This document shows positions 1 to 64,000 of a stretch of DNA of 64,000 nt, in pieces. Each line of letters opens with the position of its first letter. Positions within the stretch are counted from its first letter, which is position 1. The stretch lies in the UHGV virus genome UHGV-0134996, one strand, 5' to 3'. Source of the DNA: a virus. The translations under genes were made by a program, and so were the position numbers. The notes beneath the pieces were generated by a model, which searched no databases, was not told the DNA's origin, and worked only from the letters and a program-made list of their open reading frames with translations.

Positions 1-674
1 TCAGCCAGTTCGGCAGCCAGGCGCAGAGCTTCGGGCAATGTTTGGGGGATCGCTGGAGAAGCAGCGCTAACCTGCTGCAACTCCTCCAGCTTGTCGATCA
101 GCGAACGGCGGACCGCTTTTGACTCGCGCGCGGCGACTCGCAGGGCTTGTTTGAAAGTCATGGTGATAATGTCTATGTTTGCACCATTTTTGCGACCTAC
201 ACTTTTTGTGTAGGTCTCACCTTCAAGCTCATCTACAACCTTCTCAATAAACTTATTATTTCTTACTAATGGTTCCCCACATAACTTACGCGCCTCATTA
301 ACCATCTTTAACAGCGTCTGGCTGTCGATTGTGTCTCCGGTGTTGGGGATAGCATCCATGACCGGTGCTGGTGTGGTTGCTGTCAAAGGCTTTGTAACGA
401 CAACATCTGGTTTGCTTGCTTTCATTCTGTGTGCCTCCTTGCGTGTTTCGGCTGCGACGGTTGCGTAATTCAGATGCCCCTGTTCGAGCAGGTATTCGCG
501 GATATCAGACAACAGAATGCGGTGAACAGCGTTCTTGTCCTTTCTCCGGTAAAGTTGTTTGGTGATCATGAAGTAGTTGGCAATAACACCCGGTATATCC
601 CTGGTACTGATACAGGATGTGTGCTGTTCAATTGCCTCAATCATTTCTTCACGGGTGACTAATGACGTTCTCAT
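1..674 (-). CDS. ant: Antirepressor Ant-like (immI-like copy 1), N-terminal ~224 codons; gene runs past window start
   Basis: ATG at 674-672 (minus), open frame to position 1; ~70% aa identity over aligned region to complete 346-aa Ant-like ORF at 51153-52193; clear nucleotide similarity to 51520-52200. Confidence 0.7.
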   Translation of the reverse strand, partial: MRTSLVTREEMIEAIEQHTSCISTRDIPGVIANYFMITKQLYRRKDKNAVHRILLSDIREYLLEQGHLNYATVAAETRKEAHRMKASKPDVVVTKPLTATTPAPVMDAIPNTGDTIDSQTLLKMVNEARKLCGEPLVRNNKFIEKVVDELEGETYTKSVGRKNGANIDIITMTFKQALRVAARESKAVRRSLIDKLEELQQVSAASPAIPQTLPEALRLAAELA

Positions 675-892
675 CGTCCCTCCTGAGCAGAAGTGTTAAC
701 AGGGAGGCACCAGTAACTGAGAGAATTGCGCGAGTTAGTTGAAAAACGGGCAGTAAAAATGCAGGGGCCATCAGGCAATTGAGAGCGTGCCTCATCTTCT
801 GTCGGTGCAATAACGAAGTGATAGTGACGTTTTTGGCAGGAGTAAAAGCGCCAGATAAATTCAGGATGAGTTGGGGTAGGGATAGTAGCCAT
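671..892 (-). CDS. icd: Icd-like small protein (Ash family, cell-division inhibitor), copy 1
   Basis: 73-codon ORF MATIPTPTHPEFIWRFYSC...; stop overlaps ant start (ATGA coupling); paralogue of 52190-52411. Confidence 0.6.
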   Translation of the reverse strand: MATIPTPTHPEFIWRFYSCQKRHYHFVIAPTEDEARSQLPDGPCIFTARFSTNSRNSLSYWCLPVNTSAQEGR

Positions 893-894
893 AT

Positions 895-1130
895 TGGCAG
901 CCTCCTTAGACGTTGGTATGTAACCACCGCAGAAGAGACCAATCTTGCTGGCGGTGGACTGTACGGAGTTGGCCTTACTGGCGTCCAAGGTAACCAGCCT
1001 ACCCGAAGGTAGCCCCATACAGCCCACCATTGTAGAGGTGTGCGTGTACGCCGATACAAAAAAAAGACGCGAGCGGCGTCTGTATCGCCTTAGACTTAAG
1101 CGGGAGGCCAATCCCGGCACCCGTTTTAAT
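895..1130 (-). ncRNA. Candidate c4-like antisense RNA / immI leader (copy 1)
   Basis: Lies upstream of icd as c4 does in P1 immI; UUCG-loop hairpin at 998-1011 conserved in position with copy 2 but with a different stem; boundaries not determined. Confidence 0.3.
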
Positions 1131-1211
1131 GAGGTGCCTGATAAGCATAAACCGAAAATGCCTCAAGGCGCAAGAGGTCAGGTTCAATGTAACATCGGCA
1201 GTCAAAAAACA

Positions 1212-1228
1212 CAATTTATTAGAGCAAA
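1212..1228 (-). promoter_or_regulatory. C1-repressor operator-like 17-mer (15/17 to ATTGCTCTAATAAATTT on minus strand)
   Basis: Plus strand caatttattagagcaaa; sits between pacB stop and immI copy 1. Confidence 0.6.
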
Positions 1229-1231
1229 TAT

Positions 1232-2716
1232 TTATTCGTTAAGCCATGCAAGAGCTTCATCAACCTGCGCTTCGTCTTCGACGCTAAGCACTTCATCCTG
1301 GGGAACATAATCCGCCAGCATAGCGAAACAATATGTATCCCAATGGTCTGGTGAGTGCAGGTTGAGTTTTTTCTTCATATCCTCCTTACTCATCACCTTC
1401 CATTGACCTGCGGAGTTAATCCCTACAGGGATTTTCGACGCTTCCTCAATAGTTTCATTACCCTTATCCAGTCTCATACGACCAGATTTTACTGCCTCTG
1501 CGGCTTGAACGTTGGCATAAGCACGTTTATCAAAGTACAGGCTCTTATCTTCACGGCTATGCATCTTTTTACCCCAGCGTATACGCTGTACGGTAATACC
1601 ATAATGCTCGTACATCAGATCCGCCGTTGCTTTACCCAGGCCATCGCCGTCTATCGCTATGGTGATATTTGGGAATCGCTCAGGATTGCATTCTGCGAAA
1701 ATTTTGGCGGCAAGCTGCGTTTCTGTAACGTCTGTGTATTCCAGCATTCGATAGTTGATTACACGGCGTTTATTTCGCTGGCCGGACACCATCATGATAT
1801 TGATAACGGACTTATCCCGTCCCGTACCACCAGCAACGTCCACACATGCAAGCCAGCCCCATCCTTTTGCAATCTTGACTTTCCGCCGCGTTGCACGTTC
1901 AACCTCATCACGCCCAAGAAGGAAGCCATCCTGTGATTTAGGGAATAGGCCGCGTACCTTAATCATGTACATAGGGTTATCACGCCCGCCGTACTCCGCC
2001 AGCTTCATTTTGATAAATGCTGGCGTTACCAGCGGTGATTCCTCACTGTTAAGCGTGATCGCCGTATAAACGCCATCTGGGTTACCAGGACGCTTGGCCA
2101 GTTTATGGTGAGTATCGTAGAAATAGCCGCTTGGGCGTGTAGGCTGTGACAGTAATAAGATGCGGTTATCCTGTCCGGTAAGAGCACCGGTGATGATACC
2201 GAAAGCTCTATCACTGACACCGGAGGCTTCATCGATAATATACAGAAGATGATCTGCGTGTTCACCGGCGAGAGCTTCTTCACTTCCCAGACGAAAGCCC
2301 TTCGGTACTACAGTCCATACACCTTTACCAGTAACCTCATAGAAAGCGGTTTCTGTCAGAACAAAATAATCAGCAAGCCATGGAAAACGGCTGGTGGCAG
2401 TAGCCCAGTTTATCTTGATGTACTTGAATATACCGGTCATTACCTGCTGAATTTTGTTCGCAACGATAATGGCGCGGGCACCGGGATACATGATTATGAA
2501 CAACATGATCATGATAGAAGTCATGTCTGATTTCCCGGTACCGTGACCAGACGAAACAGATGTCTTGCTACCCTGTTCCTGCACAGACTCAATAATCAGA
2601 TCCTGCTGCCAGGTAGGTGTTTTGCCGAATAAAACATCAGCGGCCGCAATCCAGTCATAACGATATAGCGCCACCAGCTCGCGCCAACGTGGATCCGTTA
2701 CGCAACTTCTGGCCAT
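1232..2716 (-). CDS. pacB: Terminase large subunit (PacB-like)
   Basis: 494 aa; Walker A-like GHGTGKS near N-terminus; directly downstream of and overlapping pacA stop; size matches P1 PacB. Confidence 0.85.
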
Positions 2717-3909
2717 TAATCATCATCCCCGTATAGCTTGCGGGTAACTTCTTCGTCTTCCTCCTCGTCTTCGTCCAGGTCTTGTTCCAGCCATGGGTCG
2801 TTTGATACACCTTCAGTATCAACATCTCCATAACCGCCTGTATCAACGATATCGGCGATTTCTTCCCTACGCTGCTCAATCCACAATGCGGCATCGGCGC
2901 GGCGGTTGGCGGCCCGTTCTCGCGCAACTTTGTCCAGATCGTCAAGAGAAGGGCCACCGACGGCTGTTTGCCTTTCCTCATCATCGGTATTGGTCTTAGG
3001 AGCACGCAGATCGGCTTTGATTTGCTCCAGCATCAGGGGCGGCACTTTCCCGCCATGCGCCTCGATGAATTCAGCTGCTTCCAGCACTGACCAGTTATTT
3101 TCACGCTTTCGTTCGTATGCCAGCTTAACAATGCCAGCTTGCCCCATAGATAAAGCGTGCTTTTCCGCCTCCCGGCTTTCTTTTCGATAGTTATTCCGGA
3201 TGCTGTAAATGGTGTTGATCAGGCTGCTTATCTGCGCGGAACAGCTGTTTAGCATGCTCGCGATACGATATTCAGGCGGAGTCCCTTCACCATCGTCTTT
3301 TTGCTGATCGCGCATTTCCTGCACCAGACGAATACACGTATCCCTGGCGTTCTCCAGCATAAGGAGATGAGAAAGAGACTTTTCAAGAAGAGTGGTTTCC
3401 AGAACATCGGCCCCGGACCGACGCAACATAGCGCGCGCGGCCTTCCGCGCTTCAACGTTATCTATCAGGTAATCGTCAGCTTCGAATTCAAAGCGTTCAC
3501 CATCATCATCCAGGGTGTCGCGTTCCAGGCGATCACGTAAGGTCCGGTGGGCGCGGGTGATCACGTCATGATCATCAGAACGATCATTTATGCGCTTATT
3601 CTGGCGCTTCGCGTTCTCGACTGCGGCACTGACAACAGCATTAACTCTTTGTTTTTCAGCCATTTCAGCCACAATGTGATCACCTGCATGTTGATCATTA
3701 GCGTGATCAATGATCATGCTTTTTAGTGGTTTTCTGACAGGCTTATTTGGCTTACGGCTGTCCGCTGTTCCGGTGTCTTCTTTGAATGCACGGAGATAAC
3801 GACGTGCGGTGTTTGGGTTGAGATTAAACTCGGCGGCATATTGTGCGATGGTGTAACCACCATCTCGCGCCAGGCGAGCAAAATTCTTCTTGTGATCGTC
3901 CCAGGTCAC
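2716..3909 (-). CDS. pacA: Terminase small / pac-recognition subunit (PacA-like), GTG start
   Basis: 397 aa with N-terminal HTH-like segment and acidic C-terminus; AAGGAAG RBS before GTG; contains the pac-like GATC cluster. Confidence 0.75.
3557..3716. other. pac-like packaging site inside pacA: seven GATC-containing hexamers in two clusters (3 + 4)
   Basis: GATC at 3558, 3570, 3582 and 3678, 3693, 3705, 3712, mostly as TGATCA; matches the P1 pac architecture (Dam-methylation-regulated). Confidence 0.7.
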
Positions 3910-3995
3910 TTATGCTTCCTTTCGTATAAAACTCTTTTTGACGCGAGGGTAACGAAAGTCACATGTCAAAAGGCCCGGAACGGGCAAGCAATCAA

Positions 3996-4448
3996 TCAGA
4001 TACGTGCGGATGTGGCATTACCGTAATGACGGTGCTGACGGACCACCTTATTGAAAAGTTGACGCGCCATCACCCAAGGCTGGTGCTCCCGGCGTTCCTT
4101 TTCGTCCTGCGTCATATAGAGTTCGTTCTGGAGTTTTTCATCAAACCGGCGCGGAGCGCGGCTGCGGCGAAAGAATTCAGGATTCAGAGAGTGGATCTGA
4201 AATCTACGTGGGCGTGTACTGTCATCAATCAAAACAGACGAATACTTAGACACAGCGATAGCCTTTAAGCGCAGATAAACATCGCGCTTATCGACATCCA
4301 GATGCGGGTATTCCTTTTCAAGAATTGCTGCGAGTTCTTTCGCTGATAGAAGAGATTTAGTGCGGATCATGTAATCCGCAATCTCGTACGATGTTATTCG
4401 TGAGTGATTTATTTCCATGAAGTGGCGTCCCTGCCAGTTAAGTAACAT
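3996..4448 (-). CDS. lpa: Lpa-like protein (late-promoter activator position), HTH-like segment
   Basis: 150 aa; AGGTGA RBS; located between pdcB-like and pacA as lpa is in P1; preceded by operator-like site; assignment by position and size. Confidence 0.45.
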   Translation of the reverse strand: MLLNWQGRHFMEINHSRITSYEIADYMIRTKSLLSAKELAAILEKEYPHLDVDKRDVYLRLKAIAVSKYSSVLIDDSTRPRRFQIHSLNPEFFRRSRAPRRFDEKLQNELYMTQDEKERREHQPWVMARQLFNKVVRQHRHYGNATSARI

Positions 4449-4518
4449 CCTGTCACCTACTGATTAGCCCATGTCAACTAATCAACGTGGAATATAATAC
4501 CCTCGATTAAAGAAATAG

Positions 4519-4535
4519 CAATACATTAGAGCAAT
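4519..4535 (-). promoter_or_regulatory. C1 operator-like 17-mer (14/17)
   Basis: Plus strand caatacattagagcaat upstream of lpa-like gene. Confidence 0.5.
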
Positions 4536-4536
4536 T

Positions 4537-5580
4537 TTATCTAACGCTCGACGAGTGACTTGTGATAGCGCCGACTCCAAGCGCGTAATCAAAGAACAAT
4601 CGTTGATGCATCGCCAGCCTACCGTGCGTCTTCTCCCAATTATCGCGGTCACGCTCAATATCACGCTGGCATGACTGGCACAGAGGAATAGCATAAATGT
4701 CATGCGCGCATAATCGACTATGACGAACGATATAAGGCGTAATGTGAGCGCCAGCTCCCGCAGCTCCACAGCCACAGCATGGACGGGAAGCCACAAAGTC
4801 CATGTACTCGGGCAATTTTAGCGATTGAAGTTTTGGTATTTTGAAATGCGCCATACCTGGGTCGGAGTCAACATCCACAGGGCATACTTTTGCACGCATC
4901 GGCGCGGCGCGTTCTTCCATCATCTGAACATATGCTGTAGCGCGATCGTCATACGGGCGAATATCCGCCTCTTTCAGAGGTCCGCTATCCTGCGGAGTAG
5001 CCTTCATCTTATTTATTGATATGCGGCAGACTTCTTCCGGCATCAGGTGCATCATGTTGCGCATGAAAGCCCACCAGCACAGCTCCTGAATACTTAAATC
5101 ATGGCTATTTGAAAGGCCCATTTCCTGACGGGCGACATCCAGTATCCAGTTAACGCGATTATTGTGCAGCGTTTCTTTCAGCTCATTAAAACCACGCATC
5201 CGGTAATGGTTATCGTGATGCCAGCACAACAACACCGCGCTATTGTCTCGTTCAGCGTGGACAATATGGTTGTCACACCAACTACGATCTGCGGCCTGGC
5301 ATTGACCCTCTTTCCTACGCAACCACGCCACCAGCGCGTCAATTCCACCAATACGGCGAAACAGTTCATCGCTGTTAAAAAACGGCTGCAACGCCTCATT
5401 TGTTGCCATGGTTTGCTCGGTAACAACGAGGCCGTCTTCCATGTGCTCGATTAACTCACGCGGCACCGGCTCCATAATAAATTTACGGCCAGCCTCCACC
5501 AGCTTTCTGACCTCCTGATCCACTTTGAACGTGGCGACGCCAAGCTCTTTTTGTACAAAGGGAGTAATTACGGCTTTCAC
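4537..5580 (-). CDS. DUF968-like protein with C-terminal Cys/His (HNH-like) cluster (PdcB position)
   Basis: 347 aa; CGCGAAG...HSRLCAHD...CQSCQ motifs. Confidence 0.5.
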
Positions 5581-5607
5581 ATCACACCTTTCATCACTGA
5601 TTGGGCT

Positions 5608-5808
5608 TTATCTGCTGCCCGGCATTCTCTGTTTAAGCACAACCATTTCCTGACGGCATAACACAGCAATAGCGGTCCTGGCACCAATTTGCTTACCAAC
5701 CAGGTATTGCTTTACCTCGCGGCGACTCACGCCATCAAGAAGCATCTTTAACGCTTCACGGGACAATTTGTTGTATTTACGTGCCATTAATCTACTCCGC
5801 GGAACCAT
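5608..5808 (-). CDS. Small basic protein (PdcA position), possible DNA-binding
   Basis: 66 aa ORF downstream of doc. Confidence 0.35.
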
Positions 5809-6172
5809 ACAATCTACGTAACGTGTCGGCGACAGAAGATACAGATATCTCTCCTGTCGCAGCCCCTACGGTAAGGTCTGCCAGTTCAGGTGAATCAAAT
5901 ACCTGCACCCCGTTACGGCGTAGAAATAACAGCGCACTGTTTAGCGCGGTACGCTTATTGGCATCATTGAATATATGCCCTCTCGCTGTAGCCACCAGGT
6001 AGGTGGCGGAGACTTCGAAAAGGTCGGTGATCTCTTCGTAGGCAACTCTGGCCTGAACTCTCCCGATAATGGCCTCTGCCCTACCCGGATCTGACATTCC
6101 CGGCAGGCCGCCGTAGCGGTTTATATTCGCATCATGAAGCGCAATAAGTTCTTCCGGTGATATATGCCTCAT
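5792..6172 (-). CDS. doc: Doc toxin (Fic/Doc family, death on curing)
   Basis: 126 aa; strong recall of Doc sequence ([14 protein letters not shown]...); overlaps phd stop. Confidence 0.9.
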
Positions 6173-6393
6173 TATCGGTTAACCAGTTCCTTGTTGGTGG
6201 AGTCCAGGGTGTCAAACAGGGATGCAAATTCAGCATCCAGCGCCGCTTTTTTGTAGGCTTCGAAAGTAGCCTTGCTGACAATTACTGCTGGCTCACGGCC
6301 TCTGCGGGTGATTTCAACCTCTTCCCCGGCTTCAACATTGTTGAGCACTTCAGAAAGGTTGCCGCGCGCGGTACGGAAGTTAATGGATTGCAT
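6172..6393 (-). CDS. phd: Phd antitoxin (prevent host death)
   Basis: 73 aa [18 protein letters not shown]...; classic phd-doc order. Confidence 0.9.
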
Positions 6394-6414
6394 AAACACC
6401 TCATGTACTCGTTA

Positions 6415-6424
6415 TGTGTACACA
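6415..6424. promoter_or_regulatory. Palindrome TGTGTACACA in phd promoter region (candidate Phd/Doc operator)
   Basis: Perfect 10-bp palindrome ~22 bp upstream of phd ATG. Confidence 0.45.
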
Positions 6425-6465
6425 ATTATAAACCTCACAGGCATAAAGCACCAGCACTTTGCAGC

Positions 6466-6855
6466 TTAAATAACCGGACAATCATCAAATTCCCCACTTC
6501 GGGCATCATTGATGACATGAGTGATCACACCAAAAACAGCATTACTGCCCGTGTATCCATCGTCATCTACTGGTAACGCCTCTTTCTTCCCGGTGCTTAA
6601 GTCCTCCAGGTGCTGGCGCGGATACTTCCTGTATCTCTTTATGCGATATTCACCCTCCATAGCGCACACAAGCAGAGAACCATCAACCGGAGTAAGCGAG
6701 GAATCAACCACCAGCAAAGCACCCTGCAATATTCCCTCACGGTGATGGCTATCAGCTGCCCGCATGAAGTAGGTCGCTGAAGGATGTCTAATTATCTGCT
6801 GATCAAGAGAAATTCGGCTTTCAACATAATCCGCCGCAGGAGAAGGGAAGCCCAT
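6466..6855 (-). CDS. humD: UmuD-like S24 peptidase (HumD)
   Basis: 129 aa; GFPSPAADYVE...HPSATYF motif as in UmuD; no umuC partner. Confidence 0.85.
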   Translation of the reverse strand: MGFPSPAADYVESRISLDQQIIRHPSATYFMRAADSHHREGILQGALLVVDSSLTPVDGSLLVCAMEGEYRIKRYRKYPRQHLEDLSTGKKEALPVDDDGYTGSNAVFGVITHVINDARSGEFDDCPVI

Positions 6856-6873
6856 AGCGTTTTACCTCAATGA

Positions 6874-6893
6874 TACTGTTTATTCATACAGTA
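6874..6893. promoter_or_regulatory. LexA (SOS) box TACTGTTTATTCATACAGTA
   Basis: CTGT-N8-ACAG at 6876-6891, ~21 bp upstream of humD start. Confidence 0.8.
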
Positions 6894-6978
6894 TACATTG
6901 AAAAGGCATAGTTTGTGAAAGCGGGGTTTGTAGGCGCGCCACGCTGGGGGCTAATCACATTTCTCCCCCATCTTGCCG

Positions 6979-7230
6979 TTATTTTTTTGGTGCATCCTCG
7001 TTCTGATACACCGGATCGCTCCCTTTTGGCAACTGGAGGCTTAACTGCCGGTAGTGCCGTAGCCGTTCCATGAAATAGGCGCGCAGGTTTTCCGGTTGCT
7101 CACGGGCCACCTGCTCTGCAATCACAGGTATATTCAGCCGTTCTTTGTAAGCAACGCCGCTGGCGGCAAGGTCTACGTTCACCTTGTCTCGCTCTTCCTG
7201 GCTTTTAGCTGCTATATTTCGATCTGACAC
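6979..7230 (-). CDS. hot: Hot, homologue of DNA polymerase III theta subunit (HolE-like)
   Basis: 83 aa; [43 protein letters not shown] aligns with E. coli HolE. Confidence 0.8.
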
Positions 7231-7262
7231 AAGAAACCTCCAGGAGTTAGTGGATCAGGCAC

Positions 7263-7613
7263 ATGCACAATAACGTTCTCAATGTTAGCCGTTCAATTCA
7301 GACAATCAGAGACTGCACCAGTGTGGTGGCATCAATCCCGTTGCGGAACAGCATAGACGAACTGCAAATTCGTGTATTGAATCCGAATCAGGCTAATAAG
7401 CAATTGCGCTTTATTTTGACGCTGAAAAGTGAAACAGAGGGGATAAAGCACAGAGTAAAAGTGTTTTCTGAGGCCATTCTGCTTAATGGGAAGCTCCGGC
7501 ATCTGGTAAGGCCAGAACGTCAATATCCTGACGTCCTGGCGCGTGAAAAAGACCTTCTTTCTGAAGTTCAGGATAGGGTGATCGATTTCGTCAAATGCTA
7601 TCCCCTGCATTGA
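7263..7613 (+). CDS. Hypothetical protein (isolated plus-strand ORF; may be non-coding)
   Basis: 116 aa ORF, weak RBS, overlaps a minus-strand ORF. Confidence 0.2.
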   Translation: MHNNVLNVSRSIQTIRDCTSVVASIPLRNSIDELQIRVLNPNQANKQLRFILTLKSETEGIKHRVKVFSEAILLNGKLRHLVRPERQYPDVLAREKDLLSEVQDRVIDFVKCYPLH

Positions 7614-7882
7614 GGGCAGGTGTTCCCTTCCGCAAAGTAGGGAAAATTGCTATCAAGTTCATCACACCATCTGCGATGGTCGTAGCACCAAAACGCCTCC
7701 CACGGTGCACGGAAATACTTCATCCACCAGGACACTCGATCAGGTATATCTGCTGGTGGCAGTTCTTCTGGCAATAATTTGCCTGATAATTCCCTTTCCG
7801 CCCGCGACAGCATTTTTTTGAGGCTCGCGTTCTCTTTTTCAAGCTCATCTACGCGCACCTGTAATTCAGCTTTCGTTGGCAT
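7598..7882 (-). CDS. Hypothetical protein, Trp/Cys-rich C-terminus
   Basis: Start at MPTKAEL within 7598-7963 ORF. Confidence 0.35.
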   Translation of the reverse strand: MPTKAELQVRVDELEKENASLKKMLSRAERELSGKLLPEELPPADIPDRVSWWMKYFRAPWEAFWCYDHRRWCDELDSNFPYFAEGNTCPQCRG

Positions 7883-8546
7883 GGTCCACCTCATGCTTTT
7901 CAGCCACCAGCGGCAATAAAGCCCTGGCCATCTTATGAACCAATAGTGCATCAATAATGCCAAGCGTATGCCCCGGCTTAATGTTTAATGCCGCCTCAAG
8001 GCGACACCTTTCCAGGCCACTTTTCTCGGCTTGTTTATGATGATCTGGTGTAATAACGTCGCCCAAAACACGGCTAATTCTTTCTCGTAATTGCTGGGTG
8101 CCAGCACACTTGATCGCTGTATCGTGGAGACGGTTAACCAGTTCGCGATAAACATGCGGCTTAATTCGGATACGTTCACCGGTGACGCCCTTTCCTGGTG
8201 CTGGCACCGAACTATCCGGAATATCCGGATAGTTGCCAGCCTCGTAAGCTACCCGCAGCCAGTGCATGAATGTTTCAGTGGACACACAACCACAGTCCAC
8301 ATCGATTTTCCCGCGTTGCTGTTCCAGCCAATGCTCAAAATTCAATCTACACGTATTACTTTCATGTTGCTCTTTTTGTCTCAAGGCCAGCACCTGTTGG
8401 GCCAGTTCCAGAACGATACCGGGTGACGCTAACCTCTCAAATTCCAATAAATAGTTTGCGTCAGGATGACAAGTAGCCTCGCCTGCAAAAAATACCAATT
8501 GCTGTAAGTATGCTGTCGTTAGAGTAGTCATTTCTTTTTGCGCCAT
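7866..8546 (-). CDS. Hypothetical protein (island early-region gene)
   Basis: 226 aa ORF in minus-strand operon. Confidence 0.4.
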   Translation of the reverse strand: MAQKEMTTLTTAYLQQLVFFAGEATCHPDANYLLEFERLASPGIVLELAQQVLALRQKEQHESNTCRLNFEHWLEQQRGKIDVDCGCVSTETFMHWLRVAYEAGNYPDIPDSSVPAPGKGVTGERIRIKPHVYRELVNRLHDTAIKCAGTQQLRERISRVLGDVITPDHHKQAEKSGLERCRLEAALNIKPGHTLGIIDALLVHKMARALLPLVAEKHEVDHANES

Positions 8547-8902
8547 TTCTTTTCACATTCCTTAGTCCATTTTTCAATGTTCATTTTGGCAATATCAGTC
8601 ATTCCATCACCTAAGAAATACTTTTTCCGGTACGTCTTGCACTTAAACCACACTACAACAGCCACCAGCCAGAAAATAAAAGGCCATACGGCAATACCAA
8701 CTCCAGCCGCGATAAAGCCCAATATCCATAAATGAAGCTCTCCAACTTCTGTTTCCGGCAATATTCTTAAAGAATTAAACAGCAGGCTGAACGAATGGTC
8801 GTATGCATTGGCAGTATAAGACATGCAATCCATATAATTAAAGTCATAGCCTGCGGCTGCCGCCCATAATGGGCGGTCAAGAAAATGTTTTAGTGTCATC
8901 AT
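8528..8902 (-). CDS. Hypothetical membrane protein
   Basis: 124 aa, hydrophobic segments LWILGFIAAGVGIAVWPFIFWLVAVVVWF, basic C-terminus. Confidence 0.4.
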   Translation of the reverse strand: MMTLKHFLDRPLWAAAAGYDFNYMDCMSYTANAYDHSFSLLFNSLRILPETEVGELHLWILGFIAAGVGIAVWPFIFWLVAVVVWFKCKTYRKKYFLGDGMTDIAKMNIEKWTKECEKKWRKKK

Positions 8903-8908
8903 ATTAAT

Positions 8909-9202
8909 TTAAGGTTCAGACCAGTTATCTTCAATAGCAATGCTTAATCTTTGTAGCCATTCTGCTAATTTCAGCATTGCTTCTCTTTCGCTTAAACCAC
9001 ACGGAAAATCATCAAGCGATATTGTTGGCTTGAAGTTTCCCAAATTATCCATTTCAACGGTCAGATTTTGCTCCAGAACGGTATTTCTTACACGGCTATT
9101 GTGCCGAAGCAAATATACTGAACGTGATTTATTGGTTTTGTGGTCGAACGTATATTCGGTAAGTATCATCTGACTTCCTCCATGATTATTACCGCGCCAC
9201 AT
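8909..9202 (-). CDS. Hypothetical protein
   Basis: 97 aa ORF. Confidence 0.35.
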   Translation of the reverse strand: MWRGNNHGGSQMILTEYTFDHKTNKSRSVYLLRHNSRVRNTVLEQNLTVEMDNLGNFKPTISLDDFPCGLSEREAMLKLAEWLQRLSIAIEDNWSEP

Positions 9203-9225
9203 AATTACTCCGTGTTAATTGAAAT

Positions 9226-9528
9226 TTAGCTATTAATCTTCACTTTTATCGCGAACACCTTTACCGGTTTATCACCGAAGTGTGGTTGTGTGATTGTTTT
9301 TATTTCATATCCGTTATACGGGACGTCAATTCTGCGACTGAAGTCTTTGCGCTTCGGATATCCCTTTGTGATAATCAGGCGGTAATACTTACGGTTAACG
9401 AGGCGCTTATTCCAGTAGTCATTACACAGGCGATACTCTTCCGTTTTCTCCCCGCGAATCATGGCATCGAAGTATTCACCTTTAACGGCAAGTTGCAGGT
9501 TAGCCATTACCTCACCTCCAGTCTCCAT
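9226..9528 (-). CDS. ASCH/PUA-like small protein (DUF3850-like)
   Basis: 100 aa; LQLAVKGEYFDAMIRGEKTEEYR pattern. Confidence 0.4.
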   Translation of the reverse strand: METGGEVMANLQLAVKGEYFDAMIRGEKTEEYRLCNDYWNKRLVNRKYYRLIITKGYPKRKDFSRRIDVPYNGYEIKTITQPHFGDKPVKVFAIKVKINS

Positions 9529-9770
9529 ACCGCCTGACCAATCCGGCTGGCATGGGTATCTTTGGATACTGTTCCGTCTTTAGCCAGCTCCATAAGAATT
9601 TTGCGCAAATCTGCCGAACGCCATTCTTCATCAGGAAATGCCTTCTCCATTGCCAACCGCAGATTCCAGGTTGCCATCCTGAATGGATATTCCCCGCCGA
9701 GAGCTTTATCTTGCAGGGCAGCCCGGGAACGCATCACCTGCAAAACCTTCTCTTTTACATCCATCATTTC
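9507..9770 (-). CDS. Hypothetical protein
   Basis: Start chosen at internal MMDVKEK to limit overlap with upstream gene. Confidence 0.3.
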   Translation of the reverse strand, partial: EMMDVKEKVLQVMRSRAALQDKALGGEYPFRMATWNLRLAMEKAFPDEEWRSADLRKILMELAKDGTVSKDTHASRIGQAVWRLEVR

Positions 9771-10621
9771 GCCTCCTGCGGCGGTTCTGGTAGCGGCATC
9801 CAGAACAAGGCGTTCCCTAACCACGATAAAGTGCCGTCGCTCAACTCCACGTATTCCCCTTGTACCTGTCCTGCCATATACTCGCCGTGCTTTGAATAAA
9901 TTAAAATCCAATCATCTTGAGGGGGCATTCGCTCACTACAGCTTATCCAACCATCCGGAGTTACCGGAGAGTTGCCTGCCAGTCTACGCAAAACAGCCTT
10001 AACAGCCTCAATACGGTCATCATCGTAACTTTCCGCCGTATCTATGCGGTCGAGCATGATGATTGCGTTATCAATATCAGGATTGCCGGTCCACTCATTA
10101 CCGCGATTGGATTCGGCAGCCTGGTTGCCGCGTACTGGTTGATTGTCGGCTTTACCCAGTCTGTCGTCGCTGCATGAATGCCCTTCCAGCCAGGCCAATG
10201 CTTGTCGCATGAAATACGCAATATGTTTGCCGTGGTAATCGTCTTCATCGATGTGAAAAGCGATACTACGAATGTATTCAATTGCGTTTTCAATGGCCTC
10301 TAACGCTATCGGCGCTGGCGGAGTGGTATATAGTTTTCGACATTTGTATATCCAACCGGCATGGTCAGGCGTGTCTGTAAAACGCAAATCGTCTTCGTAG
10401 CACTCACGACTACGTTCTTTCCATTCCGTCCACGGAACACCGCTATTCCAGGTGGGGCGAGTGCAGGACTGATACAGAACAGGCTCTGCTTCCAGCGATG
10501 CCAGCACGATACGCGCCAGTTCTTCCGCTTCTTCTGCTGGCAGTACAACGTTGCTATCAGGTCCGTATGTTTCGCGCCACTGCTTGATTGTCAGCAGTCG
10601 CTCTTTGGTAATAGTGATCAT
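9764..10621 (-). CDS. DUF551-like protein (lambdoid ea-type)
   Basis: 285 aa; C-terminal W...SCSERMPP...W pattern. Confidence 0.45.
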   Translation of the reverse strand: MITITKERLLTIKQWRETYGPDSNVVLPAEEAEELARIVLASLEAEPVLYQSCTRPTWNSGVPWTEWKERSRECYEDDLRFTDTPDHAGWIYKCRKLYTTPPAPIALEAIENAIEYIRSIAFHIDEDDYHGKHIAYFMRQALAWLEGHSCSDDRLGKADNQPVRGNQAAESNRGNEWTGNPDIDNAIIMLDRIDTAESYDDDRIEAVKAVLRRLAGNSPVTPDGWISCSERMPPQDDWILIYSKHGEYMAGQVQGEYVELSDGTLSWLGNALFWMPLPEPPQEAK

Positions 10622-11133
10622 GCCGCGTTTCCTTCTTTCTTATTAACAATTACACCGTCATATATTTCATTAAGGTGCCCTCTCAACTCCATGCGCCTTA
10701 ATGCAGATAACATGTAATCGCATTCAACCTGCTTATTCCCAATAAAAGGTTTATCTTCAGGGTTACCCCAACAGCAATTACCCTTGGGCCACCCATGTAC
10801 TTTCCGTACTCTTCCGTTAACAACGTGAAGTAATCCCCAGCCAGGTGGTAAATCCTCAATTGAAATAATTCCCGGCTCACTAATAAAGAATCGCCAGTCG
10901 CCCATTCCAAGAGACGGATTTTTACGAAAACGCTTTTTTCTATCTGCCAACAAATCAGCACGAGAACACTTCGCCTCTATCAGGCATGATGCTGAATTTC
11001 TGAACCCCATAGCATCTGGCTGTTCTCCGGTACTGGTTACAGCTATAAAGCGGTCATGAAAACAAACCTTGAACCCGTTGCGCTTAAGGAACTTGTACGC
11101 AATCTGACAGAGTTCGCGGTGTGTTAACGCCAT
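10618..11133 (-). CDS. PD-(D/E)XK-type nuclease-like protein
   Basis: Start MALTHREL; D...EAK motif (DAMGFRNSASCLIEAKCSRAD). Confidence 0.4.
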   Translation of the reverse strand: MALTHRELCQIAYKFLKRNGFKVCFHDRFIAVTSTGEQPDAMGFRNSASCLIEAKCSRADLLADRKKRFRKNPSLGMGDWRFFISEPGIISIEDLPPGWGLLHVVNGRVRKVHGWPKGNCCWGNPEDKPFIGNKQVECDYMLSALRRMELRGHLNEIYDGVIVNKKEGNAA

Positions 11134-11134
11134 A

Positions 11135-11323
11135 TCACTCTCCTTTAGTGCGCAAATGGTTTTTCCAGCGGTTTTGCGCCGCGCTGGGCTTTTTGCAAAA
11201 ACCACAATCCATCATCCCGTAATATTTCATCAACCCCATCCGTCGGTTGCTGAGTCTCACCCACTGCCAGACGCCAGGAGCGTTTCTACGAACTAACAGA
11301 ATCTTTGCTTTACGGTTTTTCAT
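11135..11323 (-). CDS. Small protein, MKNRKAK paralogue B (62 aa)
   Basis: ATGA-coupled to upstream paralogue. Confidence 0.3.
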   Translation of the reverse strand: MKNRKAKILLVRRNAPGVWQWVRLSNRRMGLMKYYGMMDCGFCKKPSAAQNRWKNHLRTKGE

Positions 11324-11496
11324 CTTACTGCGTACCCTTTCTTCCGCCTGTTCTGTGACGCAGTAGGCTTACGCTTTGCGGCAAAAGCCACCTGACCAAA
11401 TGGATGGAGTACCGCTATCTTATGGTTGCTAATAACCAGCTCCACCACACGCACAGGTCGCTGTAAAAAAAGTCGTTTTGCCTTACGGTTTTTCAT
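11320..11496 (-). CDS. Small protein, MKNRKAK paralogue A (58 aa)
   Basis: Same first 7 codons as 11135-11323; ATGA overlaps on both sides. Confidence 0.3.
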   Translation of the reverse strand: MKNRKAKRLFLQRPVRVVELVISNHKIAVLHPFGQVAFAAKRKPTASQNRRKKGYAVR

Positions 11497-11588
11497 CGCT
11501 TTGCTCTCCTGCGTCTCTTTGCTGCTCGTCGTGCCGCTGCAATACCGGTATGGCGGCGCTTTGGTGCCGGGATGATGTTGTCAGCCAT
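11493..11588 (-). CDS. Arg-rich 31-aa peptide
   Basis: MADNIIPAPKRRHTGIAAARRAAKRRRRAKR; stop overlaps next ATG. Confidence 0.2.
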   Translation of the reverse strand: MADNIIPAPKRRHTGIAAARRAAKRRRRAKR

Positions 11589-11668
11589 CAGGACATGTGG
11601 CTTTGCAATTAGCGCAGAAGCCCAAAAACGAGTCGGGTACGGTAACAAGCCGATACATGCCACACGCA

Positions 11669-12424
11669 CTACTCACCTCCGTTGATGCGAATGCCAGCGG
11701 CACGGGAATCATTCCATCGCTTTACTTCTTCACGAATTACGTCAATGCATTCTTTCGAATCCATTAGGTAATCTTCATCAAAAAGCCTTTCCTGTTCGTT
11801 TTCTATCGCAACAATGATTGCTTCAACTAACTTTTGTGCCTGAGAACCACTTTCTAACTCTGCAATGCGCTTCTCTGCGGCTTCCAGCTTCTCGCGCATA
11901 TCGTCAACGTACTCGACCAGAGATCCGCCAGCAGGAATTTCGCACTCCTCGACCAGTTGGAAGTAGATATCAGCTGCGGCCCGTGTGTTGCTATGCCTAG
12001 CGTCGCCCATCTCACCTTCACGAAGAGCATCGCGTTCGGCGGTAAGATTGGCTATTTTGCTGTCTTTGCCTTCCAGCTCAACGCGAAGCCTCCCTACCGT
12101 TAGCGCAATTTCCTCGTTCTCCTGGTCACGGCGTTTGATGTATTGCTGGTTTCTTTCCAGTTCATCCAGTAATGCCGTCACGGTAGCTGGATTGGCTGCG
12201 GCGATGAATTCAGCATTGGCCTGCTGTTCTATTTGGAAATCTTCATCGAAACCGCTTTCAGGATGCGCTCCTTCAATTCTGCAAATGGGAATATATCCAG
12301 CAACCTCGCGATGAATTAGTGCATCATCACCATCAAATCGTCCCTCTCCATATTCGAGCGACCACACACCACACGTTGCTTTCTCTGCCTTTTCACGCAG
12401 TGCCTGATAGTCAATCTTGCTCAC
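11669..12424 (-). CDS. Ea22-like family protein (coiled coil)
   Basis: N-terminus MSKIDYQALREKAEKAT typical of lambdoid Ea22-like proteins. Confidence 0.6.
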   Translation of the reverse strand: MSKIDYQALREKAEKATCGVWSLEYGEGRFDGDDALIHREVAGYIPICRIEGAHPESGFDEDFQIEQQANAEFIAAANPATVTALLDELERNQQYIKRRDQENEEIALTVGRLRVELEGKDSKIANLTAERDALREGEMGDARHSNTRAAADIYFQLVEECEIPAGGSLVEYVDDMREKLEAAEKRIAELESGSQAQKLVEAIIVAIENEQERLFDEDYLMDSKECIDVIREEVKRWNDSRAAGIRINGGE

Positions 12425-13155
12425 TGGTTGCCTCCTTTGCGAAGCTGGGCAGCAAAGTCAACTAACCACTCAGTCATTTCAACCTTCCCTACCAGGTCTG
12501 AACCAGGGTGCATACAGCAATCACTCTGCGCCGCTTTGAAATCCTTATACTCATATTCTTGGGCCACCAGATTTTTTGCAGCTTCTATAGCAGCATCCAC
12601 CCCCTGCGCCCGGACTTCAGCCAAGAAAGCGTCGGTGGCTGACATATTTCCTGTTGCCTTCATGGCCTTCAAAATAACCAGAACGCCATCTCGCCCAACC
12701 ACCTCAGCGATAACCTCGGTGTTGTCGCCAACAACATCGCAGAATGCCTGAACTGCCTTACGAGCCAGCTCATTCTCCACTGCCAGCGCCGTGCGATTAC
12801 CCTCCAGCTCTGCAATGCGCTGTTTTGCGGCATCCAGTTCAATCGACAATTTTTCCAACTGCTCTTGATGCTTCTTGTATTCCTGATATGCGTGCCAAGA
12901 CTGACCTTTGCGCACACTATCAGTGATATCAGTAATCTGTTCTGGTGTTAGCGTGGTCAGTGGCTGTGATGGGAAAATAAGCACTTTCCCGGAATCCCAA
13001 TCAAAACCAGCGTGAATTGACTGAACCTCAACTGAAGGTGTTGAACCAATGCTGCCAGGCGAATGAACAACGATTGTTACATCCATATCGCGACGATGGC
13101 TGTGGTTGTTGGACAAAATACGATTCACCAACTCAGAAAATTTGGAAATTTTCAT
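12421..13155 (-). CDS. Ea22-related mosaic protein (shares C-terminal module with 13439-14149)
   Basis: C-terminal ATDAFLAEVRAQG...RKGGNQ parallels ATDAFLAEIRAEA...IRKGSSQ. Confidence 0.45.
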   Translation of the reverse strand: MKISKFSELVNRILSNNHSHRRDMDVTIVVHSPGSIGSTPSVEVQSIHAGFDWDSGKVLIFPSQPLTTLTPEQITDITDSVRKGQSWHAYQEYKKHQEQLEKLSIELDAAKQRIAELEGNRTALAVENELARKAVQAFCDVVGDNTEVIAEVVGRDGVLVILKAMKATGNMSATDAFLAEVRAQGVDAAIEAAKNLVAQEYEYKDFKAAQSDCCMHPGSDLVGKVEMTEWLVDFAAQLRKGGNQ

Positions 13156-13475
13156 GCTGATTCCCCTTTCTCTGCTCTCTCCTGTCGGAACATCACTATC
13201 ATCAGGTCGCCTTTTGTCGCTATCCTGGCTGTTGTACCTGGTTCAATGCGGCTAAGCTCAAATGCGTCATAGAACGCTTCTAATGCCTTCTGGCGTAGTT
13301 CCTGTTTGCGCCGTTTTTTCCACTGTTTTAGGAAAATGGAACCCAGCCATCGCCATGTGCGGGACATGATGTAAAGCCAACCGAGAAGTGCCAGACCGGT
13401 ATTTAGGAGCGTATCGATCGTTATTGTCGTGTCGATATTCACTGGCTGCTTCCTTTGCGAATCTGTTCCGCCCAT
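13152..13475 (-). CDS. Small membrane protein
   Basis: 107 aa, hydrophobic segment LNTGLALLGWLYIM. Confidence 0.3.
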   Translation of the reverse strand: MGGTDSQRKQPVNIDTTITIDTLLNTGLALLGWLYIMSRTWRWLGSIFLKQWKKRRKQELRQKALEAFYDAFELSRIEPGTTARIATKGDLMIVMFRQERAEKGESA

Positions 13476-14149
13476 TCTTCAAGGGATTTCTCCGCATATT
13501 CACCAGACAGGCCATCAATCGGATGCGCTTCATTAGCCAACTCTTCTTTCGCTGACAAAATCATGCGTGTAACGTCGAAAACTTCACGCAAAGACTTATT
13601 GATAAATCCGTGATTGAACGCAGCAGCAAGACGGCTGGCGGTATAGTTAATCCCCTCGTTGCGTGCTTCCGCACGAATTTCAGCCAGAAAAGCATCGGTA
13701 GCTGGAGTTTCGCTGTGGTGCAGGGCATCGTTGATAATCATTGCAGCAACTCCGGCCTGCCCTGCATCCGTGACCGACACATGATCAAGAGTTACAGCCA
13801 TTGCGAGTTTCAGCCCGGCGTTCTCTGCCACCAGAGCCGCGAGCTTAGTCTCAAGCGGTGCTATTCGGCACATAGCATCAATATTTGTGTCCTCCAGGCG
13901 CTTAATTTCGCCCAGGAGTGCCAGCGCAACTTTTGGTGGGATAGCCGCGATATAACGGGCATTAGCACCAGCATTCCTTTGCCCATCAATGCCAGGCCAG
14001 TCAATAAAGTATCCGCAATGCCTACCCTCAGACGTGCGCGCAGGATAAATGCCGTTATGACCCGGCAAAATATATGCTACCCATTCATCTTGCGTTGCCT
14101 GTTCCGCCGCCTCGCGCAGTTCTTGATAGTCAATTGTCATTCTCGCCAT
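13439..14149 (-). CDS. Ea22-like family protein
   Basis: N-terminus MARMTIDYQELREAAEQAT. Confidence 0.6.
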   Translation of the reverse strand: MARMTIDYQELREAAEQATQDEWVAYILPGHNGIYPARTSEGRHCGYFIDWPGIDGQRNAGANARYIAAIPPKVALALLGEIKRLEDTNIDAMCRIAPLETKLAALVAENAGLKLAMAVTLDHVSVTDAGQAGVAAMIINDALHHSETPATDAFLAEIRAEARNEGINYTASRLAAAFNHGFINKSLREVFDVTRMILSAKEELANEAHPIDGLSGEYAEKSLEEWAEQIRKGSSQ

Positions 14150-14781
14150 CCTTCACAGTTGTAATCACGACAGCCTTCAAAATCATATGGGCTGTACTGC
14201 CAGGTGATTTTTCCGCAATGCGGACAATTCCAACGCACCTTCCCGCTTCGCGACTTCTTTCTTCTGTTCTGCTTTTTCAACCAGTCAGGCATGATCAAAC
14301 CTGCGCCCTGAACCATTGTTCTGCGGTTAAAGTTATTGATATTGAACGTCCGGCGCTTTGCTGCATCAGCAATGGAAAATGGCAACCAAACTATTCCTGG
14401 TTCGTTTTTGTTGGCGACGCTAAAGATGGTCGCTTTACTGAAGTCATCTGTTGGCAATCCACCGTGTTGAAGCCAGTAAACATCGTTGCCGTTCCAGCTA
14501 CCTTTTTTGTAGGCCACATACGCAGTGCAATCTGACTCAATCAGGCTTTCTGTAGGGATGTACTGGCAATCAACGTGCCACACAGCCATTGCATCCACAC
14601 TATCGGCACAAACAGGCTGATCGATATCTCGCCCACAATTCCAGGCTTTTTGGGCTTCTTCCAGCGTGTAAACATGAGCGCGATCGATATCAGAACTGTA
14701 ACCATTGCCGTTATGGCAATGGAATGAGGCGTTATTACCCACAGTTTCACGCAAGCACATCATGTAAAAACGGTTACTCAC
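14137..14781 (-). CDS. Hypothetical protein with C-terminal zinc-ribbon-like Cys cluster
   Basis: 214 aa; RWNCPHCGKITW...CRDYNCEGW. Confidence 0.4.
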   Translation of the reverse strand: MSNRFYMMCLRETVGNNASFHCHNGNGYSSDIDRAHVYTLEEAQKAWNCGRDIDQPVCADSVDAMAVWHVDCQYIPTESLIESDCTAYVAYKKGSWNGNDVYWLQHGGLPTDDFSKATIFSVANKNEPGIVWLPFSIADAAKRRTFNINNFNRRTMVQGAGLIMPDWLKKQNRRKKSRSGKVRWNCPHCGKITWQYSPYDFEGCRDYNCEGWRE

Positions 14782-14989
14782 TGGATGCCTCCCAGCAAAT
14801 TTGTCTTATATAAGAACTGTTAACGCGCTTTACTTTCCCGTCGAACTCCAGTTTCTTTAGACGACGCAAAACGTATGCCGTTTTGAGTGTGCGATATTTA
14901 TCCCTAAGCCAGTTGGTCACGACGTAAGTCATACAGCGCCCGTGTTCTTCCAACACCCGAACTATTTCTTCGTCGGTTGGCTTGCTCAT
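14774..14989 (-). CDS. Small protein, possible winged-helix DNA-binding
   Basis: 71 aa. Confidence 0.3.
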   Translation of the reverse strand: MSKPTDEEIVRVLEEHGRCMTYVVTNWLRDKYRTLKTAYVLRRLKKLEFDGKVKRVNSSYIRQICWEASSE

Positions 14990-15207
14990 TTTGTCGCTCC
15001 TTCAGCTTTCTCTACTTTCGCTGCCATGATTTCCAGCTTTTGTGCTGCCGATGCCGCTAACCTGTGAAATTCTTCATCTGTTTCAACTGGAATTGGTACA
15101 AACCTGACACCAATTTGAGCAAGGCTATGCGCCATTTCGAGACTTGCTCTTAACTCTGCTGGGGATGCTTTATTCAGGCCGACTTCCTCACAAATAACTG
15201 ATTGCAT
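14986..15207 (-). CDS. Small hypothetical protein
   Basis: 73 aa. Confidence 0.3.
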   Translation of the reverse strand: MQSVICEEVGLNKASPAELRASLEMAHSLAQIGVRFVPIPVETDEEFHRLAASAAQKLEIMAAKVEKAEGATK

Positions 15208-15216
15208 ACGCTCGCC

Positions 15217-15942
15217 CTACTGAATACGCTCAAACTCGATTACCCAAACCCAGGGATTAGCGCTCCAGCTTTCTTCGCCGTAGATGGATTCCCACAGGCG
15301 CTGGAACGCAACCTTGGCCATTGCGAAATCCCCCTTGGGAGTAAGGAATGTTCCCGGGTGATCAGGAAGCAAACTTCCAGCAGGCGGAACACCCTCATCC
15401 CTTGCATCGCATTCGCTGATATCGTTCAACCGCTCAACGCGCACGTTGGTAATTTCCACCAGGATGCGTGATGCCCATCGCGGCATGTGAATTGATGGAC
15501 GCCACCCACCATCAAACTTTTCATTCACAGTGTGAGGTTTCCAGTCGGCATCATCGGGTATCGACCATAAACCGTAATCACCAGGCTTTTGCTCACAACT
15601 GGCCCGATAAATCCTTGCTGCGTTCTTCTCATCGCCACGACAAAGGTTGTCGTTCCAGTCCACACTGCAACCATCTTCATTGCCTAATATCGCCCATGTT
15701 TCACGAACCCAAATTCGATCGCCGACGATACCAAAGGGGCAATTGAAAACACTGCTTACACCATCAGCCCCGTACCACTGAAAACCTGCACCAATTTTTC
15801 TAATCATCACTGGTGCTTCTGGACCAACTTCCGCAGGCTGATTTTTCATTATCCGCCGCGTCTGCGTTTTCCTTCCTTCGAGGATGGCTCGGACCATCTC
15901 ATCGTTGAAAATCATGCCGCGCTCTTTCACTTCGCCTTTCAT
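15217..15942 (-). CDS. Hypothetical protein, ASCH-like N-terminus
   Basis: 241 aa; MIFNDEMVRAILEGRKTQTRR; an upstream 28-codon hydrophobic ORF at ~15950-16036 may be coupled. Confidence 0.45.
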   Translation of the reverse strand: MKGEVKERGMIFNDEMVRAILEGRKTQTRRIMKNQPAEVGPEAPVMIRKIGAGFQWYGADGVSSVFNCPFGIVGDRIWVRETWAILGNEDGCSVDWNDNLCRGDEKNAARIYRASCEQKPGDYGLWSIPDDADWKPHTVNEKFDGGWRPSIHMPRWASRILVEITNVRVERLNDISECDARDEGVPPAGSLLPDHPGTFLTPKGDFAMAKVAFQRLWESIYGEESWSANPWVWVIEFERIQ

Positions 15943-16120
15943 GCATCCCCCTTACCCATGCGCGACGATGCCGCCAAAAGTGATAGAGAACAGCCAGAAA
16001 TAGATCGCGGCCATAATGATTTTGAATGCCGTGTTCATATTTTCAGCTCCTGTGATTGATTGGATACATGCCGCGCCTTGCGGCATGTTTTTATTTTCAC
16101 TTTCTCTGTTTTAAAAATCA

Positions 16121-16137
16121 AGATTTATTAGAGCAAT
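16121..16137 (-). promoter_or_regulatory. C1 operator-like 17-mer (16/17)
   Basis: Plus strand agatttattagagcaat; overlaps stop codon of HAD gene. Confidence 0.65.
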
Positions 16138-16643
16138 TACTGTTGATGGAGAAGCGCGTTTTCATACTCCCTGACCATTAACGTAAGTACGCCGTGACTC
16201 CTGAAAACACGCGCCACTTCAATCTTATCTTCCAGCGCGAACGCGATTTTACTTAGACCAATTTTCTTAAGGAGAGCAATCTTTGCTGGGCCGTCATTTC
16301 TGTCATCGGTGGCAGGACGCATAGATAGCAAAGGCTCAGCCCCGTTTGTTACGTGCTTACGCAACCAGGCTCGTGTTTTATCCCTGGCTATCTCACAGCG
16401 CCCGGTTACAAACCAGACCGTGTAAACGTTAAATAACTGGCGCACCATATCAATAACTGGAGTGATGGGAGCATCAGTGTCACAGGCAAGGTTAAACTCG
16501 TTCCAGTGCTCTGTTAATGCACCTTTGCCAGGTGGTGGAAGCAAATGCAGCCTGTCTTCCGTTGCCTCTGATATCGTCCCATCAATATCGACTATGACGA
16601 TATACGGACGTTCCTGGTGTGCGTGTTTATTGAAAATACTCAA
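16137..16643 (-). CDS. HAD-superfamily phosphatase-like protein
   Basis: 168 aa; motif I IVIVDIDGTIS. Confidence 0.6.
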   Translation of the reverse strand: MSIFNKHAHQERPYIVIVDIDGTISEATEDRLHLLPPPGKGALTEHWNEFNLACDTDAPITPVIDMVRQLFNVYTVWFVTGRCEIARDKTRAWLRKHVTNGAEPLLSMRPATDDRNDGPAKIALLKKIGLSKIAFALEDKIEVARVFRSHGVLTLMVREYENALLHQQ

Positions 16644-16716
16644 ATGCCCTCCTCATTGGACGAAAAAAATGCTGGTGGGACGCACTCCACCAGCATTAAA
16701 AGTGACACTGTAACTA

Positions 16717-17979
16717 TCAGCGAACGTAAATAGTGCCGCCGTTCTCTTTTTCCCATGCATCGCTACGTGCATAGCAAACATCGAGAAGTCTTCTTGCCGC
16801 TGTTTCCTCTAAACCCAATTCGACAACCAACTGCTCATGACGGCGGGTAACCACATCAAACAGGGTATGCAGCCCTTTATTGGCCAGTTCATCAATGAAT
16901 TCCGGTTCGAACGGTAGCTCTGCATCTGCCAACATAACCTCTTGCGCCCACTCGACACGGCGGACCAGTTCCGGGCGGCGGCTTTCCATCTCTTTACAGA
17001 TCATTTCATGGAAGAACTCTACCCAACCTTCCGGCTGGAACTCGCGGAAAATGGCCAACGGCTGGAAGTTTGGCATCAACCATTCGTTGATACGTATATC
17101 AATGGCATAGCCCATGTCGCAGCAGAACTGATAAGCAAAGTCCAGCTTAGAAACGATATAAGGACGCTCGTTATTGAACTCTTTAGGCGATGAGATCCCA
17201 TAAGCCAGGAGGCGCGGGAAGAATGAGATTTGCCCTAACGTCGGATGGAGTTTGCTTGCAGGGAAACGGCGCTCAGTAATGCCATACATTTCCTTCTTGA
17301 GCGTCGCAAATTTGGCGTTTTCATTAACCAGCTCGGTAACCTCTGCTTTTTTATTAGCAAATGCCACGCGCGCCTCGCTTGCATCTTTAATAGCCTTTTT
17401 GAGCTGTTGGTTAAGGTCGACAATCTGCTTACGCAGTTCCTGTCGCTCGCTTTTGGCTTTGTTATAGCGTTTCTCAAGGTTAAAAGGATCAAGTTTCATG
17501 ATCTCTTTATATTGAGATTTTAGAGTTGAAATCTGTGAGTTCCGCAGCACAACCATCGCGGTCATTTCATTGAGTTTTGTTTCCAGCTCAATGCTTATAC
17601 GTTCGGCATTATCAGCACGCTGGTTGGCGTCATGCGTCGCATCTTCGATCGCGTCCTGTTGCTGGCGTTTCAAATGTTCAATTTCCAGCTGAAGCTCTTC
17701 AATTTCTTTACCCTTCAGACCGAGATCCAACTGCATATTTTCAGCTGCATCTACCAGGGAGTTATGGCTATCAGCTTCTGCGTTATAAACATCAATAAGC
17801 TGTGCGTGAAGCATCTCCGCTGACTGAACCGCATTATCAAAAAAACGTGCTGTGAGGTCATCACAACTAACGCGGCGTTGCGCGGCCCGGATGTTCTGGA
17901 TAATGGCCGGGATACCGGCATTCAGGACATCAGGGATAGATACATTTTCGATTGATTGGTTTTGTGCTGAAGTGCTCAT
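16717..17979 (-). CDS. Coiled-coil protein with ~190-aa C-terminal globular domain, function unknown
   Basis: 420 aa; heptad-rich N-terminal 230 aa. Confidence 0.45.
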   Translation of the reverse strand: MSTSAQNQSIENVSIPDVLNAGIPAIIQNIRAAQRRVSCDDLTARFFDNAVQSAEMLHAQLIDVYNAEADSHNSLVDAAENMQLDLGLKGKEIEELQLEIEHLKRQQQDAIEDATHDANQRADNAERISIELETKLNEMTAMVVLRNSQISTLKSQYKEIMKLDPFNLEKRYNKAKSERQELRKQIVDLNQQLKKAIKDASEARVAFANKKAEVTELVNENAKFATLKKEMYGITERRFPASKLHPTLGQISFFPRLLAYGISSPKEFNNERPYIVSKLDFAYQFCCDMGYAIDIRINEWLMPNFQPLAIFREFQPEGWVEFFHEMICKEMESRRPELVRRVEWAQEVMLADAELPFEPEFIDELANKGLHTLFDVVTRRHEQLVVELGLEETAARRLLDVCYARSDAWEKENGGTIYVR

Positions 17980-17980
17980 T

Positions 17981-18199
17981 TCAAAGTTCCGTATTAGCTT
18001 GTGCTTCGGTCATTTTTCCTAAGTATGAAGGAGGAAGGACTACGCAATTTGTATCCAGTCCCTCACCTATGGCAGCCTGTAAAATTCTGGCTAAGGTGAG
18101 TCTCTTGTTGCGATACCTGGTGATGACATGCCTGATACCGCCGGTCGGCGTAACAAAGGCGATCAGCCAGTAGTGATATTTCCGTCGGAATGGCCACAT
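17981..18199 (-). CDS. Small hypothetical protein
   Basis: 72 aa ORF abutting the 420-aa gene. Confidence 0.3.
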   Translation of the reverse strand: MWPFRRKYHYWLIAFVTPTGGIRHVITRYRNKRLTLARILQAAIGEGLDTNCVVLPPSYLGKMTEAQANTEL

Positions 18200-18213
18200 A
18201 GTGCACCTTGTAG

Positions 18214-18230
18214 ATTGCTCTAATAAAAAA
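18214..18230 (+). promoter_or_regulatory. C1 operator-like 17-mer, inverted orientation (14/17)
   Basis: attgctctaataaaaaa on plus strand. Confidence 0.45.
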
Positions 18231-18254
18231 CGTGATGAGTGTACATCACGTTTT
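18227..18254. terminator. Bidirectional intrinsic terminator hairpin
   Basis: aaaacgtgatg-agtgta-catcacgtttt, A/T runs on both sides; follows the glycosyltransferase operon. Confidence 0.6.
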
Positions 18255-18262
18255 AAAAATAT

Positions 18263-18279
18263 GGAATTATTAGAGCAAT
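18263..18279 (-). promoter_or_regulatory. C1 operator-like 17-mer (14/17)
   Basis: Plus strand ggaattattagagcaat. Confidence 0.5.
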
Positions 18280-18280
18280 A

Positions 18281-18982
18281 TTATTCTGATTCTCGCTCAA
18301 AAAATGAGCTGATAAGGGGAAGCCAATCCTCTGACACTTCGCGAGGTCGCGGTTTGCCGTGGAAAAAGATTATTCGGCAGTCTTTTGGTAATGCCCCATT
18401 CCCCCTGGAGTAACGCGCGCTCGCATATTTTGAACCTGGTTCCACAACATCGGCCTTGTAACTTACAAACCATCCTGGATACAGATCCTGAAATGCTGGT
18501 GTATCATCGCCCATAACCTTTCGTAAGAACCCCTGATCACCCCAGCATTCAGTAGTAACACAACGAGCAATCCAACCTTCCGGATCTTGCCAGAATGCAC
18601 TCCAGATATGCGCTTTTACACTATTTGGTATCCACAGGGCACCGCTGCCACGATATTGTGGATGGTAAAAATCCCTAAGCATGGTGAAGCTGGTTGGTGG
18701 ATGCTCTAGGATTGGGCGTATATCACCGGCAATAACCGTGTCCAAATCCAGATAGAACAGATCATCGGTTATATCCGGTCGGAACAACTCTATTTTCGCC
18801 CACCAGCCACGGCACTTTTGCCACTGGTTGATCAATGGGACAACTTTGACGCCAGGTACATGTAAACGCTTCAGGTCTGTCAGGCAAATAATTTCATAGC
18901 CTTTTGGCAGTTGATTAACCAGCCACTGCACATCGGAAGCGTTATAGTCACCACCAGAGCGAAAAACTAAAGCAATCTTCAT
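18281..18982 (-). CDS. GT8-like (GT-A fold, retaining) glycosyltransferase
   Basis: 233 aa; DxD motif [12 protein letters not shown]; H..G.KP motif IFFHGKPRP as in LgtC/WaaJ-type GT8; no TM segment. Confidence 0.5.
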
Positions 18983-41542: not shown

Positions 41543-42544
41543 ATGTCAAAGAAAAACAGACCAACAATTGGGCGAACCCTTAATCCTTCAATATTAAGCG
41601 GATTTGATAGTTCTTCAGCCTCTGGCGATCGAGTCGAGCAGGTATTCAAGTTATCAACTGGTCGCCAGGCCACATTTATTGAAGAGGTAATACCTCCGAA
41701 CCAGGTAGAAAGCGATACCTTTGTTGATCAGCATAACAACGGGCGTGACCAGGCATCTCTTACGCCAAAATCATTAAAAAGTATCCGAAGCACTATTAAG
41801 CATCAGCAATTTTACCCTGCAATAGGTGTCAGACGGGCTACAGGGAAAATTGAAATTTTGGATGGTTCCCGGCGTCGAGCTTCTGCCATCTTAGAGAACG
41901 TAGGGTTGCGGGTTTTAGTCACGGACCAGGAGATCAGCGTTCAGGAAGTGCAAAATTTAGCGAAAGACGTTCAGACAGCATTGCAGCACAGCATTCGAGA
42001 AATAGGTCTGCGTTTGATGCGAATGAAAAATGATGGGATGAGTCAGAAGGATATTGCAGCCAAAGAAGGGCTGTCTCAGGCGAAGGTCACGCGTGCTCTC
42101 CAGGCAGCGAGTGCTCCGGAAGAATTAGTCGCCCTTTTCCCTGTGCAGTCGGAATTAACCTTTTCGGACTACAAAACGCTTTGTGCTGTTGGCGACGAAA
42201 TGGGGAACAAGAATTTAGAGTTTGATCAGCTTATTCAAAACATATCCCCGGAAATAAACGACATCTTATCCATTGAAGAAATGGCCGAAGATGAAGTTAA
42301 AAATAAAATCCTGCGCTTGATAACAAAGGAAGCCTCACTACTCACGGATAAAGGTTCTAAAGATAAGTCCGTAGTTACTGAATTATGGAAATTTGAGGAC
42401 AAGGATCGCTTTGCAAGGAAGCGCGTGAAAGGCCGTGCATTTTCTTATGAGTTTAATCGACTCTCAAAAGAGTTACAGGAAGAACTCGACAGGATGATTG
42501 GGCATATCCTTAGAAAGAGCCTCGATAAAAAGCCGAAGCCTTAA
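41543..42544 (+). CDS. parB: Partition protein ParB
   Basis: 333 aa immediately downstream of parA, followed by parS. Confidence 0.8.
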   Translation: MSKKNRPTIGRTLNPSILSGFDSSSASGDRVEQVFKLSTGRQATFIEEVIPPNQVESDTFVDQHNNGRDQASLTPKSLKSIRSTIKHQQFYPAIGVRRATGKIEILDGSRRRASAILENVGLRVLVTDQEISVQEVQNLAKDVQTALQHSIREIGLRLMRMKNDGMSQKDIAAKEGLSQAKVTRALQAASAPEELVALFPVQSELTFSDYKTLCAVGDEMGNKNLEFDQLIQNISPEINDILSIEEMAEDEVKNKILRLITKEASLLTDKGSKDKSVVTELWKFEDKDRFARKRVKGRAFSYEFNRLSKELQEELDRMIGHILRKSLDKKPKP

Positions 42545-42547
42545 ACT

Positions 42548-42635
42548 TTCGCCATTCAAATTTCACTATTAACTGACTGTTTTTAAAGTAAAATACTCTA
42601 AAATTTCAAGGTGAAATCGCCACGATTTCACCTTG
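42548..42635. other. parS centromere-like site
   Basis: ATTTCAC heptamers and TCGCCA hexamers flanking an AT-rich IHF-like spacer, as in P1 parS. Confidence 0.7.
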
Positions 42636-42768
42636 GATTTTACCTTCCTCCCCTCCTCCCGAAAAAATAAAAAAATTGCTTGTCACGAGAAAGTCAACAA
42701 GTGACTTTCAATAAAATCTCTTCCGAAAAGGGATTCACACAAGTGCCTTGTGTTTAAGGAAGAGTAAA

Positions 42769-44475
42769 TTGAGTAACTTACGCGAATACCAGAATCGTAT
42801 TGCAGATATCGCAAAACGCTCTAAAGCTGTGCTTGGCTGGGCAAGCACTGCGCAGTTCGGTACTGATAACCAATTCATTAAAGATGATGCCGCGCGTGCC
42901 GCATCTATCCTTGAAGCTGCACGTAAAGACCCGGTTTTTGCGGGTATCTCTGATAATGCCACCGCTCAAATCGCTACAGCGTGGGCAAGTGCACTGGCTG
43001 ACTACGCCGCAGCACATAAATCTATGCCGCGTCCGGAAATTCTGGCCTCCTGCCACCAGACGCTGGAAAACTGCCTGATTGAGTCCACCCGCAATAGCAT
43101 GGATGCCACTAATAAAGCGATGCTGGAATCCGTCGCAGCAGAGATGATGAGCGTTTCTGACGGTGTTATGCGTCTGCCTTTATTCCTCGCGATGATCCTG
43201 CCTGTTCAGTTGGGGGCAGCTACCGCTGATGCGTGTACCTTCATTCCGGTTACGCGTGACCAGTCCGACATCTATGAAGTCTTTAACGTGGCAGGTTCCT
43301 CTTTTGGTTCTTATGCTGCTGGTGATGTTCTGGACATGCAATCCGTCGGTGTGTACAGCCAGTTACGTCGCCGCTATGTGCTGGTGGCAAGCTCCGATGG
43401 CACCAGCAAAACCGCAACCTTCAAGATGGAAGACTTCGAAGGCCAGAATGTACCAATCCGAAAAGGTCGCACTAACATCTACGTTAACCGTATTAAGTCT
43501 GTTGTTGATAACGGTTCCGGCAGCCTACTTCACTCGTTTACTAATGCTGCTGGTGAGCAAATCACTGTTACCTGCTCTCTGAACTACAACATTGGTCAGA
43601 TTGCCCTGTCGTTCTCCAAAGCGCCGGATAAAGGCACTGAGATCGCAATTGAGACGGAAATCAATATTGAAGCCGCTCCTGAGCTGATCCCGCTGATCAA
43701 CCACGAAATGAAGAAATACACCCTGTTCCCAAGTCAGTTCGTTATCGCGGCTGAGCACACGGTACAGGCGGCGTATGAAGCACAGCGTGAATTTGGTCTG
43801 GACCTGGGTTCCCTACAGTTCCGCACCCTGAAGGAATACCTGTCTCATGAACAGGATATGCTGCGTCTTCGCATCATGATCTGGCGCACTCTTGCGACCG
43901 ACACCTTTGACATCGCTCTGCCGGTTAACCAGTCCTTTGATGTATGGGCAACCATCATTCGTGGCAAATTCCAGACTGTATATCGCGACATTATTGAGCG
44001 CGTTAAATCTTCTGGTGCGATGGGGATGTTTGCTGGTGCTGATGCAGCATCTTTCTTCAAACAGTTGCCGAAGGATTTCTTCCAGCCAGCCGAAGACTAT
44101 ATCCAGACTCCGTATGTTCACTACATCGGTACCCTGTTCGGTAACGTGAAAGTGTACGAAGTACCTGCTGGTATTTGTAAGAACTTAACGACTGAGAACA
44201 TTCAGTTCAGCTCGATGGATGTGCTGTGCTACGTCCGTGATGAAAATCCGGGTAAAGCAGGCTTCGTGACTGGTGATGCTGTCCCGGCTATCCCGTTCCA
44301 GCATCCGACCACTCCGGCGCTGGTCAACCGTACCACACTGTGGGGTTCGGCTATCAACGATATGCACCCACGCAACGGCGCTGATTACTTCACTCGTGTA
44401 ACGCTGACAATGGCCAAAAAAGGCGGGCTTAACTTTATAAGCGGCGACACGATTGATGCCGGTGACTCTGAGTAA
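42769..44475 (+). CDS. Large virion structural protein, probable major head protein precursor (gene 23 position)
   Basis: TTG start with AAGGAAG RBS (alternative TTG at 42748); assignment by position and size. Confidence 0.5.
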   Translation: MSNLREYQNRIADIAKRSKAVLGWASTAQFGTDNQFIKDDAARAASILEAARKDPVFAGISDNATAQIATAWASALADYAAAHKSMPRPEILASCHQTLENCLIESTRNSMDATNKAMLESVAAEMMSVSDGVMRLPLFLAMILPVQLGAATADACTFIPVTRDQSDIYEVFNVAGSSFGSYAAGDVLDMQSVGVYSQLRRRYVLVASSDGTSKTATFKMEDFEGQNVPIRKGRTNIYVNRIKSVVDNGSGSLLHSFTNAAGEQITVTCSLNYNIGQIALSFSKAPDKGTEIAIETEINIEAAPELIPLINHEMKKYTLFPSQFVIAAEHTVQAAYEAQREFGLDLGSLQFRTLKEYLSHEQDMLRLRIMIWRTLATDTFDIALPVNQSFDVWATIIRGKFQTVYRDIIERVKSSGAMGMFAGADAASFFKQLPKDFFQPAEDYIQTPYVHYIGTLFGNVKVYEVPAGICKNLTTENIQFSSMDVLCYVRDENPGKAGFVTGDAVPAIPFQHPTTPALVNRTTLWGSAINDMHPRNGADYFTRVTLTMAKKGGLNFISGDTIDAGDSE

Positions 44476-44535
44476 TCAGGGGAAGTTCTCCGTTTAACAT
44501 AGCGCCCCCGTGCGGGGCGCATAACAGGGAAAGTT

Positions 44536-46125
44536 ATGTCTCAATATTCAATTCAACAGTCATTAGGTAATGCATCCGGCGTCGCTGTTAGCCCGATCAA
44601 TGCCGATGCGACGTTATCTACCGGTGTTGCATTAAATAGCAGCTTGTGGGCTGGTATTGGCGTATTTGCGCGTGGCAAGCCGTTTACTGTTCTTGCGGTT
44701 ACTGAGTCCAATTACGAAGATGTTCTCGGCGAACCGCTGAAGCCGTCTTCCGGCTCACAGTTCGAACCAATTCGCCATGTATACGAAGCTATTCAGCAAA
44801 CGTCAGGTTATGTTGTTCGTGCTGTTCCGGATGATGCGAAGTTCCCGATTATTATGTTCGATGAATCAGGCGAACCGGCTTACAGTGCGTTGCCATACGG
44901 TTCTGAAATTGAACTTGATAGCGGCGAAGCCTTTGCTATCTACGTTGATGATGGTGATCCGTGTATTTCACCTACCCGTGAGTTAACCATCGAAACGGCA
45001 ACAGCGGACAGCGCAGGTAATGAACGCTTCCTCCTGAAACTGACCCAGACGACTTCGCTCGGCGTGGTAACGACCCTGGAGACACACACTGTGTCTTTGG
45101 CGGAAGAAGCAAAAGATGACATGGGCCGCTTGTGTTATCTGCCTACGGCTCTGGAAGCCCGTTCTAAATATCTGCGCGCGGTTGTTAATGAAGAGCTGAT
45201 TTCGACGGCGAAAGTAACAAATAAAAAATCGCTGGCGTTCACTGGCGGTACCAACGGCGATCAGTCGAACATTTCCACTGCTGCTTACCTGCGTGCGGTG
45301 AAAGTGCTGAACAATGCGCCGTACATGTACACCGCTGTTCTCGGCCTGGGTTGCTATGACAATGCGGCGATCACTGCGTTAGGTAATATCTGTTCTGATC
45401 GCTTGATTGATGGCTTCTTTGATGTCAAACCGACATTGACGTACACGGAAGCGATCTCTGCTGTTGAAGATACCGGTTTACTTGGTACCGATTATGTAAG
45501 CTGTGCTGTCTATCATTTCCCGTTCTCCTGCAAAGACAAATGGACCCAATCCCGCGTGGTCTTCGGTCTGTCTGGCGCGGCGTATGCGGCGAAAGCTCGT
45601 GGCGTCAAGAAAAACTCCGATGTCGGCGGTTGGCATTACTCACCGGCTGGTGAAGAACGTGCCGTCATTGCTCGTGCATCACTTCAACCGCTGTATCCGG
45701 AAGACACCCCGGACGAAGAAGCTATGGTCAAGGGCCGACTCAATAAAGTATCTGTAGGTACTTCGGGCCAGATGATCATCGATGATGCTTTAACTTGCTG
45801 CACGCAGGACAACTATCTGCATTTCCAGCACGTCCCATCCCTGATGAACGCAATCAGCCGTTTCTTTGTCCAGTTAGCCCGACAGATGAAGCATAACCCG
45901 GACGGCATTACTGAGTCTGGCCTGACTAAAGGGATGACCAAACTTTTGGATCGCTTTGTCGCCTCCGGCGCTCTGGTGGCTCCTCGTGATCCTGATGCTG
46001 ACGGTACAGAACCGTATGTGCTGAAAGTTACGCAGGCGGAATTCGATAAATGGGAAGTAGTCTGGGCCTGCTGCCCGACTGGCGTAGCCCGTCGTATCCA
46101 GGGCGTACCGCTGCTTATTAAGTAA
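44536..46125 (+). CDS. Probable tail sheath protein (gene 22 position)
   Basis: 529 aa; sheath-sized, upstream of tube-like genes; by synteny. Confidence 0.5.
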   Translation: MSQYSIQQSLGNASGVAVSPINADATLSTGVALNSSLWAGIGVFARGKPFTVLAVTESNYEDVLGEPLKPSSGSQFEPIRHVYEAIQQTSGYVVRAVPDDAKFPIIMFDESGEPAYSALPYGSEIELDSGEAFAIYVDDGDPCISPTRELTIETATADSAGNERFLLKLTQTTSLGVVTTLETHTVSLAEEAKDDMGRLCYLPTALEARSKYLRAVVNEELISTAKVTNKKSLAFTGGTNGDQSNISTAAYLRAVKVLNNAPYMYTAVLGLGCYDNAAITALGNICSDRLIDGFFDVKPTLTYTEAISAVEDTGLLGTDYVSCAVYHFPFSCKDKWTQSRVVFGLSGAAYAAKARGVKKNSDVGGWHYSPAGEERAVIARASLQPLYPEDTPDEEAMVKGRLNKVSVGTSGQMIIDDALTCCTQDNYLHFQHVPSLMNAISRFFVQLARQMKHNPDGITESGLTKGMTKLLDRFVASGALVAPRDPDADGTEPYVLKVTQAEFDKWEVVWACCPTGVARRIQGVPLLIK

Positions 46126-46134
46126 GGAAATACA

Positions 46135-46950
46135 ATGAGCAAAAACTTTTTTCAATCCGGGGCATTTTTGGGGAATGGACTGTCCCGTTTCGCTTTGAAC
46201 TCTGATCCTGTGCAGCTGATGGAGTCTGCCCGAGCAAGCGCTGAACCGCCAACAGATCCGGTTATCAATAATAATCCGGAACCGGCGGCACAGACTAACG
46301 ATAACGTTCCATCTGCCCCGGCTCCTGAGCAAATCCTGGAAGGGAAAGACGGTAAAGAATGGACCGTCGAACAGGCGCACCAGATGATTCTGGAAGCTGC
46401 AAATCGAAGTGCTATGCAGAATGCGTTGAGTGATGCGGCCGACGCCGTTTTCGCCTGGGCTGATAGCGGTGATCTGACTTTCGACTCCCTTGATGGTTTC
46501 GTTCAGGCTATCGCTGGTATCTCTGATGACGACGACTCCGAAGTTACAGAAGAACAGGACGATGCCTATAACGAAGCATGGGCAAATGTTGCTGACTTCC
46601 TCGCAGCATGCGGTGTAGATGATGACCTGATCGAAGCACTGGCTGACGATGAAGACGACGACGCAGCTGCTGATGTTGGTGCCTCTATCGCTGGTTTAGA
46701 TAGCGACGACCGCGACGAACTGGAAGCGGCGTTTGTTGTTGCTGGCACTTCTGATGAAATGCTGACTGAAGCATTTAAGAAGGTTGTTCGTAATGGTGAG
46801 ATCAAACTCATCCGTAAACGCCTGCGTAAAAAACGTCTGACTGCGGCTCAAAAATCGGCGCTGAAAAAAGCGCGTCGAAAAGCCCAGACCGGCGCGGCAA
46901 AACTTGCCCGCAAAAAGTCAATGAAACTGCGCCGTAAGCGCCTTGGCTAA
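46135..46950 (+). CDS. Acidic protein with basic C-terminal tail
   Basis: 271 aa; D/E-rich core, KR-rich last 40 aa. Confidence 0.4.
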   Translation: MSKNFFQSGAFLGNGLSRFALNSDPVQLMESARASAEPPTDPVINNNPEPAAQTNDNVPSAPAPEQILEGKDGKEWTVEQAHQMILEAANRSAMQNALSDAADAVFAWADSGDLTFDSLDGFVQAIAGISDDDDSEVTEEQDDAYNEAWANVADFLAACGVDDDLIEALADDEDDDAAADVGASIAGLDSDDRDELEAAFVVAGTSDEMLTEAFKKVVRNGEIKLIRKRLRKKRLTAAQKSALKKARRKAQTGAAKLARKKSMKLRRKRLG

Positions 46951-46985
46951 AGGAGGAGGCCGGAGAACTCCGGCCTTTAACTTGA

Positions 46986-47567
46986 ATGGCACCTATACCT
47001 TATGGGGTTTACAGCCAGGCTGACGGTGTATCGCCATTTCTGAAAGTTACTTTAACGAACTCTCAGTACCAGGTTACCGGATATATCAGCCAGGGGGCAG
47101 CAATGAACATGGCCCAGAATTGGGAAGCGCCGTTTACCGGTATGTCCATGGGGTCTGTTGCTGGTGCTTTCAGTGGTTTTGCGCAGGTTGGCACTGAAAC
47201 AACGTCGGTGGCCCGTTGGAACAGCTTAATGGTTTGGGAGGGGGGAACACCGCCGACTTTCACGCTGCCAGTAACTTTCATCGCTTTGTTTGACCCATTC
47301 ACGGAGGTTTCAGGAGCTATCGCCGCATTGTCAGCGATGATTAGCCCGGAACTTAAAGATGCCAGTATTGGTGGTCGAATCCCGGAGCGTGTGACGCTAA
47401 ACATTGGTCGCCGGATCAACATCATTGATGTCGCTATCCAGGACATAAGTTTCGATCTCGATGCGCCCAGGGACAGCAATGGGCATTTCCTGAAAAACAC
47501 CGTCAACCTCCAGTTGACCGGTTCTTCGATATATAACAGCTCCGATATTGTTCGGGCGTTCCAGTAA
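46986..47567 (+). CDS. Tail-associated structural protein (possible tube)
   Basis: 193 aa in structural operon. Confidence 0.4.
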   Translation: MAPIPYGVYSQADGVSPFLKVTLTNSQYQVTGYISQGAAMNMAQNWEAPFTGMSMGSVAGAFSGFAQVGTETTSVARWNSLMVWEGGTPPTFTLPVTFIALFDPFTEVSGAIAALSAMISPELKDASIGGRIPERVTLNIGRRINIIDVAIQDISFDLDAPRDSNGHFLKNTVNLQLTGSSIYNSSDIVRAFQ

Positions 47568-47578
47568 AAGGATTTTAT

Positions 47579-48088
47579 ATGGGGCACAATAACACTAAGG
47601 GAAACCGTAAATTTATTAAGGGCCGCTATACTGCCAACGCGGCCAAAGGCGAACGACTGGTATCTTCTGAATTCCAGCTCACTTTTGCAGGCCATGAAGA
47701 TATCAGCGTACTGGTTCGCACGTCGCAAATTCCTGAAATGACCCGCGAGGATGTGGAGGACTATGGTCCGAATGGTGTGAAGTTCAACCAGCACGGTCCA
47801 ATTCGAAACTCTGGGGAAATCCAGGTCCAGTGCGTGGAGACTATCGAAGGCGATATTCTTCAGTTCATTAAAGATCGCATTGCGGCGAAGGACTATGTTG
47901 ATATCACGATGGCTGCTACCCCTGAATCCAAATCTTCCGGGGTTAACGCTGTGACAAAAGCTGCTACAACAATTGAAATGTTGGACTGCAAAATCTACAG
48001 TGATGCAATCGACTTTAGTACCGAAGATGTGACTGCTGCTGTGCGCCCGTCACTTCGTATCGTCTACAACTGGATTGATTGGGATTAA
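47579..48088 (+). CDS. Tail-associated structural protein (possible tube)
   Basis: 169 aa; followed by terminator. Confidence 0.4.
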   Translation: MGHNNTKGNRKFIKGRYTANAAKGERLVSSEFQLTFAGHEDISVLVRTSQIPEMTREDVEDYGPNGVKFNQHGPIRNSGEIQVQCVETIEGDILQFIKDRIAAKDYVDITMAATPESKSSGVNAVTKAATTIEMLDCKIYSDAIDFSTEDVTAAVRPSLRIVYNWIDWD

Positions 48089-48107
48089 GAGTCATCCCTT
48101 GTATTTT

Positions 48108-48133
48108 AAAGCTCCTTCGGGAGCTTTTTTATT
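48108..48133 (+). terminator. Intrinsic terminator with UUCG loop
   Basis: aaagctcc-ttcg-ggagcttt + TTTTTT. Confidence 0.8.
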
Positions 48134-48203
48134 TGGAGAGGAAAGGGTGCATTGAGGATACCTGACACACGAAGAGTGGCGGGATCTCTCCCCGCCAGGT
48201 CTC

Positions 48204-48359
48204 TTACCTTTCAGATTCGTAGGCTGTGAAGACAGTGACCTCCGTCTGGCTGGTTCGGATTCGTACCTCGCAGAGGTCTTTCCTCGTTACCAGTGCCGTC
48301 ACAATGACGGTTAAACAGATGACGATCAGAGCGATTAATATCGCTTTTTGCTGCTTCAT
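48204..48359 (-). CDS. hok: Hok/Gef-family type I toxin
   Basis: 51 aa MKQQKAILIALIVICLTVIVTALVTRKDLCEVRIRTSQTEVTVFTAYESER; close to Gef/Hok. Confidence 0.85.
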   Translation of the reverse strand: MKQQKAILIALIVICLTVIVTALVTRKDLCEVRIRTSQTEVTVFTAYESER

Positions 48360-48417
48360 AGCCTGCTTCTCCTTGACCTTTTGGTCGGTAAGAGGCTAAT
48401 CTACGTATGCTAAGCAT
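48211..48417 (-). CDS. mok: Mok-like overlapping reading frame
   Basis: 68-codon ORF overlapping hok in another frame. Confidence 0.5.
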   Translation of the reverse strand: MLSIRRLASYRPKGQGEAGYEAAKSDINRSDRHLFNRHCDGTGNEERPLRGTNPNQPDGGHCLHSLRI

Positions 48418-48540
48418 AGATATGGCCTCAGATTAATGTTAAGCGTCTTGCAGGACGCGTAATGTTATCTGGGGCTTTCTTCTATCTGCTTTTCGGGTAA
48501 TGCCTGAAGCAGATAGCCTCAAGCACCCGCAACGATTGTA

Positions 48541-48786
48541 TCAATGTCTGGCTTTTTTTCTATAGAAATCACCTGGAAGGGTGAATATCCACATCAGAAG
48601 AAATGTTGCAGCAAACATGATCCCTAATGGCCAGACCGCGCCAAAGAAAATCCATACTAAGATCTCCTCTGCTCGTTCTTTGCGGTCGATATCGACAAGC
48701 ATTTTTCGGCTGATCATGTATACACAGAAGCCAATACAAACATATCCTGCAAAAGCGATCGCTAACTGTAAAAAATCAGATTGCAT
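48541..48786 (-). CDS. Small membrane protein (rlfA position)
   Basis: Two hydrophobic helices; start chosen at MQSDF. Confidence 0.35.
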   Translation of the reverse strand: MQSDFLQLAIAFAGYVCIGFCVYMISRKMLVDIDRKERAEEILVWIFFGAVWPLGIMFAATFLLMWIFTLPGDFYRKKARH

Positions 48787-48836
48787 CTCCGACCTCAAAC
48801 TGAAAACGCCAGGTGACTCCAGATTAGAGCAATCTA

Positions 48837-49682
48837 TCACCCTCTGAATCCTGCCGGTATACCCCATTGTTCGTTATCTTTATTTTTGGCTAAAACCGCA
48901 TTAAGAGCTTCGTTTACCGTCATGCAATGCGGCAGATTATCGAAGTTTGATATCCCGCCAATATCAGGAGAACGCTTGTCCTTCAGGTAAGCATATTTCC
49001 GCGCTGCCGCCTCTACTTTCTGCTTGAACTCATGTTTTTGAGCGCGTTTTTTGGATAACCGCAGATTGTCAGCCTTTGCTTTTGCCTCAGCGATCCATGA
49101 AATCAATTTTTTGAGTCTGGTCGTTCCGGCACCGCCGGAAACTGATCTTTTTGTTTTTTTAACTTGTGACTTCTTATTCTTTATTGCCACGTCATCCTGA
49201 CAGGGGGAGGGGGTATCATTTTGACATGGGGGTGTGGATAAAAAATTAAATAAAGCCAATGTCTTAGCGAGAACAGCTTTAACCTTGGTTGCCGCTGAAG
49301 AGATCTTTAATTTGCTTTCAATCAGCGCATTTTTGGCTTGTTGTGCGAAGGCCAAAAAGGATGGTGTAAACCGGTACAGGTTAGCGCGACGTTCACGGTG
49401 ATCGCCGATAACAATCTCTACAGACAGAATTCCTTTGTTTACAGCTTCACGGAATGCACGAACGACGGTTGATTGGCTATAACCAGTTTCTGCCGCGATC
49501 AGGCGGTGAGGCTTGTGAATGAAGTATTCACTGGTTGTTGCCGCGAGATTTGCACATTGCGACAGGATATGCCCGGCGCTACGGGATAGACCGGAGTGTG
49601 TTACAAAGCAGGCCAATTCATAGCCAGAAAAAGTAAAATCGCTCATCGTTATACAGCTCAGGAAAGTGACTTTAGCCAGCAT
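48837..49682 (-). CDS. repL: RepL-like lytic replication protein
   Basis: 281 aa directly downstream of kilA; by position and size. Confidence 0.5.
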   Translation of the reverse strand: MLAKVTFLSCITMSDFTFSGYELACFVTHSGLSRSAGHILSQCANLAATTSEYFIHKPHRLIAAETGYSQSTVVRAFREAVNKGILSVEIVIGDHRERRANLYRFTPSFLAFAQQAKNALIESKLKISSAATKVKAVLAKTLALFNFLSTPPCQNDTPSPCQDDVAIKNKKSQVKKTKRSVSGGAGTTRLKKLISWIAEAKAKADNLRLSKKRAQKHEFKQKVEAAARKYAYLKDKRSPDIGGISNFDNLPHCMTVNEALNAVLAKNKDNEQWGIPAGFRG

Positions 49683-49711
49683 TACAATGCTGGTGGTTCT
49701 TACTACGTCTG

Positions 49712-50512
49712 TTAGCGCGTTGCCGCGACAGGTACCAGCACACCAGCATCAAGCAATCGCTTCATCAGCCACTGCTGACCTTTGCCGGTTATACGAGTCG
49801 TGAAAGAAATCCTGCTTCCATTGCTTGTATCGATCACGGTTTCTTTAAGGGTGAAATACCCACGGGATATGTATTCTTGTTTGGGGACGTTCCTGCGTTC
49901 ACCGGTTGCGATCAGAATTCCGTTATCACGCAACCAGGTGAAGAGATAGTTTTGGCCCAGGCCGAGCACTTTGGCATAGTTGCCGATTAGAACCCCGCTG
50001 GCGGTAGCAACGCGTTCGGCGAATTCGACTTTAGGTGCATCCATCAGCATTTTTTGCTCCAGCCGTTGCTTTTGCTCTGCCAGGTCAGCAGCCAAACGGA
50101 GAGCTTCTGGGAGGCTCTTCGGAATAGCAGGTTGTAATCTTCCGGCTCGATAGTCGATAAATGTCTGGTTTACCTTCAGCCGAAACGCGGGAGAAATCCA
50201 GCCTGCGTACTCCACTGCGAGCAATTCATGGGCAAAAGTGCCGCCGCCACGGCCTTCGAACGAAACTATGCAATTCTGCATAGTTTCTTTTTCAAGCTCT
50301 TCGATGAGCTGTTTTGCTGACAGCGTTCTTAGCCATTGAGCTGGCGCTTTATGGGCACCGAGTCCGCTCGCTCTGTGTAGAGCATTAAGGTTGTAACGGC
50401 CAGCGCGGTCGGTCGTAATTTCAACACCACAAATAACGGGCAGAGTGGTTGAAGGATCGACATTTTGATGAAGGTTTGATATATTCATATCCGCATTGAA
50501 TGTTTGTTGCAT
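49712..50512 (-). CDS. kilA: KilA-like protein (KilA-N domain + Ant-type C-terminal domain)
   Basis: 266 aa; C-terminal half parallels Ant C-terminus. Confidence 0.65.
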   Translation of the reverse strand: MQQTFNADMNISNLHQNVDPSTTLPVICGVEITTDRAGRYNLNALHRASGLGAHKAPAQWLRTLSAKQLIEELEKETMQNCIVSFEGRGGGTFAHELLAVEYAGWISPAFRLKVNQTFIDYRAGRLQPAIPKSLPEALRLAADLAEQKQRLEQKMLMDAPKVEFAERVATASGVLIGNYAKVLGLGQNYLFTWLRDNGILIATGERRNVPKQEYISRGYFTLKETVIDTSNGSRISFTTRITGKGQQWLMKRLLDAGVLVPVAATR

Positions 50513-50581
50513 TTTTTCTCCAAATTTGCATCAACCTTCAATCACCAGCTCGAAATGGTGATTCTTTGCACTCAGAAAACA

Positions 50582-50598
50582 AAATTTATTAGAGCAAA
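50582..50598 (-). promoter_or_regulatory. C1 operator-like 17-mer (16/17)
   Basis: Plus strand aaatttattagagcaaa, ~70 bp upstream of kilA start. Confidence 0.65.
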
Positions 50599-50706
50599 TT
50601 TTTCCAGTCCGATCCAGATCGGGTTGGTCGATCTGCTCAGAAACCTGTCAGTTCGCTGGCAGGTTTTTTTGTATAAGGCGTTTTTCAATGTGGATTTGTG
50701 GCTGGC

Positions 50707-50741
50707 TAAAACGAAAAAGGCCACAGGTTTTACCCTGTGGC
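50707..50741 (-). terminator. Intrinsic terminator on minus strand
   Basis: ggccacagg-gtaaaac-cctgtggcc then UUUUUCGUUUU on minus strand. Confidence 0.6.
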
Positions 50742-51152
50742 CTGTTCGGGCGCAACGCGCTGCTGTTACACTGCGGAACTAACGCCCTCCAATGTTGTTA
50801 TGCAATGTGGAGAAGTGAGGCAATCACTGATGCCAACACAGAACTTGACGCTCCGATGATGACAGGAACAATGATGTTGGTCACAATCCACTTGCAAGCT
50901 TTTTGAAGAGTCATTACGAAGCTCCGCACACTTGCAACAGCAACTGCTTGCGGCTATCCTCTTGTTGATCAGACATAAGGAATGCCCTCGCTGGTTGCCT
51001 CCATGCAACGTTGTGGCGAGGGTTTTTTCTGTCTGGAGGCTACGCATCCAGGAGTTCATAACCCCCGCATAACGTTGCGCCTCCCCTGAAAAACAGGGTT
51101 GGGCATATCGTACACATGCCTGTAATTTATGGCAAATCTTGGTCTGAATACG

Positions 51153-52193
51153 TTAAGACAAGGACGCCACTGGTTTTAACAAGCCAGCATCAAGTAGCTT
51201 GCGAGTCAACCACTGCTGGCCTTTACCCGTTAATTGGGGCGTCAGCCGTATCTGGTAGCCATTTTCATCATCCAGCACCACTTCTTTCACCGTGAAATAC
51301 CCGGCGTTGATGTACTGTTGGCGCGGTACGTTTTTGCGCGCACCAAAAGCCATGAGAATGCCGTTCTGGCGCAACCATGAGAAAAGGGCGTTTTGCTTAA
51401 GTCCAACGACCTTTGCAAAGTTCCCGATCAGGATTCCATTAGCCACTGATACCCGGTCGGCAAAATCGACTTTAGGGGCTGCGGCCACCAGCTGTTGTTC
51501 CAGCTGCATTTTCTGTTCTGCCAACTCGGCAGCCAGGCGTAGAGCTTCTGGTAATGTTTGGGGGATCGATGGGGCAGGGGAGTTTGCCTGCTGCAATTCT
51601 TCCAGTTTGTCGATCAGCGAACGGCGGACCGCTTTTGACTCGCGCGCGGCGACTCGCAGGGCTTGTTTGAAAGTCATGGTTATGACAAGCATTGATGTTT
51701 TGTTCATTTTTTCCACTACACTTTTTGTGTAGTGCTCACCATCAAGCTCATCGAGTATTTTTTCGATGAATTTGTTGTTCCGAACCTCTGGTTCCCCACA
51801 TAACTTACGCGCTTCATTGACCATCTTTAACAGTGTCAGGCTGTCGATTGTGTCTCCGGTGTTGGAGATAACATGCACTGCTGGTGATGGCGTAGCTGAA
51901 GCAACAGGTGCTGGTTTTTCAACATTCAAATTATTACCGGTCATTCTGCGCGCCTCCTTTCTCATTTCTGCTGCCACTGTTGCGTAACGTAGACGTCCTT
52001 GTTCAATCAAATAATCCCTGATCTCGGCTATCAGTAGCCTGTTGATCACAGCCTTATCTGTTCGGGTATAAAAACGTCTGGTTATCATGAAATAGTTGGC
52101 AATTGCGCCGGGGATCTCCCGTGTCGGCATACAGGTTGTATGCAAAGCGATCGCTTCGGCTATTTCATTACGGGTGACGAGAGGTGTTTTCAT
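51153..52193 (-). CDS. ant: Antirepressor Ant (copy 2, complete)
   Basis: 346 aa; C-terminal Ant/KilAC-type domain; ATGA-coupled to icd. Confidence 0.8.
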   Translation of the reverse strand: MKTPLVTRNEIAEAIALHTTCMPTREIPGAIANYFMITRRFYTRTDKAVINRLLIAEIRDYLIEQGRLRYATVAAEMRKEARRMTGNNLNVEKPAPVASATPSPAVHVISNTGDTIDSLTLLKMVNEARKLCGEPEVRNNKFIEKILDELDGEHYTKSVVEKMNKTSMLVITMTFKQALRVAARESKAVRRSLIDKLEELQQANSPAPSIPQTLPEALRLAAELAEQKMQLEQQLVAAAPKVDFADRVSVANGILIGNFAKVVGLKQNALFSWLRQNGILMAFGARKNVPRQQYINAGYFTVKEVVLDDENGYQIRLTPQLTGKGQQWLTRKLLDAGLLKPVASLS

Positions 52194-52411
52194 AAACCCC
52201 CCTGAACGTTGGCAGAGAAGGGGAGGCTCCAGTAACTAAGTGAATTGCGCGAGTCAGTTGAAAAACGGGCAGTAAAAATGCAGGGGCCATCAGGCAATTG
52301 AGAGCGTGCTTCGTCTTCAGTTGCTGCGATAACGAAGTGATAGTGGTGTTTTTTACAGGAATAGAAACGCCAGATGAATTCTGGGCGTGCGCAAGGATTG
52401 GCATTAACCAT
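52190..52411 (-). CDS. icd: Icd-like small protein (Ash family), copy 2
   Basis: 73 aa; GAGG RBS. Confidence 0.65.
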   Translation of the reverse strand: MVNANPCARPEFIWRFYSCKKHHYHFVIAATEDEARSQLPDGPCIFTARFSTDSRNSLSYWSLPFSANVQGGL

Positions 52412-52640
52412 AGTTACGGCCTCACAATCAGGTTTAACAACCTGCTACCCGCTGCTAAACAGGTGGCAGGACGTGACGGGGTTAGCAGACTGGCGATTGT
52501 GAAACCAGCAGGCCGAAGCCTCCCCATCACGCCCCACCATAATTTGGGCGTAACGCGGTTTTACGGACACAAAAATACCGCAATATCGGATATCTGCGGC
52601 TGTCCGCACAATCATTCAGGCTGCTAAACCCGGTCGCAGA
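52412..52640 (-). ncRNA. Candidate c4-like antisense RNA / immI leader (copy 2)
   Basis: UUCG hairpin at 52510-52521; inverted GCTAACCCCG / CGGGTAGC pairs; boundaries not determined. Confidence 0.35.
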
Positions 52641-52725
52641 ATTTGCTACGACGGCGGAACTATAAGCCTGAACGATTAAAAGGTCAATATGATGCGAAAA
52701 GATAGCATTCGCGACTTAAAAATAC

Positions 52726-52742
52726 AAATCTATTAGAGCATT
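52726..52742 (-). promoter_or_regulatory. C1 operator-like 17-mer (15/17)
   Basis: Plus strand aaatctattagagcatt upstream of c4-icd-ant. Confidence 0.55.
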
Positions 52743-52838
52743 ATCTGATTAGTAAATACACAACTGGATCTAATAACCTCTTTTTTTTAAAGGCGAAAAT
52801 ATGTACCCTAAATGAGTTATAAGGCAGGTGAGGTTATA

Positions 52839-53486
52839 ATGAGAAAACTATTACTACCGTTATTATTTATGGCTGGGACTGTTAATGCAGCATCAAGCGT
52901 AAAGGAGATTTGTACCGATTATACGAAATACCTTGGGCACGTTTACGGCTTTGCTGTCAGTCAAGACGAATCCATGCGCAAGAAGTTACTGTCAGATATG
53001 AAACGCCTTAAACTTTCTGAAGCGATGGTGCAGCAAGAACTGTATAAAGTCGCAACCAACGAAAATGCTAAATATCAATATTCTCGCCTGTTAAATCCCG
53101 ACGCAAACGAGATCAATCGAAGCTCTTTCGATTATATGGTAAAGGCATGCGAAACCGCTCCTGATTTTGCTATTCCTAGCTGGGGTGTGCTGGTGGCGAG
53201 CAATGCCGTTAATAAAGAAGACGTTGGAAGAAATGGCATTGATTCAATCAGAAACTCACCGGGAATGCGCCATCAAAACGTTCAGGGTACGCTTGAAGAA
53301 CGGGCCAGGGGGCCGGGTACAAACTCCCCAATGGGAAACCTCTCCCCGGAGGAATTGCAAGAGTATAACCAACGGATGGAGCAGTATGAGAAAGCTGCAC
53401 GCGAAAAAATGGAACAACAAAAAAACGGATCTCTTAATACTTTCCAGCAAGGTTTAAAAGCGCTTAATTTACCCTATGAATGGTGA
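52839..53486 (+). CDS. Secreted protein with signal peptide (sim-like position)
   Basis: MRKLLLPLLFMAGTVNAASS signal peptide; AGGTGAGG RBS; shares peptide motif with Sit. Confidence 0.5.
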   Translation: MRKLLLPLLFMAGTVNAASSVKEICTDYTKYLGHVYGFAVSQDESMRKKLLSDMKRLKLSEAMVQQELYKVATNENAKYQYSRLLNPDANEINRSSFDYMVKACETAPDFAIPSWGVLVASNAVNKEDVGRNGIDSIRNSPGMRHQNVQGTLEERARGPGTNSPMGNLSPEELQEYNQRMEQYEKAAREKMEQQKNGSLNTFQQGLKALNLPYEW

Positions 53487-53537
53487 ATATATGGTGGTTA
53501 ACTAATTAAAATATTAATATCCAAAGGAGATAAATTA

Positions 53538-54014
53538 ATGCGCATCAAACGATTTTTACTAGTTATTGCTTTGCTTACTCCGTTTTCATCAATGGCAAAT
53601 GTAAGCAAATGGTCAACCGGCGAGACTCATGGTGTTCGTTCTTATGCTGTTTCCAGCAAAGATAATTATACGCTTACATTTGAGTGCGATGTTGGATTTA
53701 ATAATACGGATCCCAATCAAGTAGGAACACGACTACTCACTCTCATGAAAACAGAACCTGGCGGTGAGTCATTTGAGGCTAAAAAAGAACAAATAACGCT
53801 GAAAGTTGGTGATGATGAATATCCTATCAGTTCTATCGGTTCCTCTGTGGGTGATAGTTACTGGTATGGTTTTTGGTCAGATACCCCTGATATGGAAGTT
53901 AAAACATTCGATGCATACGTAGACGGAAAAAAAATCGCAACATTTACGCTACGTAAGGCCGCAGAGCTTTTCAACGCGGCACCTGAAGATGGCTGCCTGA
54001 AGCGCGCAAAATGA
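53538..54014 (+). CDS. Secreted protein with signal peptide
   Basis: MRIKRFLLVIALLTPFSSMA signal peptide. Confidence 0.5.
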   Translation: MRIKRFLLVIALLTPFSSMANVSKWSTGETHGVRSYAVSSKDNYTLTFECDVGFNNTDPNQVGTRLLTLMKTEPGGESFEAKKEQITLKVGDDEYPISSIGSSVGDSYWYGFWSDTPDMEVKTFDAYVDGKKIATFTLRKAAELFNAAPEDGCLKRAK

Positions 54015-54048
54015 CCTGTCACAAATGACTACTCGTAGAATCGGTTAA

Positions 54049-54639
<591 letters not shown>

Positions 54640-54649
54640 GGGAGCTGAT

Positions 54650-55261
54650 ATGGGGCTTAATGTTGCTTCAGTAAAGTCTTATGTATCTTCGGCATTAACG
54701 ACGACATTATTTGGCTCCGGCGTTGGTGAGCGGGAAGTTGGTAAGCTGACGTCAATCATCATGAACAAAATGTTGTTCGCGCAAGGATGGCAGTTCTCTG
54801 TCGAAGTTGATGGACTGGAGGGGGCAGACTTCTTTGCCAAAGACATTACCTACCACGATTACAGCATCGAATATGAAACGATTAAAATCGGCGGAGGGAA
54901 TATCCTTCAACCAACGGAGCGTTCGCCTGGGCAGATAACAATGATGGTCAGGGATACCGGTGATGGCCTTGTTTTTGACTGGTTTAATACGGCAAAAAGT
55001 CGGGTGATCAATCCGGACGGTACCGGGAATATACCGTCTAAATATTTGCTCAATGTGCGTATTTATCGGTTGCTGTCTTCCGGCTTAACCAAACTGGAAA
55101 ATGAGATGACGGTATTCCCGGTCACTACCGGCGATGTCACCTATGCGCGAGATCAGGTTACTGAATTTAAGTCATTCCCAATGACCTTCGCATTGCACAG
55201 CACGTTTAACCAATCCTCAAGTTCTTTGGCTTCCCTTCTGGGCTTTAGCTTTTCTCTTTGA
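54650..55261 (+). CDS. Hypothetical virion-associated protein
   Basis: 203 aa. Confidence 0.4.
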   Translation: MGLNVASVKSYVSSALTTTLFGSGVGEREVGKLTSIIMNKMLFAQGWQFSVEVDGLEGADFFAKDITYHDYSIEYETIKIGGGNILQPTERSPGQITMMVRDTGDGLVFDWFNTAKSRVINPDGTGNIPSKYLLNVRIYRLLSSGLTKLENEMTVFPVTTGDVTYARDQVTEFKSFPMTFALHSTFNQSSSSLASLLGFSFSL

Positions 55262-55275
55262 ATTAAGGAGCAAGG

Positions 55276-56157
55276 ATGCTTTTACCTCTTTTCCCGCTAC
55301 CATCGCGGCCAACTGAATTGATCCAGTTCCGTCAGCCGAATATTGCTGATGCGATGCGTTTCAACTCGATAACACCGGAGGAACAAGAACAACAGACAAC
55401 GGCGTATTTAAAAGCCTTGCTGGCTGAACCCGCGAAATATGATCCCCTGACATGGACGGCGCAGGACCGGATTACCGCGTTATGGTGGATATTTACTGGC
55501 TCCCGTGAAACACCGGTCGAGACATTCACCTACACCTGTAAACATTGCGGTAAAGAGCATTATTACGATTGCGATATGAATGCTCTGGCTGAAGATATCC
55601 AGGTCCTGGAAGTGGAACCGTTCATTGACGATATTGAGGTGTCTGTAGAGGGCGTGCCTTATCAATGGCGTATCGTGCCGCTTGATGGTTGGGCAATGGA
55701 AATGCTGGAGATGCGCCGTGCAGCATTGCCACCTGAAGACGACGCGGAATTCAAAGAAGCGATCGTTGATTTGCGTTTTTGGGAATTCGCTTATCAGTGT
55801 GAACTTTATAACGATGTTAGCGGTACTCGTGAAGAGCAGGCTGAGCGTCGTTATGAAACGATCAAACGGATGGCCATTGATACTGAATTTATGAAGCTGG
55901 CGGCACACATCCGGCTGGCTCATGAAAAGCTCGAACATGGTTTACCGTGCTACATCGATAAAGGCGAAATGCGTCTTCGTCTCCCGCCGCACAAATGCCC
56001 AAACCAGGATACAAAGGAGTCCACAGAGGGTGCGTATACCCGTCTGTGGGTGCCCTTTCGGGCTACCGACTTCATTCCACAGGTGGGGATTGAAAAGCTA
56101 TCAGACCTTAGTGTCCAACCTGGTTTTGTATGGGGGTATACCGATTCAGGACGCTGA
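55276..56157 (+). CDS. Hypothetical virion-associated protein
   Basis: 293 aa. Confidence 0.4.
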   Translation: MLLPLFPLPSRPTELIQFRQPNIADAMRFNSITPEEQEQQTTAYLKALLAEPAKYDPLTWTAQDRITALWWIFTGSRETPVETFTYTCKHCGKEHYYDCDMNALAEDIQVLEVEPFIDDIEVSVEGVPYQWRIVPLDGWAMEMLEMRRAALPPEDDAEFKEAIVDLRFWEFAYQCELYNDVSGTREEQAERRYETIKRMAIDTEFMKLAAHIRLAHEKLEHGLPCYIDKGEMRLRLPPHKCPNQDTKESTEGAYTRLWVPFRATDFIPQVGIEKLSDLSVQPGFVWGYTDSGR

Positions 56158-56238
56158 AAGGCTCACTGAATCCTATGCGTTTTTCCTGTTGGAGAAACTG
56201 GAAGAAAAACTTAAACCGAAGCGGTAGGCGATAAGATC

Positions 56239-59200
56239 ATGGAAAGAAAAAACGCCAACATTGACGATGTGATAAGGACGGTTGAAACCGCCAGCGCAAA
56301 AGAGCTGGAAGAGCTTGCAGGTATTCGGGAAGCCGTTGAAGATTTGAAAGGGGGGCGAGTTGCTACAGTTGATCCTGTCTCTCGCAGTGTGTCGGCATTA
56401 AATCGCACAATCGAAAATTCCCGGCCAGACTTTGTGGCCAATGCGCCATCAGTGGACCCTATTGTTGAGGCAATGAAACGGCTTAATTTAGGGGACGTTT
56501 CTCGTGTAGTTCAGGAGGATGTTGCTCTACAGGAACCGCAGGCCAAATCAACTACGCGAAAGGGTAAAAAACGACGCAAGAAGGCTATAACAGAAGATGT
56601 AAAGGCGCAACGGACCGAAGCAGCCGAACACGCTCGCGAAATGTTCGGTCAAAAAGGCGGTGCGCAAAAAAGCCAAAACCAACGCGATGCGCGTGGTCGT
56701 TTTATTGGAAAGTCAGGGAGTAAGGCCGCAGCGGAAGATGCCCGTGCTGAACGTGCTGAAAAGGCTAGGCGCAAAGAGGATGATGAGCGTCTAAATGCTG
56801 AATCAGGTTTATTAAAAAAACTGTCAAAAGTAGCTGAAGGCATAGGTAACCCTTCAGAGACTCGTGCCGTCGATGCGTTAGGTTATGCCGTTGCTGGTCC
56901 ATTGTGGGCAGCAGGGAAGGAGCTTGGCGGGATATCAAAAGAAGTTGGTGGATCGCTTAATGGTGCCAGAAAGTCTATTGCCGATGTGATTCGTGGCAAT
57001 GACGATAACAGCCGTAGAAAAGGTTTTTTTAGGCGTAAATCGCAAAATAGTGCCGATGTCGTTCAGGTTAACACCCAAAAACGGACGGTTCAGGAACTTC
57101 AGGAGCAGACCAGCGAAATTAAAGAGGGCAATGACAAGATTCTCCGCGCCCTTGATCAGATAGCCAAAAACACCGGTAAAAAGAAGGGCGGCTTGCTGTC
57201 CAAACTATTTAGCCTGTTAGGGAAGGGGGCCGGTGGCGTCGCGTCGTTGTTAATGGGGCGTGGCATGCTGAAAAAAGCTGGAGCACTCGCTTTTGGCGCT
57301 CTGGGGGCAAAGAAACTTGTAGGAATGCTACGCGGTGGTGGCAAGAAGACTCTCGCTCATGAAGGCGGAGATTTGGCTGCCCGGGCAGCAGGTAAACTTG
57401 GATTAAAGGCAGTTGGTAAAGGGGCGTTACGCGCAATTCCCCTAGTCGGCACAGTGGCTGGAGGTATTTATGATGCGGTAACCGGTTGGAATGATACAGA
57501 AGCGCAACGTCGAGCGTTTGGGCTTAAATCAGGACAAGATCCATCATTCCAGCAAAAAGCCGCTTATACGTTAGCCAATGTTCTTGATTTGGGGGGACTG
57601 GTATCTGGTATTAGCAGCGCTATTGGTGATGTTCTCAAATCACTTGGATTTGAGGATATCGGCAATATGTTGCAATCATTTTCGACGGAAAGTATTGCCC
57701 AGGCCATTGATAGCGGGGTTACCAACTTAGAAACATATATTTCTAACCTTGGCGACACCATTTCTACCAAGTTCGATGATTACACAGCAAAGATTGGTGA
57801 TGCTGTTTCAGCATGGTTTAGCGATACATCTAATAAGTTGCTTGAAAAGCTGGATGCCATAAAAGACTTCTTTACTGTCGATAACCTGAAACAGGTTTTC
57901 AGTGATGCAATTGATAGTGCAATTGACTTCATTAAGAACCCAGGGAAACACATTAAAGAGGCGGCTGGTAATATTTGGGATGGGGTTAAAAATTTACCCG
58001 GTAAAGCATTAGATGCAGCGGTTGATGCCGTTAAAAATACCCCTGCGGCAATGATTGTATCAAAAATACCCAATCCGATCGGCGAGGCTAATGCAAAAGA
58101 AATCACTCCAGAGTTAAAAGCTCCGGTTAATAGCCACCAGGAGACATCTGATTCTAAAACTGAATCCGATGCTAAACAGACTAATATTGCTACCCGCGTG
58201 ATAAATGCGGCACTGGACACGGCGAAAGATAGCAATAAAACAGTTAAAGAAACTGCCAATCAGATTATCAATGCAAATGCCGTAGAAACGGGCAATAGCG
58301 CGGTGCGGAAAATTGATTCAGCTATTGGACAAAATAGCTCGTCATCATCGTCGCGTAATACCACCGGCACTGGGAATGACATTCAGAAAGCTGCTGATAC
58401 CTACAATAATGGCAACTTAGATGTAAAAGTCGGAAGCCTTGGCGCTGAAGGTAAGGCAAATCTCGATAAGTTAGCTCCGTATTTTGCTGAACTAGAGAAT
58501 AAATATGGTCTTCCTGAAGGCACTCTTTACGCGATTGCTGCAACTGAATCTGGTGGTAATCCATACGCAAAATCCCAAACTGGTGCTCTAGGAATGTTTC
58601 AGTTCACGGGCATTGCTCGTGAAGAGACTGGCTTAGCTGAAGGTGAATCGTTTGATCCTGTGAAATCGGCAGAAGCTGCGGCTCTTCTCATGAGCAAGTA
58701 TCTGAAGCAAGCCAATGGAGACTTAAACGAGGCCATCACTGCATATAACGCTGGGTTTGGCACTATTAATAAGTGGAAAAAAGGCACCGGTGACTTATCG
58801 AAGGAAAACCGTGAGTACGCGATCAAGGTCAATACTCATCGTGCTCGCTATTTAGGTGGTGAAATCTATACACCTGGGGCAGGAGCACAGGGTGGGGCGC
58901 AATATGGAGTGAGGGGACAACTGCCTGATAACGCCGTTATCGATCAGTCTACTGGTCTGGCGTTTACCCCTGGTGATAGCCCGTTTGAGAAAGGCGGTCT
59001 GGTAGACAAAATCGGCAATGCTGTTGGCGTTAACGATCTGGTCAACAAATTCATGAATGGCCGGGGTATGCGTCGGGAAGTCGTTCAGGGAACGCTCGAA
59101 GAACGTGCACGAGGGAAGGGGACCGCAACAGCAGCTGGCAATGTGTATGTTGATACTCCGATGCCAGTTGAAGAGGCGCGTCCGGTGGCCAGCAACTCAA

Positions 59201-59631
59201 GTTACTTTGACCAACTCGGCGCACAAATGGGGATTGATGGACTATTCGATAAACTCCGCAACTCGCCGGGGATGCGGAAAAATAATGCGCCTGAACCAGC
59301 CTCCACGTCCCAGGTGACGACTGCCGCCAACGATTTGCAGCAACCAACCGGTCGTATGCAGATAGACGGGCAGGTTATTAGTGACCTTGGCGGTTCCGGT
59401 GCCAAGCCGACAATGCAGTTGGCTGATAATACCGTTTCACTTGATGGTGAAACGAAGCGGCTGTTTGCGCAGATGACCTCATTGCTTGCCAGGATTGAAG
59501 AGCACACCAAAGACTCGGCGAAAGGCCAGGGAACTGTCGTAAAGGTCAGCACGCCTCAGCCGGGCGTTATGCGCACGGTACCACTGTCAATTGATGATCC
59601 GTTGATGAATGACTACGCGAGAGTTGATTGA
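56239..59631 (+). CDS. sit: Sit-like structural injection transglycosylase / tape-measure-like protein
   Basis: 1130 aa; Gly/Ala-rich repeats; SLT motif ESGGNPYAKSQTGALGMFQF. Confidence 0.8.
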   Translation: MERKNANIDDVIRTVETASAKELEELAGIREAVEDLKGGRVATVDPVSRSVSALNRTIENSRPDFVANAPSVDPIVEAMKRLNLGDVSRVVQEDVALQEPQAKSTTRKGKKRRKKAITEDVKAQRTEAAEHAREMFGQKGGAQKSQNQRDARGRFIGKSGSKAAAEDARAERAEKARRKEDDERLNAESGLLKKLSKVAEGIGNPSETRAVDALGYAVAGPLWAAGKELGGISKEVGGSLNGARKSIADVIRGNDDNSRRKGFFRRKSQNSADVVQVNTQKRTVQELQEQTSEIKEGNDKILRALDQIAKNTGKKKGGLLSKLFSLLGKGAGGVASLLMGRGMLKKAGALAFGALGAKKLVGMLRGGGKKTLAHEGGDLAARAAGKLGLKAVGKGALRAIPLVGTVAGGIYDAVTGWNDTEAQRRAFGLKSGQDPSFQQKAAYTLANVLDLGGLVSGISSAIGDVLKSLGFEDIGNMLQSFSTESIAQAIDSGVTNLETYISNLGDTISTKFDDYTAKIGDAVSAWFSDTSNKLLEKLDAIKDFFTVDNLKQVFSDAIDSAIDFIKNPGKHIKEAAGNIWDGVKNLPGKALDAAVDAVKNTPAAMIVSKIPNPIGEANAKEITPELKAPVNSHQETSDSKTESDAKQTNIATRVINAALDTAKDSNKTVKETANQIINANAVETGNSAVRKIDSAIGQNSSSSSSRNTTGTGNDIQKAADTYNNGNLDVKVGSLGAEGKANLDKLAPYFAELENKYGLPEGTLYAIAATESGGNPYAKSQTGALGMFQFTGIAREETGLAEGESFDPVKSAEAAALLMSKYLKQANGDLNEAITAYNAGFGTINKWKKGTGDLSKENREYAIKVNTHRARYLGGEIYTPGAGAQGGAQYGVRGQLPDNAVIDQSTGLAFTPGDSPFEKGGLVDKIGNAVGVNDLVNKFMNGRGMRREVVQGTLEERARGKGTATAAGNVYVDTPMPVEEARPVASNSSYFDQLGAQMGIDGLFDKLRNSPGMRKNNAPEPASTSQVTTAANDLQQPTGRMQIDGQVISDLGGSGAKPTMQLADNTVSLDGETKRLFAQMTSLLARIEEHTKDSAKGQGTVVKVSTPQPGVMRTVPLSIDDPLMNDYARVD

Positions 59632-59987
59632 TGGCCAACAATAACGAAATTGATCCTTTGCTGACGCTGGAGTTATCCGGCGTAAAAACGTATGAGTCCC
59701 AGGAGGAGGCCTGGGGCGCTCGTTTATATGAGTGGCTAAACACTTATCAGGGTGAGGTATACGGAGATCCGTCATGGGGCAATGTTTTACCGCAGTTTAA
59801 ACACGAACCGACCAACTTGTCGCATGTTCAAATTGCGGTTGAGGCAATGCTGTTGCAAAAACTGACGGTAGATTTACCTGACATACCGATTTCTGGCTTG
59901 TCAGTAGCCGAGGGAGATGCTTTTGATAAGTTGAAAATATCCATTCGTATCAGGGATATAACTATCACACAGGACGTGGTGCTATGA
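59628..59987 (+). CDS. Small tail/baseplate-associated protein
   Basis: 119 aa, overlapping starts and stops. Confidence 0.4.
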   Translation: MMANNNEIDPLLTLELSGVKTYESQEEAWGARLYEWLNTYQGEVYGDPSWGNVLPQFKHEPTNLSHVQIAVEAMLLQKLTVDLPDIPISGLSVAEGDAFDKLKISIRIRDITITQDVVL

Positions 59988-61417
59988 GTAAAACAACACC
60001 GACTAAAGACAGTATTCGTGCAGAGTTTGAAGAGCTTGTCGAGAAAGATTCATTCTGGTCGAAGTTTGTCGGCTCTCAATTTGTCTCGATGCTGACATTG
60101 TTTATTACCCAGATTGTCTACAGGTGCTTTCAGTATGCCGATGCGGCACTGGCTGAAGGCTTTATATCGACCGCGACGCGGCGTTCCTCTATCCTGGCAG
60201 CGGCAGAAACGAATAGTTACGTTGGTACCAAGCCAACACCGTCATCCGGGATGGTTGAGATCACAGCCACAAGTGAAGATGCTCCAGCGGTAATCCCCAA
60301 AAACACGCCTTTAATATCTGACGACCAGTACCCTTACATGACTATGGATGTATGCAGGTTGGTTGACGGCACCGGTACGGTAGAAGTGGCACAGTTGGAA
60401 ATCCAGGAGGTGACATATACCGTTACGGCAGCCAAAGAATTTCTGGAAGTCGTGTTATCAAAGGCTCTCACTGCTGTCTGCTATAAGCTGGAAGTATTCG
60501 TGACGACCGATGGTAAGACCACGCAGTGGTCTTCCAGCACAATGTTCCGGTTAGCTGGTAGTAAAAGCCAGGTCTACGTTGAGTTTTATAAACCATCCGA
60601 ACAGTTGGGTGTTCGATTCGGCGATGGGCTAATTGGGCAAATACCGCCAGAAGGCTCGACAATTACGCTTAAGGTATGGTGCACCAACGGCGATATAACC
60701 CTGGTTGCTGGCCAAAACCTGACGCCTGTCGATTCTGCGGCTAATTTAGCTAATTTGATTTCAGTTAAGACAACGACACCTATAACCGCAGGTACCGATG
60801 CTGAAACAACGGAGATCACACGTAACCGTGCACAATATTACCTTGCCTATGATGATCAGGTTGTATGGGGCGGGGACTATACGTATTTTCTGGTTCGTAA
60901 CATCCCGGGGCTGTCCTGGGTAAAGGCATGGGGCGAAGGCCAGCAAGAGAAATTAGATGGTGCTTATAATGTTCAGAATATCAATAAGATATTTATTTCA
61001 GGATGGCATCCAAATAAAAGCCAGTCAGAGCTTGAAGAAATGATCCTGACTGCCTTTAAGAAGGTACCGAATGAACTGAACAAGAAATTCTCTTATAAAG
61101 AGGTCAGAAAACTACCATTTAAGATAACCATCACCGGACGGATATCGGCAAGCCTGACCATTGAGAACGTGACCGATGAGCTGAAGTCGGCACTGGAAAC
61201 AAAATTTGGGCGCGACTCAACTTTCTTTGATCCGAACCGCGTCGGAAAGTACATCCTGATTAAGAAAAAAGACGTTTGGGCGTTTATCGAAACGTTGGGC
61301 TATTTCCGCGACTTTTATCTGGAGTTTGTCGAGTGGAATGAGTCCAACGGCTTTTACGATTTCGTTTATCTGGATACAGGAAACTCCACCTTCAATATTT
61401 CGTATGAGGAGGAGTGA
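59984..61417 (+). CDS. Baseplate/tail structural protein
   Basis: 477 aa between sit and tail-fibre operon. Confidence 0.45.
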   Translation: MSKTTPTKDSIRAEFEELVEKDSFWSKFVGSQFVSMLTLFITQIVYRCFQYADAALAEGFISTATRRSSILAAAETNSYVGTKPTPSSGMVEITATSEDAPAVIPKNTPLISDDQYPYMTMDVCRLVDGTGTVEVAQLEIQEVTYTVTAAKEFLEVVLSKALTAVCYKLEVFVTTDGKTTQWSSSTMFRLAGSKSQVYVEFYKPSEQLGVRFGDGLIGQIPPEGSTITLKVWCTNGDITLVAGQNLTPVDSAANLANLISVKTTTPITAGTDAETTEITRNRAQYYLAYDDQVVWGGDYTYFLVRNIPGLSWVKAWGEGQQEKLDGAYNVQNINKIFISGWHPNKSQSELEEMILTAFKKVPNELNKKFSYKEVRKLPFKITITGRISASLTIENVTDELKSALETKFGRDSTFFDPNRVGKYILIKKKDVWAFIETLGYFRDFYLEFVEWNESNGFYDFVYLDTGNSTFNISYEEE

Positions 61418-62253
61418 TGCAACGTTCCTGGTTTAATAACCGGCTTACATCAGCTAAGCAAAAGTCATTGCTCTATAAATCATTGGCTGATTTGGTTCAG
61501 TCAATGATGGACACCTTTGTTGACCCATGGTTGGAGCGAATTACCAACCGGAAGTCTATTTTCTCCATGAGCAAGGAGGATCTGGAGACCAGGACAAATG
61601 AACTTGGCCAGTTTTTTACTATCAGAACGTCGAATTCATCTTCCGTTCCGATGTTGTTACAACAGCGGTTTGATGAGATCCATTTTAAGGGTACTGAACG
61701 CCCTATAAACCAGACAATTTATCGCGAATTTAACGGTATATCGGTTTTATGGGATCCCATATATGCTCCGGTGGACTTTGAACGTCATCCCTATGGCACG
61801 GTCCTGATTCCAGAAAGCACACTGGAAACTACCGGCGGCACATTCGGTGAGATGTTTCTGACTTCCAGAGGAATGATCAGTATTCCCATAAACGACCTGG
61901 CCCGGACAATGGGTATTACTGGAACGATAGATCAGTCCGCAATTACAGAAGAAATTCTCAGAAAGTTTAATCAGTTCGTAAAGCCTCTACTGCCACTGCA
62001 TATAGTGTTTGATGGGCTTACGCTCTATTTGTCGGTTGTTGTAAATGAACAGGCCGACATGATCACTTTGAATGAGATTTCTGATACCGAAAAAGCATTC
62101 TGCTGGTTTGAAACTTCGGATACAACTTCGCTTACTGAAGTTACGTTGATTAACGCCCCGATCACTGCAACGCCGGGCGGCACTATTGTGAAAGCAACGC
62201 CTACGTTTGATCGCACCCGCGCAGATGATTTGCTGTTGGATAGCGATGCGTGA
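61414..62253 (+). CDS. Baseplate/tail structural protein
   Basis: 279 aa; followed by 12-bp inverted repeat hairpin at 62266-62290. Confidence 0.45.
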   Translation: MMQRSWFNNRLTSAKQKSLLYKSLADLVQSMMDTFVDPWLERITNRKSIFSMSKEDLETRTNELGQFFTIRTSNSSSVPMLLQQRFDEIHFKGTERPINQTIYREFNGISVLWDPIYAPVDFERHPYGTVLIPESTLETTGGTFGEMFLTSRGMISIPINDLARTMGITGTIDQSAITEEILRKFNQFVKPLLPLHIVFDGLTLYLSVVVNEQADMITLNEISDTEKAFCWFETSDTTSLTEVTLINAPITATPGGTIVKATPTFDRTRADDLLLDSDA

Positions 62254-62331
62254 CAATCACCCCGTCCGCAGGGCGGGGTGACAAGTTACTTATCTTACAA
62301 TGAGGCTTCACAACATTGATTAGGGAAAATC

Positions 62332-62766
62332 ATGTCTGACGTCTCAACAAACCTCTATAAGAGTCAGTTGTTGGACTATTACTATCAGCGGCGCGCTGAA
62401 TCGTCCATTAACAAAGGCTCTCGATTTTTAATCAGCAAGGCCGTTTTCGGTACCAGTTCACTGGTTACTAAGAAAGGAGATGGCACTTATGAGATTGGAG
62501 AACTGCCAAAGGCTTTCGATCTGGCAGAACTGACCAGTCAATTTTGCACCATCAACCTCGTTCCAACCTACTCAGGCGGGATAATTACTGTCCGAATGGA
62601 CCTTGATCAAAGTCAGTTGCAGGAAGGGAAAAACTACCCATTCAACACTCTGGTTGTTCTGGATAACGAGAATAAGCCAATCGCCATTATTTGTGTCCAA
62701 GAAGACTCGCTGTATGTGGGCAAAACATATACCGCAGTTATGGCCATAAACTCGACTACAGCATAA
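62332..62766 (+). CDS. Tail-fibre operon first gene (R-like)
   Basis: 144 aa immediately upstream of fibre gene. Confidence 0.45.
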   Translation: MSDVSTNLYKSQLLDYYYQRRAESSINKGSRFLISKAVFGTSSLVTKKGDGTYEIGELPKAFDLAELTSQFCTINLVPTYSGGIITVRMDLDQSQLQEGKNYPFNTLVVLDNENKPIAIICVQEDSLYVGKTYTAVMAINSTTA

Positions 62767-62777
62767 GGATATGCTTG

Positions 62778-64000
62778 ATGAATGACGTTACAGTTGTTAC
62801 ATCGGTTACTTACCCATCACCCGAGTCGTTGGCTCTGGTGGCTGATGTGCAATACCACGAACCATATCTGTCAGCCGCTCTAAACCGAAAATTCAGGGGA
62901 ATTGTTGACCCAGGATTTTATGCTGGTTTCTTGCCTAAGCCTGGCGGTGGAATGAACCTGTTAATCACCTCAGTGGATGGAGATAAAACCGCTGGCGCGG
63001 CGTCAGTGGATATTGGTGAATTCTACCAGGTAACTATTCAGCATCGTAAGGATATCTCTCTTGCACTTAACGCAGGCAAGAAATATGCAATTGTGCTGAA
63101 GGGAAGATACCTTCTTGGAGAAGATACCTATCAGGTGAATACCGCGTCACATATTCATGCAGCTGAATTTGTTGCCAGAACCTATACCGATTCATATCAG
63201 TTAGGTGATGGGGAACTGCTGGTTTGTACGGTGAATATCCCTGCTGGCGTATCTACCATTACTCAAGAGATGATTGATACATCCGAGCGTATCAACCGCA
63301 CGATCGGCATTGATATTTCAGACTCTGTAACCAGTACCAGAAGTGATGTTGCTGCGAGTTCGCTGGCAGTTAAAAAAGCCTACGATCTGGCGAAAAGCAA
63401 GTATACGGCGCAGGATGCAAGCACAACGCAAAAGGGATTAGTTCAGCTCAGTAGTGCCACTAACAGTACGTCCGAAGTGCTGGCCGCCACACCGAAAGCT
63501 GTCAAGGCTGCATATGATTTGGCTAACGGGAAGTATACAGCCCAGGATGCAACCACGACACAAAAAGGGATAGTTCAGCTCAGTAGCGACACCAACAGCA
63601 CTTCTGAAACATTAGCTGCAACTCCAAAAGCGGTTAAAGCTGCATACGATCTAGCAGCCGGAAAGGCACCATCCAGTCATACACATCCCTGGAATCAGAT
63701 CACTGGTGTGCCAACAGCTTCATTGACAGCGAAAGGCATCACTCAGCTCAGTAGTGCCACTAACAGTACGTCCGAAGTGCTGGCCGCCACACCGAAAGCT
63801 GTCAAGGCTGCATATGATTTGGCTAATGGAAAGCAAGCGGCAGACGCTACGCTCACTGCTCTAGCGGCACTAGCTACAGCAGCAGATAAACTCCCTTATT
63901 TCACAGGTGTTGATCGTGCCGCGTTAACTGCATTGACAAGTGTTGGACGCGCCATTCTTGGTAAGACCAGTATTCAGAGCGTTCTTGATTACCTTGGTTT
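62778..64000 (+). CDS. Tail fibre protein (S-like), N-terminal part; continues past window end
   Basis: Tandem phage tail-fibre repeats (TQKG[IL]VQLSS.TNSTSE.LAATPKAVKAAYDLA) and THPWNQITG motif. Confidence 0.85.
   Translation, partial: MNDVTVVTSVTYPSPESLALVADVQYHEPYLSAALNRKFRGIVDPGFYAGFLPKPGGGMNLLITSVDGDKTAGAASVDIGEFYQVTIQHRKDISLALNAGKKYAIVLKGRYLLGEDTYQVNTASHIHAAEFVARTYTDSYQLGDGELLVCTVNIPAGVSTITQEMIDTSERINRTIGIDISDSVTSTRSDVAASSLAVKKAYDLAKSKYTAQDASTTQKGLVQLSSATNSTSEVLAATPKAVKAAYDLANGKYTAQDATTTQKGIVQLSSDTNSTSETLAATPKAVKAAYDLAAGKAPSSHTHPWNQITGVPTASLTAKGITQLSSATNSTSEVLAATPKAVKAAYDLANGKQAADATLTALAALATAADKLPYFTGVDRAALTALTSVGRAILGKTSIQSVLDYLG
63444..63826 (+). repeat. Tandem tail-fibre coding repeats
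   Basis: Exact 83-bp copies at 63444-63526 and 63744-63826 plus a diverged copy near 63590. Confidence 0.8.

Follow-up and report, generated by a model that had tools for sequence, protein, structure and literature searches.

A predicted second immunity-I-type operon with its own C4 recognition code between pacB and c1 of a P1-like phage-plasmid

Two c4-icd-ant modules in one phage-plasmid

The 64-kb stretch of DNA analyzed here (64,000 nucleotides, referred to as the window) comes from a P1-like phage-plasmid and carries two c4-icd-ant modules, both on the minus strand. The presence of two icd-ant modules, as originally predicted, was confirmed by their open reading frames and by an Rfam C4 match in each. 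Copy 1, at positions 1-1231, is laid out on the minus strand as a compact second immI-type operon, in the order C1-operator-like site, IsrK-like leader (a1/b1 and terminator), C4, a2/b2, icd and ant. Its features and those of its upstream neighbors are:

2716-3909, minus strand: pacA, followed by pacB
1232..2716, minus strand: pacB (494 aa), the upstream neighbor of copy 1, which begins straight after the pacB stop
1212..1228, minus strand: C1-operator-like site TTTGCTCTAATAAATTG, with 15/17 matches to ATTGCTCTAATAAATTT
1186..1214, minus strand: candidate promoter overlapping the operator, TTGTGT-17-TACATT, 7/12 matches to consensus
1144..1173, minus strand: candidate IsrK-type promoter, TTGCGC-18-TATGCT
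1060..1137, minus strand: IsrK-like leader RNA, the a1/b1 element of copy 1 (Rfam isrK, 60.8 bits, gathering threshold 50)
1065-1081 (stem-loop) and 1058-1065 (T-run), minus strand: intrinsic terminator of the leader, from a terminator scan
947..1034 (core 953-1028), minus strand: C4 antisense RNA (Rfam C4, 75.9 bits, gathering threshold 45)
982-990, minus strand: b' (CCTTGGACG), in the loop of C4 hairpin 2
969-975, minus strand: a' (AGGCCAA), single strand after hairpin 2
901..942, minus strand: C4 target region
936-942, minus strand: a2 (TTGGTCT)
904-912, minus strand: b2 (CGTCTAAGG), overlapping the icd Shine-Dalgarno sequence AAGGAGG (901-907)
671..892, minus strand: icd (73 aa), whose stop overlaps the ant start (ATGA, 671-674), as in P1
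1..674, minus strand: ant, first 224 codons (Ant1 form), running past the window edge
423-425, minus strand: Ant2-like in-frame internal start, preceded by AAGGAGG

The icd start, earlier placed at 893, was corrected to 892; in an identical plasmid RefSeq labels this gene 'host cell division inhibitor Icd-like protein'. The canonical immI is copy 2, with the following features:

51153..52742, minus strand: copy 2 as a whole, with recognition loops exactly those of P7
52726-52742, minus strand: operator-like site
52613-52665, minus strand: c4-a1b1 motif (Rfam match)
52621-52627 and 52606-52613, minus strand: a1 and b1
52459-52544 (core 52462-52538), minus strand: C4 (Rfam match)
52452-52458 and 52422-52429, minus strand: a2 and b2
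52190-52411, minus strand: icd
51153-52193, minus strand: ant

The copy 2 leader is 89-94% identical to the leaders of P1/P7, and kilA with its operator comes next, as in P1. Copy 1 shares with P1/P7 immI a C1 operator, a1/b1, C4, a2/b2 over the icd ribosome-binding site, an icd-ant overlap and nested Ant1/Ant2, and its proteins are 73-75% (Icd) and 72-75% (Ant) identical to theirs. In contrast, its leader, of an IsrK-type subfamily, is just 58-61% identical, its loops and targets differ at most positions, and it lies between pacB and c1, whereas P1/P7 immI lies next to kilA-repL.

Compared with each other, the two copies are 58% identical in the leader (nucleotide), 79% in icd (73% in protein) and 77% in ant (74% in protein). 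Over the 224 Ant residues inside the window identity is 68%, in agreement with the roughly 70% first estimated for the N-terminal part, and it rises to 86% from residue 171 on. A stretch singled out earlier as highly similar (781-885 versus 52300-52405) is indeed similar, at 75%, but lies wholly inside icd instead of reaching into ant; the strongest similarity is at 714-833 (87-95%). We ruled out an assembly artefact or a recent duplication, since nucleotide differences between the copies amount to 23-42%.

Copy 1 fills the pacB-c1 spacer, and its ant is intact in identical plasmids

The E. coli plasmid NZ_CP104510.1 is 100% identical to window positions 1-1230, and NZ_CP100487.1 is 99.9% identical. 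Continuing past position 1 in these two plasmids, we found ant complete as an intact 351-aa gene and, 33 bp past its stop, a convergent c1 (283 aa), with coi, cre and ref beyond c1, as in P1. Copy 1 had been thought to sit in the place of c1; this did not hold, as c1 lies just outside the window edge in the identical plasmids, and its position directly after ant indicates that it was displaced, not replaced. Since the pacB and c1 stop codons of P1 are only 24 bp apart, copy 1 can be read as a 1.64-kb insert that replaces this spacer. RCS47 has this insert too, with identical boundaries.

Both Ant proteins carry an ANT/KilAC domain at the C-terminus. In copy 1 the ANT domain (108.7 bits) spans residues 239-340 of the 351-aa protein as read in the identical plasmid, outside the window; because the C-terminal third of Ant falls there, the intactness of ant in this molecule is deduced from the identical plasmids.

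Operator, candidate promoters and leader RNA

The window holds 11 C1-operator-like sites, against 0.33 expected by chance. The site of copy 1 lies 4 nt past the pacB stop, a position equal to that of Op51 in the P1 annotation. A consensus scan of positions 600-1400 at 9/12 returned no minus-strand promoter; the copy 1 candidates reach only 7/12, and by our own count the proven P51a of P1 scores equally. The operator-overlapping candidate (1186..1214) is analogous to P51a (TTGTAT-17-TATCTT in the annotation of the P1 record), and the candidate at 1144..1173 would start a transcript near 1137, which is the start of the Rfam isrK model; in the region of the latter, the sequence is conserved across both allele groups described below, W and R. 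We infer the two promoters by analogy, from the position of P51a and from the isrK model start.

The IsrK-like leader folds into two hairpins, with a1 (TTGGCCT, 1105-1111) in the second loop and b1 (GTCTAAGG, 1088-1095) single-stranded. It scores above the threshold of isrK (RF01394), with the intrinsic terminator at its end, and reaches 20.5 bits for c4-a1b1 (RF03163), below the 46.7 bits of that family (E = 0.0067, at 1097-1150). Copy 2 gives 55.5 bits for c4-a1b1 and a sub-threshold 43.7 bits for isrK. The layout is common to both leaders, namely an operator-like site, a two-hairpin element, a terminator-like hairpin, C4, a2 and b2, and in both the two-hairpin element exposes a1 within a loop and leaves b1 single-stranded. 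As each leader matches the Rfam family of the other, isrK and c4-a1b1 describe one kind of element.

The C4 of copy 1 aligns to RF01695 over its full length with zero non-canonical pairs and outscores P1's own C4 (75.9 vs 68.8 bits). Its a' and b' are both unpaired in the minimum-free-energy fold. Across C4 variants, compensatory changes occur at 13 of the 22 C4 pairs, a count that rests on seven of nine sequences, with the partly aligned L076 and L079 left out. The upstream regions of the two modules were at first held to be unrelated. This is refuted by their 58% identity, by full-length Rfam C4 matches above threshold in both and by the sub-threshold cross-matches; judged from their sequences, the two are homologous and both C4 leaders, though from different subfamilies, that of copy 1 being IsrK-type.

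We also considered an open reading frame that passes through C4 in frame with icd as an extended Icd. It is probably incidental, because in RCS47-type and P1 leaders this frame is interrupted by a stop codon (our own reading).

The recognition code of copy 1 differs from that of copy 2

The P1 record annotates C4, a1, b1, a2 and b2, and we read the corresponding sites from four leaders set side by side:

a': P1 CTGTCAA; P7 and copy 2 CTGCTAA; copy 1 AGGCCAA
b': P1 TCACTAAC; P7 and copy 2 TCACAATC; copy 1 CCTTGGACG
a1: P1 TTGACAG; P7 and copy 2 TTAGCAG; copy 1 TTGGCCT
b1: P1 GTTAGTGC; P7 and copy 2 GATTGTGC; copy 1 GTCTAAGG
a2: P1 TTGACAG; P7 and copy 2 TTAGCAG; copy 1 TTGGTCT
b2: P1 GTTAGTGA; P7 and copy 2 GATTGTGA; copy 1 CGTCTAAGG

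The P7 immunity-I specificity (a' CTGCTAA, b' TCACAATC and their targets) is present exactly in copy 2 and absent from copy 1, which has a code of its own. In a fixed register, copy 1 a' pairs with a1 by 7/7 Watson-Crick pairs and b' with b1 at 8/8 positions with one G-U, while a':a2 forms 6 Watson-Crick pairs and 1 G-U of 7, and b':b2 forms 7 Watson-Crick pairs and 1 G-U of 8. The a2 and b2 pairings of copy 1 thus contain one G-U wobble each, whereas the other types match perfectly. Placed on the targets of copy 2, the copy 1 C4 makes 4/7 and 2 (+3 G-U) of 8 pairs; P1 C4 against P7 targets reaches 5/7 and 6/8, a better match than that of copy 1 on copy 2. P1 and P7 are heteroimmune, and the small differences between them have been reported as the basis (PMC6906374).

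Throughout the 64 kb searched, paired a..b sites for each C4 were restricted to its own leader. An unconstrained RNAduplex comparison of each C4 segment with the whole downstream leader separated b' well but not a', for which short spurious sites scored well (e.g., UAGCAG in GGGUAGCAGG), and the fixed-register counts were used instead. The prediction that the second immI-like module differs in C4 specificity was therefore borne out at this level, in that the loops of copy 1 pair with its own a1, b1, a2 and b2 and not with those of copy 2. As the copy 1 loops fit their own four targets and misfit those of copy 2 worse than P1 and P7 misfit each other, a dual, orthogonal C4 specificity is supported, as far as sequence complementarity can tell.

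The pacB-adjacent module is widespread, and its ant has been noted before

P1-like phage-plasmids, which are frequent in E. coli and Salmonella, carry resistance genes, and whether they coexist in a cell or displace one another depends on immunity. The leader adjoins pacB in 272 of the 591 PLSDB records with this pacB end (~45% of P1-like plasmids), and likewise in 259 of 606 complete E. coli genomes with this pacB end, out of 5,426 searched. The W-type leader, which is that of the window, stands beside pacB in 103 plasmid records, and all IMG/VR contigs with the exact W loops (29/29) are P1-like and have it adjacent to pacB, with the leader 99% conserved. Both modules are present in RCS47, JL22 and vB_EcoM-673R5. 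Some natural variants carry insertions in the module or are without its C4 (L116, L118, L059), which indicates that the module is dispensable.

In 2019 Venturini et al. pointed out the ant that lies between pacB and c1 in RCS47, pTZ20_1P and other P1-like plasmids, with no mention of a c4 RNA or its specificity there (PMC6906374). For a D6-like plasmid, a second c4/icd region has been mentioned (PMC6799933). In the literature we searched, no paper describes the specificity of the second C4, and dual immI is treated only in these brief notes (PMC6906374, PMC6799933); allelic c4 types of P1-like or D6-like plasmids may have been described earlier. The parts of the module are not new in kind, and the insert is already contained in published genomes. 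The C4 mechanism itself has been known for decades.

Loops and targets change together among alleles of the pacB-c1 locus

Allelic diversity was read from an IMG/VR sample of 80 loci, obtained with a search with copy 1 Icd, to which the window, P1, P7 and RCS47 were added. In this sample of 80 loci, the pacB-c1 locus shows at least five loop combinations, W and R1 to R4, the latter being a' GTCTCAA or GTTCCAA crossed with b' CCTTTGAC or CCTTTTGC. The RCS47 insert, unlike copy 1, has a' GTCTCAA and b' CCTTTGAC, with the four targets changed to fit, and every loop combination at pacB-c1 is accompanied by matching changes in a1, a2, b1 and b2. At the canonical locus we counted at least seven loop combinations, more than the two classical types, among them a P1/P7 hybrid and three additional b' alleles. 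In the 31 unique R-type leaders, compared over the stretch between the starts of C4 and icd, the recurrent variable columns are mainly b', a', a2 and b2, where the changes are two-base and a1 and b1 change to match; three more recurrent columns lie near the icd start (330, 351, 353). The a and b alleles assort independently. Of the by-products of the analysis, this coordinated diversity among alleles is the most interesting.

These patterns bear directly on whether copy 1 is a decaying or silent duplicate, that is, a non-functional remnant of a duplication or old acquisition kept by hitch-hiking. The weak promoter matches, the relatives with module insertions or deletions and the G-U wobbles through which a2 and b2 pair would all suit such a remnant. 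We nevertheless regard decay as very unlikely, given that icd and the 351-aa ant are intact, the Ant2-like start has kept its Shine-Dalgarno sequence, the C4 scores above that of P1 in Rfam, the W-type leader is 99% conserved in the 29 IMG/VR contigs, loops and targets change in a coordinated manner among alleles, and the insert is found in ~45% of P1-like plasmids. The suggestion of a decaying duplicate or a decoy is likewise contradicted by the intact reading frames, the prevalence of 272/591 and the joint change of loops and targets. On the evidence of its sequence and its relatives, copy 1 is probably an intact second immunity-I-type operon under C4 control, with a code orthogonal to that of copy 2.

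A further and more tentative reading, which we think has perhaps one chance in three rather than better than even odds, is that two orthogonal antisense-RNA locks guard two antirepressors and that each has diversified into many alleles, the mark that a frequency-dependent arms race between co-circulating phage-plasmids for superinfection immunity would leave. On the same tentative footing, alleles might arise via coordinated triple changes (a1/a'/a2 and b1/b'/b2), with a and b recombining freely.

The C4 loops of phage D6 are those of the R2 allele found at pacB-c1 in P1-like contigs, and with alleles of this second locus common to D6 the contest could span phage families. D6 and D6-like plasmid prophages resemble copy 1 in having an IsrK-type leader, C4 and icd (Rfam isrK and C4 matches), but differ in their Rha/Roi/KilA-type antirepressor and genome context, and the W allele is different from that of D6. 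Copy 1 could serve chiefly as a defence or weapon across phage families, and less in immunity of P1 against P1, having come from D6-like or lambdoid phages, whose antirepressors its C4 would silence or which its Ant would induce. The shared R2 loops speak for this, as do the occurrence of IsrK-type leaders in chromosomal prophages and a leader ~79% identical to those of Stx-converting and related lambdoid phages, against only 58-60% to P1/P7. However, the 29 contigs with W loops are all P1-like, IMG/VR offered no outside partner for the W allele, and the icd and ant products resemble those of P1 (73-74% protein identity) and not the Rha/Roi-type antirepressors of D6 and Ss-VASD; on balance this role is unlikely.

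A predicted second lock and its comparison with known systems

In P1, C4 holds down the synthesis of Ant, whose forms Ant1 and Ant2 counteract C1 (PMC8546580). For copy 1, whose anatomy, complementarity, prevalence and allelic changes are described above, we drew a mechanism by homology with P1 immI and Gifsy-1 isrK, so that expression, processing, repression, the activity of Ant on C1 and an immunity phenotype are given here as expectations. Transcription would begin downstream of the C1 operator, and most transcripts would end at the terminator, giving a short IsrK-like RNA with a1 and b1. Read-through transcripts would be processed to a C4 RNA of ~77 nt, whose a' and b' would bind a2 and b2 across the icd ribosome-binding site, blocking translation of icd and, via translational coupling, synthesis of Ant1/Ant2, which unless silenced would inactivate the C1 repressor. 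Copy 1 would thereby be a second lock, placed on another antirepressor, and because most positions of its code differ from the P7-type code, the two locks are expected to be orthogonal. With both locks, a lysogen would be expected to silence incoming antirepressors of either type, and the antirepressor of an infecting double carrier would escape residents holding just one of the two C4 types.

Should the second module work as predicted, immunity type would become a two-locus, multi-allele trait instead of the classical P1/P7 pair. Predictions of superinfection, induction and spread of P1-like plasmids would then be affected, and a natural set of orthogonal antisense-RNA/target pairs would be supplied.

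The complementarity of a1/b1 to a'/b' in copy 1 suggests that the short RNA could counteract C4. Copy 1 might then be an induction switch and not an immunity determinant, in which the short IsrK-like RNA, under certain conditions, sponges C4, frees Ant and induces its own prophage. Its isrK match above threshold with the terminator in place and the perfect or near-perfect complementarity of a1 and b1 to a' and b' would fit such a switch, as would the finding that Gifsy-1 induction requires the short IsrK, which turns on translation of the antirepressor in trans (PMC4825925). Yet P1 immI has the same a1/b1 element and the copy 2 leader matches isrK at 43.7 bits, so that the feature is not special to copy 1; a switch is moreover compatible with, and not exclusive of, a C4-controlled immunity operon. 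As a reading that replaces immunity we find it highly improbable.

P4 immunity (seqA-CI RNA-seqC) resembles C4 in placing a processed antisense RNA between upstream and downstream complementary sites. Unlike in copy 1, the P4 CI RNA acts through transcription termination on replication genes, with no antirepressor. The authors of the IsrK study cite P4 immunity as a structural homologue (PMC4825925).

The Salmonella prophage Gifsy-1 offers the experimental precedent. Its isrK-orf45(STnc1160)-anrP region, like copy 1, has an IsrK-type leader and terminator and then a stable processed RNA of ~80 nt, and its antirepressor is reached by translational coupling (PMC4825925). Transcripts there stop at the IsrK terminator or read through, and the read-through RNA is translationally silent and yields the stable ~80-nt species (PMC4825925). 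By analogy, these experiments, done with a leader of this kind, support what is proposed here for the short and long transcripts. The published description of Gifsy-1 interprets the RNA region as an upstream ORF, the downstream antirepressor gene differs from that of copy 1, and neither an icd nor a C1 operator is described (PMC4825925). A double ATG at the 5' end of the copy 1 C4 (ATGGTGGGCTGTATG) fits the 12-nt spacing of the two Gifsy-1 orf45 starts (PMC4825925).

Allelic diversity at the two immI loci

Multiple alleles are present at both immI loci. Loops were read from the leaders 5' of icd in IMG/VR loci L007-L086, and the type at 52412-52742 of the window was added for the canonical locus. 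The pacB-c1 locus has five different combinations of loops; the canonical immI locus has seven or more, a P1/P7 hybrid among them. Alleles of b', a recognition segment of the C4 antisense RNA, include TCATGTAC, TCGTAAGT, and TCATTCGT at the canonical locus. In every combination, at both loci, the target sites in the leader (a1 and b1) and at icd (a2 and b2) match the loops. In its a' and b' loops, the C4 of phage D6 (L088 3117-3204) is identical to one pacB-c1 allele of P1-like contigs (R2), and specificity alleles are therefore common to two phage-plasmid families.

Mosaic ant and reading frame of copy 1

The ant gene of copy 1 (1-674), the module at the pacB-c1 locus, is a mosaic that is uncommon among plasmid and IMG/VR relatives. 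At least 80% of window 1-1230 is covered in only 3 of 657 plasmid records, and most relatives with the same loop type (W) match the window ant only over ~259 nt of its 5' part; the W-type leader, in contrast, is 99% conserved. An open reading frame traverses the C4 of copy 1:

893-1030, minus strand, ORF with start ATGGTGGGCTGTATG at the C4 5' end, in frame into icd

The two ATGs of this frame lie 12 nt apart, the spacing reported for the two start codons of 'orf45' in the Gifsy-1 isrK locus of Salmonella. Since a stop codon ends the equivalent frame in the leaders of the RCS47-type and of P1, the in-frame joining to icd in the window looks incidental.

Relationship of the isrK and c4-a1b1 families

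The two window leaders (1060-1150 and 52571-52665) gave reciprocal sub-threshold matches to Rfam isrK (RF01394), which has no clan, and c4-a1b1 (RF03163), a member of CL00128. The two models seem to describe one and the same element, and the C4 clan may therefore be the right place for isrK.

Structural variants and Shigella phage Ss-VASD

Several natural forms of the module depart from the standard arrangement. In L059 (IMG/VR), pacB-internal sequence is joined directly to the b2/Shine-Dalgarno region and icd, with neither C4 nor the a1/b1 leader upstream of icd, a deletion that would free icd-ant from the antisense lock. In L098, the W-type leader-icd-ant unit is duplicated in tandem (975-2803). 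Elsewhere, icd and ant are separated by ~1.3 kb (L116 7418-8731) or icd is interrupted by ~0.9 kb (L118 12019-12935); both gaps are probably insertion sequences.

In Shigella phage Ss-VASD, an IsrK-type leader and C4 lead straight into an antirepressor with the N-terminus MATIP, the first residues of the Icd of copy 1 as well. Downstream of this leader and C4, an Rfam sRNA-Xcc1 match (L087 2134-2217, 79.6 bits) is flanked by two antirepressor-like genes.

Other features of the window

29426-29498, minus strand, tRNA gene
31129-31201, minus strand, tRNA gene
31207-31279, minus strand, tRNA gene
48354-48528, minus strand, sok antitoxin RNA (Rfam, 114.9 bits)
4519, 16121, 18214, 18263, 21887, 31937, 31948, 35629, and 50582, nine further C1-operator-like sites (at most 3 mismatches)

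The three tRNA genes scored 64.7-74.5 bits with Rfam tRNA. The sok match indicates a toxin-antitoxin locus of the hok/sok type close to the canonical immI/kilA region. Two of the operator-like sites overlap in inverted orientation (31937-31964), and the site at 50582-50598 is the counterpart of the kilA operator.

Follow-up and report, generated by a model that had tools for sequence, protein, structure and literature searches.

The window (the whole 64,000-nt stretch analysed here) carries thirteen copies of a 17-nt motif with the consensus ATTGCTCTAATAAATTT, twelve of them full length and one truncated (48817). Its backbone is 97-98% identical to phage P1 and relatives, in reversed orientation relative to P1. 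Twelve of the thirteen copies are positional orthologues of the P1 operators Op94, Op88, Op86a/b, Op83, Op82, Op72a/b, Op68, Op55, Op53 and Op51, and are listed below with the genes that they accompany and with the positions that match P1 in operator and flanks.

4519..4535, minus strand: Olpa/Op94, at the late-promoter activator gene lpa (ORF 3996-4448); 17/17 versus P1 89904-89920, flanks 56/60 and 60/60; the P1 annotation has it overlap the Plpa -35
16121..16137, minus strand: OpmgT/Op88, pmgT operon; 17/17 versus P1 84293-84309, flanks 55/60 and 59/60
18214..18230, plus strand: OpmgRb/Op86b, inverted partner downstream of PpmgR; 17/17 versus P1 82201-82217, flanks 60/60 and 60/60
18263..18279, minus strand: OpmgRa/Op86a, over the PpmgR -35 of the pmgR-pmgS-pap operon; 17/17 versus P1 82152-82168, flanks 60/60 and 60/60
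20980..20996, plus strand: Oppp/Op83, reading TATGCACTAATTAATTT, 19.2 bits; 16/17 versus P1 79435-79451, flanks 51/60 and 53/60
21887..21903, plus strand: O26/Op82, in the divergent gene 26/pmgL control region; 17/17 versus P1 78528-78544, flanks 60/60 and 60/60
31937..31964, both strands: Obanab/Op72ab, bivalent, tRNA-tciA-ban operon; both halves 17/17 versus P1 68667-68694
35629..35645, minus strand: Odmt/Op68, uhr-hrdC-dmt; 17/17 versus P1 65145-65161, flanks 58/60 and 60/60
48817..48833, minus strand: Orlf/Op55 remnant, reading ATTGCTCTAATCTGGAG; core ATTGCTCTAAT kept, the 3′ 6 nt replaced
50582..50598, minus strand: OrepL/Op53, over the PkilA -10 of the kilA-repL lytic replicon; 17/17 versus P1 49810-49826, flanks 53/60 and 58/60
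52726..52742, minus strand: Oc4/Op51, primary immI operon (c4-icd-ant); 16/17 versus P1 48140-48156, flanks 55/60 and 60/60

The bivalent site consists of Obanb (31937-31953, plus strand, ATTACACTAATAAATTT) and Obana (31948-31964, minus strand, the perfect consensus), which are inverted with a 6-bp overlap and match Obanab of P1 exactly; tRNAs lie on the minus strand at 31207-31279, 31129-31201 and 29426-29498.

Correspondence with the C1 operators of P1

The initial annotation took the motif for the operator consensus of the P1 repressor C1, and rightly so: in the P1 record ATTGCTCTAATAAATTT is the Obana/Op72a sequence, and PMC8546580 gives it as the consensus of the asymmetric 17-bp C1 operators, 22 of which are scattered over P1. 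The P1 set comprises Op2a/b, 21, 51, 53, 55, 68, 72a/b, 82, 83, 86a/b, 88, 94 and 99a-e (Oref to Oc1e in AF234172). Compared with these published sites, all copies in the window but the one at 1212 aligned base for base with operators annotated in AF234172 as "phage repressor C1", the identity being 17/17 in nine cases, 16/17 in two and 12/17 in the truncated Op55. The flanks of the orthologous sites are conserved as well, except downstream of Op55, and substitutions are rarer in the operators than in the flanks beside them (2/187 versus 52/1320; one-sided Fisher P=0.027). In the P1 annotation -35 and -10 elements lie over or beside each operator, and the corresponding flanks in the window are about 88-100% identical.

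The window and P1 share the 17-bp consensus, the genomic positions, the overlapping promoters and the controlled operons. The differences are a mosaic junction that truncates Op55, a single base change each in Op51 and Op83, and the additional site at 1212. We conclude, with a probability of about 0.93, that the window belongs to a P1-like (Punavirus) plasmid prophage whose C1 repressor operators are the 17-mers, making up the dispersed immunity regulon known from biochemical work on P1. The repeated motif is genuine, yet these are the P1 C1 operators that have long been known, rediscovered in an ordinary P1-like Escherichia coli plasmid prophage; together they form the P1 immunity regulon of the textbooks, and nothing is added on C1 biology. 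For annotation, the value lies in recognising a P1/P7-type plasmid prophage, to which the immunity regulon can be transferred from P1 with confidence. In collections of plasmids and complete E. coli genomes the relatives of the window are mosaics at 95-99% identity; one of them, NZ_CP103764.1, equals the window at 100% over 30000-38000 and not elsewhere.

Motif frequency and gene context

A search for ATTGCTCTAATAAATTT with at most three mismatches returned 11 matches in the 64,000-nt window, where 0.33 were expected by chance, and none of 100 dinucleotide shuffles of the window reached 11. The weight-matrix scan proposed in the initial annotation was carried out with a matrix derived from the 20 operators that the P1 GenBank record annotates. 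The scores were bimodal: 12 sites in the window scored 19.2-27.4 bits, none fell between 13 and 19 bits, and the background tail reached at most 12.9 bits. In second-order Markov simulations (n=200), hits of at least 13 bits averaged 0.98, and the top single score was 21.7 bits. A site at the ban/dbn junction (27767, 12.9 bits) was considered as an operator and rejected as lying within the noise, the simulations yielding about one hit of at least 13 bits per window. By the same matrix, the non-P1 segments 6903-15247, 37969-40231 and 52978-54021 hold no extra operators, their best scores of 10.7-11.0 bits being background.

These figures bear on the alternative that chance or base composition accounts for the 17-mers, as might happen in AT-rich promoter-like DNA, without specific binding by a protein. 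The motif is indeed AT-rich and sits in AT-rich intergenic DNA, and one Markov simulation did produce the single hit of 21.7 bits. Against this, 11 matches were never reached in the shuffles, 12 sites of at least 19 bits stand where about one of at least 13 bits is expected, the GC-containing core TGCTCTAAT shows little or no variation, and the sites correspond one to one with annotated P1 operators. The statistics and the orthology together refute the chance reading.

The eleven sites that had been reported initially were correct in coordinate and strand (1212, 4519, 16121, 18263, 31948, 35629, 48817, 50582 and 52726 on the minus strand, 18214 and 21887 on the plus strand), and the copy at 31948, which had been called perfect, is the sole perfect one. 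The list was incomplete, as it overlooked Op83 at 20980 and Op72b at 31937. Every copy had also been described as intergenic and facing a downstream operon. The intergenic placement held; the orientation did not, since 18214 on the plus strand, like 20980 and 31937 on that strand, is an inverted partner site that does not face the controlled operon. With a crude model of open reading frames, in which 87% of the sequence is coding, 9 of the 13 sites lay wholly outside ORFs (P=4e-6). The other overlaps involve either the last bases of the upstream gene (dmt at 31948, pap at 16121) or short ORFs. Those that the crude greedy model placed over 35629, 48817 and 50582 were discarded, having no counterpart among the annotated genes of P1, and the gene context at these three sites was taken from the P1 annotation.

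For the scan of a whole replicon and the location of c1, the relatives NZ_CP103764.1 and p3_LB858871 served as stand-ins. The matrix found 19 sites of at least 18.6 bits in the complete NZ_CP103764.1, of which 15 include no CDS base and none lies wholly inside a CDS, in a record that is 87% CDS (P=1e-10). The preference for intergenic over coding sequence proposed initially was thereby borne out in this relative.

Probable source of the repressor and proposed regulation

A repressor encoded outside the window, as proposed at first, is consistent with the close relatives, in which c1 lies 0.4-1.3 kb to the left of window position 1. In these relatives c1 and the operators Oc1a-e directly precede the window start, and an intact c1 (WP_000611664.1) adjoins the second ant gene, which the window edge cuts. 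The same place is annotated as a C1 repressor in RCS47 and as a C1.100-like protein in JL22. A placement of c1 inside the window, which followed from an assumed rotation of NZ_CP103764.1, was rejected by BLAST mapping. Judging from these relatives, C1 is probably encoded just left of the window and would bind the sites described here.

Each of the asymmetric 17-bp sites in P1 is bound by C1, which blocks the sigma-70 promoters lying over or next to it. By analogy, C1 in the lysogen would keep the antirepressor operon(s) off through Op51 and its paralogue at 1212, the lytic replicon kilA-repL through Op53, dmt through Op68, the tRNA-ban helicase operon through the bivalent Op72ab, the late-gene activator lpa through Op94, and several early "pmg" operons through Op82, 83, 86a/b and 88. 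The operons immI, lpa, tRNA-ban, uhr-hrdC-dmt and kilA-repL had been assigned correctly at the outset. What had been taken for two island operons, however, belongs to the P1 backbone, namely the operons pmgT (Op88) and pmgR-pmgS-pap (Op86a/b), and only pmgT contains a non-P1 insert. This accessory insert of 7 kb (8247-15247) carries genes for Ead/Ea22, DUF4752 and DUF551 and is located within a C1-controlled operon. Because of the orientation of its genes and the absence of promoter-like hits in a promoter scan of the 7 kb, it is presumably co-transcribed from PpmgT; read from the Op88-controlled promoter, it would be silenced too.

It could be argued that the sites are conserved relics and the regulon no longer works, the element being a cryptic or defective P1-like plasmid with c1 missing or inactive. 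The window does lack c1, and P1-like plasmids with deleted modules are described in PMC6906374. Yet c1 is intact in all close relatives, with C1 annotated at that place in RCS47 and JL22 too, and the operators are better conserved than their own flanks. Moreover, kilA, repL and ant would be expressed if repression were missing. As P1 KilA is able to kill the host (note in GenBank record AF234172), an element that lost c1 but kept the regulon intact would probably not be stable. We therefore consider the relic reading very improbable and retain that of a P1-type regulon under C1.

Op55 remnant and second immI-like module

The site at 48817-48833 had been listed as a weaker half-site. Its position and strand were right, but it is really Op55 (Orlf), which a mosaic junction interrupts behind the 11-nt core. 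Homology to P1 stops at 48823, with 57/60 matches upstream, 12/17 in the operator and 15/60 downstream, where a hok/sok-like module (sok RF01794 at 48354-48528) replaces rlfA/rlfB. The core alone scores 19.0 bits and the whole site 5.5 bits; given this low overall score, binding of C1 may be absent here.

The remaining site, at 1212, has no counterpart in the alignment to P1 and heads a second module of the immI type. The features of this module are as follows.

1212..1228, minus strand: Oc4-like C1 operator TTTGCTCTAATAAATTG, heading the second immI-like c4-icd-ant module between pacB and c1
600..1137, minus strand: module body, with isrK-like leader, C4-like RNA, icd-like ORF and ant-like ORF
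1060-1137, minus strand: isrK-like leader (Rfam RF01394, 60.8 bits)
947-1034, minus strand: C4-like antisense RNA (Rfam RF01695, 75.9 bits; gathering score 45)
671-892, minus strand: icd-like ORF (NF033153 Icd-like, E=2e-13)
from 674 past the window start, minus strand: ant-like ORF, its start overlapping the icd stop

The 1212 site scores 21.5 bits, is separated by 4 bp from the stop of pacB (ORF 1232-2716) and aligns, as a paralogue, with Oc4/Op51 of P1 immI. It is identical at 17/17 positions in RCS47, JL22, NZ_CP103764.1 and p3_LB858871. A consensus promoter scan found no minus-strand sigma-70 match at threshold, and the putative promoter is proposed from the alignment to P51b of P1 (TTGAGG-17-TATCAG) alone. 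From its sequence and position, 1212 would bring the second antirepressor module under C1 control.

One may ask whether 1212 and 48817 are the two sites that do not function as operators, the former as a passenger copy in an inserted module and the latter as a dead half-site. Five of the six 3′ positions of 48817 are lost, leaving its 5.5 bits, and the scan called no promoter at 1212. On the other hand, Op55 of P1 itself already has five mismatches, all in the 3′ part; the score of 1212 lies within the range of proven operators, the site is kept at 17/17 in module alleles that are only 86-88% identical overall, and its position relative to the C4 leader is that of Op51. We regard it as rather unlikely that both sites are non-functional, and keep 1212 as a candidate C1 operator.

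The DNA of the module is 75% identical to icd-ant1 of P1. The icd-like ORF had no Pfam match and was the only one of the two ORFs recognised by NCBIfam; the 224 N-terminal residues of the ant-like ORF that fall within the window matched neither Pfam nor NCBIfam, its C-terminal KilAC domain lying off the window. In the C4-like RNA, AGGCCAA can pair with TTGGCCT at a1, as found by an exact 7-mer search. By inspection, TTGGTCT at a2 can pair with the same AGGCCAA loop and CCTTGGAC of the C4-like RNA with GTCTAAGG at b1 and b2, the a2, b1 and b2 pairings each including one G.U pair. In this module b2 lies over the AAGGAGG Shine-Dalgarno sequence.

An extra antirepressor insertion between pacB and c1 is described for P1-like elements of the RCS47 type in PMC6906374. 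Its position and its genes, two short ORFs and ant, are those seen in the window, whose module is 86-96% identical to those of RCS47, JL22 and vB_EcoM-673R5. The passages of that paper covered here and the record annotations list ORFs only, and mention no C1 operator, isrK-like leader or C4-like RNA of its own specificity; within the incomplete portion of the literature covered, only the insertion itself is mentioned, and neither an operator nor a C4 RNA of the second ant module. The regulatory layout of this module is therefore only a modestly new detail. Tentatively, the module might be a fully wired, independent antirepressor switch with its own C1 operator, leader and C4-like RNA, and not a mere extra ant ORF; it is equally tentative, and part of the same proposal, that the loop and target specificity of this RNA differs both from that of the primary, P7-type module and from those of other insertion alleles. 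If true, one P1-like prophage would have each of two antirepressors locked by an antisense RNA, the two locks being heteroimmune and both antirepressors gated by C1 as well, an arrangement that could widen or change superinfection immunity and induction behaviour. This second, differently specified c4-icd-ant module with its own C1 operator is the only lead here that merits a small follow-up.

The a1/b1 stretch of the window allele is unlike that of the RCS47 and JL22 alleles. In the primary module the C4 RNA lies at 52459-52544 (hits to RF01695 and RF03163) and, in a side-by-side reading by eye, is the 77-nt sequence of P7, with compensatory changes in the a and b targets relative to P1. The record of the P7 immunity system also annotates an operator, Op(c4), and Op51 of the window (AATGCTCTAATAGATTT) is nearer to that of P1 (AATGCTCTAATAAATTT) than to that of P7 (TCTGCTCTAATAAATTT).

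C1 operators along the P1-like backbone

By megablast the window belongs to a P1-like plasmid prophage, with 97-98% identity to phage P1 (AF234172/NC_005856), RCS47, JL22 and P7, and the same level of identity to >1000 E. coli, Klebsiella and Salmonella plasmids. Full mapping placed it, in reverse orientation, along a collinear stretch of P1 from ~93206 down to 37153, with mosaic replacements at 1-1232, 6903-15247, 37969-40231, 48130-48823 and 52978-54021.

Searching for ATTGCTCTAATAAATTT with up to three mismatches gave 11 matches in the window against 0.33 expected, and none of 100 dinucleotide-preserving shuffles yielded as many. The initial annotation had recognized these 17-mers as C1 operator-like by their match to the P1 consensus. 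Its coordinates and strands were all recovered on re-search, and its consensus was right: Obana/Op72a in the P1 record is exactly ATTGCTCTAATAAATTT, whose only perfect copy in the window lies at 31948-31964 (-), and the asymmetric 17-bp consensus in PMC8546580, which counts 22 dispersed C1 operators in the P1 genome, is identical. We also built a position weight matrix (PWM), independent of the window, from the 20 operators annotated "phage repressor C1", each with promoters, in the P1 GenBank record. The scan was bimodal: 12 sites scored 19.2-27.4 bits, none fell between 13 and 19, and the background reached at most 12.9, while second-order Markov simulations produced ~1 match of ≥13 bits per window.

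Window operators with annotated P1 counterparts (first coordinate, strand, name, identity to P1)
4519, minus, Olpa/Op94, 17/17
16121, minus, OpmgT/Op88, 17/17
18214, plus, OpmgRb/Op86b, 17/17
18263, minus, OpmgRa/Op86a, 17/17
20980, plus, Oppp/Op83, 16/17; absent from the initial annotation
21887, plus, O26/Op82, 17/17
31937, plus, Obanb/Op72b, 17/17; not listed initially as a separate site
31948, minus, Obana/Op72a, 17/17
35629, minus, Odmt/Op68, 17/17
48817, minus, Orlf/Op55, 12/17
50582, minus, OrepL/Op53, 17/17
52726, minus, Oc4/Op51, 16/17

Except downstream of Op55, the operator flanks (60 bp per side) are 85-100% identical to P1, and hence the annotated -35/-10 elements over or next to the operators are preserved. 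Substitutions relative to P1 number 2/187 in the operators and 52/1320 in their own flanks (Op55 left out; one-sided Fisher P=0.027), a lower operator rate that lends modest support to constraint.

In the P1 annotation all these operators are intergenic or cover only the final few bases of the gene upstream. Nine of 13 window sites are wholly outside ORFs under a crude ORF model with 87% coding (P=4e-6). As a stand-in for a genome-wide scan we applied the PWM to the whole record of an annotated relative, NZ_CP103764.1 (87% CDS). It holds 19 sites of ≥18.6 bits, 15 of them without any base in a listed CDS and none wholly inside one (P=1e-10), so the intergenic placement originally asserted holds on this scale as well.

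Very probably (about 0.93), then, the 17-mers are operators of the established P1 C1 repressor regulon, silencing operons of the plasmid prophage. The dispersed regulon is already known; the sites here are a textbook case, correctly rediscovered. By analogy with P1 and relatives, c1 would be present and C1 would bind the asymmetric operators and repress by occluding overlapping sigma-70 promoters, with Lxc as its helper and Coi and Ant as its antagonists. Silenced in the plasmid prophage would be the antirepressor operons, the lytic replicon, dmt, the tRNA-ban operon, lpa and several early operons.

Replaced and accessory segments

The sites at 16121 and 18263/18214, initially assigned to island operons, belong to the P1 backbone pmgT and pmgR-pmgS-pap operons. 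Downstream of Op88, a 7-kb non-P1 insert lies inside pmgT/pmgU.

8247-15247, minus, insert with lambdoid-type gene content: two Ead/Ea22-like, DUF4752, DUF551 and several ORFs without Pfam matches

All its ORFs are on the minus strand, tightly packed and co-oriented with the pmgT operon, and no minus-strand promoter-like site was found at ~8500-16100; it is therefore plausible that the cargo is transcribed from the C1-controlled promoter. P1-like plasmids are known to vary in the pap-lxr interval (RD-5 in PMC6906374), and NZ_CP103764.1 carries a type I restriction-modification system at the same hotspot instead. The leader between Op88 and pmgT contains a perfect 10-bp GC-rich hairpin, ACATGCCGCGCCTTGCGGCATGT (16066-16088), followed by a T-run on the plus strand; it is terminator-like and conserved in P1.

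The weaker half-site reported at 48817 was correctly located and oriented, and is Orlf/Op55 with its 3′ part replaced: 48817-48833 (-) reads ATTGCTCTAATCTGGAG, with the 11-nt core intact and the 3′ part unrelated. P1 homology stops at 48823, within Op55 (flank identity 57/60 upstream, 15/60 downstream), and rlfA/rlfB are replaced by the non-P1 segment 48130-48823 with a sok-like RNA.

48354-48528, sok antitoxin RNA match (RF01794, 114.9 bits)

This match suggests a hok/sok-type addiction module. Since P1's own Op55 already has five mismatches, all in the 3′ part, operator function of either version is uncertain. In the non-P1 segments of the window, the operator at 1212-1228 (below) aside, the PWM scan gave no match above background.

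The replication region at 37969-40231 has no megablast match to P1 and differs from P1 repA/incA. It is matched by NZ_CP103764.1, typed IncHI1B by PLSDB, in which this stretch is annotated with a RepB-family initiator and a GIY-YIG nuclease.

The primary immI module, a second immI-like module and the probable position of c1

In the primary immI module (c4-icd-ant, under Op51), the C4 RNA at 52459-52544 (-) has the P7 rather than the P1 sequence, by side-by-side reading by eye, and all four a/b targets, which pair with the C4 loops, are altered to match the P7-type C4. As the backbone is mostly P1-like, the immunity region is a P1/P7 mosaic.

A further operator has no P1 counterpart and heads a second set of immI-like elements.

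1212-1228, minus, C1 operator TTTGCTCTAATAAATTG, 21.5 bits, 4 bp beyond the pacB stop
1060-1137, minus, isrK-like leader (RF01394)
947-1034, minus, C4 antisense RNA (RF01695)
671-892, minus, Icd-like ORF (NF033153)
674 (start), minus, ant-like ORF running off the window

Judged from these elements, 600-1228 (-) reads as a second immI-like module, complete and set between pacB and a probable c1 beyond the window. Aligned with P1 immI, its operator falls on Op51, and TTGAGG-17-TATCAG lines up as a P51b-like promoter, one too weak for a consensus promoter scan to pick up. Upstream lie a1/b1-like sites, and over the icd Shine-Dalgarno a2/b2-like sites, with which the C4 loops pair; the loop/target sequences, AGGCCAA/TTGGCCT and CCTTGGAC/GTCTAAGG, are not the ones present in the primary module (a1 was the only pairing found by script, the others being read by eye, with one G.U pair each). 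The operator is conserved 17/17 in RCS47, JL22, NZ_CP103764.1 and p3_LB858871, and is kept while the a1/b1 stretch varies among the RCS47, JL22 and p3_LB858871 alleles. The ant-module insertion itself is already reported in PMC6906374; our search of available papers turned up no account of the operator or RNA parts it carries, and this regulatory anatomy is only modestly new detail.

As first proposed, the repressor gene can reasonably be placed outside the window in view of the relatives. Position 1 falls within the ant-like gene, and in p3_LB858871, NZ_CP103764.1, RCS47 and JL22, which share that end, the order runs from the rest of ant to c1, which has the opposite orientation, then coi with Oc1a-e, and then cre; in p3_LB858871 c1 lies 0.4-1.3 kb left of position 1. 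Also outside the window, a strong operator-like site lies between cre and c8 (in P1 ATTGCTATAATTATTTG, 1485-1501, 18.1 bits; 18.6-18.9 bits in relatives L003, 9916-9932, and L005, 515-531). The P1 GenBank record does not include it among its C1 operators, nor a 16.8-bit site inside darB (P1 17166-17182).

Follow-up and report, generated by a model that had tools for sequence, protein, structure and literature searches.

Three small basic genes, two of them likely products of an old tandem duplication, in a probable lambdoid-type early operon on a P1-like phage-plasmid

In translationally coupled overlapping genes, such as those of the E. coli trp operon and the lambda nin region, stop and start codons meet in ATGA or TGATG junctions. 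Lambda N and HK022 Nun represent another kind of described system, that of RNA-binding peptides with arginine-rich motifs. A third comparison is offered by the lambdoid exo-xis region, where according to a review the genes downstream of ea22 are variable and include duplications (PMC8614690), and which affects the lysis-lysogeny decision in Stx phages (PMC8614690). Here we describe a chain of minus-strand genes in the viral genome UHGV-0134996, of which a stretch of 64,000 nt, the window, was analyzed. The overall picture that we consider likely is an early operon of lambdoid type containing three real small basic genes, an old tandem duplication within a family starting with MKNRKAK, and probably coupled translation.

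The P1-like plasmid pMTY1887 is 100% identical to the stretch, and phd/doc, humD, hot, c1 and ban lie nearby. The module in the window is flanked by the 3′-phosphatase and DNA polymerase III theta-subunit genes of the P1-like element, which we take to be pap and hot of P1. On the minus strand the gene order is Ea22-like gene, ORF-A, ORF58, ORF62, PD-(D/E)XK-fold gene and DUF551/EaA gene. This is the position of the lambdoid exo-xis module, a leftward early operon between exo and xis and downstream of ea22. For instance, the order in phage 933W is gam-bet-exo-L0072-L0071-L0070-L0069 (Ea22-like)-[ORF-A]-L0068 (ORF62 homologue)-L0067...xis-int, with the homologues of ORF-A and ORF62 (L0068) lying between the Ea22-like L0069 and xis. 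The two regions are also alike in their tightly packed small early genes of largely unknown function, for which full or partial duplications have been reported in the lambdoid case (PMC8614690). However, the module in the window resides in a P1-like phage-plasmid and not in an integrated lambdoid prophage, its small proteins are far more basic than the characterized exo-xis members, and no sequence relation to those members was found (no Pfam match). Scanning of 9226..15942 revealed neither promoter-like nor strong terminator-like sites on the minus strand; promoter-like sites in the 6800..16700 scan numbered 4 against 12.2 expected, and nothing in 9000..13000 matched Rfam at E<=1. The stretch is probably part of a long early accessory operon of the lambdoid "exo-xis / ea" type, carried on a P1-like phage-plasmid. 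The gene arrangement is ordinary for such a phage region and would not surprise a phage specialist.

The chain is headed by an Ea22-like gene of 251 aa with a GTG start (11669..12424, minus strand). Its match to Pfam PF13935 Ead_Ea22 (E 6.7e-30; 104.9 bits, with a gathering cut-off of 27) places it in this family, and its RefSeq protein, in the 100% identical plasmid, is WP_046644553.1. The small ORFs therefore do follow an Ea22-like gene, as the preliminary description had it, and the first of them is ORF-A (11493..11669, minus strand), which encodes a basic protein of 58 aa (phrog_13831, E 8.6e-42) with a pI of 12.0 and a net charge of about +14; a 99.5% identical plasmid lists this protein as WP_001261538.1. 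The N-terminus of ORF-A, MRVACIGLLPYP.RFW, is hydrophobic and its C-terminal tail, TGIAAARRAAKRRRRAKR, is Arg-rich. At the TAGTG junction (11667..11671, minus strand) the TAG that ends the Ea22-like gene and the GTG that starts ORF-A have one base in common, and the Shine-Dalgarno sequence GGAGGTGAG precedes this GTG. The junction is TAATG or TAGTG in relatives: among 33 distinct ones, 22 have ATG and 11 have GTG as the start at the same position. An Arg-rich peptide of 31 aa had previously been read here from an internal ATG (11586..11588, minus strand). This codon is Met28 of ORF-A, and the peptide is actually the C-terminal half of the 58-aa protein: in the alignment Met28 is missing or deleted in frame in several homologues, and the part upstream of it has a pN/pS of 0.18 in frame, whereas the two alternative frames of this strand give 2.5 and 3.1. 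For the whole of ORF-A the values are 0.26 in frame versus 3.76 and 0.84. The end coordinate formerly assigned to the chain, 11660, falls 9 nt short of the start of this first small ORF. The start of ORF-A is now fixed, at 58 aa, as a GTG/ATG overlapping the Ea22 stop.

ORF58 (11320..11496, minus strand; 58 aa, pI 12.0) and ORF62 (11135..11323, minus strand; 62 aa, pI 11.3) were both confirmed, and are copies 1 and 2 of the MKNRKAK family. Their matches to phrog_1380 (E 6.5e-23 and 1e-40, respectively) span the whole profile. ORF58 is annotated as WP_000797289.1 in a 99.5% identical plasmid, and the ORF62 protein is WP_000797279.1, annotated in the 100% identical plasmid. The three small proteins, ORF-A included, have a pI of 11.3–12.0 and a net charge of +13.6 to +14.7. 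The family signature is MKNRKAK...SNRR...SAAQNRWKNH. All three of its motifs, N-terminal [KN]NRKA[KR], central [IV]SN[RH][RK] and C-terminal SA[AS]QNR[WR]K, are present in ORF58 and ORF62, and they hold in distant members too. A profile search of 1.84 billion representatives produced only 50 clusters for the family and no informative remote homologue. Two long matches, P0210 and P0214, were rejected as relatives, being repetitive unrelated sequences. The family is tiny and restricted to enterobacterial phages. Scans of ORF-A, ORF58 and ORF62 with Pfam, NCBIfam and PADLOC gave no match, and the entries that do cover them, phrog_1380, phrog_13831 and those of RefSeq, are labelled "unknown function" or "hypothetical protein". 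The three small genes are real, but already catalogued as hypothetical proteins; in the searchable literature we found nothing on "MKNRKAK" or "L0068", nor on the motif structure, tandem copy-number variation or codon constraint of the family.

The common start of ORF58 and ORF62 is ATGAAAAACCGTAA. It encodes MKNRKAK, codons 1–7, in both, and a pattern search located it as ATGAAAAACCGTAAGGCAAA at 11477..11496 (copy 1) and as ATGAAAAACCGTAAAGCAAA at 11304..11323 (copy 2), both on the minus strand. Within the 64 kb of the window this 20-nt pattern has exactly two occurrences, versus 0 in 100 shuffles. The preliminary description had taken these seven codons, followed by divergence, for the mark of a recent tandem duplication, in which case the rest of one copy would be degenerating rapidly. 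Identity of 19 of the 20 bases at the two starts, 173 nt apart, is in keeping with this, as is the presence of one copy in about half of the related loci and of two in about half. The two genes are indeed tandem paralogues, yet they are not recent ones. Their similarity is full-length, extending by BLASTP over 54 residues at 37% identity (E 5e-10), and toward the C-terminus they have a second block in common, K(P)[ST]A[AS]QNR[WR]K. The duplication is old, since the synonymous divergence between the copies is saturated (pS 0.69, at 53% nucleotide identity). Even the seven common codons carry two synonymous differences (pS 0.60, pN 0), so that selection on the peptide, and not recency, accounts for the common MKNRKAK start. 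Furthermore, purifying selection acts on each copy separately, the copy types are widespread, and the ORF58 type forms a conserved lineage ahead of 62-, 63-, 60- and 61-aa types that is also found in diverged forms (P0198, P0204). A recent origin is already contradicted by the pS values and is highly improbable; the two MKNRKAK genes descend from an old tandem duplication.

The lack of annotation of ORF-A and ORF58 by RefSeq/PGAP in the identical plasmid raises the question of whether the small frames are genes at all. Alternatively, they could be spacers or remnants, with their conserved ends serving as DNA-level recombination linkers or as ribosome-binding sites of the neighbors. The ends are much better conserved than the middle, the Shine-Dalgarno sequence and start of the next gene sit in the 3′ end, which is the exact mosaic joint, and the C-terminal "KG/EG" tails of many genes of the operon reflect embedded Shine-Dalgarno sequences. 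Nevertheless, the substitutions follow the reading frames. The pN/pS of the ORF62 type is 0.21 in frame versus 0.71 and 1.97 in the other same-strand frames, and that of the ORF58 type is 0.10 versus 3.6 and 8.1; over the three genes this makes 0.10–0.26 against 0.7–8. Invariant residues are encoded by synonymous codon variants, R53 for instance by CGC, AGG or AGA, the family frames remain open at a constant 58–64 aa across about 50% protein divergence, and a motif, QW.R[IL]SNRR, is kept in the middle as well. The ends, with a pN/pS of 0.11 at the N-terminus and 0.31 at the C-terminus, are not simply homogenized DNA, because their pS (0.40–0.46) is close to the 0.56 of the middle. These substitution patterns show that the N- and C-terminal peptide motifs are maintained by selection at the protein level. 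Conservation and codon constraint, the check which the preliminary description had itself named, thus leave the small frames standing, conserved as they are in hundreds of related elements, and it is very unlikely that they are not genes. In the rare database variants P0054 and P0060, the middle of ORF62 is read in another frame before the original frame is resumed. The middle of ORF62 tolerates large changes in rare copies.

The conservation might also be ascribed to a gene or an RNA on the opposite, plus strand. An antisense frame with matching wobble positions has a pN/pS of 0.27 and 0.08, and since this is equally low, pN/pS alone does not separate it from the sense genes. However, the antisense frame in the window is split by an internal stop into 33 + 39 codons and has no ATG, only GTG or TTG starts, and in the 63-type group the pN/pS is 0.98 antisense versus 0.46 sense. 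No Rfam match and no notable plus-strand promoter or terminator appeared in the scans, and the junction RNAs of the sense strand are not unusually structured. A plus-strand origin of the conservation is exceedingly improbable.

The starts of these genes lie on or beside the stops of the genes before them. ORF-A and ORF58 overlap by ATGA (11493..11496, minus strand), with an AGGAG Shine-Dalgarno sequence 9 nt upstream, and ORF58 and ORF62 likewise overlap by ATGA (11320..11323, minus strand), preceded by a weak GAAAGGG only. A chain of ATGA junctions had been described as leading into the nuclease-like gene; this is true of the two overlaps among the small ORFs, but the ORF62 stop and the nuclease-like start form a TGAtATG junction with a 1-nt spacer (11131..11137, minus strand), and AAGGAG lies in the last codons of ORF62. 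The next junction, of the nuclease-like stop with the DUF551/EaA start, is again ATGA (10618..10621, minus strand). Shine-Dalgarno sequences (GGAGG, AGGAG or AAGGAG) stand 7–11 nt upstream of 4 of the 5 starts. The geometry is that of a coupled chain, with stops and starts overlapping or a few nucleotides apart and the Shine-Dalgarno sequence within the upstream ORF. Such overlap is the rule across the whole operon and not special to the small ORFs: 10 of the 13 junctions from DUF1382 to ASCH are overlaps of 1, 4 or 8 nt, eight of them being 4-nt ATGA/GTGA. Because the starts are on or beside the preceding stops, with Shine-Dalgarno sequences inside the last codons of the upstream genes, translation by coupling, that is re-initiation by terminating ribosomes, would be most likely for the small ORFs. 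The chain shares with the trp operon and the lambda nin region the abutting or overlapping stops and starts, the Shine-Dalgarno sequences in upstream coding sequence, and the length of the chain within a single operon; the likeness is one of geometry, and no occluding structure was seen at the junctions. None of the five junctions was unusually stable on RNA folding (z -0.81 to +1.51), and a model of coupling through structural occlusion is unsupported.

Chains of several types, with one to three family copies each, occur among the related loci, namely 62, 58/62, 63, 58/63, 60/63 and 58/60/63 by the lengths of the family members. Wherever a tandem array at these loci is complete, each copy overlaps the next by 4 nt. 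ORF58 carries an "internal-copy" tail ending in SQNRRKKGYAVR at the stop, and ORF62 a "last-copy" tail ending in AAQNRWKNHLRTKGE. At least 12 kinds of downstream gene stand behind the same TGAnATG joint, and the nuclease-like gene is next after the family in 37 of 104 distinct contexts; the link of the family to this gene is not specific. Chimeras were also found, one joining the N-terminus of ORF62 to DUF4014 (P0035) and another with an unrelated body and the ORF62 tail (P0219). The junction of ORF62 with the nuclease-like gene appears to be a conserved mosaic joint, downstream of which the sequence differs from locus to locus. Homologous recombination within the conserved ends, about 21 nt long on the 5′ side and about 60 nt on the 3′ side, is the probable cause of changes in copy number and in the variable middle, and the fixed end, ...AAAGGAGAGTGAnATG, would form the mosaic joint before many different downstream genes; the comparison of loci bears out both proposals in part.

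In the window the joint is followed by an intact gene for a 171-aa protein of PD-(D/E)XK fold, MmcB/SPO1766-like (10618..11133, minus strand), and then by a DUF551/EaA-like gene of 285 aa (9764..10621, minus strand; Pfam DUF551, E 2.5e-10), annotated as "EaA protein" in MH422554. The fold and the catalytic motif agree with the earlier reading of a PD-(D/E)XK-like gene at this place, a putative nuclease. The 171-aa protein has the core alpha-beta-beta-beta-alpha-beta fold, and its catalytic signature, E37, D40 (GEQPD) and E53-A-K55 (IEAK), is invariant in 29 homologues. The motif D...(I/L)E.K.SR.DF.AD of MmcB-like/SPO1766 (PDB 3dnx) aligns with it. However, the identity is only 23%, no Pfam model reaches threshold, and the predicted nuclease has an extra C-terminal helical part. 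The comparison with the 3dnx profile gave E 0.2, sub-threshold Hjc matches were seen in 11 of the 29 homologues (best E 0.008), and the window protein has no Pfam match at E<=1, and thus no curated family to which it belongs.

ORF62 and this gene, only 1 nt apart, could be taken as a functional pair, either one gene split by a frameshift or an inhibitor or antitoxin with its nuclease. The 230-aa phrog_9263 aligns with ORF62 at 1–61 and with the nuclease-like protein at 62–230, the 5′ part of the nuclease-like ORF is labelled "frameshifted" by PGAP, and the gene is among the commonest downstream partners of the family. A single frameshifted gene was nevertheless rejected: the 171-aa ORF is complete and gives a gap-free alignment with 28 homologues from many Enterobacterales, each with its own start, and the downstream genes vary. 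A 69-aa Cys-rich gene follows the family about as often, and the same joint precedes at least 10 further genes. In database forms with an N-terminal extension, it is the alternative frame of ORF62 that is read and not ORF62 itself. As to an inhibitor or toxin-antitoxin pair, no PADLOC or toxin-antitoxin model matched, and the obligate co-occurrence of such pairs is refuted by the above count of contexts. A functional pair is quite unlikely.

The AlphaFold2 model of ORF62, built from an 18-sequence alignment, comprises a helix, three strands and a helix (pLDDT 66, pTM 0.34), and among the viral models compared with Foldseek the only match was a family member from phage Av-05. We assign no fold to ORF62, because the confidence of the model is low and its sole structural neighbor is a family member. 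Three features, a net charge of about +14, an Arg-rich tail in ORF-A and a place in the early operon, lead us to infer that nucleic-acid binding in early phage development or host takeover would be the most likely role of the small proteins. Like lambda N and HK022 Nun, they are short early-operon proteins; ORF-A has an Arg-rich helix in its tail, RRAAKRRRRAKR, and in the MKNRKAK family the N-terminus is basic and the basic helix at the C-terminus includes a conserved Trp. However, the motif of ORF-A is C-terminal and not N-terminal, no homology was detected, and the resemblance is one of composition, offered as a lead only; no N-like family profile in Pfam, NCBIfam or PHROGs matched the small proteins. 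A bolder proposal, which we hold to be unlikely, is that the MKNRKAK proteins, and perhaps ORF-A, represent a class of early phage effectors not described before, very basic and ~60 aa long. Their invariant basic motifs at both ends would dock to a conserved target, either a nucleic acid or a host machine (RNA polymerase, the ribosome or an RNA, for example), while discrete cores, swapped and multiplied through recombination at the conserved ends, would set the specificity. If true, the cassette-like variable cores could serve, for example, in an arms race with host defenses.

Annotation pipelines handle the three small frames inconsistently, and recognizing them as real, selected genes is mainly a clean-up. 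In view of the influence of the exo-xis region on lysis and lysogeny, it would be reasonable to test the family by deletion and overexpression. With its interchangeable downstream genes, the fixed TGAnATG joint would provide a tidy case of mosaic exchange exactly at a gene boundary.

The small-ORF locus lies on the minus strand, where an Ea22-like gene (251 aa, 11669..12424; Pfam Ead_Ea22, E 6.7e-30) is followed in transcription order by the basic ORF-A (58 aa, 11493..11669), ORF58 (11320..11496), ORF62 (11135..11323), a 171-aa gene (10618..11133) and a DUF551/EaA-like gene (285 aa, 9764..10621). ORF58 and ORF62 are two copies of one family, named here MKNRKAK after its N-terminus. The junctions, in order, are TAGTG, ATGA, ATGA, TGAtATG and ATGA. 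The first three bear out the chain of overlapping small ORFs in the preliminary description; the link between ORF62 and the 171-aa gene is not an overlap but a joint with a one-base spacer. Of the 13 window junctions running from DUF1382 to ASCH, 10 are overlaps of 1, 4 or 8 nt; ATGA chaining is therefore an operon-wide style, nothing peculiar to the small ORFs. The Shine-Dalgarno sequences of the operon genes lie inside the last codons of the preceding genes, which accounts for the repeated K-G and E-G tails. Four unrelated genes, ending at junctions near 13439, 12421, 11669 and 11135, have near-identical 3′ DNA, TTCGCA(A/T)(A/C)A..GGAGG.., encoding the tails IRKGSSQ*, LRKGGNQ*, IRINGGE* and LRTKGE*. 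The likeness reaches past the Shine-Dalgarno proper, and the segment resembles a junction cassette used repeatedly, potentially a recombination linker. The DUF1382 gene (14986–15177, RefSeq coordinates) has CTG as first codon and a 39-nt gap to its upstream neighbor, the sole such separation in the operon; its start may be mis-set.

All three small ORFs are coding. Related loci from IMG/VR (215) were reduced to 107 distinct contexts and 83 distinct family DNA sequences. The in-frame pN/pS is 0.26 for ORF-A, 0.10 for the ORF58 type and 0.21 for the ORF62 type, compared with 3.76 and 0.84, 3.6 and 8.1, and 0.71 and 1.97, respectively, in the other two same-strand frames. Family-wide, pairwise dN/dS is 0.26–0.38, and pN/pS is 0.11 in the N-terminal nine codons, 0.31 in the C-terminal block and 0.71 in the middle. 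Invariant residues are encoded by varied synonymous codons (R53 by CGC, AGG or AGA). One antisense frame gives an equally low pN/pS because its wobble positions coincide with those of the sense frame; in the window it is interrupted by a stop and has no ATG. The possibility, raised at the outset, that the small frames lack conservation and codon constraint in related elements therefore fails, since they are conserved and constrained in frame. ORF62 is WP_000797279.1 in RefSeq (identical plasmid); for ORF58 and ORF-A the annotated records (WP_000797289.1 and WP_001261538.1, respectively) come from a plasmid of 99.5% identity. The latter two are missing from the RefSeq/PGAP annotation of the identical plasmid and present in that of plasmid pTB-nb1. 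All three match PHROG families labelled unknown function.

The "Arg-rich 31-aa peptide" described earlier is not a separate ORF; it is the C-terminal half of the 58-codon ORF-A. ORF-A starts at a GTG sharing one base with the Ea22 TAG and preceded by the Shine-Dalgarno GGAGGTGAG. Of 33 distinct relatives, 22 have ATG at this position and 11 have GTG. Over the 26 codons 5′ of the internal ATG, pN/pS is 0.18 in frame, versus 2.5 and 3.1 in the two alternative same-strand frames, and the internal Met is missing or deleted in frame in several homologues.

ORF58 and ORF62 are old paralogues. Exactly two copies of the 20-nt start ATGAAAAACCGTAARGCAAA are present in the 64-kb window (0 expected by chance), and a second common block, K(P)[ST]A[AS]QNR[WR]K, lies near the C-terminus. 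The copies do share their first seven codons, as had been proposed, but do not diverge straight after codon 7: the BLASTP likeness spans 54 residues (37% identity, E 5e-10). Nor was the duplication evidently recent. The DNA is 53% identical with pS 0.69 and pN 0.41, and even the seven shared codons carry 2 synonymous differences and no replacements (pS 0.60, pN 0); a recent tandem duplication is therefore unsupported. What maintains the shared MKNRKAK start is selection at the peptide level.

The family ranges in copy number from one to three, its members occurring singly or in arrays of two or three (chain types 62, 58|62, 63, 58|63, 60|63 and 58|60|63), with neighboring copies joined by an ATGA overlap in every complete array. 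A copy preceding another ends in ...QNRRKKGYAVR*, and the final copy in ...QNRWKNHLRTKGE* followed by TGAnATG. The mosaic joint is located at this gene boundary. Of 104 contexts, 37 have a PD-(D/E)XK gene behind it and about 40 have a 69-aa Cys-rich gene (933W L0067-like); in others it is followed by at least 10 further kinds of gene. The nuclease is therefore one of many interchangeable neighbors, and at 37 of 104 contexts was rejected as a dedicated partner of the family. Two chimeric database proteins show recombination within the ORF: in P0035 the ORF62 N-terminus is fused to DUF4014, and in P0219 the ORF62 tail follows an unrelated body. Rare ORF62 database variants (P0054, P0060, P0215) carry frameshifts: in some, P0054 and P0060 among them, the middle is read in another frame (…VGETQQPTDGVNETLRDDGLWF…) and the normal C-terminus is regained; others run on, frameshifted, into the following gene. 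Such frameshift alleles, whether compensated or not, may be a source of fusion families such as phrog_9263.

The nuclease-like assignment of the 171-aa gene is supported by putative catalytic PD-(D/E)XK residues invariant in 29 homologues, E37, D40 (GEQPD) and E53-x-K55 (IEAK), and by a confident AlphaFold2 model (pLDDT 85); no curated sequence family searched reached threshold. RefSeq/PGAP annotation is inconsistent at 9764–11133 (identical NZ_CP128965.1 52005–52651): a 'frameshifted' pseudogene is called over the opening 179 nt of the PD-(D/E)XK ORF, which is intact, and the intact 285-aa DUF551/EaA ORF is divided into a partial pseudogene and a 54-aa protein.

A 95.6-kb P1-like plasmid with phd/doc, humD, hot, c1 and ban matches the stretch at 100% identity; these genes, together with tRNAs, mark the window as P1-like phage-plasmid. 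A lambdoid exo-xis/ea-type module (about 7600–15942, minus strand), containing two Ea22-like genes, DUF1382, DUF4752, DUF551/EaA and ASCH, fills the interval between a 3′-phosphatase gene and a DNA polymerase III theta-subunit gene, which we take to be P1 pap and hot. The region clearly exemplifies the exchange of modules between phage-plasmids and Stx/lambdoid phages. A 244-aa hypothetical protein and a 233-aa Ea22-like protein (12421–14140) have a C-terminal segment in common (...ATDAFLAE[IV]RA...); with the two Ea22-like paralogues, this indicates partial duplications besides the MKNRKAK pair. In a review, the genes downstream of ea22 are said to differ in number and kind and to include duplications, full or partial (PMC8614690). 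Within the operon, the coding strand has neither promoter-like nor strong terminator-like sites; the region gave no Rfam match, and the junctions no unusual RNA structure. Sigma-70 promoter-like sites are depleted at 6800–16700 (4 versus 12.2 ± 3.0 in shuffles), in keeping with counter-selection of promoters within a long polycistronic operon.

The family is narrow: 61 relatives were found among 5.8 billion proteins and only 50 clusters when 1.84 billion cluster representatives were searched by profile, with source names, where given, almost all Escherichia or Salmonella. Its pattern is M[KN]NRKA[KR]-hLh...QW.R[IL]SN[RH][RK]...K.SA[AS]QNR[WR]KNH. The AlphaFold2 model of ORF62 (helix, three strands, helix) is of low confidence (pLDDT 66), with no structural neighbor besides a relative in Escherichia phage Av-05, a 69-aa family protein of 47% identity (BFVD A0A076G5Z6). 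ORF-A has a 47-nt match in the same 121-kb phage (NC_025830.1 73046–73092). From its genome size, Av-05 is apparently neither lambdoid nor P1-like, which suggests that the range of the small genes extends beyond such phages.

Translation of a polycistronic early transcript would be coupled where stop and start codons overlap, and homologous recombination in the conserved ends would alter copy number and core type. The three small proteins are extremely basic (pI 11.3–12.0, net charge about +14); one might speculate that they bind nucleic acid in early development. The preliminary description is corrected in the 31-aa start call, one junction and the label "recent". The feature is real but ordinary: small genes, already catalogued as hypothetical, in a phage accessory operon of a known type.

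Follow-up and report, generated by a model that had tools for sequence, protein, structure and literature searches.

The conserved phage P1 gene pmgS is predicted to encode a coiled-coil protein with an (HhH)2 domain and may act early on DNA rather than in morphogenesis

The 420-aa ORF flagged in the 64,000-nt stretch of viral DNA analysed here (the window) is pmgS of a P1-type phage-plasmid (AAQ14063; P1_gp093), the same gene as that for P7 ShtB (AAQ07558). Because the gene and its operators are already annotated in P1, its detection is no discovery; what is new is an (HhH)2 domain, a pair of conserved but uncharacterised elements and a set of non-structural gene neighbourhoods. Together, the evidence points tentatively, with a confidence somewhat short of even, to PmgS being an early, accessory, DNA-associated coiled-coil protein, with putative DNA binding, rather than a virion or assembly protein. 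'Morphogenetic' and 'head morphogenesis' seem to be the wrong labels for it. P1 is a standard tool of E. coli genetics, its phage-plasmid relatives are widespread and carry resistance genes, and a large share of P1 genes still have placeholder names.

The identity of the gene was established by sequence comparison. With window positions 16000-18300 as the megablast query, 19 phage records including P1, P7, RCS47, SJ46 and JL22 were recovered at 100% query coverage and 97.1-98.0% identity; the P1 records are 97.6-97.7% identical to the region at the nucleotide level and have the same gene order. The flagged protein matches PHROG 1660 ('PmgS-like head morphogenesis') over residues 1-420 (E=1.1e-192), the nearest protein cluster in the database shares 98% identity with it, and P1 PmgS differs from it by a few substitutions only. 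The P1 record words the morphogenetic function of pmgS as 'putative', and the P7 record names the pmgR/pmgS pair shtA ('sheath structure or assembly') and shtB ('sheath contraction'). The first-pass annotation had called the protein one of unknown function, which stands: in the literature found by searches on gene, operator and family names, no paper assigns a function to PmgS.

The ORF was confirmed as an ATG ORF on the minus strand. Comparison of ORFs and operators with the P1 and P7 annotation revealed that the P1 synteny ppp-pmgQ-Op86a/b-pmgR-pmgS-pap-Op88 is kept in the window. The features of the locus are:

18263..18279, minus strand: C1 operator, P1 Op86a (OpmgRa); 3-mismatch consensus match, annotated in AF234172
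18227..18254, both strands: hairpin between Op86b and Op86a; 11-bp stem (18227-18237 / 18244-18254), 6-nt loop
18214..18230, plus strand: C1 operator, P1 Op86b (OpmgRb), inverted relative to Op86a; 3-mismatch consensus match, annotated in P1
17981..18199, minus strand: pmgR, 72-aa ORF; PHROG 3177 at E=4e-47
16717..17979, minus strand: pmgS (shtB in P7), the flagged 420-aa ATG ORF
16661..16697, minus strand: terminator-like hairpin between pmgS and pap; 11-bp stem with 6 G-C pairs, then U7, directly after the pmgS stop
16137..16643, minus strand: pap, 168 aa; HAD-family phosphatase of the polynucleotide-kinase 3'-phosphatase type
16121..16137, minus strand: C1 operator, P1 Op88 (OpmgT); 1-mismatch match, annotated in P1 and P7

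The pap product, annotated as Pap in P1, matches Pfam HAD_PNKP (E=2e-11) and PHROG 415 'polynucleotide kinase' (E=6e-57). Just past Op88, at ~13400-16100, the window differs from reference P1, and the sequence there is not the pmgT/U/V of that genome. The TGA stop of pmgR and the ATG of pmgS are separated by 1 nt, a spacing which suggests translational coupling of the two genes in the P1 lineage.

We scanned the whole window for C1 operators using ATTGCTCTAATAAATTT, which we take to be the consensus of the 17-bp asymmetric P1 C1 operator, allowing <=3 mismatches and with 100 shuffles as the control. Eleven matches were found compared to 0.33 expected, and 0 of the 100 shuffles reached 11. The C1-operator pair noted upstream of the gene in the first-pass annotation proved to be real: the inverted matches at 18214-18230 (plus strand) and 18263-18279 (minus strand) are Op86b and Op86a, and their window positions agree with the annotated P1 operators to ~1 nt. 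PpmgR, a sigma-70 promoter in the P1 annotation, has a -35 (TTGCTC) that overlaps Op86a and a -10 (TAAAAC) at ~18250-18255, and AF234172 records that Op86a 'controls expression of pmgR and pmgS'. This arrangement is what is predicted of a C1-controlled sigma-70 operator/promoter at pmgR. No late promoter is annotated upstream of pmgR/pmgS in the P1 record, only the C1-repressed sigma-70 promoter.

The hairpin between the two operators has an A-run at one end and a T-run at the other, making it terminator-like in both directions, and folds equally well on the two strands, at -13.4 kcal/mol (z = -5.9 and -5.3; 0 of 200 shuffles equally stable). On the minus strand the stop of pmgQ lies just before it, and it shares sequence with both the -10 and the start region of PpmgR. 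Taken with the P1 coordinates, the fold suggests that this hairpin plausibly ends upstream transcription and that pmgR transcripts would begin inside it. The hairpin after the pmgS stop (16668-16697) is stronger, at -18.6 kcal/mol (z -3.3). Since this terminator-like hairpin precedes pap, and since the P1 record ties Op86a to pmgR and pmgS, the operon membership of pap is uncertain; the Op86 unit is therefore most safely taken as pmgR-pmgS, and expression of pap may depend on read-through. An operon of pmgS with the 72-aa ORF and the HAD phosphatase had been proposed for the locus, bounded by operators around a bidirectional terminator. The gene order holds, and the three-gene operon is doubtful in view of the pmgS/pap hairpin. 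Likewise, the operator pair and its hairpin are present at the promoter end, but the symmetric bounding is not: the single operator at the far end, Op88, abuts the end of the HAD gene and by P1 and P7 annotation serves the next operon downstream rather than pmgS.

We propose that pmgS would be co-transcribed with pmgR from the sigma-70 promoter, and that C1 would repress this transcription through the inverted Op86a and Op86b. With its promoter shut off by C1, pmgS should therefore be silent in the lysogen, and the P1 annotation suggests that it would be switched on early after induction or infection.

The structure of PmgS was predicted with AlphaFold2. The full-length model, made with a 9-sequence alignment, has helices at 15-35, 41-157 and 166-232 and a strand/helix domain at 252-412; its mean pLDDT is 72.9 and its pTM 0.40, a global confidence too low to place the coiled-coil arms. 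The model bears out the earlier description of an N-terminal coiled coil followed by a globular C-terminal part, and the P1 record annotates a coiled coil at aa 75-220. As modelled, PmgS is a protein of four parts, namely an N-terminal helix, two coiled-coil helices with an L-D-P break between them, an alpha/beta domain specific to the family and an (HhH)2 domain:

17284..17937, minus strand: aa 15-232, N-terminal helix and two coiled-coil arms (AlphaFold2)
17464..17517, minus strand: aa 155-172, SQYKEIMKLDPFNLEKRY, conserved helix break; family motif ELKxLKxL(D/N)PxxLKKK
16924..17283, minus strand: aa 233-352, conserved alpha/beta middle domain; motifs RINEWLxP and (H)PxLVxRxEWA
16735..16923, minus strand: aa 353-415, (HhH)2 domain of the Rad51 N-terminal / RNAP alpha-CTD / NusA-AR type

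At the helix break, K158, E159, L163, D164, P165 and L168 are invariant in 9 homologs (down to 26% identity), and the motif is recognisable at the corresponding place in ~41 of 73 distant family members. In the AlphaFold2 model the pLDDT falls to <50 at 156-163, between the two long helices. The first arm is 73, 80, 91, 95, 102 or 138 aa long across the family, and the distance from the helix break to the EWL motif is ~127-134 aa where that landmark is cleanly found. A simple antiparallel hairpin of the two arms was considered and rejected, as the arm lengths should then co-vary and do not. PmgS is probably dimeric. A profile of the middle domain run against PDB sequences matched designed repeat proteins only, which we regard as noise, and no recognisable relative was found in that comparison.

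A separate model of the C-terminal half (aa 228-420), built on 46 aligned sequences, was confident (pLDDT 92.1, pTM 0.87), and in it the C-terminus is a five-helix (HhH)2 fold. No motif had been recognised in this part of the protein in the first-pass annotation; profile, Foldseek and Pfam matches in relatives now place an (HhH)2 domain there. Foldseek on a predicted structure, a check proposed with that annotation, yielded a match to the N-terminal (HhH)2 domain of Rad51 paralogs, and the search with the full-length model agreed with that of the C-terminal half. Rad51-paralog N-terminal domains were the best matches of the C-terminal part in both structure and sequence. SAM domains were also named in the structural comparison of the C-terminal half. 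By profile, this half matches RAD51C (E=0.064), RAD51, alpha-CTD and NusA, with E values ranging from 0.06 to 2. Among 76 family members, 19 match Pfam HHH_5 and 12 match RNA_pol_A_CTD (E<0.01; best 8e-7 and 5e-7, respectively); P1-type PmgS itself falls below thresholds and has no Pfam HHH_5 match. The canonical hairpin, K-G-h-G-x-K-T/S-A, is kept in 36 of 46 aligned family members. In P1-type PmgS the second HhH hairpin reads L-G-L-E and not K-G-I-G, so that the Gly-hydrophobic-Gly feature fails here while it holds for the family, and the glycine is absent at this hairpin from the other close P1-type sequences. Given the degenerate hairpin and the sub-threshold HHH_5 score, the domain of P1 PmgS may therefore bind protein, as the NusA AR and alpha-CTD do, rather than DNA.

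We then consider how far the gene extends beyond P1. A word-indexed search returned P1-like relatives only, plus one protein at 28% identity, and a viral-contig scan with the closer alignment returned P1-like contigs only (98-100% identity), with 6 loci from a genome scan. A HMMER scan with the C-terminal profile detected 99 cluster representatives at E<=1e-3, 47 of them at <=1e-10. The family members are mostly 350-470 aa long with the conserved domain at the C-terminus, and all 76 members tested fall into PHROG 1660. The named hosts are Gammaproteobacteria: Escherichia, Salmonella, Cronobacter, Citrobacter, Brenneria, Pectobacterium, Symbiopectobacterium, Vibrio and Aeromonas. One family record is named Pseudomonas phage 15b.

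In all four P1-like lineages examined, a PmgR-like ORF (73-76 aa) lies directly upstream of the pmgS homolog, even where that homolog is only 25-28% identical to PmgS. Outside the P1-like lineage, no PmgR-like ORF was present in the loci examined, and no other neighbour is universal across the family. The non-P1 neighbourhoods were as follows:

Brenneria locus: N-antiterminator ... RecT-YqaJ-PmgS ... Xis-Int
Non-P1 locus: CI-like-PmgS-Rrf2-MT-A70 ... Int
Non-P1 locus: C5 methylase-62 aa-PmgS
Non-P1 locus: NUDIX-DUF4942-PmgS
Non-P1 locus: primase, Q, RdgC (faint)-PmgS
Vibrio phage douglas 12A4: PmgS-DNA methyltransferase
phiARM81mr: CI ... ExoVIII-RecT-Int-PmgS-x-N6-methyltransferase-exonuclease
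Citrobacter prophage: Rv2179c-like 3'-5' exonuclease and integrase near the pmgS homolog
Vibrio owensii prophage: Rv2179c-like 3'-5' exonuclease, integrase, RdgC and NA37 nucleoid protein

In these nine contexts the homologs are found in regions of early recombination, methylase and integrase genes. Neither capsid nor tail genes adjoin a pmgS homolog in the non-P1 loci examined, the sole packaging gene seen being a GpA terminase ~3.6 kb downstream in the NUDIX-DUF4942 locus. Unrelated accessory genes are numerous in early regions close to the integrase.

Published work allows the role of pmgS in P1 itself to be assessed. In-frame deletions of 29 P1 genes were made by Gonzales et al. 2022 (PMC9024508). 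The ΔpmgR mutant produced no infectious phage, its heads and tails remaining unjoined, and pmgR is thus essential in P1; the ΔpmgS, Δpap and ΔpmgQ mutants still yielded infectious virions, which showed 'normal restriction' on the EcoA, EcoB and EcoK hosts (PMC9024508 Table S3). PmgS is absent from the LC-MS/MS list of virion proteins (PMC9024508 Table S4), and the main text does not mention it. CRISPRi knockdown likewise found pmgS to be non-essential (Piya et al. 2023, PMC10695390). In a survey of 77 P1-like phage-plasmids, pmgR and pmgS were among 21 'extremely conserved' genes, and pmgS was present at full P1 length in 77 of 77 (PMC9603915). PmgS thus lacks the marks of a structural protein, being neither needed for infectious particles, nor in the virion list, nor encoded in a late or structural module. 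The published PmgS phenotypes are all negative and the neighbourhood evidence is circumstantial, which weighs against a DNA role.

The main rival in the P1 lineage is morphogenesis, because the pmgR-pmgS coupling there is tight and conserved: PmgS would act together with PmgR as a chaperone or assembly factor that helps to complete heads, to join them to tails or to stabilise the sheath, without being essential. Scaffolds and assembly chaperones commonly contain long coiled coils. The 1-nt spacing of the two genes, the PmgR-like ORF preceding even the divergent homologs in the P1-like lineages, the unjoined heads and tails of ΔpmgR (PMC9024508) and the names given in P1, P7 and PHROGs ('putative morphogenetic function', 'ShtB sheath contraction', 'PmgS-like head morphogenesis') all agree with it. 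However, those names are an early guess that the P1 record itself qualifies, phage yield and plating are normal in ΔpmgS and in the knockdown (PMC9024508, PMC10695390), and the virion proteome list lacks PmgS (PMC9024508). In addition, transcription is from a C1-repressed sigma-70 promoter with no late promoter annotated upstream, the family occurs beyond the P1 lineage without PmgR and in early recombination/methylase regions, and PmgS has no homology to any structural protein. We consider morphogenesis unlikely on this evidence. Three observations on the P1 lineage also count against a DNA role: pmgS is always preceded by pmgR, the joining of heads to tails requires PmgR, and P7 carries the 'sheath' names.

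We also regard as unlikely a role in counter-defence or host takeover, in which PmgS would be an early protein that neutralises a host nuclease or an SMC-like plasmid-restriction complex, its phenotype hidden in K-12 for want of the target. Such a role is consistent with dispensability in K-12-type laboratory hosts, with early, repressor-controlled expression, with the orphan DNA methyltransferases and other accessory genes adjoining homologs in several phages, with a helix-break motif conserved as for a defined interaction surface, and with full-length pmgS in every phage-plasmid surveyed (PMC9603915). Nevertheless, ΔpmgS plates normally on the type I restriction hosts EcoA, EcoB and EcoK (PMC9024508), PmgS has no similarity to known anti-defence proteins, its PADLOC matches being coiled-coil noise, and the sequence points to no target. 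That the C-terminal domain instead mimics the transcription machinery, binding RNA polymerase, NusA or a transcription factor and redirecting early host or phage transcription, is quite improbable. The RNA_pol_A_CTD matches in 12 of 76 family members and the loss of the GhG hairpin in P1 PmgS, which fits protein binding over DNA binding, speak for it; the top structural and sequence matches are nonetheless Rad51-paralog N-terminal domains, and the neighbourhoods consist of recombination and methylation genes, not regulators. The Rad51 N-terminal domain, alpha-CTD and NusA AR share one fold, and the alpha-CTD match therefore does not discriminate. A prophage defence or superinfection-exclusion function acting in the lysogen would accord with the weak PADLOC matches to LmuB and JetC coiled-coil regions and with the placement of the gene in accessory regions of prophages. 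It is so unlikely that we give it almost no weight, since the C1-repressed promoter should be off in lysogens and since the matches, at 12-23 bits, cover coiled-coil arms only and include no ATPase or nuclease domain.

Returning to PmgS as an early, DNA-associated accessory protein, we propose that a 'head' formed by the (HhH)2 and middle domains would engage DNA or a DNA-processing partner, that the coiled coil would serve as a spacer or dimerisation arm, and that the protein would work beside the early recombination, nuclease and DNA-modification functions of the phage. The 'morphogenetic' label appears to be a historical guess, because expression is early and repressor-controlled, the gene is dispensable, the protein is missing from the virion list, its domain is of a DNA type and its homologs lie in recombination/nuclease/methylase neighbourhoods. 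A broader proposal, that PHROG 1660 is an unrecognised class of non-ATPase coiled-coil (HhH)2 DNA-handling proteins of temperate Gammaproteobacteria phages, misfiled and acting early on phage or host DNA, is conceivable and at present doubtful. If it were true, the L-(D/N)-P-x-x-L-K-K-K break and the INEWLxP / HPxLVxRxEWA domain would both be new elements of the class, and its members might assist either RecT/Exo-type recombination or orphan methylation, or might counter a host DNA-targeting defence absent from K-12. The name 'PmgS-like head morphogenesis' has spread in databases to prophage genes among recombination/methylase genes. Evidence leading away from morphogenesis and toward an early DNA-associated role helps to avoid this mis-annotation and gives a testable lead for a conserved P1 gene. 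No new kind of system is revealed, and pmgS is a reasonable but modest experimental target.

Sub-threshold matches to TPR, SMC, LmuB and JetC models (Pfam, NCBIfam, PADLOC) were examined and set aside as compositional, as they involve the coiled coil only. The PADLOC/SMC-type matches score 12-23 bits and lie in coiled-coil arm regions only, and the match to SbcC is likewise weak. No ATPase domain was found in PmgS by Pfam, and a search of BFVD, the predicted viral structures, gave no significant match for the protein. Structural or scaffold homologs, which the first-pass annotation had named as evidence against its reading, were looked for by sequence, profile, Foldseek and BFVD searches, and none was found.

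How PmgS compares with known systems can be summarised from these results. Like SMC, Rad50 (SbcC), MukB, LmuB and JetC, PmgS has long helical arms; in PmgS the break between them is conserved and a DNA-type domain is attached. Unlike the SMC-type proteins, PmgS has no Walker A/B ATPase head, hinge or zinc hook, it is 3-4 times smaller, and it scores 16-18 bits with SMC models against cut-offs of 567-729; the resemblance is compositional only. Phage scaffolds and assembly chaperones are, like PmgS, coiled-coil-rich and not in the mature virion, and PmgS carries their 'morphogenetic' label. In contrast to them, it has no sequence or fold homology to such proteins, is dispensable for P1 particles, is early rather than late and has homologs in non-structural neighbourhoods. 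PmgS differs from Rad51/RadA, the Rad51 paralogs, RNAP alpha-CTD and NusA AR1/AR2 in being without a RecA-type ATPase core, polymerase subunit or NusA body, and P1 PmgS in having lost the second GhG hairpin. With these (HhH)2 proteins, the predicted model of the PmgS C-terminus nevertheless has its fold in common, at ~20% identity.

The segment running from the N-terminal 'DxYNxL' motif to the L-D-P break, which comprises the first coiled-coil arm (PmgS aa ~70-165), was compared across the PmgS family alignment A3. The length of this helix took discrete values of 73, 80, 91, 95, 102 and 138 aa, steps consistent with units of a heptad or a hendecad. Between the L-D-P break and the EWL motif the spacing was near-constant, at about 127-134 aa in members with a clean landmark. 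A simple antiparallel hairpin of the two arms would require their lengths to co-vary; they do not, since the first arm varies stepwise while the second distance is steady. At the C-terminus, the second HhH motif has its K-G-h-G hairpin intact in 36 of the 46 aligned family members, and P1-type PmgS has lost it. The hairpin is still present, as KGIG, in a P1-like clade at 25-28% identity that also has PmgR. The site of the loss is:

PmgS aa 388-391, window ~16807-16818: lost K-G-h-G hairpin, second HhH motif of P1-type PmgS

In several unrelated prophages, an orphan DNA methyltransferase lies no more than one or two genes before or after the PmgS homolog, an association that is recurrent but not universal. 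It was seen at four loci:

L088, 8507-9106
L093, 7996-8628
L094, 7666-8244
L087, 1187-2914

The neighbouring enzymes are two of the MT-A70 type (44% identical to each other), one N6-adenine enzyme and one C5 enzyme. Two single-member database entries, P0002 and P0016, join PmgS sequence to another domain, the partners being a DNA cytosine methyltransferase (480-aa entry) and a Ppp-like metallophosphoesterase (463-aa entry). Both are probably artefacts of gene calling or assembly in P1-like contigs, not true domain fusions.

Immediately 3' of the pmgS stop, before the phosphatase gene pap, is a strong hairpin:

16661-16697, (-): terminator-like hairpin, 11-bp stem, -18.6 kcal/mol, followed by U7

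The P1 record carries no terminator annotation at this junction. The hairpin suggests that simple co-transcription of pap with pmgR-pmgS does not occur.

Beyond the three C1-operator matches near these genes, the window contains eight more:

31937-31953, (+): overlaps its inverted partner at 31948-31964
31948-31964, (-): overlaps its inverted partner at 31937-31953
1212, 4519, 21887, 35629, 50582, 52726: remaining matches

One arm of the overlapping inverted pair (31937-31964) is a perfect C1 consensus, and the pair looks like a bivalent operator.

The label of another gene may likewise mislead:

18281-18982, (-): pmgQ; P1 annotation 'putative morphogenetic function', P7 annotation 'head morphogenesis' (HdmD)

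PHROG 1962, 'glycosyltransferase', matches PmgQ over its full length (E=6e-128), and a P1 pmgQ deletion is viable (PMC9024508). The morphogenesis name looks like another placeholder.

Past Op88, the C1 operator of the next operon downstream, the gene content of window 13400-16100 differs from the pmgT/pmgU/pmgV of reference P1. Three other 'P1' records match 78% of this region at 99% identity, and Stx-converting lambdoid phages share ~91% identity with parts of it (ead/Ea22-like and DUF4752 genes). The region fits variable region H, described in P1-like phage-plasmids (PMC9603915).

Follow-up and report, generated by a model that had tools for sequence, protein, structure and literature searches.

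A putative sense-strand terminator with an embedded candidate promoter between the inverted C1 operators of the Op86 region in a P1/P7-type phage-plasmid

The closest described systems are found in phages P1 and P7, whose GenBank records (AF234172, AF503408) place two inverted 17-mers ahead of pmgR and pmgS: OpmgRa and OpmgRb in P1, and Op(sht[a]) and Op(sht[b]) in P7. C1 binding sites are annotated in both records at exactly these two 17-mer positions, and the P1 record AF234172 says of OpmgRa/OpmgRb that the pair "controls expression of pmgR and pmgS". A literature search on Op86/OpmgR found nothing relevant. Herein, we describe the same locus, with the same flanking genes and the same inverted 17-mers, in virus genome UHGV-0134996. 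The window, that is, the whole stretch of DNA that was analysed, is 64,000 nucleotides long. In the Op86 region its operators show no difference from those of P1 and P7, whose sequence is the same as that of the P1-type majority.

The operon boundary and its C1 operators

Over positions 17000–19500, the window is 98.8% identical to phage P7 and 98.2% identical to P1. The same region is also matched in about 20 P1-like phages and in 687 plasmid records, mostly from Escherichia and Salmonella. Judged by these matches, the window is a P1/P7-type phage-plasmid. The order of transcription on the minus strand is pmgN, pmgO, pmgP, ppp, pmgQ, the 66-bp element studied here, pmgR, pmgS and pap. This strand carries all annotated genes for kilobases on either side, with the exception of gene 26, which lies about 3.7 kb to the right and points away. 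In the order of transcription, the features of the locus are:

18281–18982, minus strand: pmgQ/hdmD, the last gene of the pmgN-pmgQ operon (ORF list and P1/P7 annotation)
18263–18279, minus strand: Op86a (OpmgRa in P1, Op(sht[a]) in P7), ATTGCTCTAATAATTCC, oriented as transcription
18227–18254, minus strand: stem-loop, with 5' arm AAAACGUGAUG (18254–18244), loop (18243–18238) and 3' arm CAUCACGUUUU (18237–18227)
18222–18230, minus strand: U tract, UUUUUUAUU, directly 3' of the sense stem and inside Op86b
18214–18230, plus strand: Op86b (OpmgRb in P1, Op(sht[b]) in P7), ATTGCTCTAATAAAAAA, in the opposite orientation to Op86a
18204–18209, minus strand: Shine-Dalgarno sequence AAGGTG of pmgR, read directly from the DNA
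17981–18199, minus strand: pmgR/shtA, 72 aa, the first gene of the downstream unit (ORF list and P1/P7 annotation)
16717–17979, minus strand: pmgS/shtB, 420 aa, the second gene of the pmgR-pmgS unit
16668–16697, minus strand: terminator-like hairpin in the gap between pmgS and pap, 11 bp, -18.1 kcal/mol, followed by T5

The stop codon of pmgQ (TAA) occupies 18283–18281, and Op86a starts one base further. The pmgQ product matches PHROG 1962 'glycosyltransferase' with E = 6e-128, while a Pfam search with PmgQ/HdmD gave no match; the 'glycosyltransferase' label comes only from the name of the PHROG family. One Salmonella PmgQ homologue carries the annotation 'phosphohydrolase'. Deletion of pmgQ in P1 is reported to be non-essential. 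The gene pmgR is essential in P1 (PMC9024508). For PmgS, Pfam returned only a sub-threshold coiled-coil (TPR-like) match. Together, pmgR and pmgS appear to form a two-gene unit with terminators on both sides, and pap looks like a gene that is reached by read-through only.

The element is the boundary between two operons, pmgN-pmgQ upstream and pmgR-pmgS downstream, each of which has its own C1 operator (Op83 and Op86, respectively). The initial annotation, made from the letters of the sequence, had taken the site for an insulator between a glycosyltransferase operon and the downstream operon, allowing separate repressor control. The insulator part of this description agrees with the operon boundary, with the terminator anatomy and with the two compensatory changes reported below, whereas the only backing for the word glycosyltransferase is a PHROG family name. 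Control is separate in that each operon has an operator of its own, but the repressor, C1, is the same for both.

Read on the plus strand (18214–18279, 66 bases), the full element is ATTGCTCTAATAAAAAACGTGATGAGTGTACATCACGTTTTAAAAATATGGAATTATTAGAGCAAT. The C1 consensus of P1, ATTGCTCTAATAAATTT, is an asymmetric 17-bp sequence, and Op86a and Op86b each match it at 14/17 positions. The three mismatches of each operator are confined to the variable last four positions, and the core matches at 13/13 positions in both. Eleven sites in the window have three or fewer mismatches to the consensus, compared with 0.33 expected, and none of 100 shuffles reached 11. By position and sequence match, both 17-mers are the C1 operators already annotated in P1 and P7; the two operator-like 17-mers that had been noticed at the outset, one in each orientation, are therefore Op86a and Op86b of those records.

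No C1 homologue was found within the 64-kb window. The c1 gene is expected just outside it, since the window starts inside an ant-like gene, which in RCS47 lies between pacB and c1. Positions 1–1232 match RCS47, JL22 and 673R5; P1 instead has c1 directly after pacB. In the RCS47 record, an extra ant-like antirepressor gene is annotated in the pacB-c1 interval. An operator-like site, TTTGCTCTAATAAATTG, is present at 1212–1228 of the window.

Structure, strand and conservation of the hairpin

The initial annotation had also pointed out a hairpin with an 11-bp stem and A/T runs on both sides. This hairpin is indeed present at 18227–18254 and folds at -13.4 kcal/mol. Its stem begins 26 nt past the pmgQ stop codon and is made up of four A-T pairs and a 7-bp core with four G-C pairs, closed by a loop of 6 nt. 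The z-score of the fold is -6.6 on the minus strand and -5.0 on the plus strand, and none of 200 shuffles was as stable. On the plus strand, the neighbouring runs are A6 to the left and T4 followed by A5 to the right. On the sense strand, the T6 run after the stem is invariant across all lineages. In RNA of the plus strand, the P1 type offers no more than UUUU before A5, and JK004 lacks a U tract.

A standard terminator scan of the window did not list the hairpin at 18227–18254, presumably owing to the rule by which it counts T residues behind a stem. Our own scan for a hairpin followed by a T tract detected it on the minus strand only and not on the plus strand, as one of four minus-strand candidates at or below -10 kcal/mol in the 64 kb. 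An Rfam search with the element gave only a spurious miRNA match (E = 0.79). Over the 16 kb inspected in the P1 record, no terminator is annotated at this hairpin or anywhere else. This is uninformative, since the record lacks such annotation even for the textbook hairpin at 16668–16697, between the pmgS stop codon and the start of pap.

Relatives of the element were gathered by protein searches with PmgR and PmgS, from 80 IMG/VR loci anchored on PmgS, and by motif scans. They comprise five lineages: the P1 type, Salmonella plasmids, IMG/VR contig L142, Cronobacter phage JK004 and metagenome contig L212. All five have the 66-bp layout, and its spacing does not vary among them. A contig scan with PmgS gave only two near-identical loci, a megablast search of the JK004 region against plasmids gave no match, and a metagenome scan added a single JK004-like contig. 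Distant PmgS-like proteins (about 20% identity) from Citrobacter and E. coli plasmids were dropped, their gene context being different. The Citrobacter freundii plasmid NZ_CP115618.1 (L209, 2501–3802) encodes a PmgS-like protein that is about 21% identical across its full length and bears the annotation 'RNA polymerase alpha C-terminal domain-containing'. In phage D6 (L213, 3392–3489), ppp is present and is followed directly by a pdcB-like gene, with the block of pmgQ, cassette, pmgR and pmgS absent. Since D6 has ppp without the pmgQ-pmgR-pmgS block, the cassette lies at a module boundary. The D6 intergenic region has an inverted repeat of its own, GTTAGAA..TTCTAAC, and no C1-type operator occurs in the examined locus.

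Positions 1–15 of Op86a are invariant among the 21 distinct variants of the five lineages. Core positions 2–13 of Op86b are kept in the lineages that came from the protein search, in which the adjoining leader is fully diverged. The operator cores are invariant in JK004 and in the Salmonella plasmids, which a protein search and not the motif had brought up, while the flanks of these conserved cores, namely the spacer next to Op86a and the pmgR leader, have diverged from lineage to lineage. The distance from operator to operator is 40 bp in every lineage. One P1-type contig, L055 (IMGVR_UViG_2744054872_000006, approximately 2200–2265), carries C in place of T within the otherwise invariant Op86b core (ATTGCTCTGATAA, operator strand); it additionally has a C-to-T change in the stem, which leaves a G.U pair on the sense strand.

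Compensatory double changes were found at 2 of the 11 stem pairs in the 21 variants, one from G-C to A-U and the other from A-U to G-C. Across the distinct variants, 97.0% of the stem cells are paired on the sense strand versus 92.6% on the antisense strand, and none of the register-shifted controls exceeded 72%. The RNAalifold consensus recovered the same stem. Thirteen G.U cells pair on the sense strand only versus three on the antisense strand only; counted as independent events, L055 included, at least nine are sense-compatible versus three antisense-compatible, a difference that is suggestive but not significant. Three variants break the pairing on both strands. The clearest strand asymmetry is that of JK004 and L212, where the sense strand folds at -14.8 and -14.9 kcal/mol, respectively, versus -5.8 kcal/mol for the antisense strand, and where the antisense T run is lost. 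The covariation evidence is drawn from only about five independent lineages, and the double changes could equally be explained by symmetric changes in the half-sites of a palindromic DNA site. On the evidence of these alignments, selection appears to act on the hairpin as an RNA structure of the sense strand. It looks like a one-way intrinsic terminator for the pmgN-pmgQ operon, acting on the sense strand. With so short a core (7 bp, four G-C pairs), termination may be partial.

The pmgR-pmgS promoter and a proposed mechanism

The hairpin shares its DNA with candidate promoter elements of the downstream unit, which are:

18273–18278, minus strand: annotated -35 of PpmgR, TTGCTC, inside Op86a (a 'predicted' sigma-70 promoter in the P1 record AF234172)
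18250–18255, minus strand: annotated -10 of PpmgR, TAAAAC, in the 5' arm of the hairpin
18261–18266, minus strand: alternative -35, TTCCAT, weak, overlapping the last four bases of Op86a
18238–18243, minus strand: alternative -10, TACACT, which is the hairpin loop (TATCAT in other lineages)

The annotated PpmgR has the geometry TTGCTC/17/TAAAAC. Its -10 is not conserved, reading TGAAGC in JK004 and TGAAAC or TAAAGC in several P1-type contigs. The annotated -10 is suspect because it is destroyed in JK004, a viable isolated phage, even though pmgR is essential in P1 (PMC9024508). The alternative promoter has the geometry TTCCAT/17/TACACT. In other lineages its -35 reads TTTTAA, TTTTAC or TTTCAA, and TATCAT, the -10 found elsewhere, is a 5/6 match. 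Loop positions T1, A2 and T6, the most informative positions of a -10, are invariant, while the other three loop positions vary between lineages; the chance of this pattern, if the unchanged trio were random, is about 1 in 20. Sigma-70 scoring ranked the alternative promoter first in five of six sequences and second in the sixth, with hexamer weights that were approximate and good for ranking only. Both candidate promoters are weak matches. The -10 of PpmgR is probably misplaced in the P1 record.

Two further candidates were rejected. For an Lpa-type late promoter before pmgR, no -22 box was found on the minus strand from about 21930 to 14135. A plus-strand promoter with the TTGCTC of Op86b as its -35 has no acceptable -10 after it. 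Since the function of pmgR is late (morphogenetic) and no Lpa-type box is nearby, some read-through from the late promoter LPpmgL is possibly needed, which would argue against a tight terminator.

Expression across the junction can be followed in RNA-seq data from P1vir (preprint 10.64898/2025.12.28.696737, Table S1). At 10 and 20 min, the log2 fold changes were 5.94 and 8.08 for pmgQ, 7.96 and 9.36 for pmgR, 8.21 and 10.04 for pmgS, and 5.52 and 8.08 for pap. The signal rises from pmgQ to pmgR, although pmgR is three times shorter, and it falls after pmgS. These steps are consistent with a promoter at the element and a terminator after pmgS. As gene-level fold changes, the values are silent on termination at the Op86 hairpin. 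CRISPRi data are likewise uninformative on polarity across the junction, because the pmgR knock-down itself was scored as non-essential.

We propose that the 66-bp element, that is, the Op86a/Op86b region, is probably a sense-strand terminator with the pmgR promoter embedded in it and with C1 on both sides. The minus-strand RNA AAAACGUGAUG-UACACU-CAUCACGUUUU, followed by UUUUUUAUU, would be the intrinsic terminator that ends the transcripts of the pmgN-ppp-pmgQ operon. The sigma-70 promoter of pmgR-pmgS would share the hairpin DNA, using as its -10 either TAAAAC in the 5' arm or, more likely, the loop TACACT/TATCAT. Whichever -10 is used, the start of transcription would fall within the loop or on the 3' border of the stem. 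The RNA made by pmgR-pmgS itself would thus be without the 5' arm of the hairpin and would escape the terminator. C1 bound to Op86a would cover the -35 region, and C1 bound to the inverted Op86b would sit on or just downstream of the start site. Relative to the predicted start, Op86b lies at about +13 to +29 with the annotated promoter, or at about +1 to +17 with the alternative one. In the lysogen, the promoter would be blocked from both sides, and read-through from upstream would be road-blocked by C1. When C1 is inactivated, the promoter would fire, and the hairpin alone would separate the units, limiting read-through from pmgQ. The pmgR-pmgS unit would be closed by the strong hairpin at 16668–16697. 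In this scheme, we infer termination, the start site and the role of Op86b, and C1 binding is taken from annotation.

A more specific form of the proposal is offered tentatively and is, in our view, possible though somewhat doubtful. It holds that the loop TACACT/TATCAT (18243–18238), and not TAAAAC, would be the working -10, so that one 28-nt palindrome would stop transcription as RNA and restart it as DNA. The inverted C1 operators are then predicted to cover about -49 to -33 and +1 to +17. If this were true, P1-like phage-plasmids would carry a self-contained 66-bp stop/restart cassette of fixed spacing, conserved over those of Escherichia, Salmonella and Cronobacter.

Other readings of the hairpin were weighed against the proposed sense-strand terminator. 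The initial annotation had called the terminator bidirectional, with an operator on either side for independent repressor control. A perfect palindrome that folds at -13.4 kcal/mol on each strand in the P1 type, placed between an A run and a T run, invites that description. However, the plus-strand RNA offers only UUUU before A5, and our scan made no detection on that strand; no plus-strand gene heads towards the site; the antisense fold of JK004 and L212 weakens to -5.8 kcal/mol, with the antisense T run gone; and antisense pairing, at 92.6%, is below the 97.0% of the sense strand. A terminator in both directions is therefore very unlikely, and we favour a one-way terminator because the U tract (U6) is on the sense strand only, because JK004 and L212 are so asymmetric (-14.8 versus -5.8 kcal/mol in JK004), and because no gene converges on the site. 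The symmetry could alternatively matter in the DNA itself, as a site for a dimeric protein or as a cruciform or bendable element that joins the C1-bound operators, the likeness to a terminator being incidental. C1-mediated looping is known at the c1 operators, no lineage departs from the 40-bp spacing of the operators, and the two 'compensatory' changes would also be what a coordinated change of half-sites produces. Yet it is the pairing that is conserved and not the half-site sequence, three one-sided changes in JK004 and L212 break the DNA symmetry but keep G.U pairs on the sense strand, the U6 tract after the stem is invariant, and no candidate binding protein is known. We consider a role as a DNA palindrome quite improbable.

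An RNA element of a different kind was also considered, one that protects the 3' end of the pmgQ mRNA or serves as an RNase III target uncoupling the two messages. The whole 66 nt folds into a two-tier structure on either strand (z = -8.0), and in read-through RNA the extended structure, with 13 bp from the operator repeats and 11 bp from the stem, reaches -26.9 kcal/mol. Its outer stem, however, is invariable and so offers no covariation evidence, and C1 binding already explains its conservation. It could moreover form only in RNA that is already past the terminator, and the U tract directly after the inner stem indicates termination. Such a processing or stability element is hardly to be expected here. 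The opposite possibility is that the hairpin has no terminator function, that read-through is free, and that the palindrome is a by-product of an AT-rich promoter between inverted operators. The modest stem core would fit this, as would the late need for pmgR combined with a nearest late promoter, LPpmgL, upstream of the hairpin, and CRISPRi gives no polarity information here. Two double compensatory changes and 97% pairing over five lineages in which the spacer and leader have diverged are nevertheless difficult to ascribe to a by-product, and 0/200 shuffles fold as well. We regard the absence of any terminator function as highly improbable.

Comparison with known systems

The P1 and P7 records describe the same operators; a -10 centred on the loop fits the element better than the annotated TAAAAC. 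A close parallel in P1 is Plpa with its operator Olpa (formerly P94/Op94). This promoter drives the late activator gene lpa under the control of C1 and Bof, and its entry in the P1 record does not carry the word 'predicted'. There, too, the operator is oriented with the promoter, and the -35 lies at operator positions 15–20 and the -10 at positions 37–42, as in the alternative pmgR promoter. Plpa differs in having only one operator, with no hairpin between it and the start site, and its hexamers, TTGCTA and TATTAT, match better.

A second parallel is OpmgT (Op88) of P1, which corresponds to positions 16121–16137 (minus strand) of the window. Its first 30 nt follow the pattern ATTGCTCTAATAA..TTTTTAAAAC, as does the Op86a side, and it too starts immediately at the stop codon of the gene before it. 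By this likeness, the Op88/OpmgT and Op86a sides may be paralogous operator-promoter modules. OpmgT differs in that it is a single operator and in that a nearby hairpin (16066–16088) has its T run on the opposite strand. That hairpin lies in the pmgT leader and is G+C-rich, with 10 bp and -15.3 kcal/mol; its T run is on the plus strand, against the genes.

In conclusion, the essentials of the Op86a/Op86b region were known before, and to read its hairpin as a terminator is a routine step. With operators that are annotated already and a terminator at an operon boundary that is routine, there is little import beyond P1 biology. Mildly new points are a specificity for the sense strand, a -10 that is probably mis-annotated and a promoter that would be nested within a terminator. 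These points may be of use in P1 phagemid engineering and in the interpretation of polarity in P1 knock-down and knock-out screens. Compared with enterobacterial Rho-independent terminators, the hairpin is alike in its stem-loop and U6 tract 26 nt past a stop codon and in pairing kept by covariation. It differs in its short core (7 bp, four G-C pairs), which is extended by four A-U pairs, in a U tract that is part of an operator, and in hairpin DNA that holds the -10 of the next promoter.

Follow-up and report, generated by a model that had tools for sequence, protein, structure and literature searches.

The biology of hok/sok loci is well understood, and for a plasmid to carry two addiction modules is the rule, not the exception. 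The hok/sok locus of R1 and IncF plasmids (parB) functions in plasmid addiction. The hok copies of the E. coli K-12 chromosome, such as hokC/gef and hokD/relF (Qin), we take to be mostly inactivated, with IS elements downstream and, in the case of hokD, without the upstream regulatory region. The nearest characterised homologue of the locus described in this work is hokW-mokW-sokW (933W and Sakai Sp5), a validated type I toxin-antitoxin system composed of a toxin and an RNase III/Hfq-dependent antisense antitoxin (PMC8621323). In Sp5, mutations of the sokW -10 box abolished antitoxin activity, and sokW given in trans partly restored protection; there the system was found to promote lysis and phage release when the prophage is induced, plasmid stabilisation lying outside that study (PMC8621323).

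The window, i.e. the whole stretch of 64,000 nucleotides (64 kb) analysed here, is a P1-like phage-plasmid carrying a complete hok/mok/sok module plus phd-doc. An earlier note on this DNA had proposed, at 48204-48450, a 51 amino acid toxin of the Hok/Gef family with an overlapping mok-like frame, and had expected a sok-like RNA on the plus strand near 48380-48450. Toxin and frame were borne out and the antisense prediction was close, as a sok counterpart, homologous to sokW, is found at 48409-48479 on the plus strand. The interval given holds hok, mok and about half of Sok, but the module is larger, reaching over about 48105-48562, with the hok promoter (48562) at one end and the fbi element (48145) and shared terminator (48108-48127) at the other. 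Of the features which the note had suggested to look for, both a Sok -35/-10 pair and a predicted fold-back pairing of tac with fbi were found.

That the locus is a type I hok/mok system accompanied by a sok-like antisense RNA is supported by the protein family, the Rfam covariance model, the identity to hokW-sokW, the predicted helices, covariation and the intact cassette. The Rfam model RF01794 'sok' matches 48354-48528 on the minus strand (114.9 bits, gathering score 59, E=9.4e-27), and this match at the hok leader is the sole one of its kind within the 64 kb. It falls on the minus strand because the model depicts the leader of the hok mRNA, to which Sok is complementary. A plus-strand 'sok' match of 21 bits at 48471-48619 was rejected as noise below the gathering score, and so were the Rfam matches CRISPR-DR46 (on the terminator hairpin), ceN48 and sbrA, all below gathering scores and on hairpins already explained. 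The toxin and its overlapping frame comprise the following features:

48204-48359, minus strand: hok toxin gene, 51 amino acids, MKQQKAILIALIVICLTVIVTALVTRKDLCEVRIRTSQTEVTVFTAYESER, by Pfam HOK_GEF and HokW homology
48369-48374, minus strand: hok Shine-Dalgarno sequence AAGGAG
48211-48417, minus strand: mok frame, 68 codons, shifted by +1 against hok and closing 7 nt short of the hok stop
48425-48429, minus strand: mok Shine-Dalgarno sequence GAGGC, mRNA nt 100-104, 8 nt upstream of the mok AUG

The protein matches PF01848 HOK_GEF (E=7.4e-20, 70.7 bits against a cut-off of 22) and PHROG 251 'MokW-like host killing' (E=1.6e-30); together with the Rfam match this places the identification well outside what chance would produce. 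It has the length (about 50 amino acids), the N-terminal hydrophobic helix and the conserved C-terminal part LCE...EV..F..YE of the family, and keeps 16 of the 16 columns which are invariant among six Hok proteins. In NCBIfam only sub-threshold Hok models were matched, the Hok subfamily HMM giving 47.3 against a cut-off of 73; this model represents the R1 type, and a score below its cut-off does not speak against membership of the Hok family. A Pfam match of Hok to DUF6232 was below cut-off and was discarded. Identity is 88% to HokW and only 41% to R1 Hok, and 90% to the HokD and 78% to the HokC sequence used for comparison; near-identical database entries named HokD were also recovered. The frame is without stop, frame shift or IS element, and carries the substitution G37S, discussed below. 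In distinction to the state in which we take the K-12 copies to be, the copy in the window is complete and uninterrupted.

The mok frame reads across the Shine-Dalgarno sequence and AUG of hok and has its own Shine-Dalgarno sequence (GAGG) 8 nt upstream; positions 48360-48373 are 100% identical to hokW. As in the hok/sok family, hok translation would be driven via mok. In the three comparators, namely 933W, the R1-type locus (which is an IncF locus and not R1 itself) and the P1-like plasmid L007, the mok AUG opens a frame shared with hok and yields an extended Hok of 70-71 amino acids, 70 in the case of hokW, whereas in the window mok is in the +1 frame because of a 1-nt insertion, AAAGG[T]CAAGG. 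In R1 mok translation matters only up to the hok start (PMC9841398), and for this reason the loss of frame is probably neutral.

The hok mRNA and its predicted structural elements are the following:

48535-48562, minus strand: predicted hok promoter, -35 TAGAAA at 48562-48557, 16-nt spacer, extended -10 TGnTACAAT at 48540-48535
48105-48528, minus strand: hok mRNA in full length, about 424 nt, with the 5' end taken from homology and the 3' end put at the shared terminator
48517-48528, minus strand: tac element GGGUGCUUGAGG, mRNA nt 1-12, pairing with nt 372-384 in the full-length minimum-free-energy fold
48145-48157, minus strand: fbi element CCUCAAUGCACCC, nt 372-384, pairing with tac, with hokW homology stopping immediately after
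48495-48528, minus strand: 5' hairpin of tac and the sequence just downstream, nt 1-34, an alternative or metastable fold
48471-48475, minus strand: ucb or anti-Shine-Dalgarno box GCCCC, nt 54-58, pairing with the mok Shine-Dalgarno sequence in the full-length fold
48392-48396, minus strand: dcb box GCCUC, nt 133-137, pairing with the mok Shine-Dalgarno sequence in the Sok-target hairpin
48177-48197, minus strand: GC-rich hairpin, nt 332-352, just past the hok stop and predicted in all folds
48108-48127, no strand assigned: hairpin terminator which ends the convergent bplB tail operon (terminator scan), part of the P1 backbone

The predicted promoter has 9 of 12 matches and a TG before the -10 in a promoter scan, and transcription would start at G48528. 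The Rfam match and the hokW homology both have their first base 7 nt downstream of its -10. Homology to the hokW cassette of 933W spans 48540 to 48145; it opens at the -10 region and mRNA 5' end (GGGTGCTTGAGG, 48528), shows 86-87% identical nucleotides between the mRNA 5' end and fbi, and ends right after CCTCAATGCACCC (48157-48145). The promoter-proximal and post-fbi flanks of the two loci are unrelated, and the host elements differ as well, a plasmid prophage here and an integrated lambdoid element there. The sequences of tac and fbi are the same in both apart from a bulged base.

In the full-length fold tac and fbi close the predicted molecule over its whole length, as is characteristic of the family. 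Over nine cassettes 95.3% of the tac/fbi cells are paired, with one compensatory change from U-A to C-G in the R1 type. The ucb box is invariant in the nine cassettes, and in the helix adjoining it three pairs show double changes. A second long-range helix of the full-length fold joins CCUCUUAC (nt 135-142) to GUAAGAGA (nt 321-328), the latter overlapping the hok stop codon. The definitions of ucb (the anti-Shine-Dalgarno box GCCCC) and dcb (GCCUC) are those of PMC9841398, by which CCUCUUACC is ruled out as ucb. The 5' hairpin at 48495-48528 (-18.2 kcal/mol, z = -4.6) is the structure predicted for the 5' end after removal of fbi and matches the metastable 5' structure described for R1 (PMC9841398). 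The Sok-target hairpin at 48391-48430 has -13.8 kcal/mol (z = -3.7), and its pairing of the mok Shine-Dalgarno sequence with dcb forms in the tac/ucb-enforced fold of the truncated RNA; a YUNR motif (UUAG) in its loop is too degenerate to count as evidence. The GC-rich hairpin after the stop is kept, with changes, across cassettes and is expected to be the 3' end or protective stem of the processed, active mRNA, a role taken from R1 (PMC9841398).

The open conformer, which combines tac/ucb and Shine-Dalgarno/dcb pairing, lies 10.8 kcal/mol above the optimum in the full-length RNA and only 1 to 2.6 kcal/mol above it once the RNA is cut back to 352-356 nt, directly behind the post-stop GC hairpin, although the minimum-free-energy fold of the truncated RNA is itself not the open conformer. 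These predicted folding energetics match activation by 3' processing as it has been described in the literature.

To assess covariation, the cassettes of the window, 933W, a second P1-like plasmid, the R1 type, Citrobacter, E. albertii and Rahnella were aligned with two further ones, nine in all. Their helices were 83.7% paired, against 40-48% with the partners slid by 1-3 columns, and 12 pairs showed double changes, a figure reached in 0 of 500 shuffles; the test is limited by its few cassettes and by a structure model that comes from the window. A scan of genome contigs with the 14-mer GGGTGCTTGAGGCT contributed cassettes to this set; 7 of 120 stretches were real hok cassettes, five of them usable for alignment, and most of the matches were chance ones in unrelated phyla.

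The R1/IncF system shares with the window the gene order, the order of the elements, the predicted tac/fbi closure, the masking of the mok Shine-Dalgarno sequence by ucb, the dcb box, the small hairpin before the hok Shine-Dalgarno sequence, the GC hairpin after the stop and the position of the hok AUG (nt 169, nt 170 in the window). The comparator used was an IncF locus that encodes a Hok with 100% identity to the R1 query and whose full-length fold has the same layout. The two differ in the 5' leader hairpin, in the Sok stem, which is shorter in R1, and in the terminator, since R1 has its own and the window locus appears to borrow that of bplB. The tail of this shared terminator is T-rich on the plus strand, whereas the minus strand has only TTT followed by an A-rich stretch and is weak; it probably ends the hok mRNA as well.

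The antisense RNA is described by two features:

48373-48402, plus strand: Sok promoter, -35 TTGACC at 48373-48378, 18-nt spacer, -10 TAATCT at 48397-48402, by positional homology with sokW
48409-48479, plus strand: Sok RNA, 71 nt by homology to the annotated sokW misc_RNA of 933W, possibly reaching to about 48484

The promoter call rests on positional homology with sokW because the generic promoter scan reports no Sok promoter, the site being below threshold with a -10 matching at 3 of 6 positions. The sokW promoter (TTGCCT, 17 nt, TAACCT) sits at the same position, and the R1 type has TTGCGC/TATCCT there. Compared to sokW, a 1-nt insertion in the window lengthens the spacer to 18 nt and betters the -35 to TTGACC. 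The predicted transcript folds into a 15-nt single-stranded 5' tail, a long hairpin and a U-rich tail (-31.8 kcal/mol, z = -5.3), and its stem includes the same extra hairpin of 16-18 nt as that of hokW-sokW. The 5' tail is complementary to the mok AUG and the hairpin covers the mok Shine-Dalgarno sequence, so that Sok is predicted to be encoded in cis, to have a promoter of its own and to be antisense to the mok initiation region. The Sok 5' tail and mok start are the part of the cassette most diverged from hokW, with 62% identity against 95% in the adjoining hairpin and 92% in the coding region; the tail differs from that of sokW at 6 of 16 positions, which would fit a changed antisense specificity.

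The genomic context of the module is defined by comparison with P1 (AF234172):

48131-48822, no strand assigned: replacement segment, 692 bp in place of the 1,826-bp pmgF-rlfB-rlfA of P1, with breakpoints by blastn against AF234172
48541-48786, minus strand: predicted membrane protein, 81 amino acids, full-length match to PHROG 3772, E=6.2e-54

Homology to P1 runs up to 48130, taking in the end of bplB with its terminator, and picks up again at 48823, immediately on the downstream side of repL. The segment between contains the hok cassette and the 81 amino acid membrane ORF. The earlier placement of hok between the tail operon terminator and rlfA-repL was right as to the bplB terminator and repL, but rlfA is absent; neither rlfA nor rlfB nor pmgF was found in the bplB-repL slot of the window by comparison with the P1 annotation. 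Conversely, in reference P1, which the note had proposed to check, the hok locus is missing, and pmgF-rlfB-rlfA occupy the slot in P1 (AF234172 / NC_005856), P1 c1-100 and P7 (rapA in P7). These three genes are non-essential in P1 (PMC10695390). The left junction lies within the C1 operator Orlf of P1, of whose 17 bases the first 11 are retained (ATTGCTCTAAT) and the last six differ. The 81 amino acid ORF has a GAGG 6 nt before its ATG at 48786, and a listed ORF of 108 amino acids is an upstream extension of it, for which a Pfam match to B12D was below cut-off. The exact 81 amino acid protein is present on at least 1,000 contigs. On present evidence the ORF is a co-resident of hok in the segment, for which no functional membership of the hok module is claimed.

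The minus strand carries kilA and repL as well as the 81 amino acid ORF and hok, and nothing more terminator-like than a weak 5-bp hairpin separates them. This arrangement bears on the main alternative, which is that the module works but serves chiefly the lytic cycle, Sok vanishing on induction and Hok acting ahead of holin and endolysin to advance lysis and release. Conceivably, read-through from the C1-repressed kilA-repL operon, directly upstream and co-oriented, could raise hok mRNA and disturb the convergent Sok promoter. The remnant of Orlf just upstream and the filling of the same slot in P1 by genes linked to lytic replication point in the same direction, as does the precedent of hokW-sokW, whose deletion halves phage yield and in which Sok is gone after mitomycin C (PMC8621323). 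On the other side P1 has its own timing system of holin, antiholin and endolysin, and the hok cassette is self-contained, has its own promoter and occurs in many unrelated contexts. A predominantly lytic role is a real but minority possibility, and as it is compatible with post-segregational killing it is not exclusive of addiction.

The second addiction system of the window is encoded elsewhere in the sequence:

6172-6393, minus strand: phd, Pfam PhdYeFM_antitox, 2.8e-13
5792-6172, minus strand: doc, Pfam Fic/DOC, 2e-9

The Pfam matches confirm phd-doc at 5792-6393, where it had been placed before, and the order humD-phd-doc is that of the module in P1 and in the P1-like phage JL22. The claim of a type I module in addition to the type II phd-doc holds at the level of the sequence. 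The implied novelty of two addiction systems on one element does not hold: such pairs are nothing out of the ordinary, and hundreds of records already have the locus annotated.

Both the locus and its arrangement are already known from two papers on the variable region and from these annotated records. Venturini et al. (2019) noted that ORFs 'including antibacterial toxin' substitute rlfA-rlfB-pmgF (PMC6906374), and rlfA-rlfB-pmgF is variable region 5 of the eight defined in P1-like phage-plasmids (PMC9603915). PGAP names the product 'type I toxin-antitoxin system toxin HokD', phage records MokW, and Hok/Gef is also in use. Out of 507 plasmids in PLSDB with the repL-kilA of P1, at least 255 carry at least 80% of the 692-bp segment and 99 have the reference arrangement pmgF-rlfB-rlfA; both junctions are spanned in 216 PLSDB plasmids. 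The junction-spanning arrangement is found in 199 of 5,426 complete E. coli genomes, and some related hok cassette (80-95% identity) in 4,747 of them (87%).

The P1-like relatives NZ_CP028125.1, MH422554, phi456, pSvP1 and pTZ20_1P are 98.7-99.9% identical to the segment, both the bplB and the repL junction included. Relatives are otherwise essentially the same, apart from some with G37, with mok in frame (L007) or with an IS421/IS186 element inserted at 48181-48192. In many of them this IS421/IS186-type element of the IS4 family lies in the post-stop hairpin, with 48181-48192 duplicated, and parts hok from fbi. We take this to be the kind of lesion reported for the chromosomal hok loci of K-12. 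Some relatives have lost hok and kept the leader, matching the segment at query positions 261-692 only. An IS element at hok is also present in pSvP1 (PMC6906374).

A rival reading is that the locus is a structurally intact but attenuated or neutralised passenger without addiction phenotype, be it through G37S or through cross-protection by resident Sok RNAs. Glycine is kept at position 37 in 111 of 114 close relatives and in R1 Hok, and the G37 form of the otherwise identical protein is the commoner one, on at least 999 contigs against 533 public contigs with the exact S37 protein of the window. Position 37 is, on the other hand, R or D in more distant Hok proteins whose cassettes have full regulatory elements, and in HokA the equivalent position presumably has E; inactivation by G37S is not indicated, and the S37 allele may be of full toxicity. 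The IS4-family insertions between hok and fbi in many P1-like relatives (PMC6906374), the relatives with a leader and no hok, and the related cassettes in 87% of complete E. coli genomes all speak for attenuation. Against it, the regulatory elements of the window are all intact, which is unexpected in a decaying locus, and S37 itself occurs on its 533 contigs. The Sok RNAs of the related E. coli cassettes might neutralise the window locus, but for the hokW subtype this is countered by the Sok tail, only 62% identical while the hairpin is 95% identical. We consider an attenuated or neutralised locus unlikely.

A defensive role has also been weighed, in which the transcription shut-off caused by an infecting phage depletes Sok and frees Hok, leading to abortive infection. 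R1 hok/sok reportedly excludes T4, the effect being modest. The PHROG category of Hok, 'moron, auxiliary metabolic gene and host takeover', and the location in a variable cargo slot of a prophage (PMC9603915) would agree with this, whereas no PADLOC model matches either Hok or the neighbouring 81 amino acid ORF. Abortive infection appears improbable, the least probable of the roles weighed; both it and attenuation are less likely than the lytic alternative.

The best reading, which we regard as very probable, is a working hok/sok module which adds type I addiction to that by phd-doc, with a mechanism modelled on R1. Every sequence element is present in the window, and so is the predicted conformational switch; by analogy with R1 the locus would be transcribed, its RNAs would differ in stability, the S37 allele would be toxic and a killing phenotype would result. 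A weak constitutive promoter would give a stable hok mRNA of about 390-425 nt, which in its closed form, with tac and fbi paired and ucb masking the mok ribosome binding site, would escape both translation and binding by Sok. Gradual loss of the 3' end as far as the post-stop GC hairpin would remove fbi, whereupon the 5' end would capture ucb, the mok Shine-Dalgarno sequence would shift into the Sok-target hairpin, and translation of mok would switch on the overlapping hok. As long as the plasmid is present, the short-lived Sok would use its 15-nt 5' tail to pair with the region of the mok start, and the duplex would be destroyed. After plasmid loss Sok would decay first, the stored mRNA would mature, and Hok, a 51 amino acid inner membrane peptide, would kill the cell. 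Together with phd-doc the element would then carry two independent addiction modules. Against a working module stand the G37S substitution at a locally conserved glycine, the out-of-frame mok and the weak terminator tail on the minus strand.

A more speculative proposal, to which we give little weight, is that of a dual-purpose module in the lysis-lysogeny switch. It would act in addiction during lysogeny, while on induction read-through would hit the Sok promoter and free Hok for earlier lysis, and the diverged Sok tail would insulate the module from the hok loci of the host.

For annotation the findings mean that this genome has no rlfA, that the bplB-repL slot is a cargo hot spot and that Sok is encoded on the plus strand. 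The common natural form of P1-like phage-plasmids has a type I module beside phd-doc; reference P1 is without a type I module. This bears on the persistence and the curing of P1-like elements, some of which carry resistance genes.

In the slot between bplB and repL of P1-like plasmids, the hok cassette (the hok/mok/sok type I toxin-antitoxin module) is accompanied by a second open reading frame, and in the window a junction with the P1 backbone bounds the pair on the upstream side:

48541-48786, minus strand: 81-aa protein predicted to cross the membrane several times (PHROG 3772, a family with no assigned function)
48817-48833, minus strand: site of the P1 C1 operator Orlf, within which recombination has joined the segment to the P1 backbone

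At least 1,000 public contigs encode an identical copy of the 81-aa protein, which has no match in Pfam, NCBIfam or PADLOC. The 108-aa ORF of the mechanical list is the same frame extended upstream, and the extension overlaps the repL stop. At the Orlf site P1 reads ATTGCTCTAATTATAAC and the window ATTGCTCTAATCTGGAG, with 11 of the 17 bases retained; the 81-aa ORF follows 30 nt downstream of this partial operator sequence.

In many related P1-like plasmids, the GC hairpin that separates the hok stop from fbi, the 3' element of the hok mRNA, is interrupted by an IS4-family element of the IS421/IS186 type:

L004 1102-1162; L005 970-1163 / 2501: IS4-family insertion in these two related loci

Lesions of this kind have also been described in the chromosomal hok loci of K-12. 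At the insertion in the related plasmids a 12-bp stretch, corresponding to window 48181-48192, is duplicated, and the P1-like plasmid pSvP1 has the same insertion with the direct repeat GGATCTCTCC (PMC6906374). Further plasmids retain only positions 261-692 of the 692-bp segment at 48131-48822, which comprise the Sok region and the 81-aa ORF, hok being deleted.

The frame of mok relative to hok, in-frame versus +1, is set by a single base:

48376, minus strand: extra T within AAAGGTCAAGG, single-base indel

The mok frame is in-frame with hok in the Stx2 phage 933W, in the R1-type (IncF) locus and in the P1-like L007, whereas it is in +1 in the window and in the P1-like MH422554. The same indel changes the spacer of the Sok promoter from 17 to 18 nt, and the small hairpin containing it covaries (GACC/GGUC, UGCC/GGCA, GCGC/GCGC).

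The Rfam model RF01794, named "sok antitoxin", matches window 48354-48528. Since it represents the sense strand, covering the leader of the hok mRNA up to and including the hok AUG, the match marks the strand opposite to Sok, and the strand of Sok is easily misannotated from such matches.

Elsewhere in the window, three tRNA genes on the minus strand (29426-29498, 31129-31201 and 31207-31279) fit the tRNA cluster expected of P1-like phages.

Two C4-type RNAs are present:

947-1137, minus strand: second C4-type antisense RNA (Rfam C4, 75.9 bits)
52459-52665, minus strand: canonical immI c4 with a1/b1 targets

The former, adjoined by an isrK match (60.8 bits), lies in window 1-1231, which has no match to reference P1, the match to P1 pacB starting at 1232. 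This region is common to phages JL22, RCS47 and 673R5, whose annotation places a roi/ant antirepressor module between pacB and c1. With the canonical immI c4 also present, the element may therefore carry two C4-controlled antirepressor modules.

Follow-up and report, generated by a model that had tools for sequence, protein, structure and literature searches.

The window, a stretch of 64,000 nucleotides from the virus genome UHGV-0134996, belongs to a P1-like phage or plasmid prophage. Its segment at 51.2-53.5 kb shares 99.9% identity with Escherichia phage vB_EcoM-Ro157c2YLVW and 92-97% identity with P1, P7 and their relatives. The minus strand of this segment carries the genes in the canonical immI order, c4-icd-ant1/2-kilA-repL (for the function of immI, see PMC8201110). 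At the left end of the window, pacA and pacB are followed by a second icd and ant on the same strand. The module at the left end is referred to as copy 1, the immI module as copy 2. In both of them icd and ant are located downstream of a C4 RNA on the same strand, in an operon-like location. Sites resembling the C1 operator are frequent, with 11 in the window versus 0.33 expected, and one of them lies upstream of each module.

The immI control region and a second module

Genes and control elements of copy 2:
51153..52193, minus strand: ant1/ant2 antirepressor gene, 346 aa (Pfam ANT/KilAC, PF03374, E 1.3e-30)
52190..52411, minus strand: icd, 73 aa (annotated as Icd in P1, P7 and Ro157c2YLVW)
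52613..52665, minus strand: c4-a1b1 leader motif (Rfam RF03163, 55.5 bits, gathering score 46.7)
52659..52687, minus strand: promoter TTGACC-17-TATAGT, equivalent by position to P1 P1c4/P51b (scan, P1 annotation)
52726..52742, minus strand: C1 operator, equivalent of Op51/Oc4, with two mismatches to the consensus (P1 and P7 annotation)

The immI regions of P7 and P1 agree with copy 2 in the operator, the promoter, the a1/b1 and a2/b2 sites and the order of icd, ant, kilA and repL. The interval 52412-52640 is identical to P7 in 229 of 229 positions and to P1 in 211 of 228. By sequence, copy 2 and the P7 immI control region are one and the same.

Copy 1, a further c4-icd-ant module that has diverged in sequence, is an insertion between pacB and c1; within the window it directly follows pacB.

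Genes and control elements of copy 1:
1..674, minus strand: ant, the N-terminal 224 codons lying within the window, cut by its edge (protein alignment)
671..892, minus strand: icd, 73 aa, the stop codon overlapping the ant start in AUGA (open reading frame, protein alignment)
1058..1081, minus strand: intrinsic terminator AGACGC-CGCUC-GCGUCU followed by U8, between a1/b1 and C4 (scan, fold)
1060..1137, minus strand: IsrK-type leader with a1 and b1 (Rfam isrK RF01394, fold)
1212..1228, minus strand: C1-operator-like site TTTGCTCTAATAAATTG, just past the pacB stop codon (two mismatches)

The Icd proteins of the two copies share 83% identity over 63 aligned residues, and Ant of copy 1 is 68% identical to Ant1 of copy 2 over the 224 residues in the window. 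The leader matched isrK (RF01394) at 1137..1060 over model positions 1-77 with 60.8 bits (gathering score 50) and c4-a1b1 (RF03163) below threshold, with 20.5 bits and an E value of 0.0056. A consensus scan for sigma-70 promoters found none for copy 1 at its threshold; the best candidate by eye is weak (TTGCGC-18-TATGCT, 1173..1144).

Queried with 361 nt, the copy 1 segment matched 281 plasmid records; in 103 of them the match spans 80% or more of the query, at 90-99.7% identity. It is also present in the phages 673R5, RCS47 and JL22. RCS47 and 673R5 carry the same insertion between pacB and c1, with c1 and coi kept. It has been described as "two short hypothetical orfs and an antirepressor" (Venturini et al., 2019; PMC6906374). 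The records of RCS47 and 673R5, both inspected in detail, contain no c4 RNA annotation at this insertion.

The UUCG hairpins as parts of C4 RNAs

The starting point was a pair of hairpins with a UUCG loop, which the original prediction placed about 105-110 nt upstream of each icd start. The copy 2 hairpin, AGGC-UUCG-GCCU, occurs at precisely the predicted coordinates. The copy 1 hairpin, CUACC-UUCG-GGUAG, has the predicted sequence, its position being 999-1012 and not 998-1011, one base off. The distance from the hairpin to the icd AUG is 107 nt from the 3' end, 113.5 nt from the loop centre and 120 nt from the 5' end in copy 1 (AUG at 892), and 99, 104.5 and 110 nt, respectively, in copy 2 (AUG at 52411). 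The proposed spacing was roughly right.

C4 RNAs and their internal hairpins:
953..1028, minus strand: copy 1 C4 antisense RNA, predicted mature form of 76 nt (Rfam RF01695, own covariance model R1, fold)
977..998, minus strand: copy 1 hairpin 2, with b' in the loop (Rfam, fold)
999..1012, minus strand: copy 1 hairpin 1, the reported feature (sequence, Rfam, fold)
52462..52538, minus strand: copy 2 C4 antisense RNA, 77 nt (identical to c4 of AF503408; Rfam, fold)
52489..52509, minus strand: copy 2 hairpin 2, with b' in the loop (Rfam, fold)
52510..52521, minus strand: copy 2 hairpin 1, the reported feature, first internal helix of C4 and helix 3 of alignment A3 (sequence, Rfam, fold)

A short UUCG hairpin of 4-5 bp is by itself within chance and not remarkable. 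The two strands of the whole window contain 487 TTCG tetramers. Four UUCG hairpins with four Watson-Crick pairs were counted in the window versus about 1.9 expected; only three of the four have a C-G closing pair, and the minus-strand pair among them is that of copies 1 and 2. Folded in isolation, the two hairpins gave z values of -4.7 and -2.5, the latter for the 12-nt hairpin of copy 2. Their significance derives from the context, because both lie inside full-length matches to the C4 covariance model.

The Rfam C4 family (RF01695, gathering score 45) matched copy 1 at 1034..947 with 75.9 bits and copy 2 at 52544..52459 with 69.6 bits, both on the minus strand and over model positions 1-87. 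The E values were 4.7e-13 and 1.7e-11. No other C4 match was present in the window, in agreement with our own covariance model, which scored the copy 1 C4 at 89 bits (model R1). The matches span both hairpins, whose counterpart in the family consensus is the first internal helix, gcgcCuUcGGgcgc. The structured regulatory RNA that had been proposed is hereby identified as c4 of P1-like immI regions. The annotated 77-nt c4 misc_RNA of P7 (AF503408) equals window positions 52538..52462 on the minus strand in 77 of 77 bases. The c4 of P1 aligns over the same span; this alignment had been named as a check that could place the RNA elsewhere, and it puts the RNA exactly there.

Both copies fold into a three-helix architecture, in which a long closing helix surrounds hairpins 1 and 2, in the minimum free energy as well as in the centroid structure. 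The minimum free energies are -41.8 kcal/mol (z -3.7) for the C4 of copy 1 and -45.1 kcal/mol (z -5.7) for that of copy 2. Hallmarks of processing are present in the sequence, an AU/GG 5' junction and a CCACC 3' end. Aligned in register, the hairpin 1 stems of copies 1 and 2 differ on both sides in three of the four shared pairs (U-A/A-U, A-U/G-C, C-G/G-C), and the closing C-G pair is common to both.

Covariation had been proposed from the two stems, and it extends to the relatives. IMG/VR was scanned with the pattern GGGG-N3-5-CTTCGG-N3-5-GCYGG, in which loop and flanks are fixed and the stem bases are free, yielding at least 120 loci. When four C4 RNAs were simply aligned with MAFFT (A1), the hairpins were misaligned, and this alignment was replaced by a gapless seed (A2) of 13 sequences for the covariance model and by an alignment based on this model (A3). 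The model recognized 47 C4 RNAs among the IMG/VR loci listed and P1, P7, RCS47, 673R5, Gifsy-1 and the window. They form A3, which includes the C4 RNAs among the IMG/VR matches listed and has 39 distinct rows. Duplex energy of the flanks was considered as a definition of C4 context; it proved too permissive in GC-rich contigs, and the split by model was used. Among the matches listed, 39 of 39 C4 pattern matches have 4-5 contiguous stem pairs, made up of 16 different hairpin sequences, versus at least four stem pairs in just 9 of 81 non-C4 pattern matches. In the 39 distinct rows of A3, drawn from the matches listed, 99.7% of the cells are paired versus 30-52% with the partners slid by 1-3 columns, the alignment itself being fitted to the covariance model. 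The UUCG helix is paired in 100% of its cells and shows double-sided changes at four of five pairs in these 39 distinct C4 RNAs from the matches listed, which bears out the claim of covariation. The pattern fixes CTTCGG, and the fifth pair and the loop are invariant by construction; the sample is silent on whether UUCG is universal. The UUCG loop is not universal in C4, as Gifsy-1 C4 and a second copy in RCS47, both outside the pattern sample, carry GAAA in its place.

Two readings lose their ground on this evidence. Chance stem-loops without a common function would be compatible with the modest excess of 4-5 bp UUCG hairpins in the window (4 versus about 1.9) and with the z value of just -2.5 for the isolated 12-nt hairpin of copy 2. 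Such a coincidence has next to no probability left, because the hairpins occupy equal model positions in two full-length C4 matches (E 1e-11 to 1e-13), the helix is completely paired with compensatory changes at four of five pairs in 39 distinct homologues from the matches listed, and the pattern scan separated 39/39 C4 from 9/81 other loci among the matches listed. A protein-coding c4 with a hairpin incidental to its codons, as a mechanical 56-aa open reading frame spanning the copy 2 C4 (52445-52615, minus strand) and coding annotations such as the "transcriptional regulator C4" of RCS47 and the c4 CDS of X15639 might suggest, is refuted with equal firmness because the P1 and P7 c4 products are antisense RNAs according to published genetics (Citron and Schuster, 1990, as cited in PMC8201110 and PMC5320573) and the variation preserves base pairs; copy 1, moreover, has no equivalent open reading frame of the same frame or extent.

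Antisense elements and their targets

The P1 record annotates binding sites for C4 on both sides of c4, namely a2 (TTGACAG) and b2 (GTTAGTGA) 3' of it and a1/b1 5' of it. Corresponding elements are found in both copies.

Antisense elements and target sites of copy 2:
52422..52429, minus strand: b2 GAUUGUGA, abutting the icd Shine-Dalgarno sequence GAGG (P1 comparison, duplex energy)
52452..52458, minus strand: a2 UUAGCAG in the icd-ant mRNA, positional equivalent of P1 a2
52482..52488, minus strand: a' CUGCUAA, single-stranded between hairpin 2 and the closing helix, the P7-type counterpart of P1 a'
52495-52502, minus strand: b' UCACAAUC in the hairpin 2 loop, complement of b2 and b1
52606-52613, minus strand: b1 GAUUGUGC, at the 3' edge of the c4-a1b1 match (sequence)
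52621-52627, minus strand: a1 UUAGCAG, inside the Rfam c4-a1b1 match (sequence)

Antisense elements and target sites of copy 1:
904..912, minus strand: b2 CGUCUAAGG, overlapping the icd Shine-Dalgarno sequence AAGGAGG (duplex energy)
936..942, minus strand: a2 UUGGUCU, 7 bp with a' including one G-U (duplex energy)
969..975, minus strand: a' AGGCCAA (sequence, duplex energy)
982-990, minus strand: b' CCUUGGACG in the hairpin 2 loop (sequence, duplex energy)
1088-1095, minus strand: b1 GUCUAAGG in the IsrK-type leader (duplex energy)
1105-1111, minus strand: a1 UUGGCCU in the hairpin loop of the leader (duplex energy, fold)

In both copies a' and b' are exposed and complementary to the downstream a2 and b2, of which b2 lies at the ribosome-binding site of the gene that follows, and a second set of targets, a1 and b1, is present upstream in the same transcript. 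Copy 1 shares with the C4 of P7 and P1 the three-helix architecture, the AU/GG 5' junction and the CCACC 3' end, the placement of a' and b', a b2 over the icd ribosome-binding site and the coupling of icd to ant. It differs from them in a' (AGGCCAA) and b' (CCUUGGACG), in a hairpin 1 of 5 bp instead of 4 bp with a different stem sequence, in an IsrK-type leader with an intrinsic terminator instead of the c4-a1b1 leader, and in its position between pacB and c1 and not beside sim/kilA. RCS47 has yet another a'/b' specificity at the same pacB-c1 site.

The copy 1 RNA forms duplexes of -8.3 to -8.8 kcal/mol with its own a2, -13.9 with b2, -11.0 with a1 and -12.4 with b1. For copy 2 the values are -8.8 (a2), -11.7 to -11.9 (b2), -8.5 (a1) and -8.7 kcal/mol (b1). 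Cross-module duplexes amounted to -3.7, -5.3, -7.3 and -8.9 kcal/mol in one set and to -4.7, -3.2, -4.3 and -5.6 kcal/mol in the other. Each C4 of the window pairs best with the sites at the expected positions in its own leader. On these energies the prediction is that the two switches are orthogonal, without cross-reaction. These position-restricted energies and ranks replaced a search for the longest complementary run with G-U pairs over long flanks, in which noise obscured the difference between own and cross pairings.

Among the distinct loci from the matches listed, the own b' ranked first of 36 alternatives against the own downstream region in 29 of 39, and in 32 of 39 the own a' was among the best three of 23 alternatives. 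This intermolecular covariation of a' and b' with their targets, as read from the sequences, supports an antisense mechanism.

The original prediction had also pointed to inverted segments in copy 2 as an antisense-target pair. The segments GCTAACCCCG (52477-52486) and CGGGTAGC (52444-52451) both occur and could form an imperfect duplex (-10.9 kcal/mol), but the annotated antisense/target pair is a different one. Five bases of GCUAACCCCG fall within the true a' (52482-52488), and the targets of a' are the UUAGCAG sites a2 at 52452-52458 and a1 at 52621-52627. CGGGUAGC sits just 3' of the real a2. The combination GCUAACCCCG/CGGGUAGC was rejected as a functional pair: CGGGUAGC is not a covarying target, because it is unchanged in P1, where a' differs, whereas the adjoining a2 does covary.

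RNase P cuts the 5' end of C4 in P1 and P7. The published account describes a 77-nt RNA excised by RNase P, whose b' blocks the ribosome-binding site and whose a' sets the specificity (PMC5320573, PMC8201110). A stable RNA of about 77 nt is cut from its precursor by this enzyme (Hartmann et al., 1995, as cited in PMC5320573), and the antisense nature of c4 in P1 and P7 goes back to Citron and Schuster (1990, as cited in PMC8201110 and PMC5320573). In the window, C4 would be co-transcribed with the genes it controls, in the order leader a1/b1, c4, a2/b2, icd and ant, and then be excised. The b' in the hairpin 2 loop and the single-stranded a' before the closing helix would pair with b2 and a2 upstream of icd. 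Since the icd ribosome-binding site is abutted or overlapped by b2, and the translation of ant is coupled to that of icd, C4 would keep Ant off; with Ant off, the C1 repressor would therefore maintain lysogeny. For copy 2, RNase P excision as well as repression and immunity in vivo may be expected by analogy from its identity to P7.

Each UUCG hairpin is best explained as the first internal helix of a C4 antisense RNA that silences the antirepressor, with a probability of about 0.93. The present analysis supplies the sequence, the assignment to the family, the fold, the covariation, the complementarity and the gene context; processing, translational repression and the role of a1 are taken from the P1/P7 and Gifsy-1 literature. 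The reported feature is the already-known C4 RNA, of a family contained in Rfam and characterized since 1990, and the copy 2 form is literally the P7 RNA.

The copy 1 leader, Gifsy-1 IsrK and the part of the hairpin

In the Gifsy-1 prophage, Rfam assigns isrK (34316..34240), c4-a1b1 and C4 (34214..34131, 69 bits) in tandem. Counted from the start of isrK, positions agree with those given by Hershko-Shalev et al. (2016; PMC4825925). On this scale, the AUG codons of "orf45" at 107 and 119 fall at the 5' end of C4, G28 and G31 fall in a1 (UUGGCGU, 26-32), and C162 and C159 fall in a' (ACGCCAA, 158-164). G28-C162 and G31-C159, the compensatory pairs published there (PMC4825925), are exactly base pairs between a1 and a'. 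From this match of coordinates and the position of C4 it follows that the processed STnc1160 RNA of about 80 nt is, at the level of sequence, the C4 RNA, as is "orf45"/STnc1160. The Gifsy-1 data thereby give experimental backing for a1-a' pairing and for a terminated a1/b1 leader acting in trans. A short, terminated IsrK RNA acting in trans to activate translation downstream is known for Gifsy-1 only, and the published model invokes alternative mRNA structures and an open reading frame (PMC4825925). C4, P1 and RNase P are unmentioned in that paper (Hershko-Shalev et al., 2016; PMC4825925), and the literature searched yielded no paper naming C4 together with IsrK.

The IsrK/"orf45"/anrP region of Gifsy-1 (RF01394) resembles copy 1 in its IsrK-type leader with a1 in a hairpin loop, in a terminator at the same position, in C4 and in having a2/b2 at the ribosome-binding site of the antirepressor operon that follows. 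Unlike copy 1, it has no icd, so that C4 directly precedes anrP, and its hairpin 1 loop is GAAA and its a' and b' are different. Copy 1, unlike Gifsy-1, has a P1-type C1 operator upstream.

From the sequence we infer that copy 1 is expressed and functional. A decaying, non-functional duplicate of immI, with copy 2 alone at work, would account for a promoter scan of copy 1 without a consensus match, for the intrinsic terminator between its leader and C4, for an a'/a2 pairing weaker than in the copy 2 class (7 bp including a G-U) and for an ant gene cut by the window edge. All four copy 1 targets, however, are still complementary to their own a' and b', which differ from those of copy 2, and icd is intact, with a strong Shine-Dalgarno sequence and AUGA coupling to ant. 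The layout of leader, terminator and C4 is the one shown to function in Gifsy-1, and the segment occurs in the 281 plasmid records and the phages 673R5, RCS47 and JL22. Decay of copy 1 is accordingly improbable.

A wider reading, to which we give somewhat less than even odds, sees in the window two orthogonal C4-Icd-Ant switches under one C1. Copy 1 would be a chimera, in which a P1-type operator and icd-ant have been joined to a lambdoid IsrK-type leader, and the short terminated form with a1/b1 would titrate C4 as an anti-antisense decoy, freeing Ant. If true, this would provide a defined function for a1/b1, still "putative" in the P1 annotation, and would unite the literatures on P1 immI and on Gifsy-1 IsrK.

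The hairpin finding itself changes little, as helix 2 of C4 was known and the interval is identical to P7. The new points are modest and comprise the unannotated second C4 with a distinct specificity, the predicted orthogonality and the connection of C4 to IsrK. The practical value lies in annotation, namely of a second C4 region in hundreds of P1-like plasmids. With the second C4 recognized, these elements are predicted to carry two independently addressed antirepressor switches, which bear on superinfection immunity and on the induction of phage-plasmids that spread resistance genes.

Within the C4 RNA, the UUCG hairpin would take no part in recognition and would serve as a scaffold at the three-way junction, displaying a' and b'. 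Because of this inferred scaffold role, its stem may drift by compensatory change while the shape is kept. Compensatory drift, the stable tetraloop and the identity of hairpin 1 in P1 and P7 despite their different specificity point to such a stable scaffold.

An active contribution of hairpin 1 to specificity, or to the binding of a protein or processing factor, for instance in RNase P recognition or by an RNA chaperone, is unlikely, though a shade less so than the decay of copy 1. It would fit the loop, for which only two types occur, the stable tetraloops UUCG and GAAA, and the three stem pairs that differ between copy 1 and the Stx-converting phage P13374, changing together with a' and b'. 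The heteroimmune P1 and P7, however, share an identical hairpin 1 and differ only in a' and b', hybrid a'/b' combinations are found on one and the same hairpin, and the flanks hold no complementary partner for the stem. A stem that covaries freely while its loop stays constant is typical of structural elements, as the scaffold would be.

Stx-converting lambdoid phages such as P13374 and Stx2a_F765 are about 80% identical to copy 1 from the leader to the icd start, and the closing helix of C4 is identical. They differ from it in the hairpin 1 stem (CCGAC/GUCGG), in a' and b' and in all targets. Cross-talk between the C4 RNAs of copy 1 and of the Stx phages was considered and rejected, as a', b' and the targets differ. 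The hairpin 1 stem differs between copy 1 and P13374 despite the identical closing helix; it could travel with the specificity cassette or have a role of its own. The gene downstream in the Stx phages is a regulator of the Rha/antirepressor type and not icd-ant1.

Specificity elements of the C4 RNAs

The insertion site between pacB and c1, occupied in the window by copy 1 (the diverged second C4 module), also carries C4 RNAs in related elements.

RCS47, 6532-6620, minus strand: C4 RNA at the same pacB-c1 insertion site, compared with window 947-1035

In the RCS47 RNA, hairpin 1, the first internal helix, is capped by GAAA, unlike that of window copy 1. Its recognition elements (a', AGTCTCAA; b', TTCCCTTTGACG) both differ from those of copy 1, and the pacB-c1 site therefore harbours several specificity classes. 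The C4 RNA of 673R5 at this site is identical to that of the window. A further example of one element with two C4 modules is a viral contig (L111) encoding C4 RNAs at 7246-7334 and 9876-9963, on the same strand and 2.6 kb apart, which differ from each other in a' and b'.

Mixed combinations were found among the matches listed for IMG/VR P1-like contigs. Three (L031, L107, L108) join a P1-type b' to a P7-type a', one (L100) has a P1-type a' with a P7-type b', and another (L055) combines a P7-type a' with a new b', UUUCGUAAGUG. Hairpin 1 and the closing helix are identical across all of these. In P1-like phages, a' and b' are subject to reassortment.

C4 RNAs were likewise located in Stx phages.

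1599-1687: C4 RNA of Stx2a phage P13374 of E. coli O104:H4
1599-1687: C4 RNA of a Stx phage (L127)

Their closing helix is exactly that of window copy 1, whereas the hairpin 1 stem differs by three compensatory pairs. The a' and b' elements differ as well, and the phages' own a1, b1, a2 and b2 match accordingly. From hairpin 1 to a', the RNA behaves like an exchangeable cassette.

C4 RNAs under other annotations

In Gifsy-1 (NC_010392, 34131-34329, minus strand), an Rfam C4 match of 69 bits lies at 'orf45'/STnc1160, 3' of IsrK. Two compensatory pairs between IsrK and orf45, G28-C162 and G31-C159, have been published (Hershko-Shalev et al., 2016), and both are a1:a' base pairs. By sequence, the published 'orf45'/STnc1160 is a C4 RNA. 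C4, P1 and RNase P are not mentioned in that paper (PMC4825925), and no STnc1160-C4 connection was found in the literature searched.

In some public records, c4 is still a protein-coding CDS ('transcriptional regulator C4').

FO818745/NC_042128: RCS47, c4 annotated as CDS
X15639: P1, c4 annotated as CDS

Contrary to the annotation in these records, the c4 product is an antisense RNA.

Further features of the window

52438-52451, minus strand: CGGGUAGCAGGUUG, adjoining copy 2 a2 (immI) on its 3' side
48354-48528, minus strand: sok antitoxin RNA, full-length Rfam match (114.9 bits, gathering score 59)
29426-29498, 31129-31201, 31207-31279, minus strand: tRNA genes, matching the Rfam tRNA model at 64.7-74.5 bits
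31948-31964, 16121-16137, 35629-35645, 50582-50598: examples of C1-operator-like sites

The segment CGGGUAGCAGGUUG is unchanged in both P1 and P7 and could on paper pair with the copy 2 a' region (-10.9 kcal/mol). Part of it is taken in by a CAGGUU-GUUA-AACCUG hairpin between a2 and b2. The sok match, just past repL (48837-49682) on the side facing away from immI, points to a putative hok/sok-type addiction module. The three tRNA genes fit a P1-like genome, as expected. Sites resembling the C1 operator (ATTGCTCTAATAAATTT with at most 3 mismatches) number 11 in the window versus 0.33 expected, and include an overlapping divergent pair at 31937-31964.
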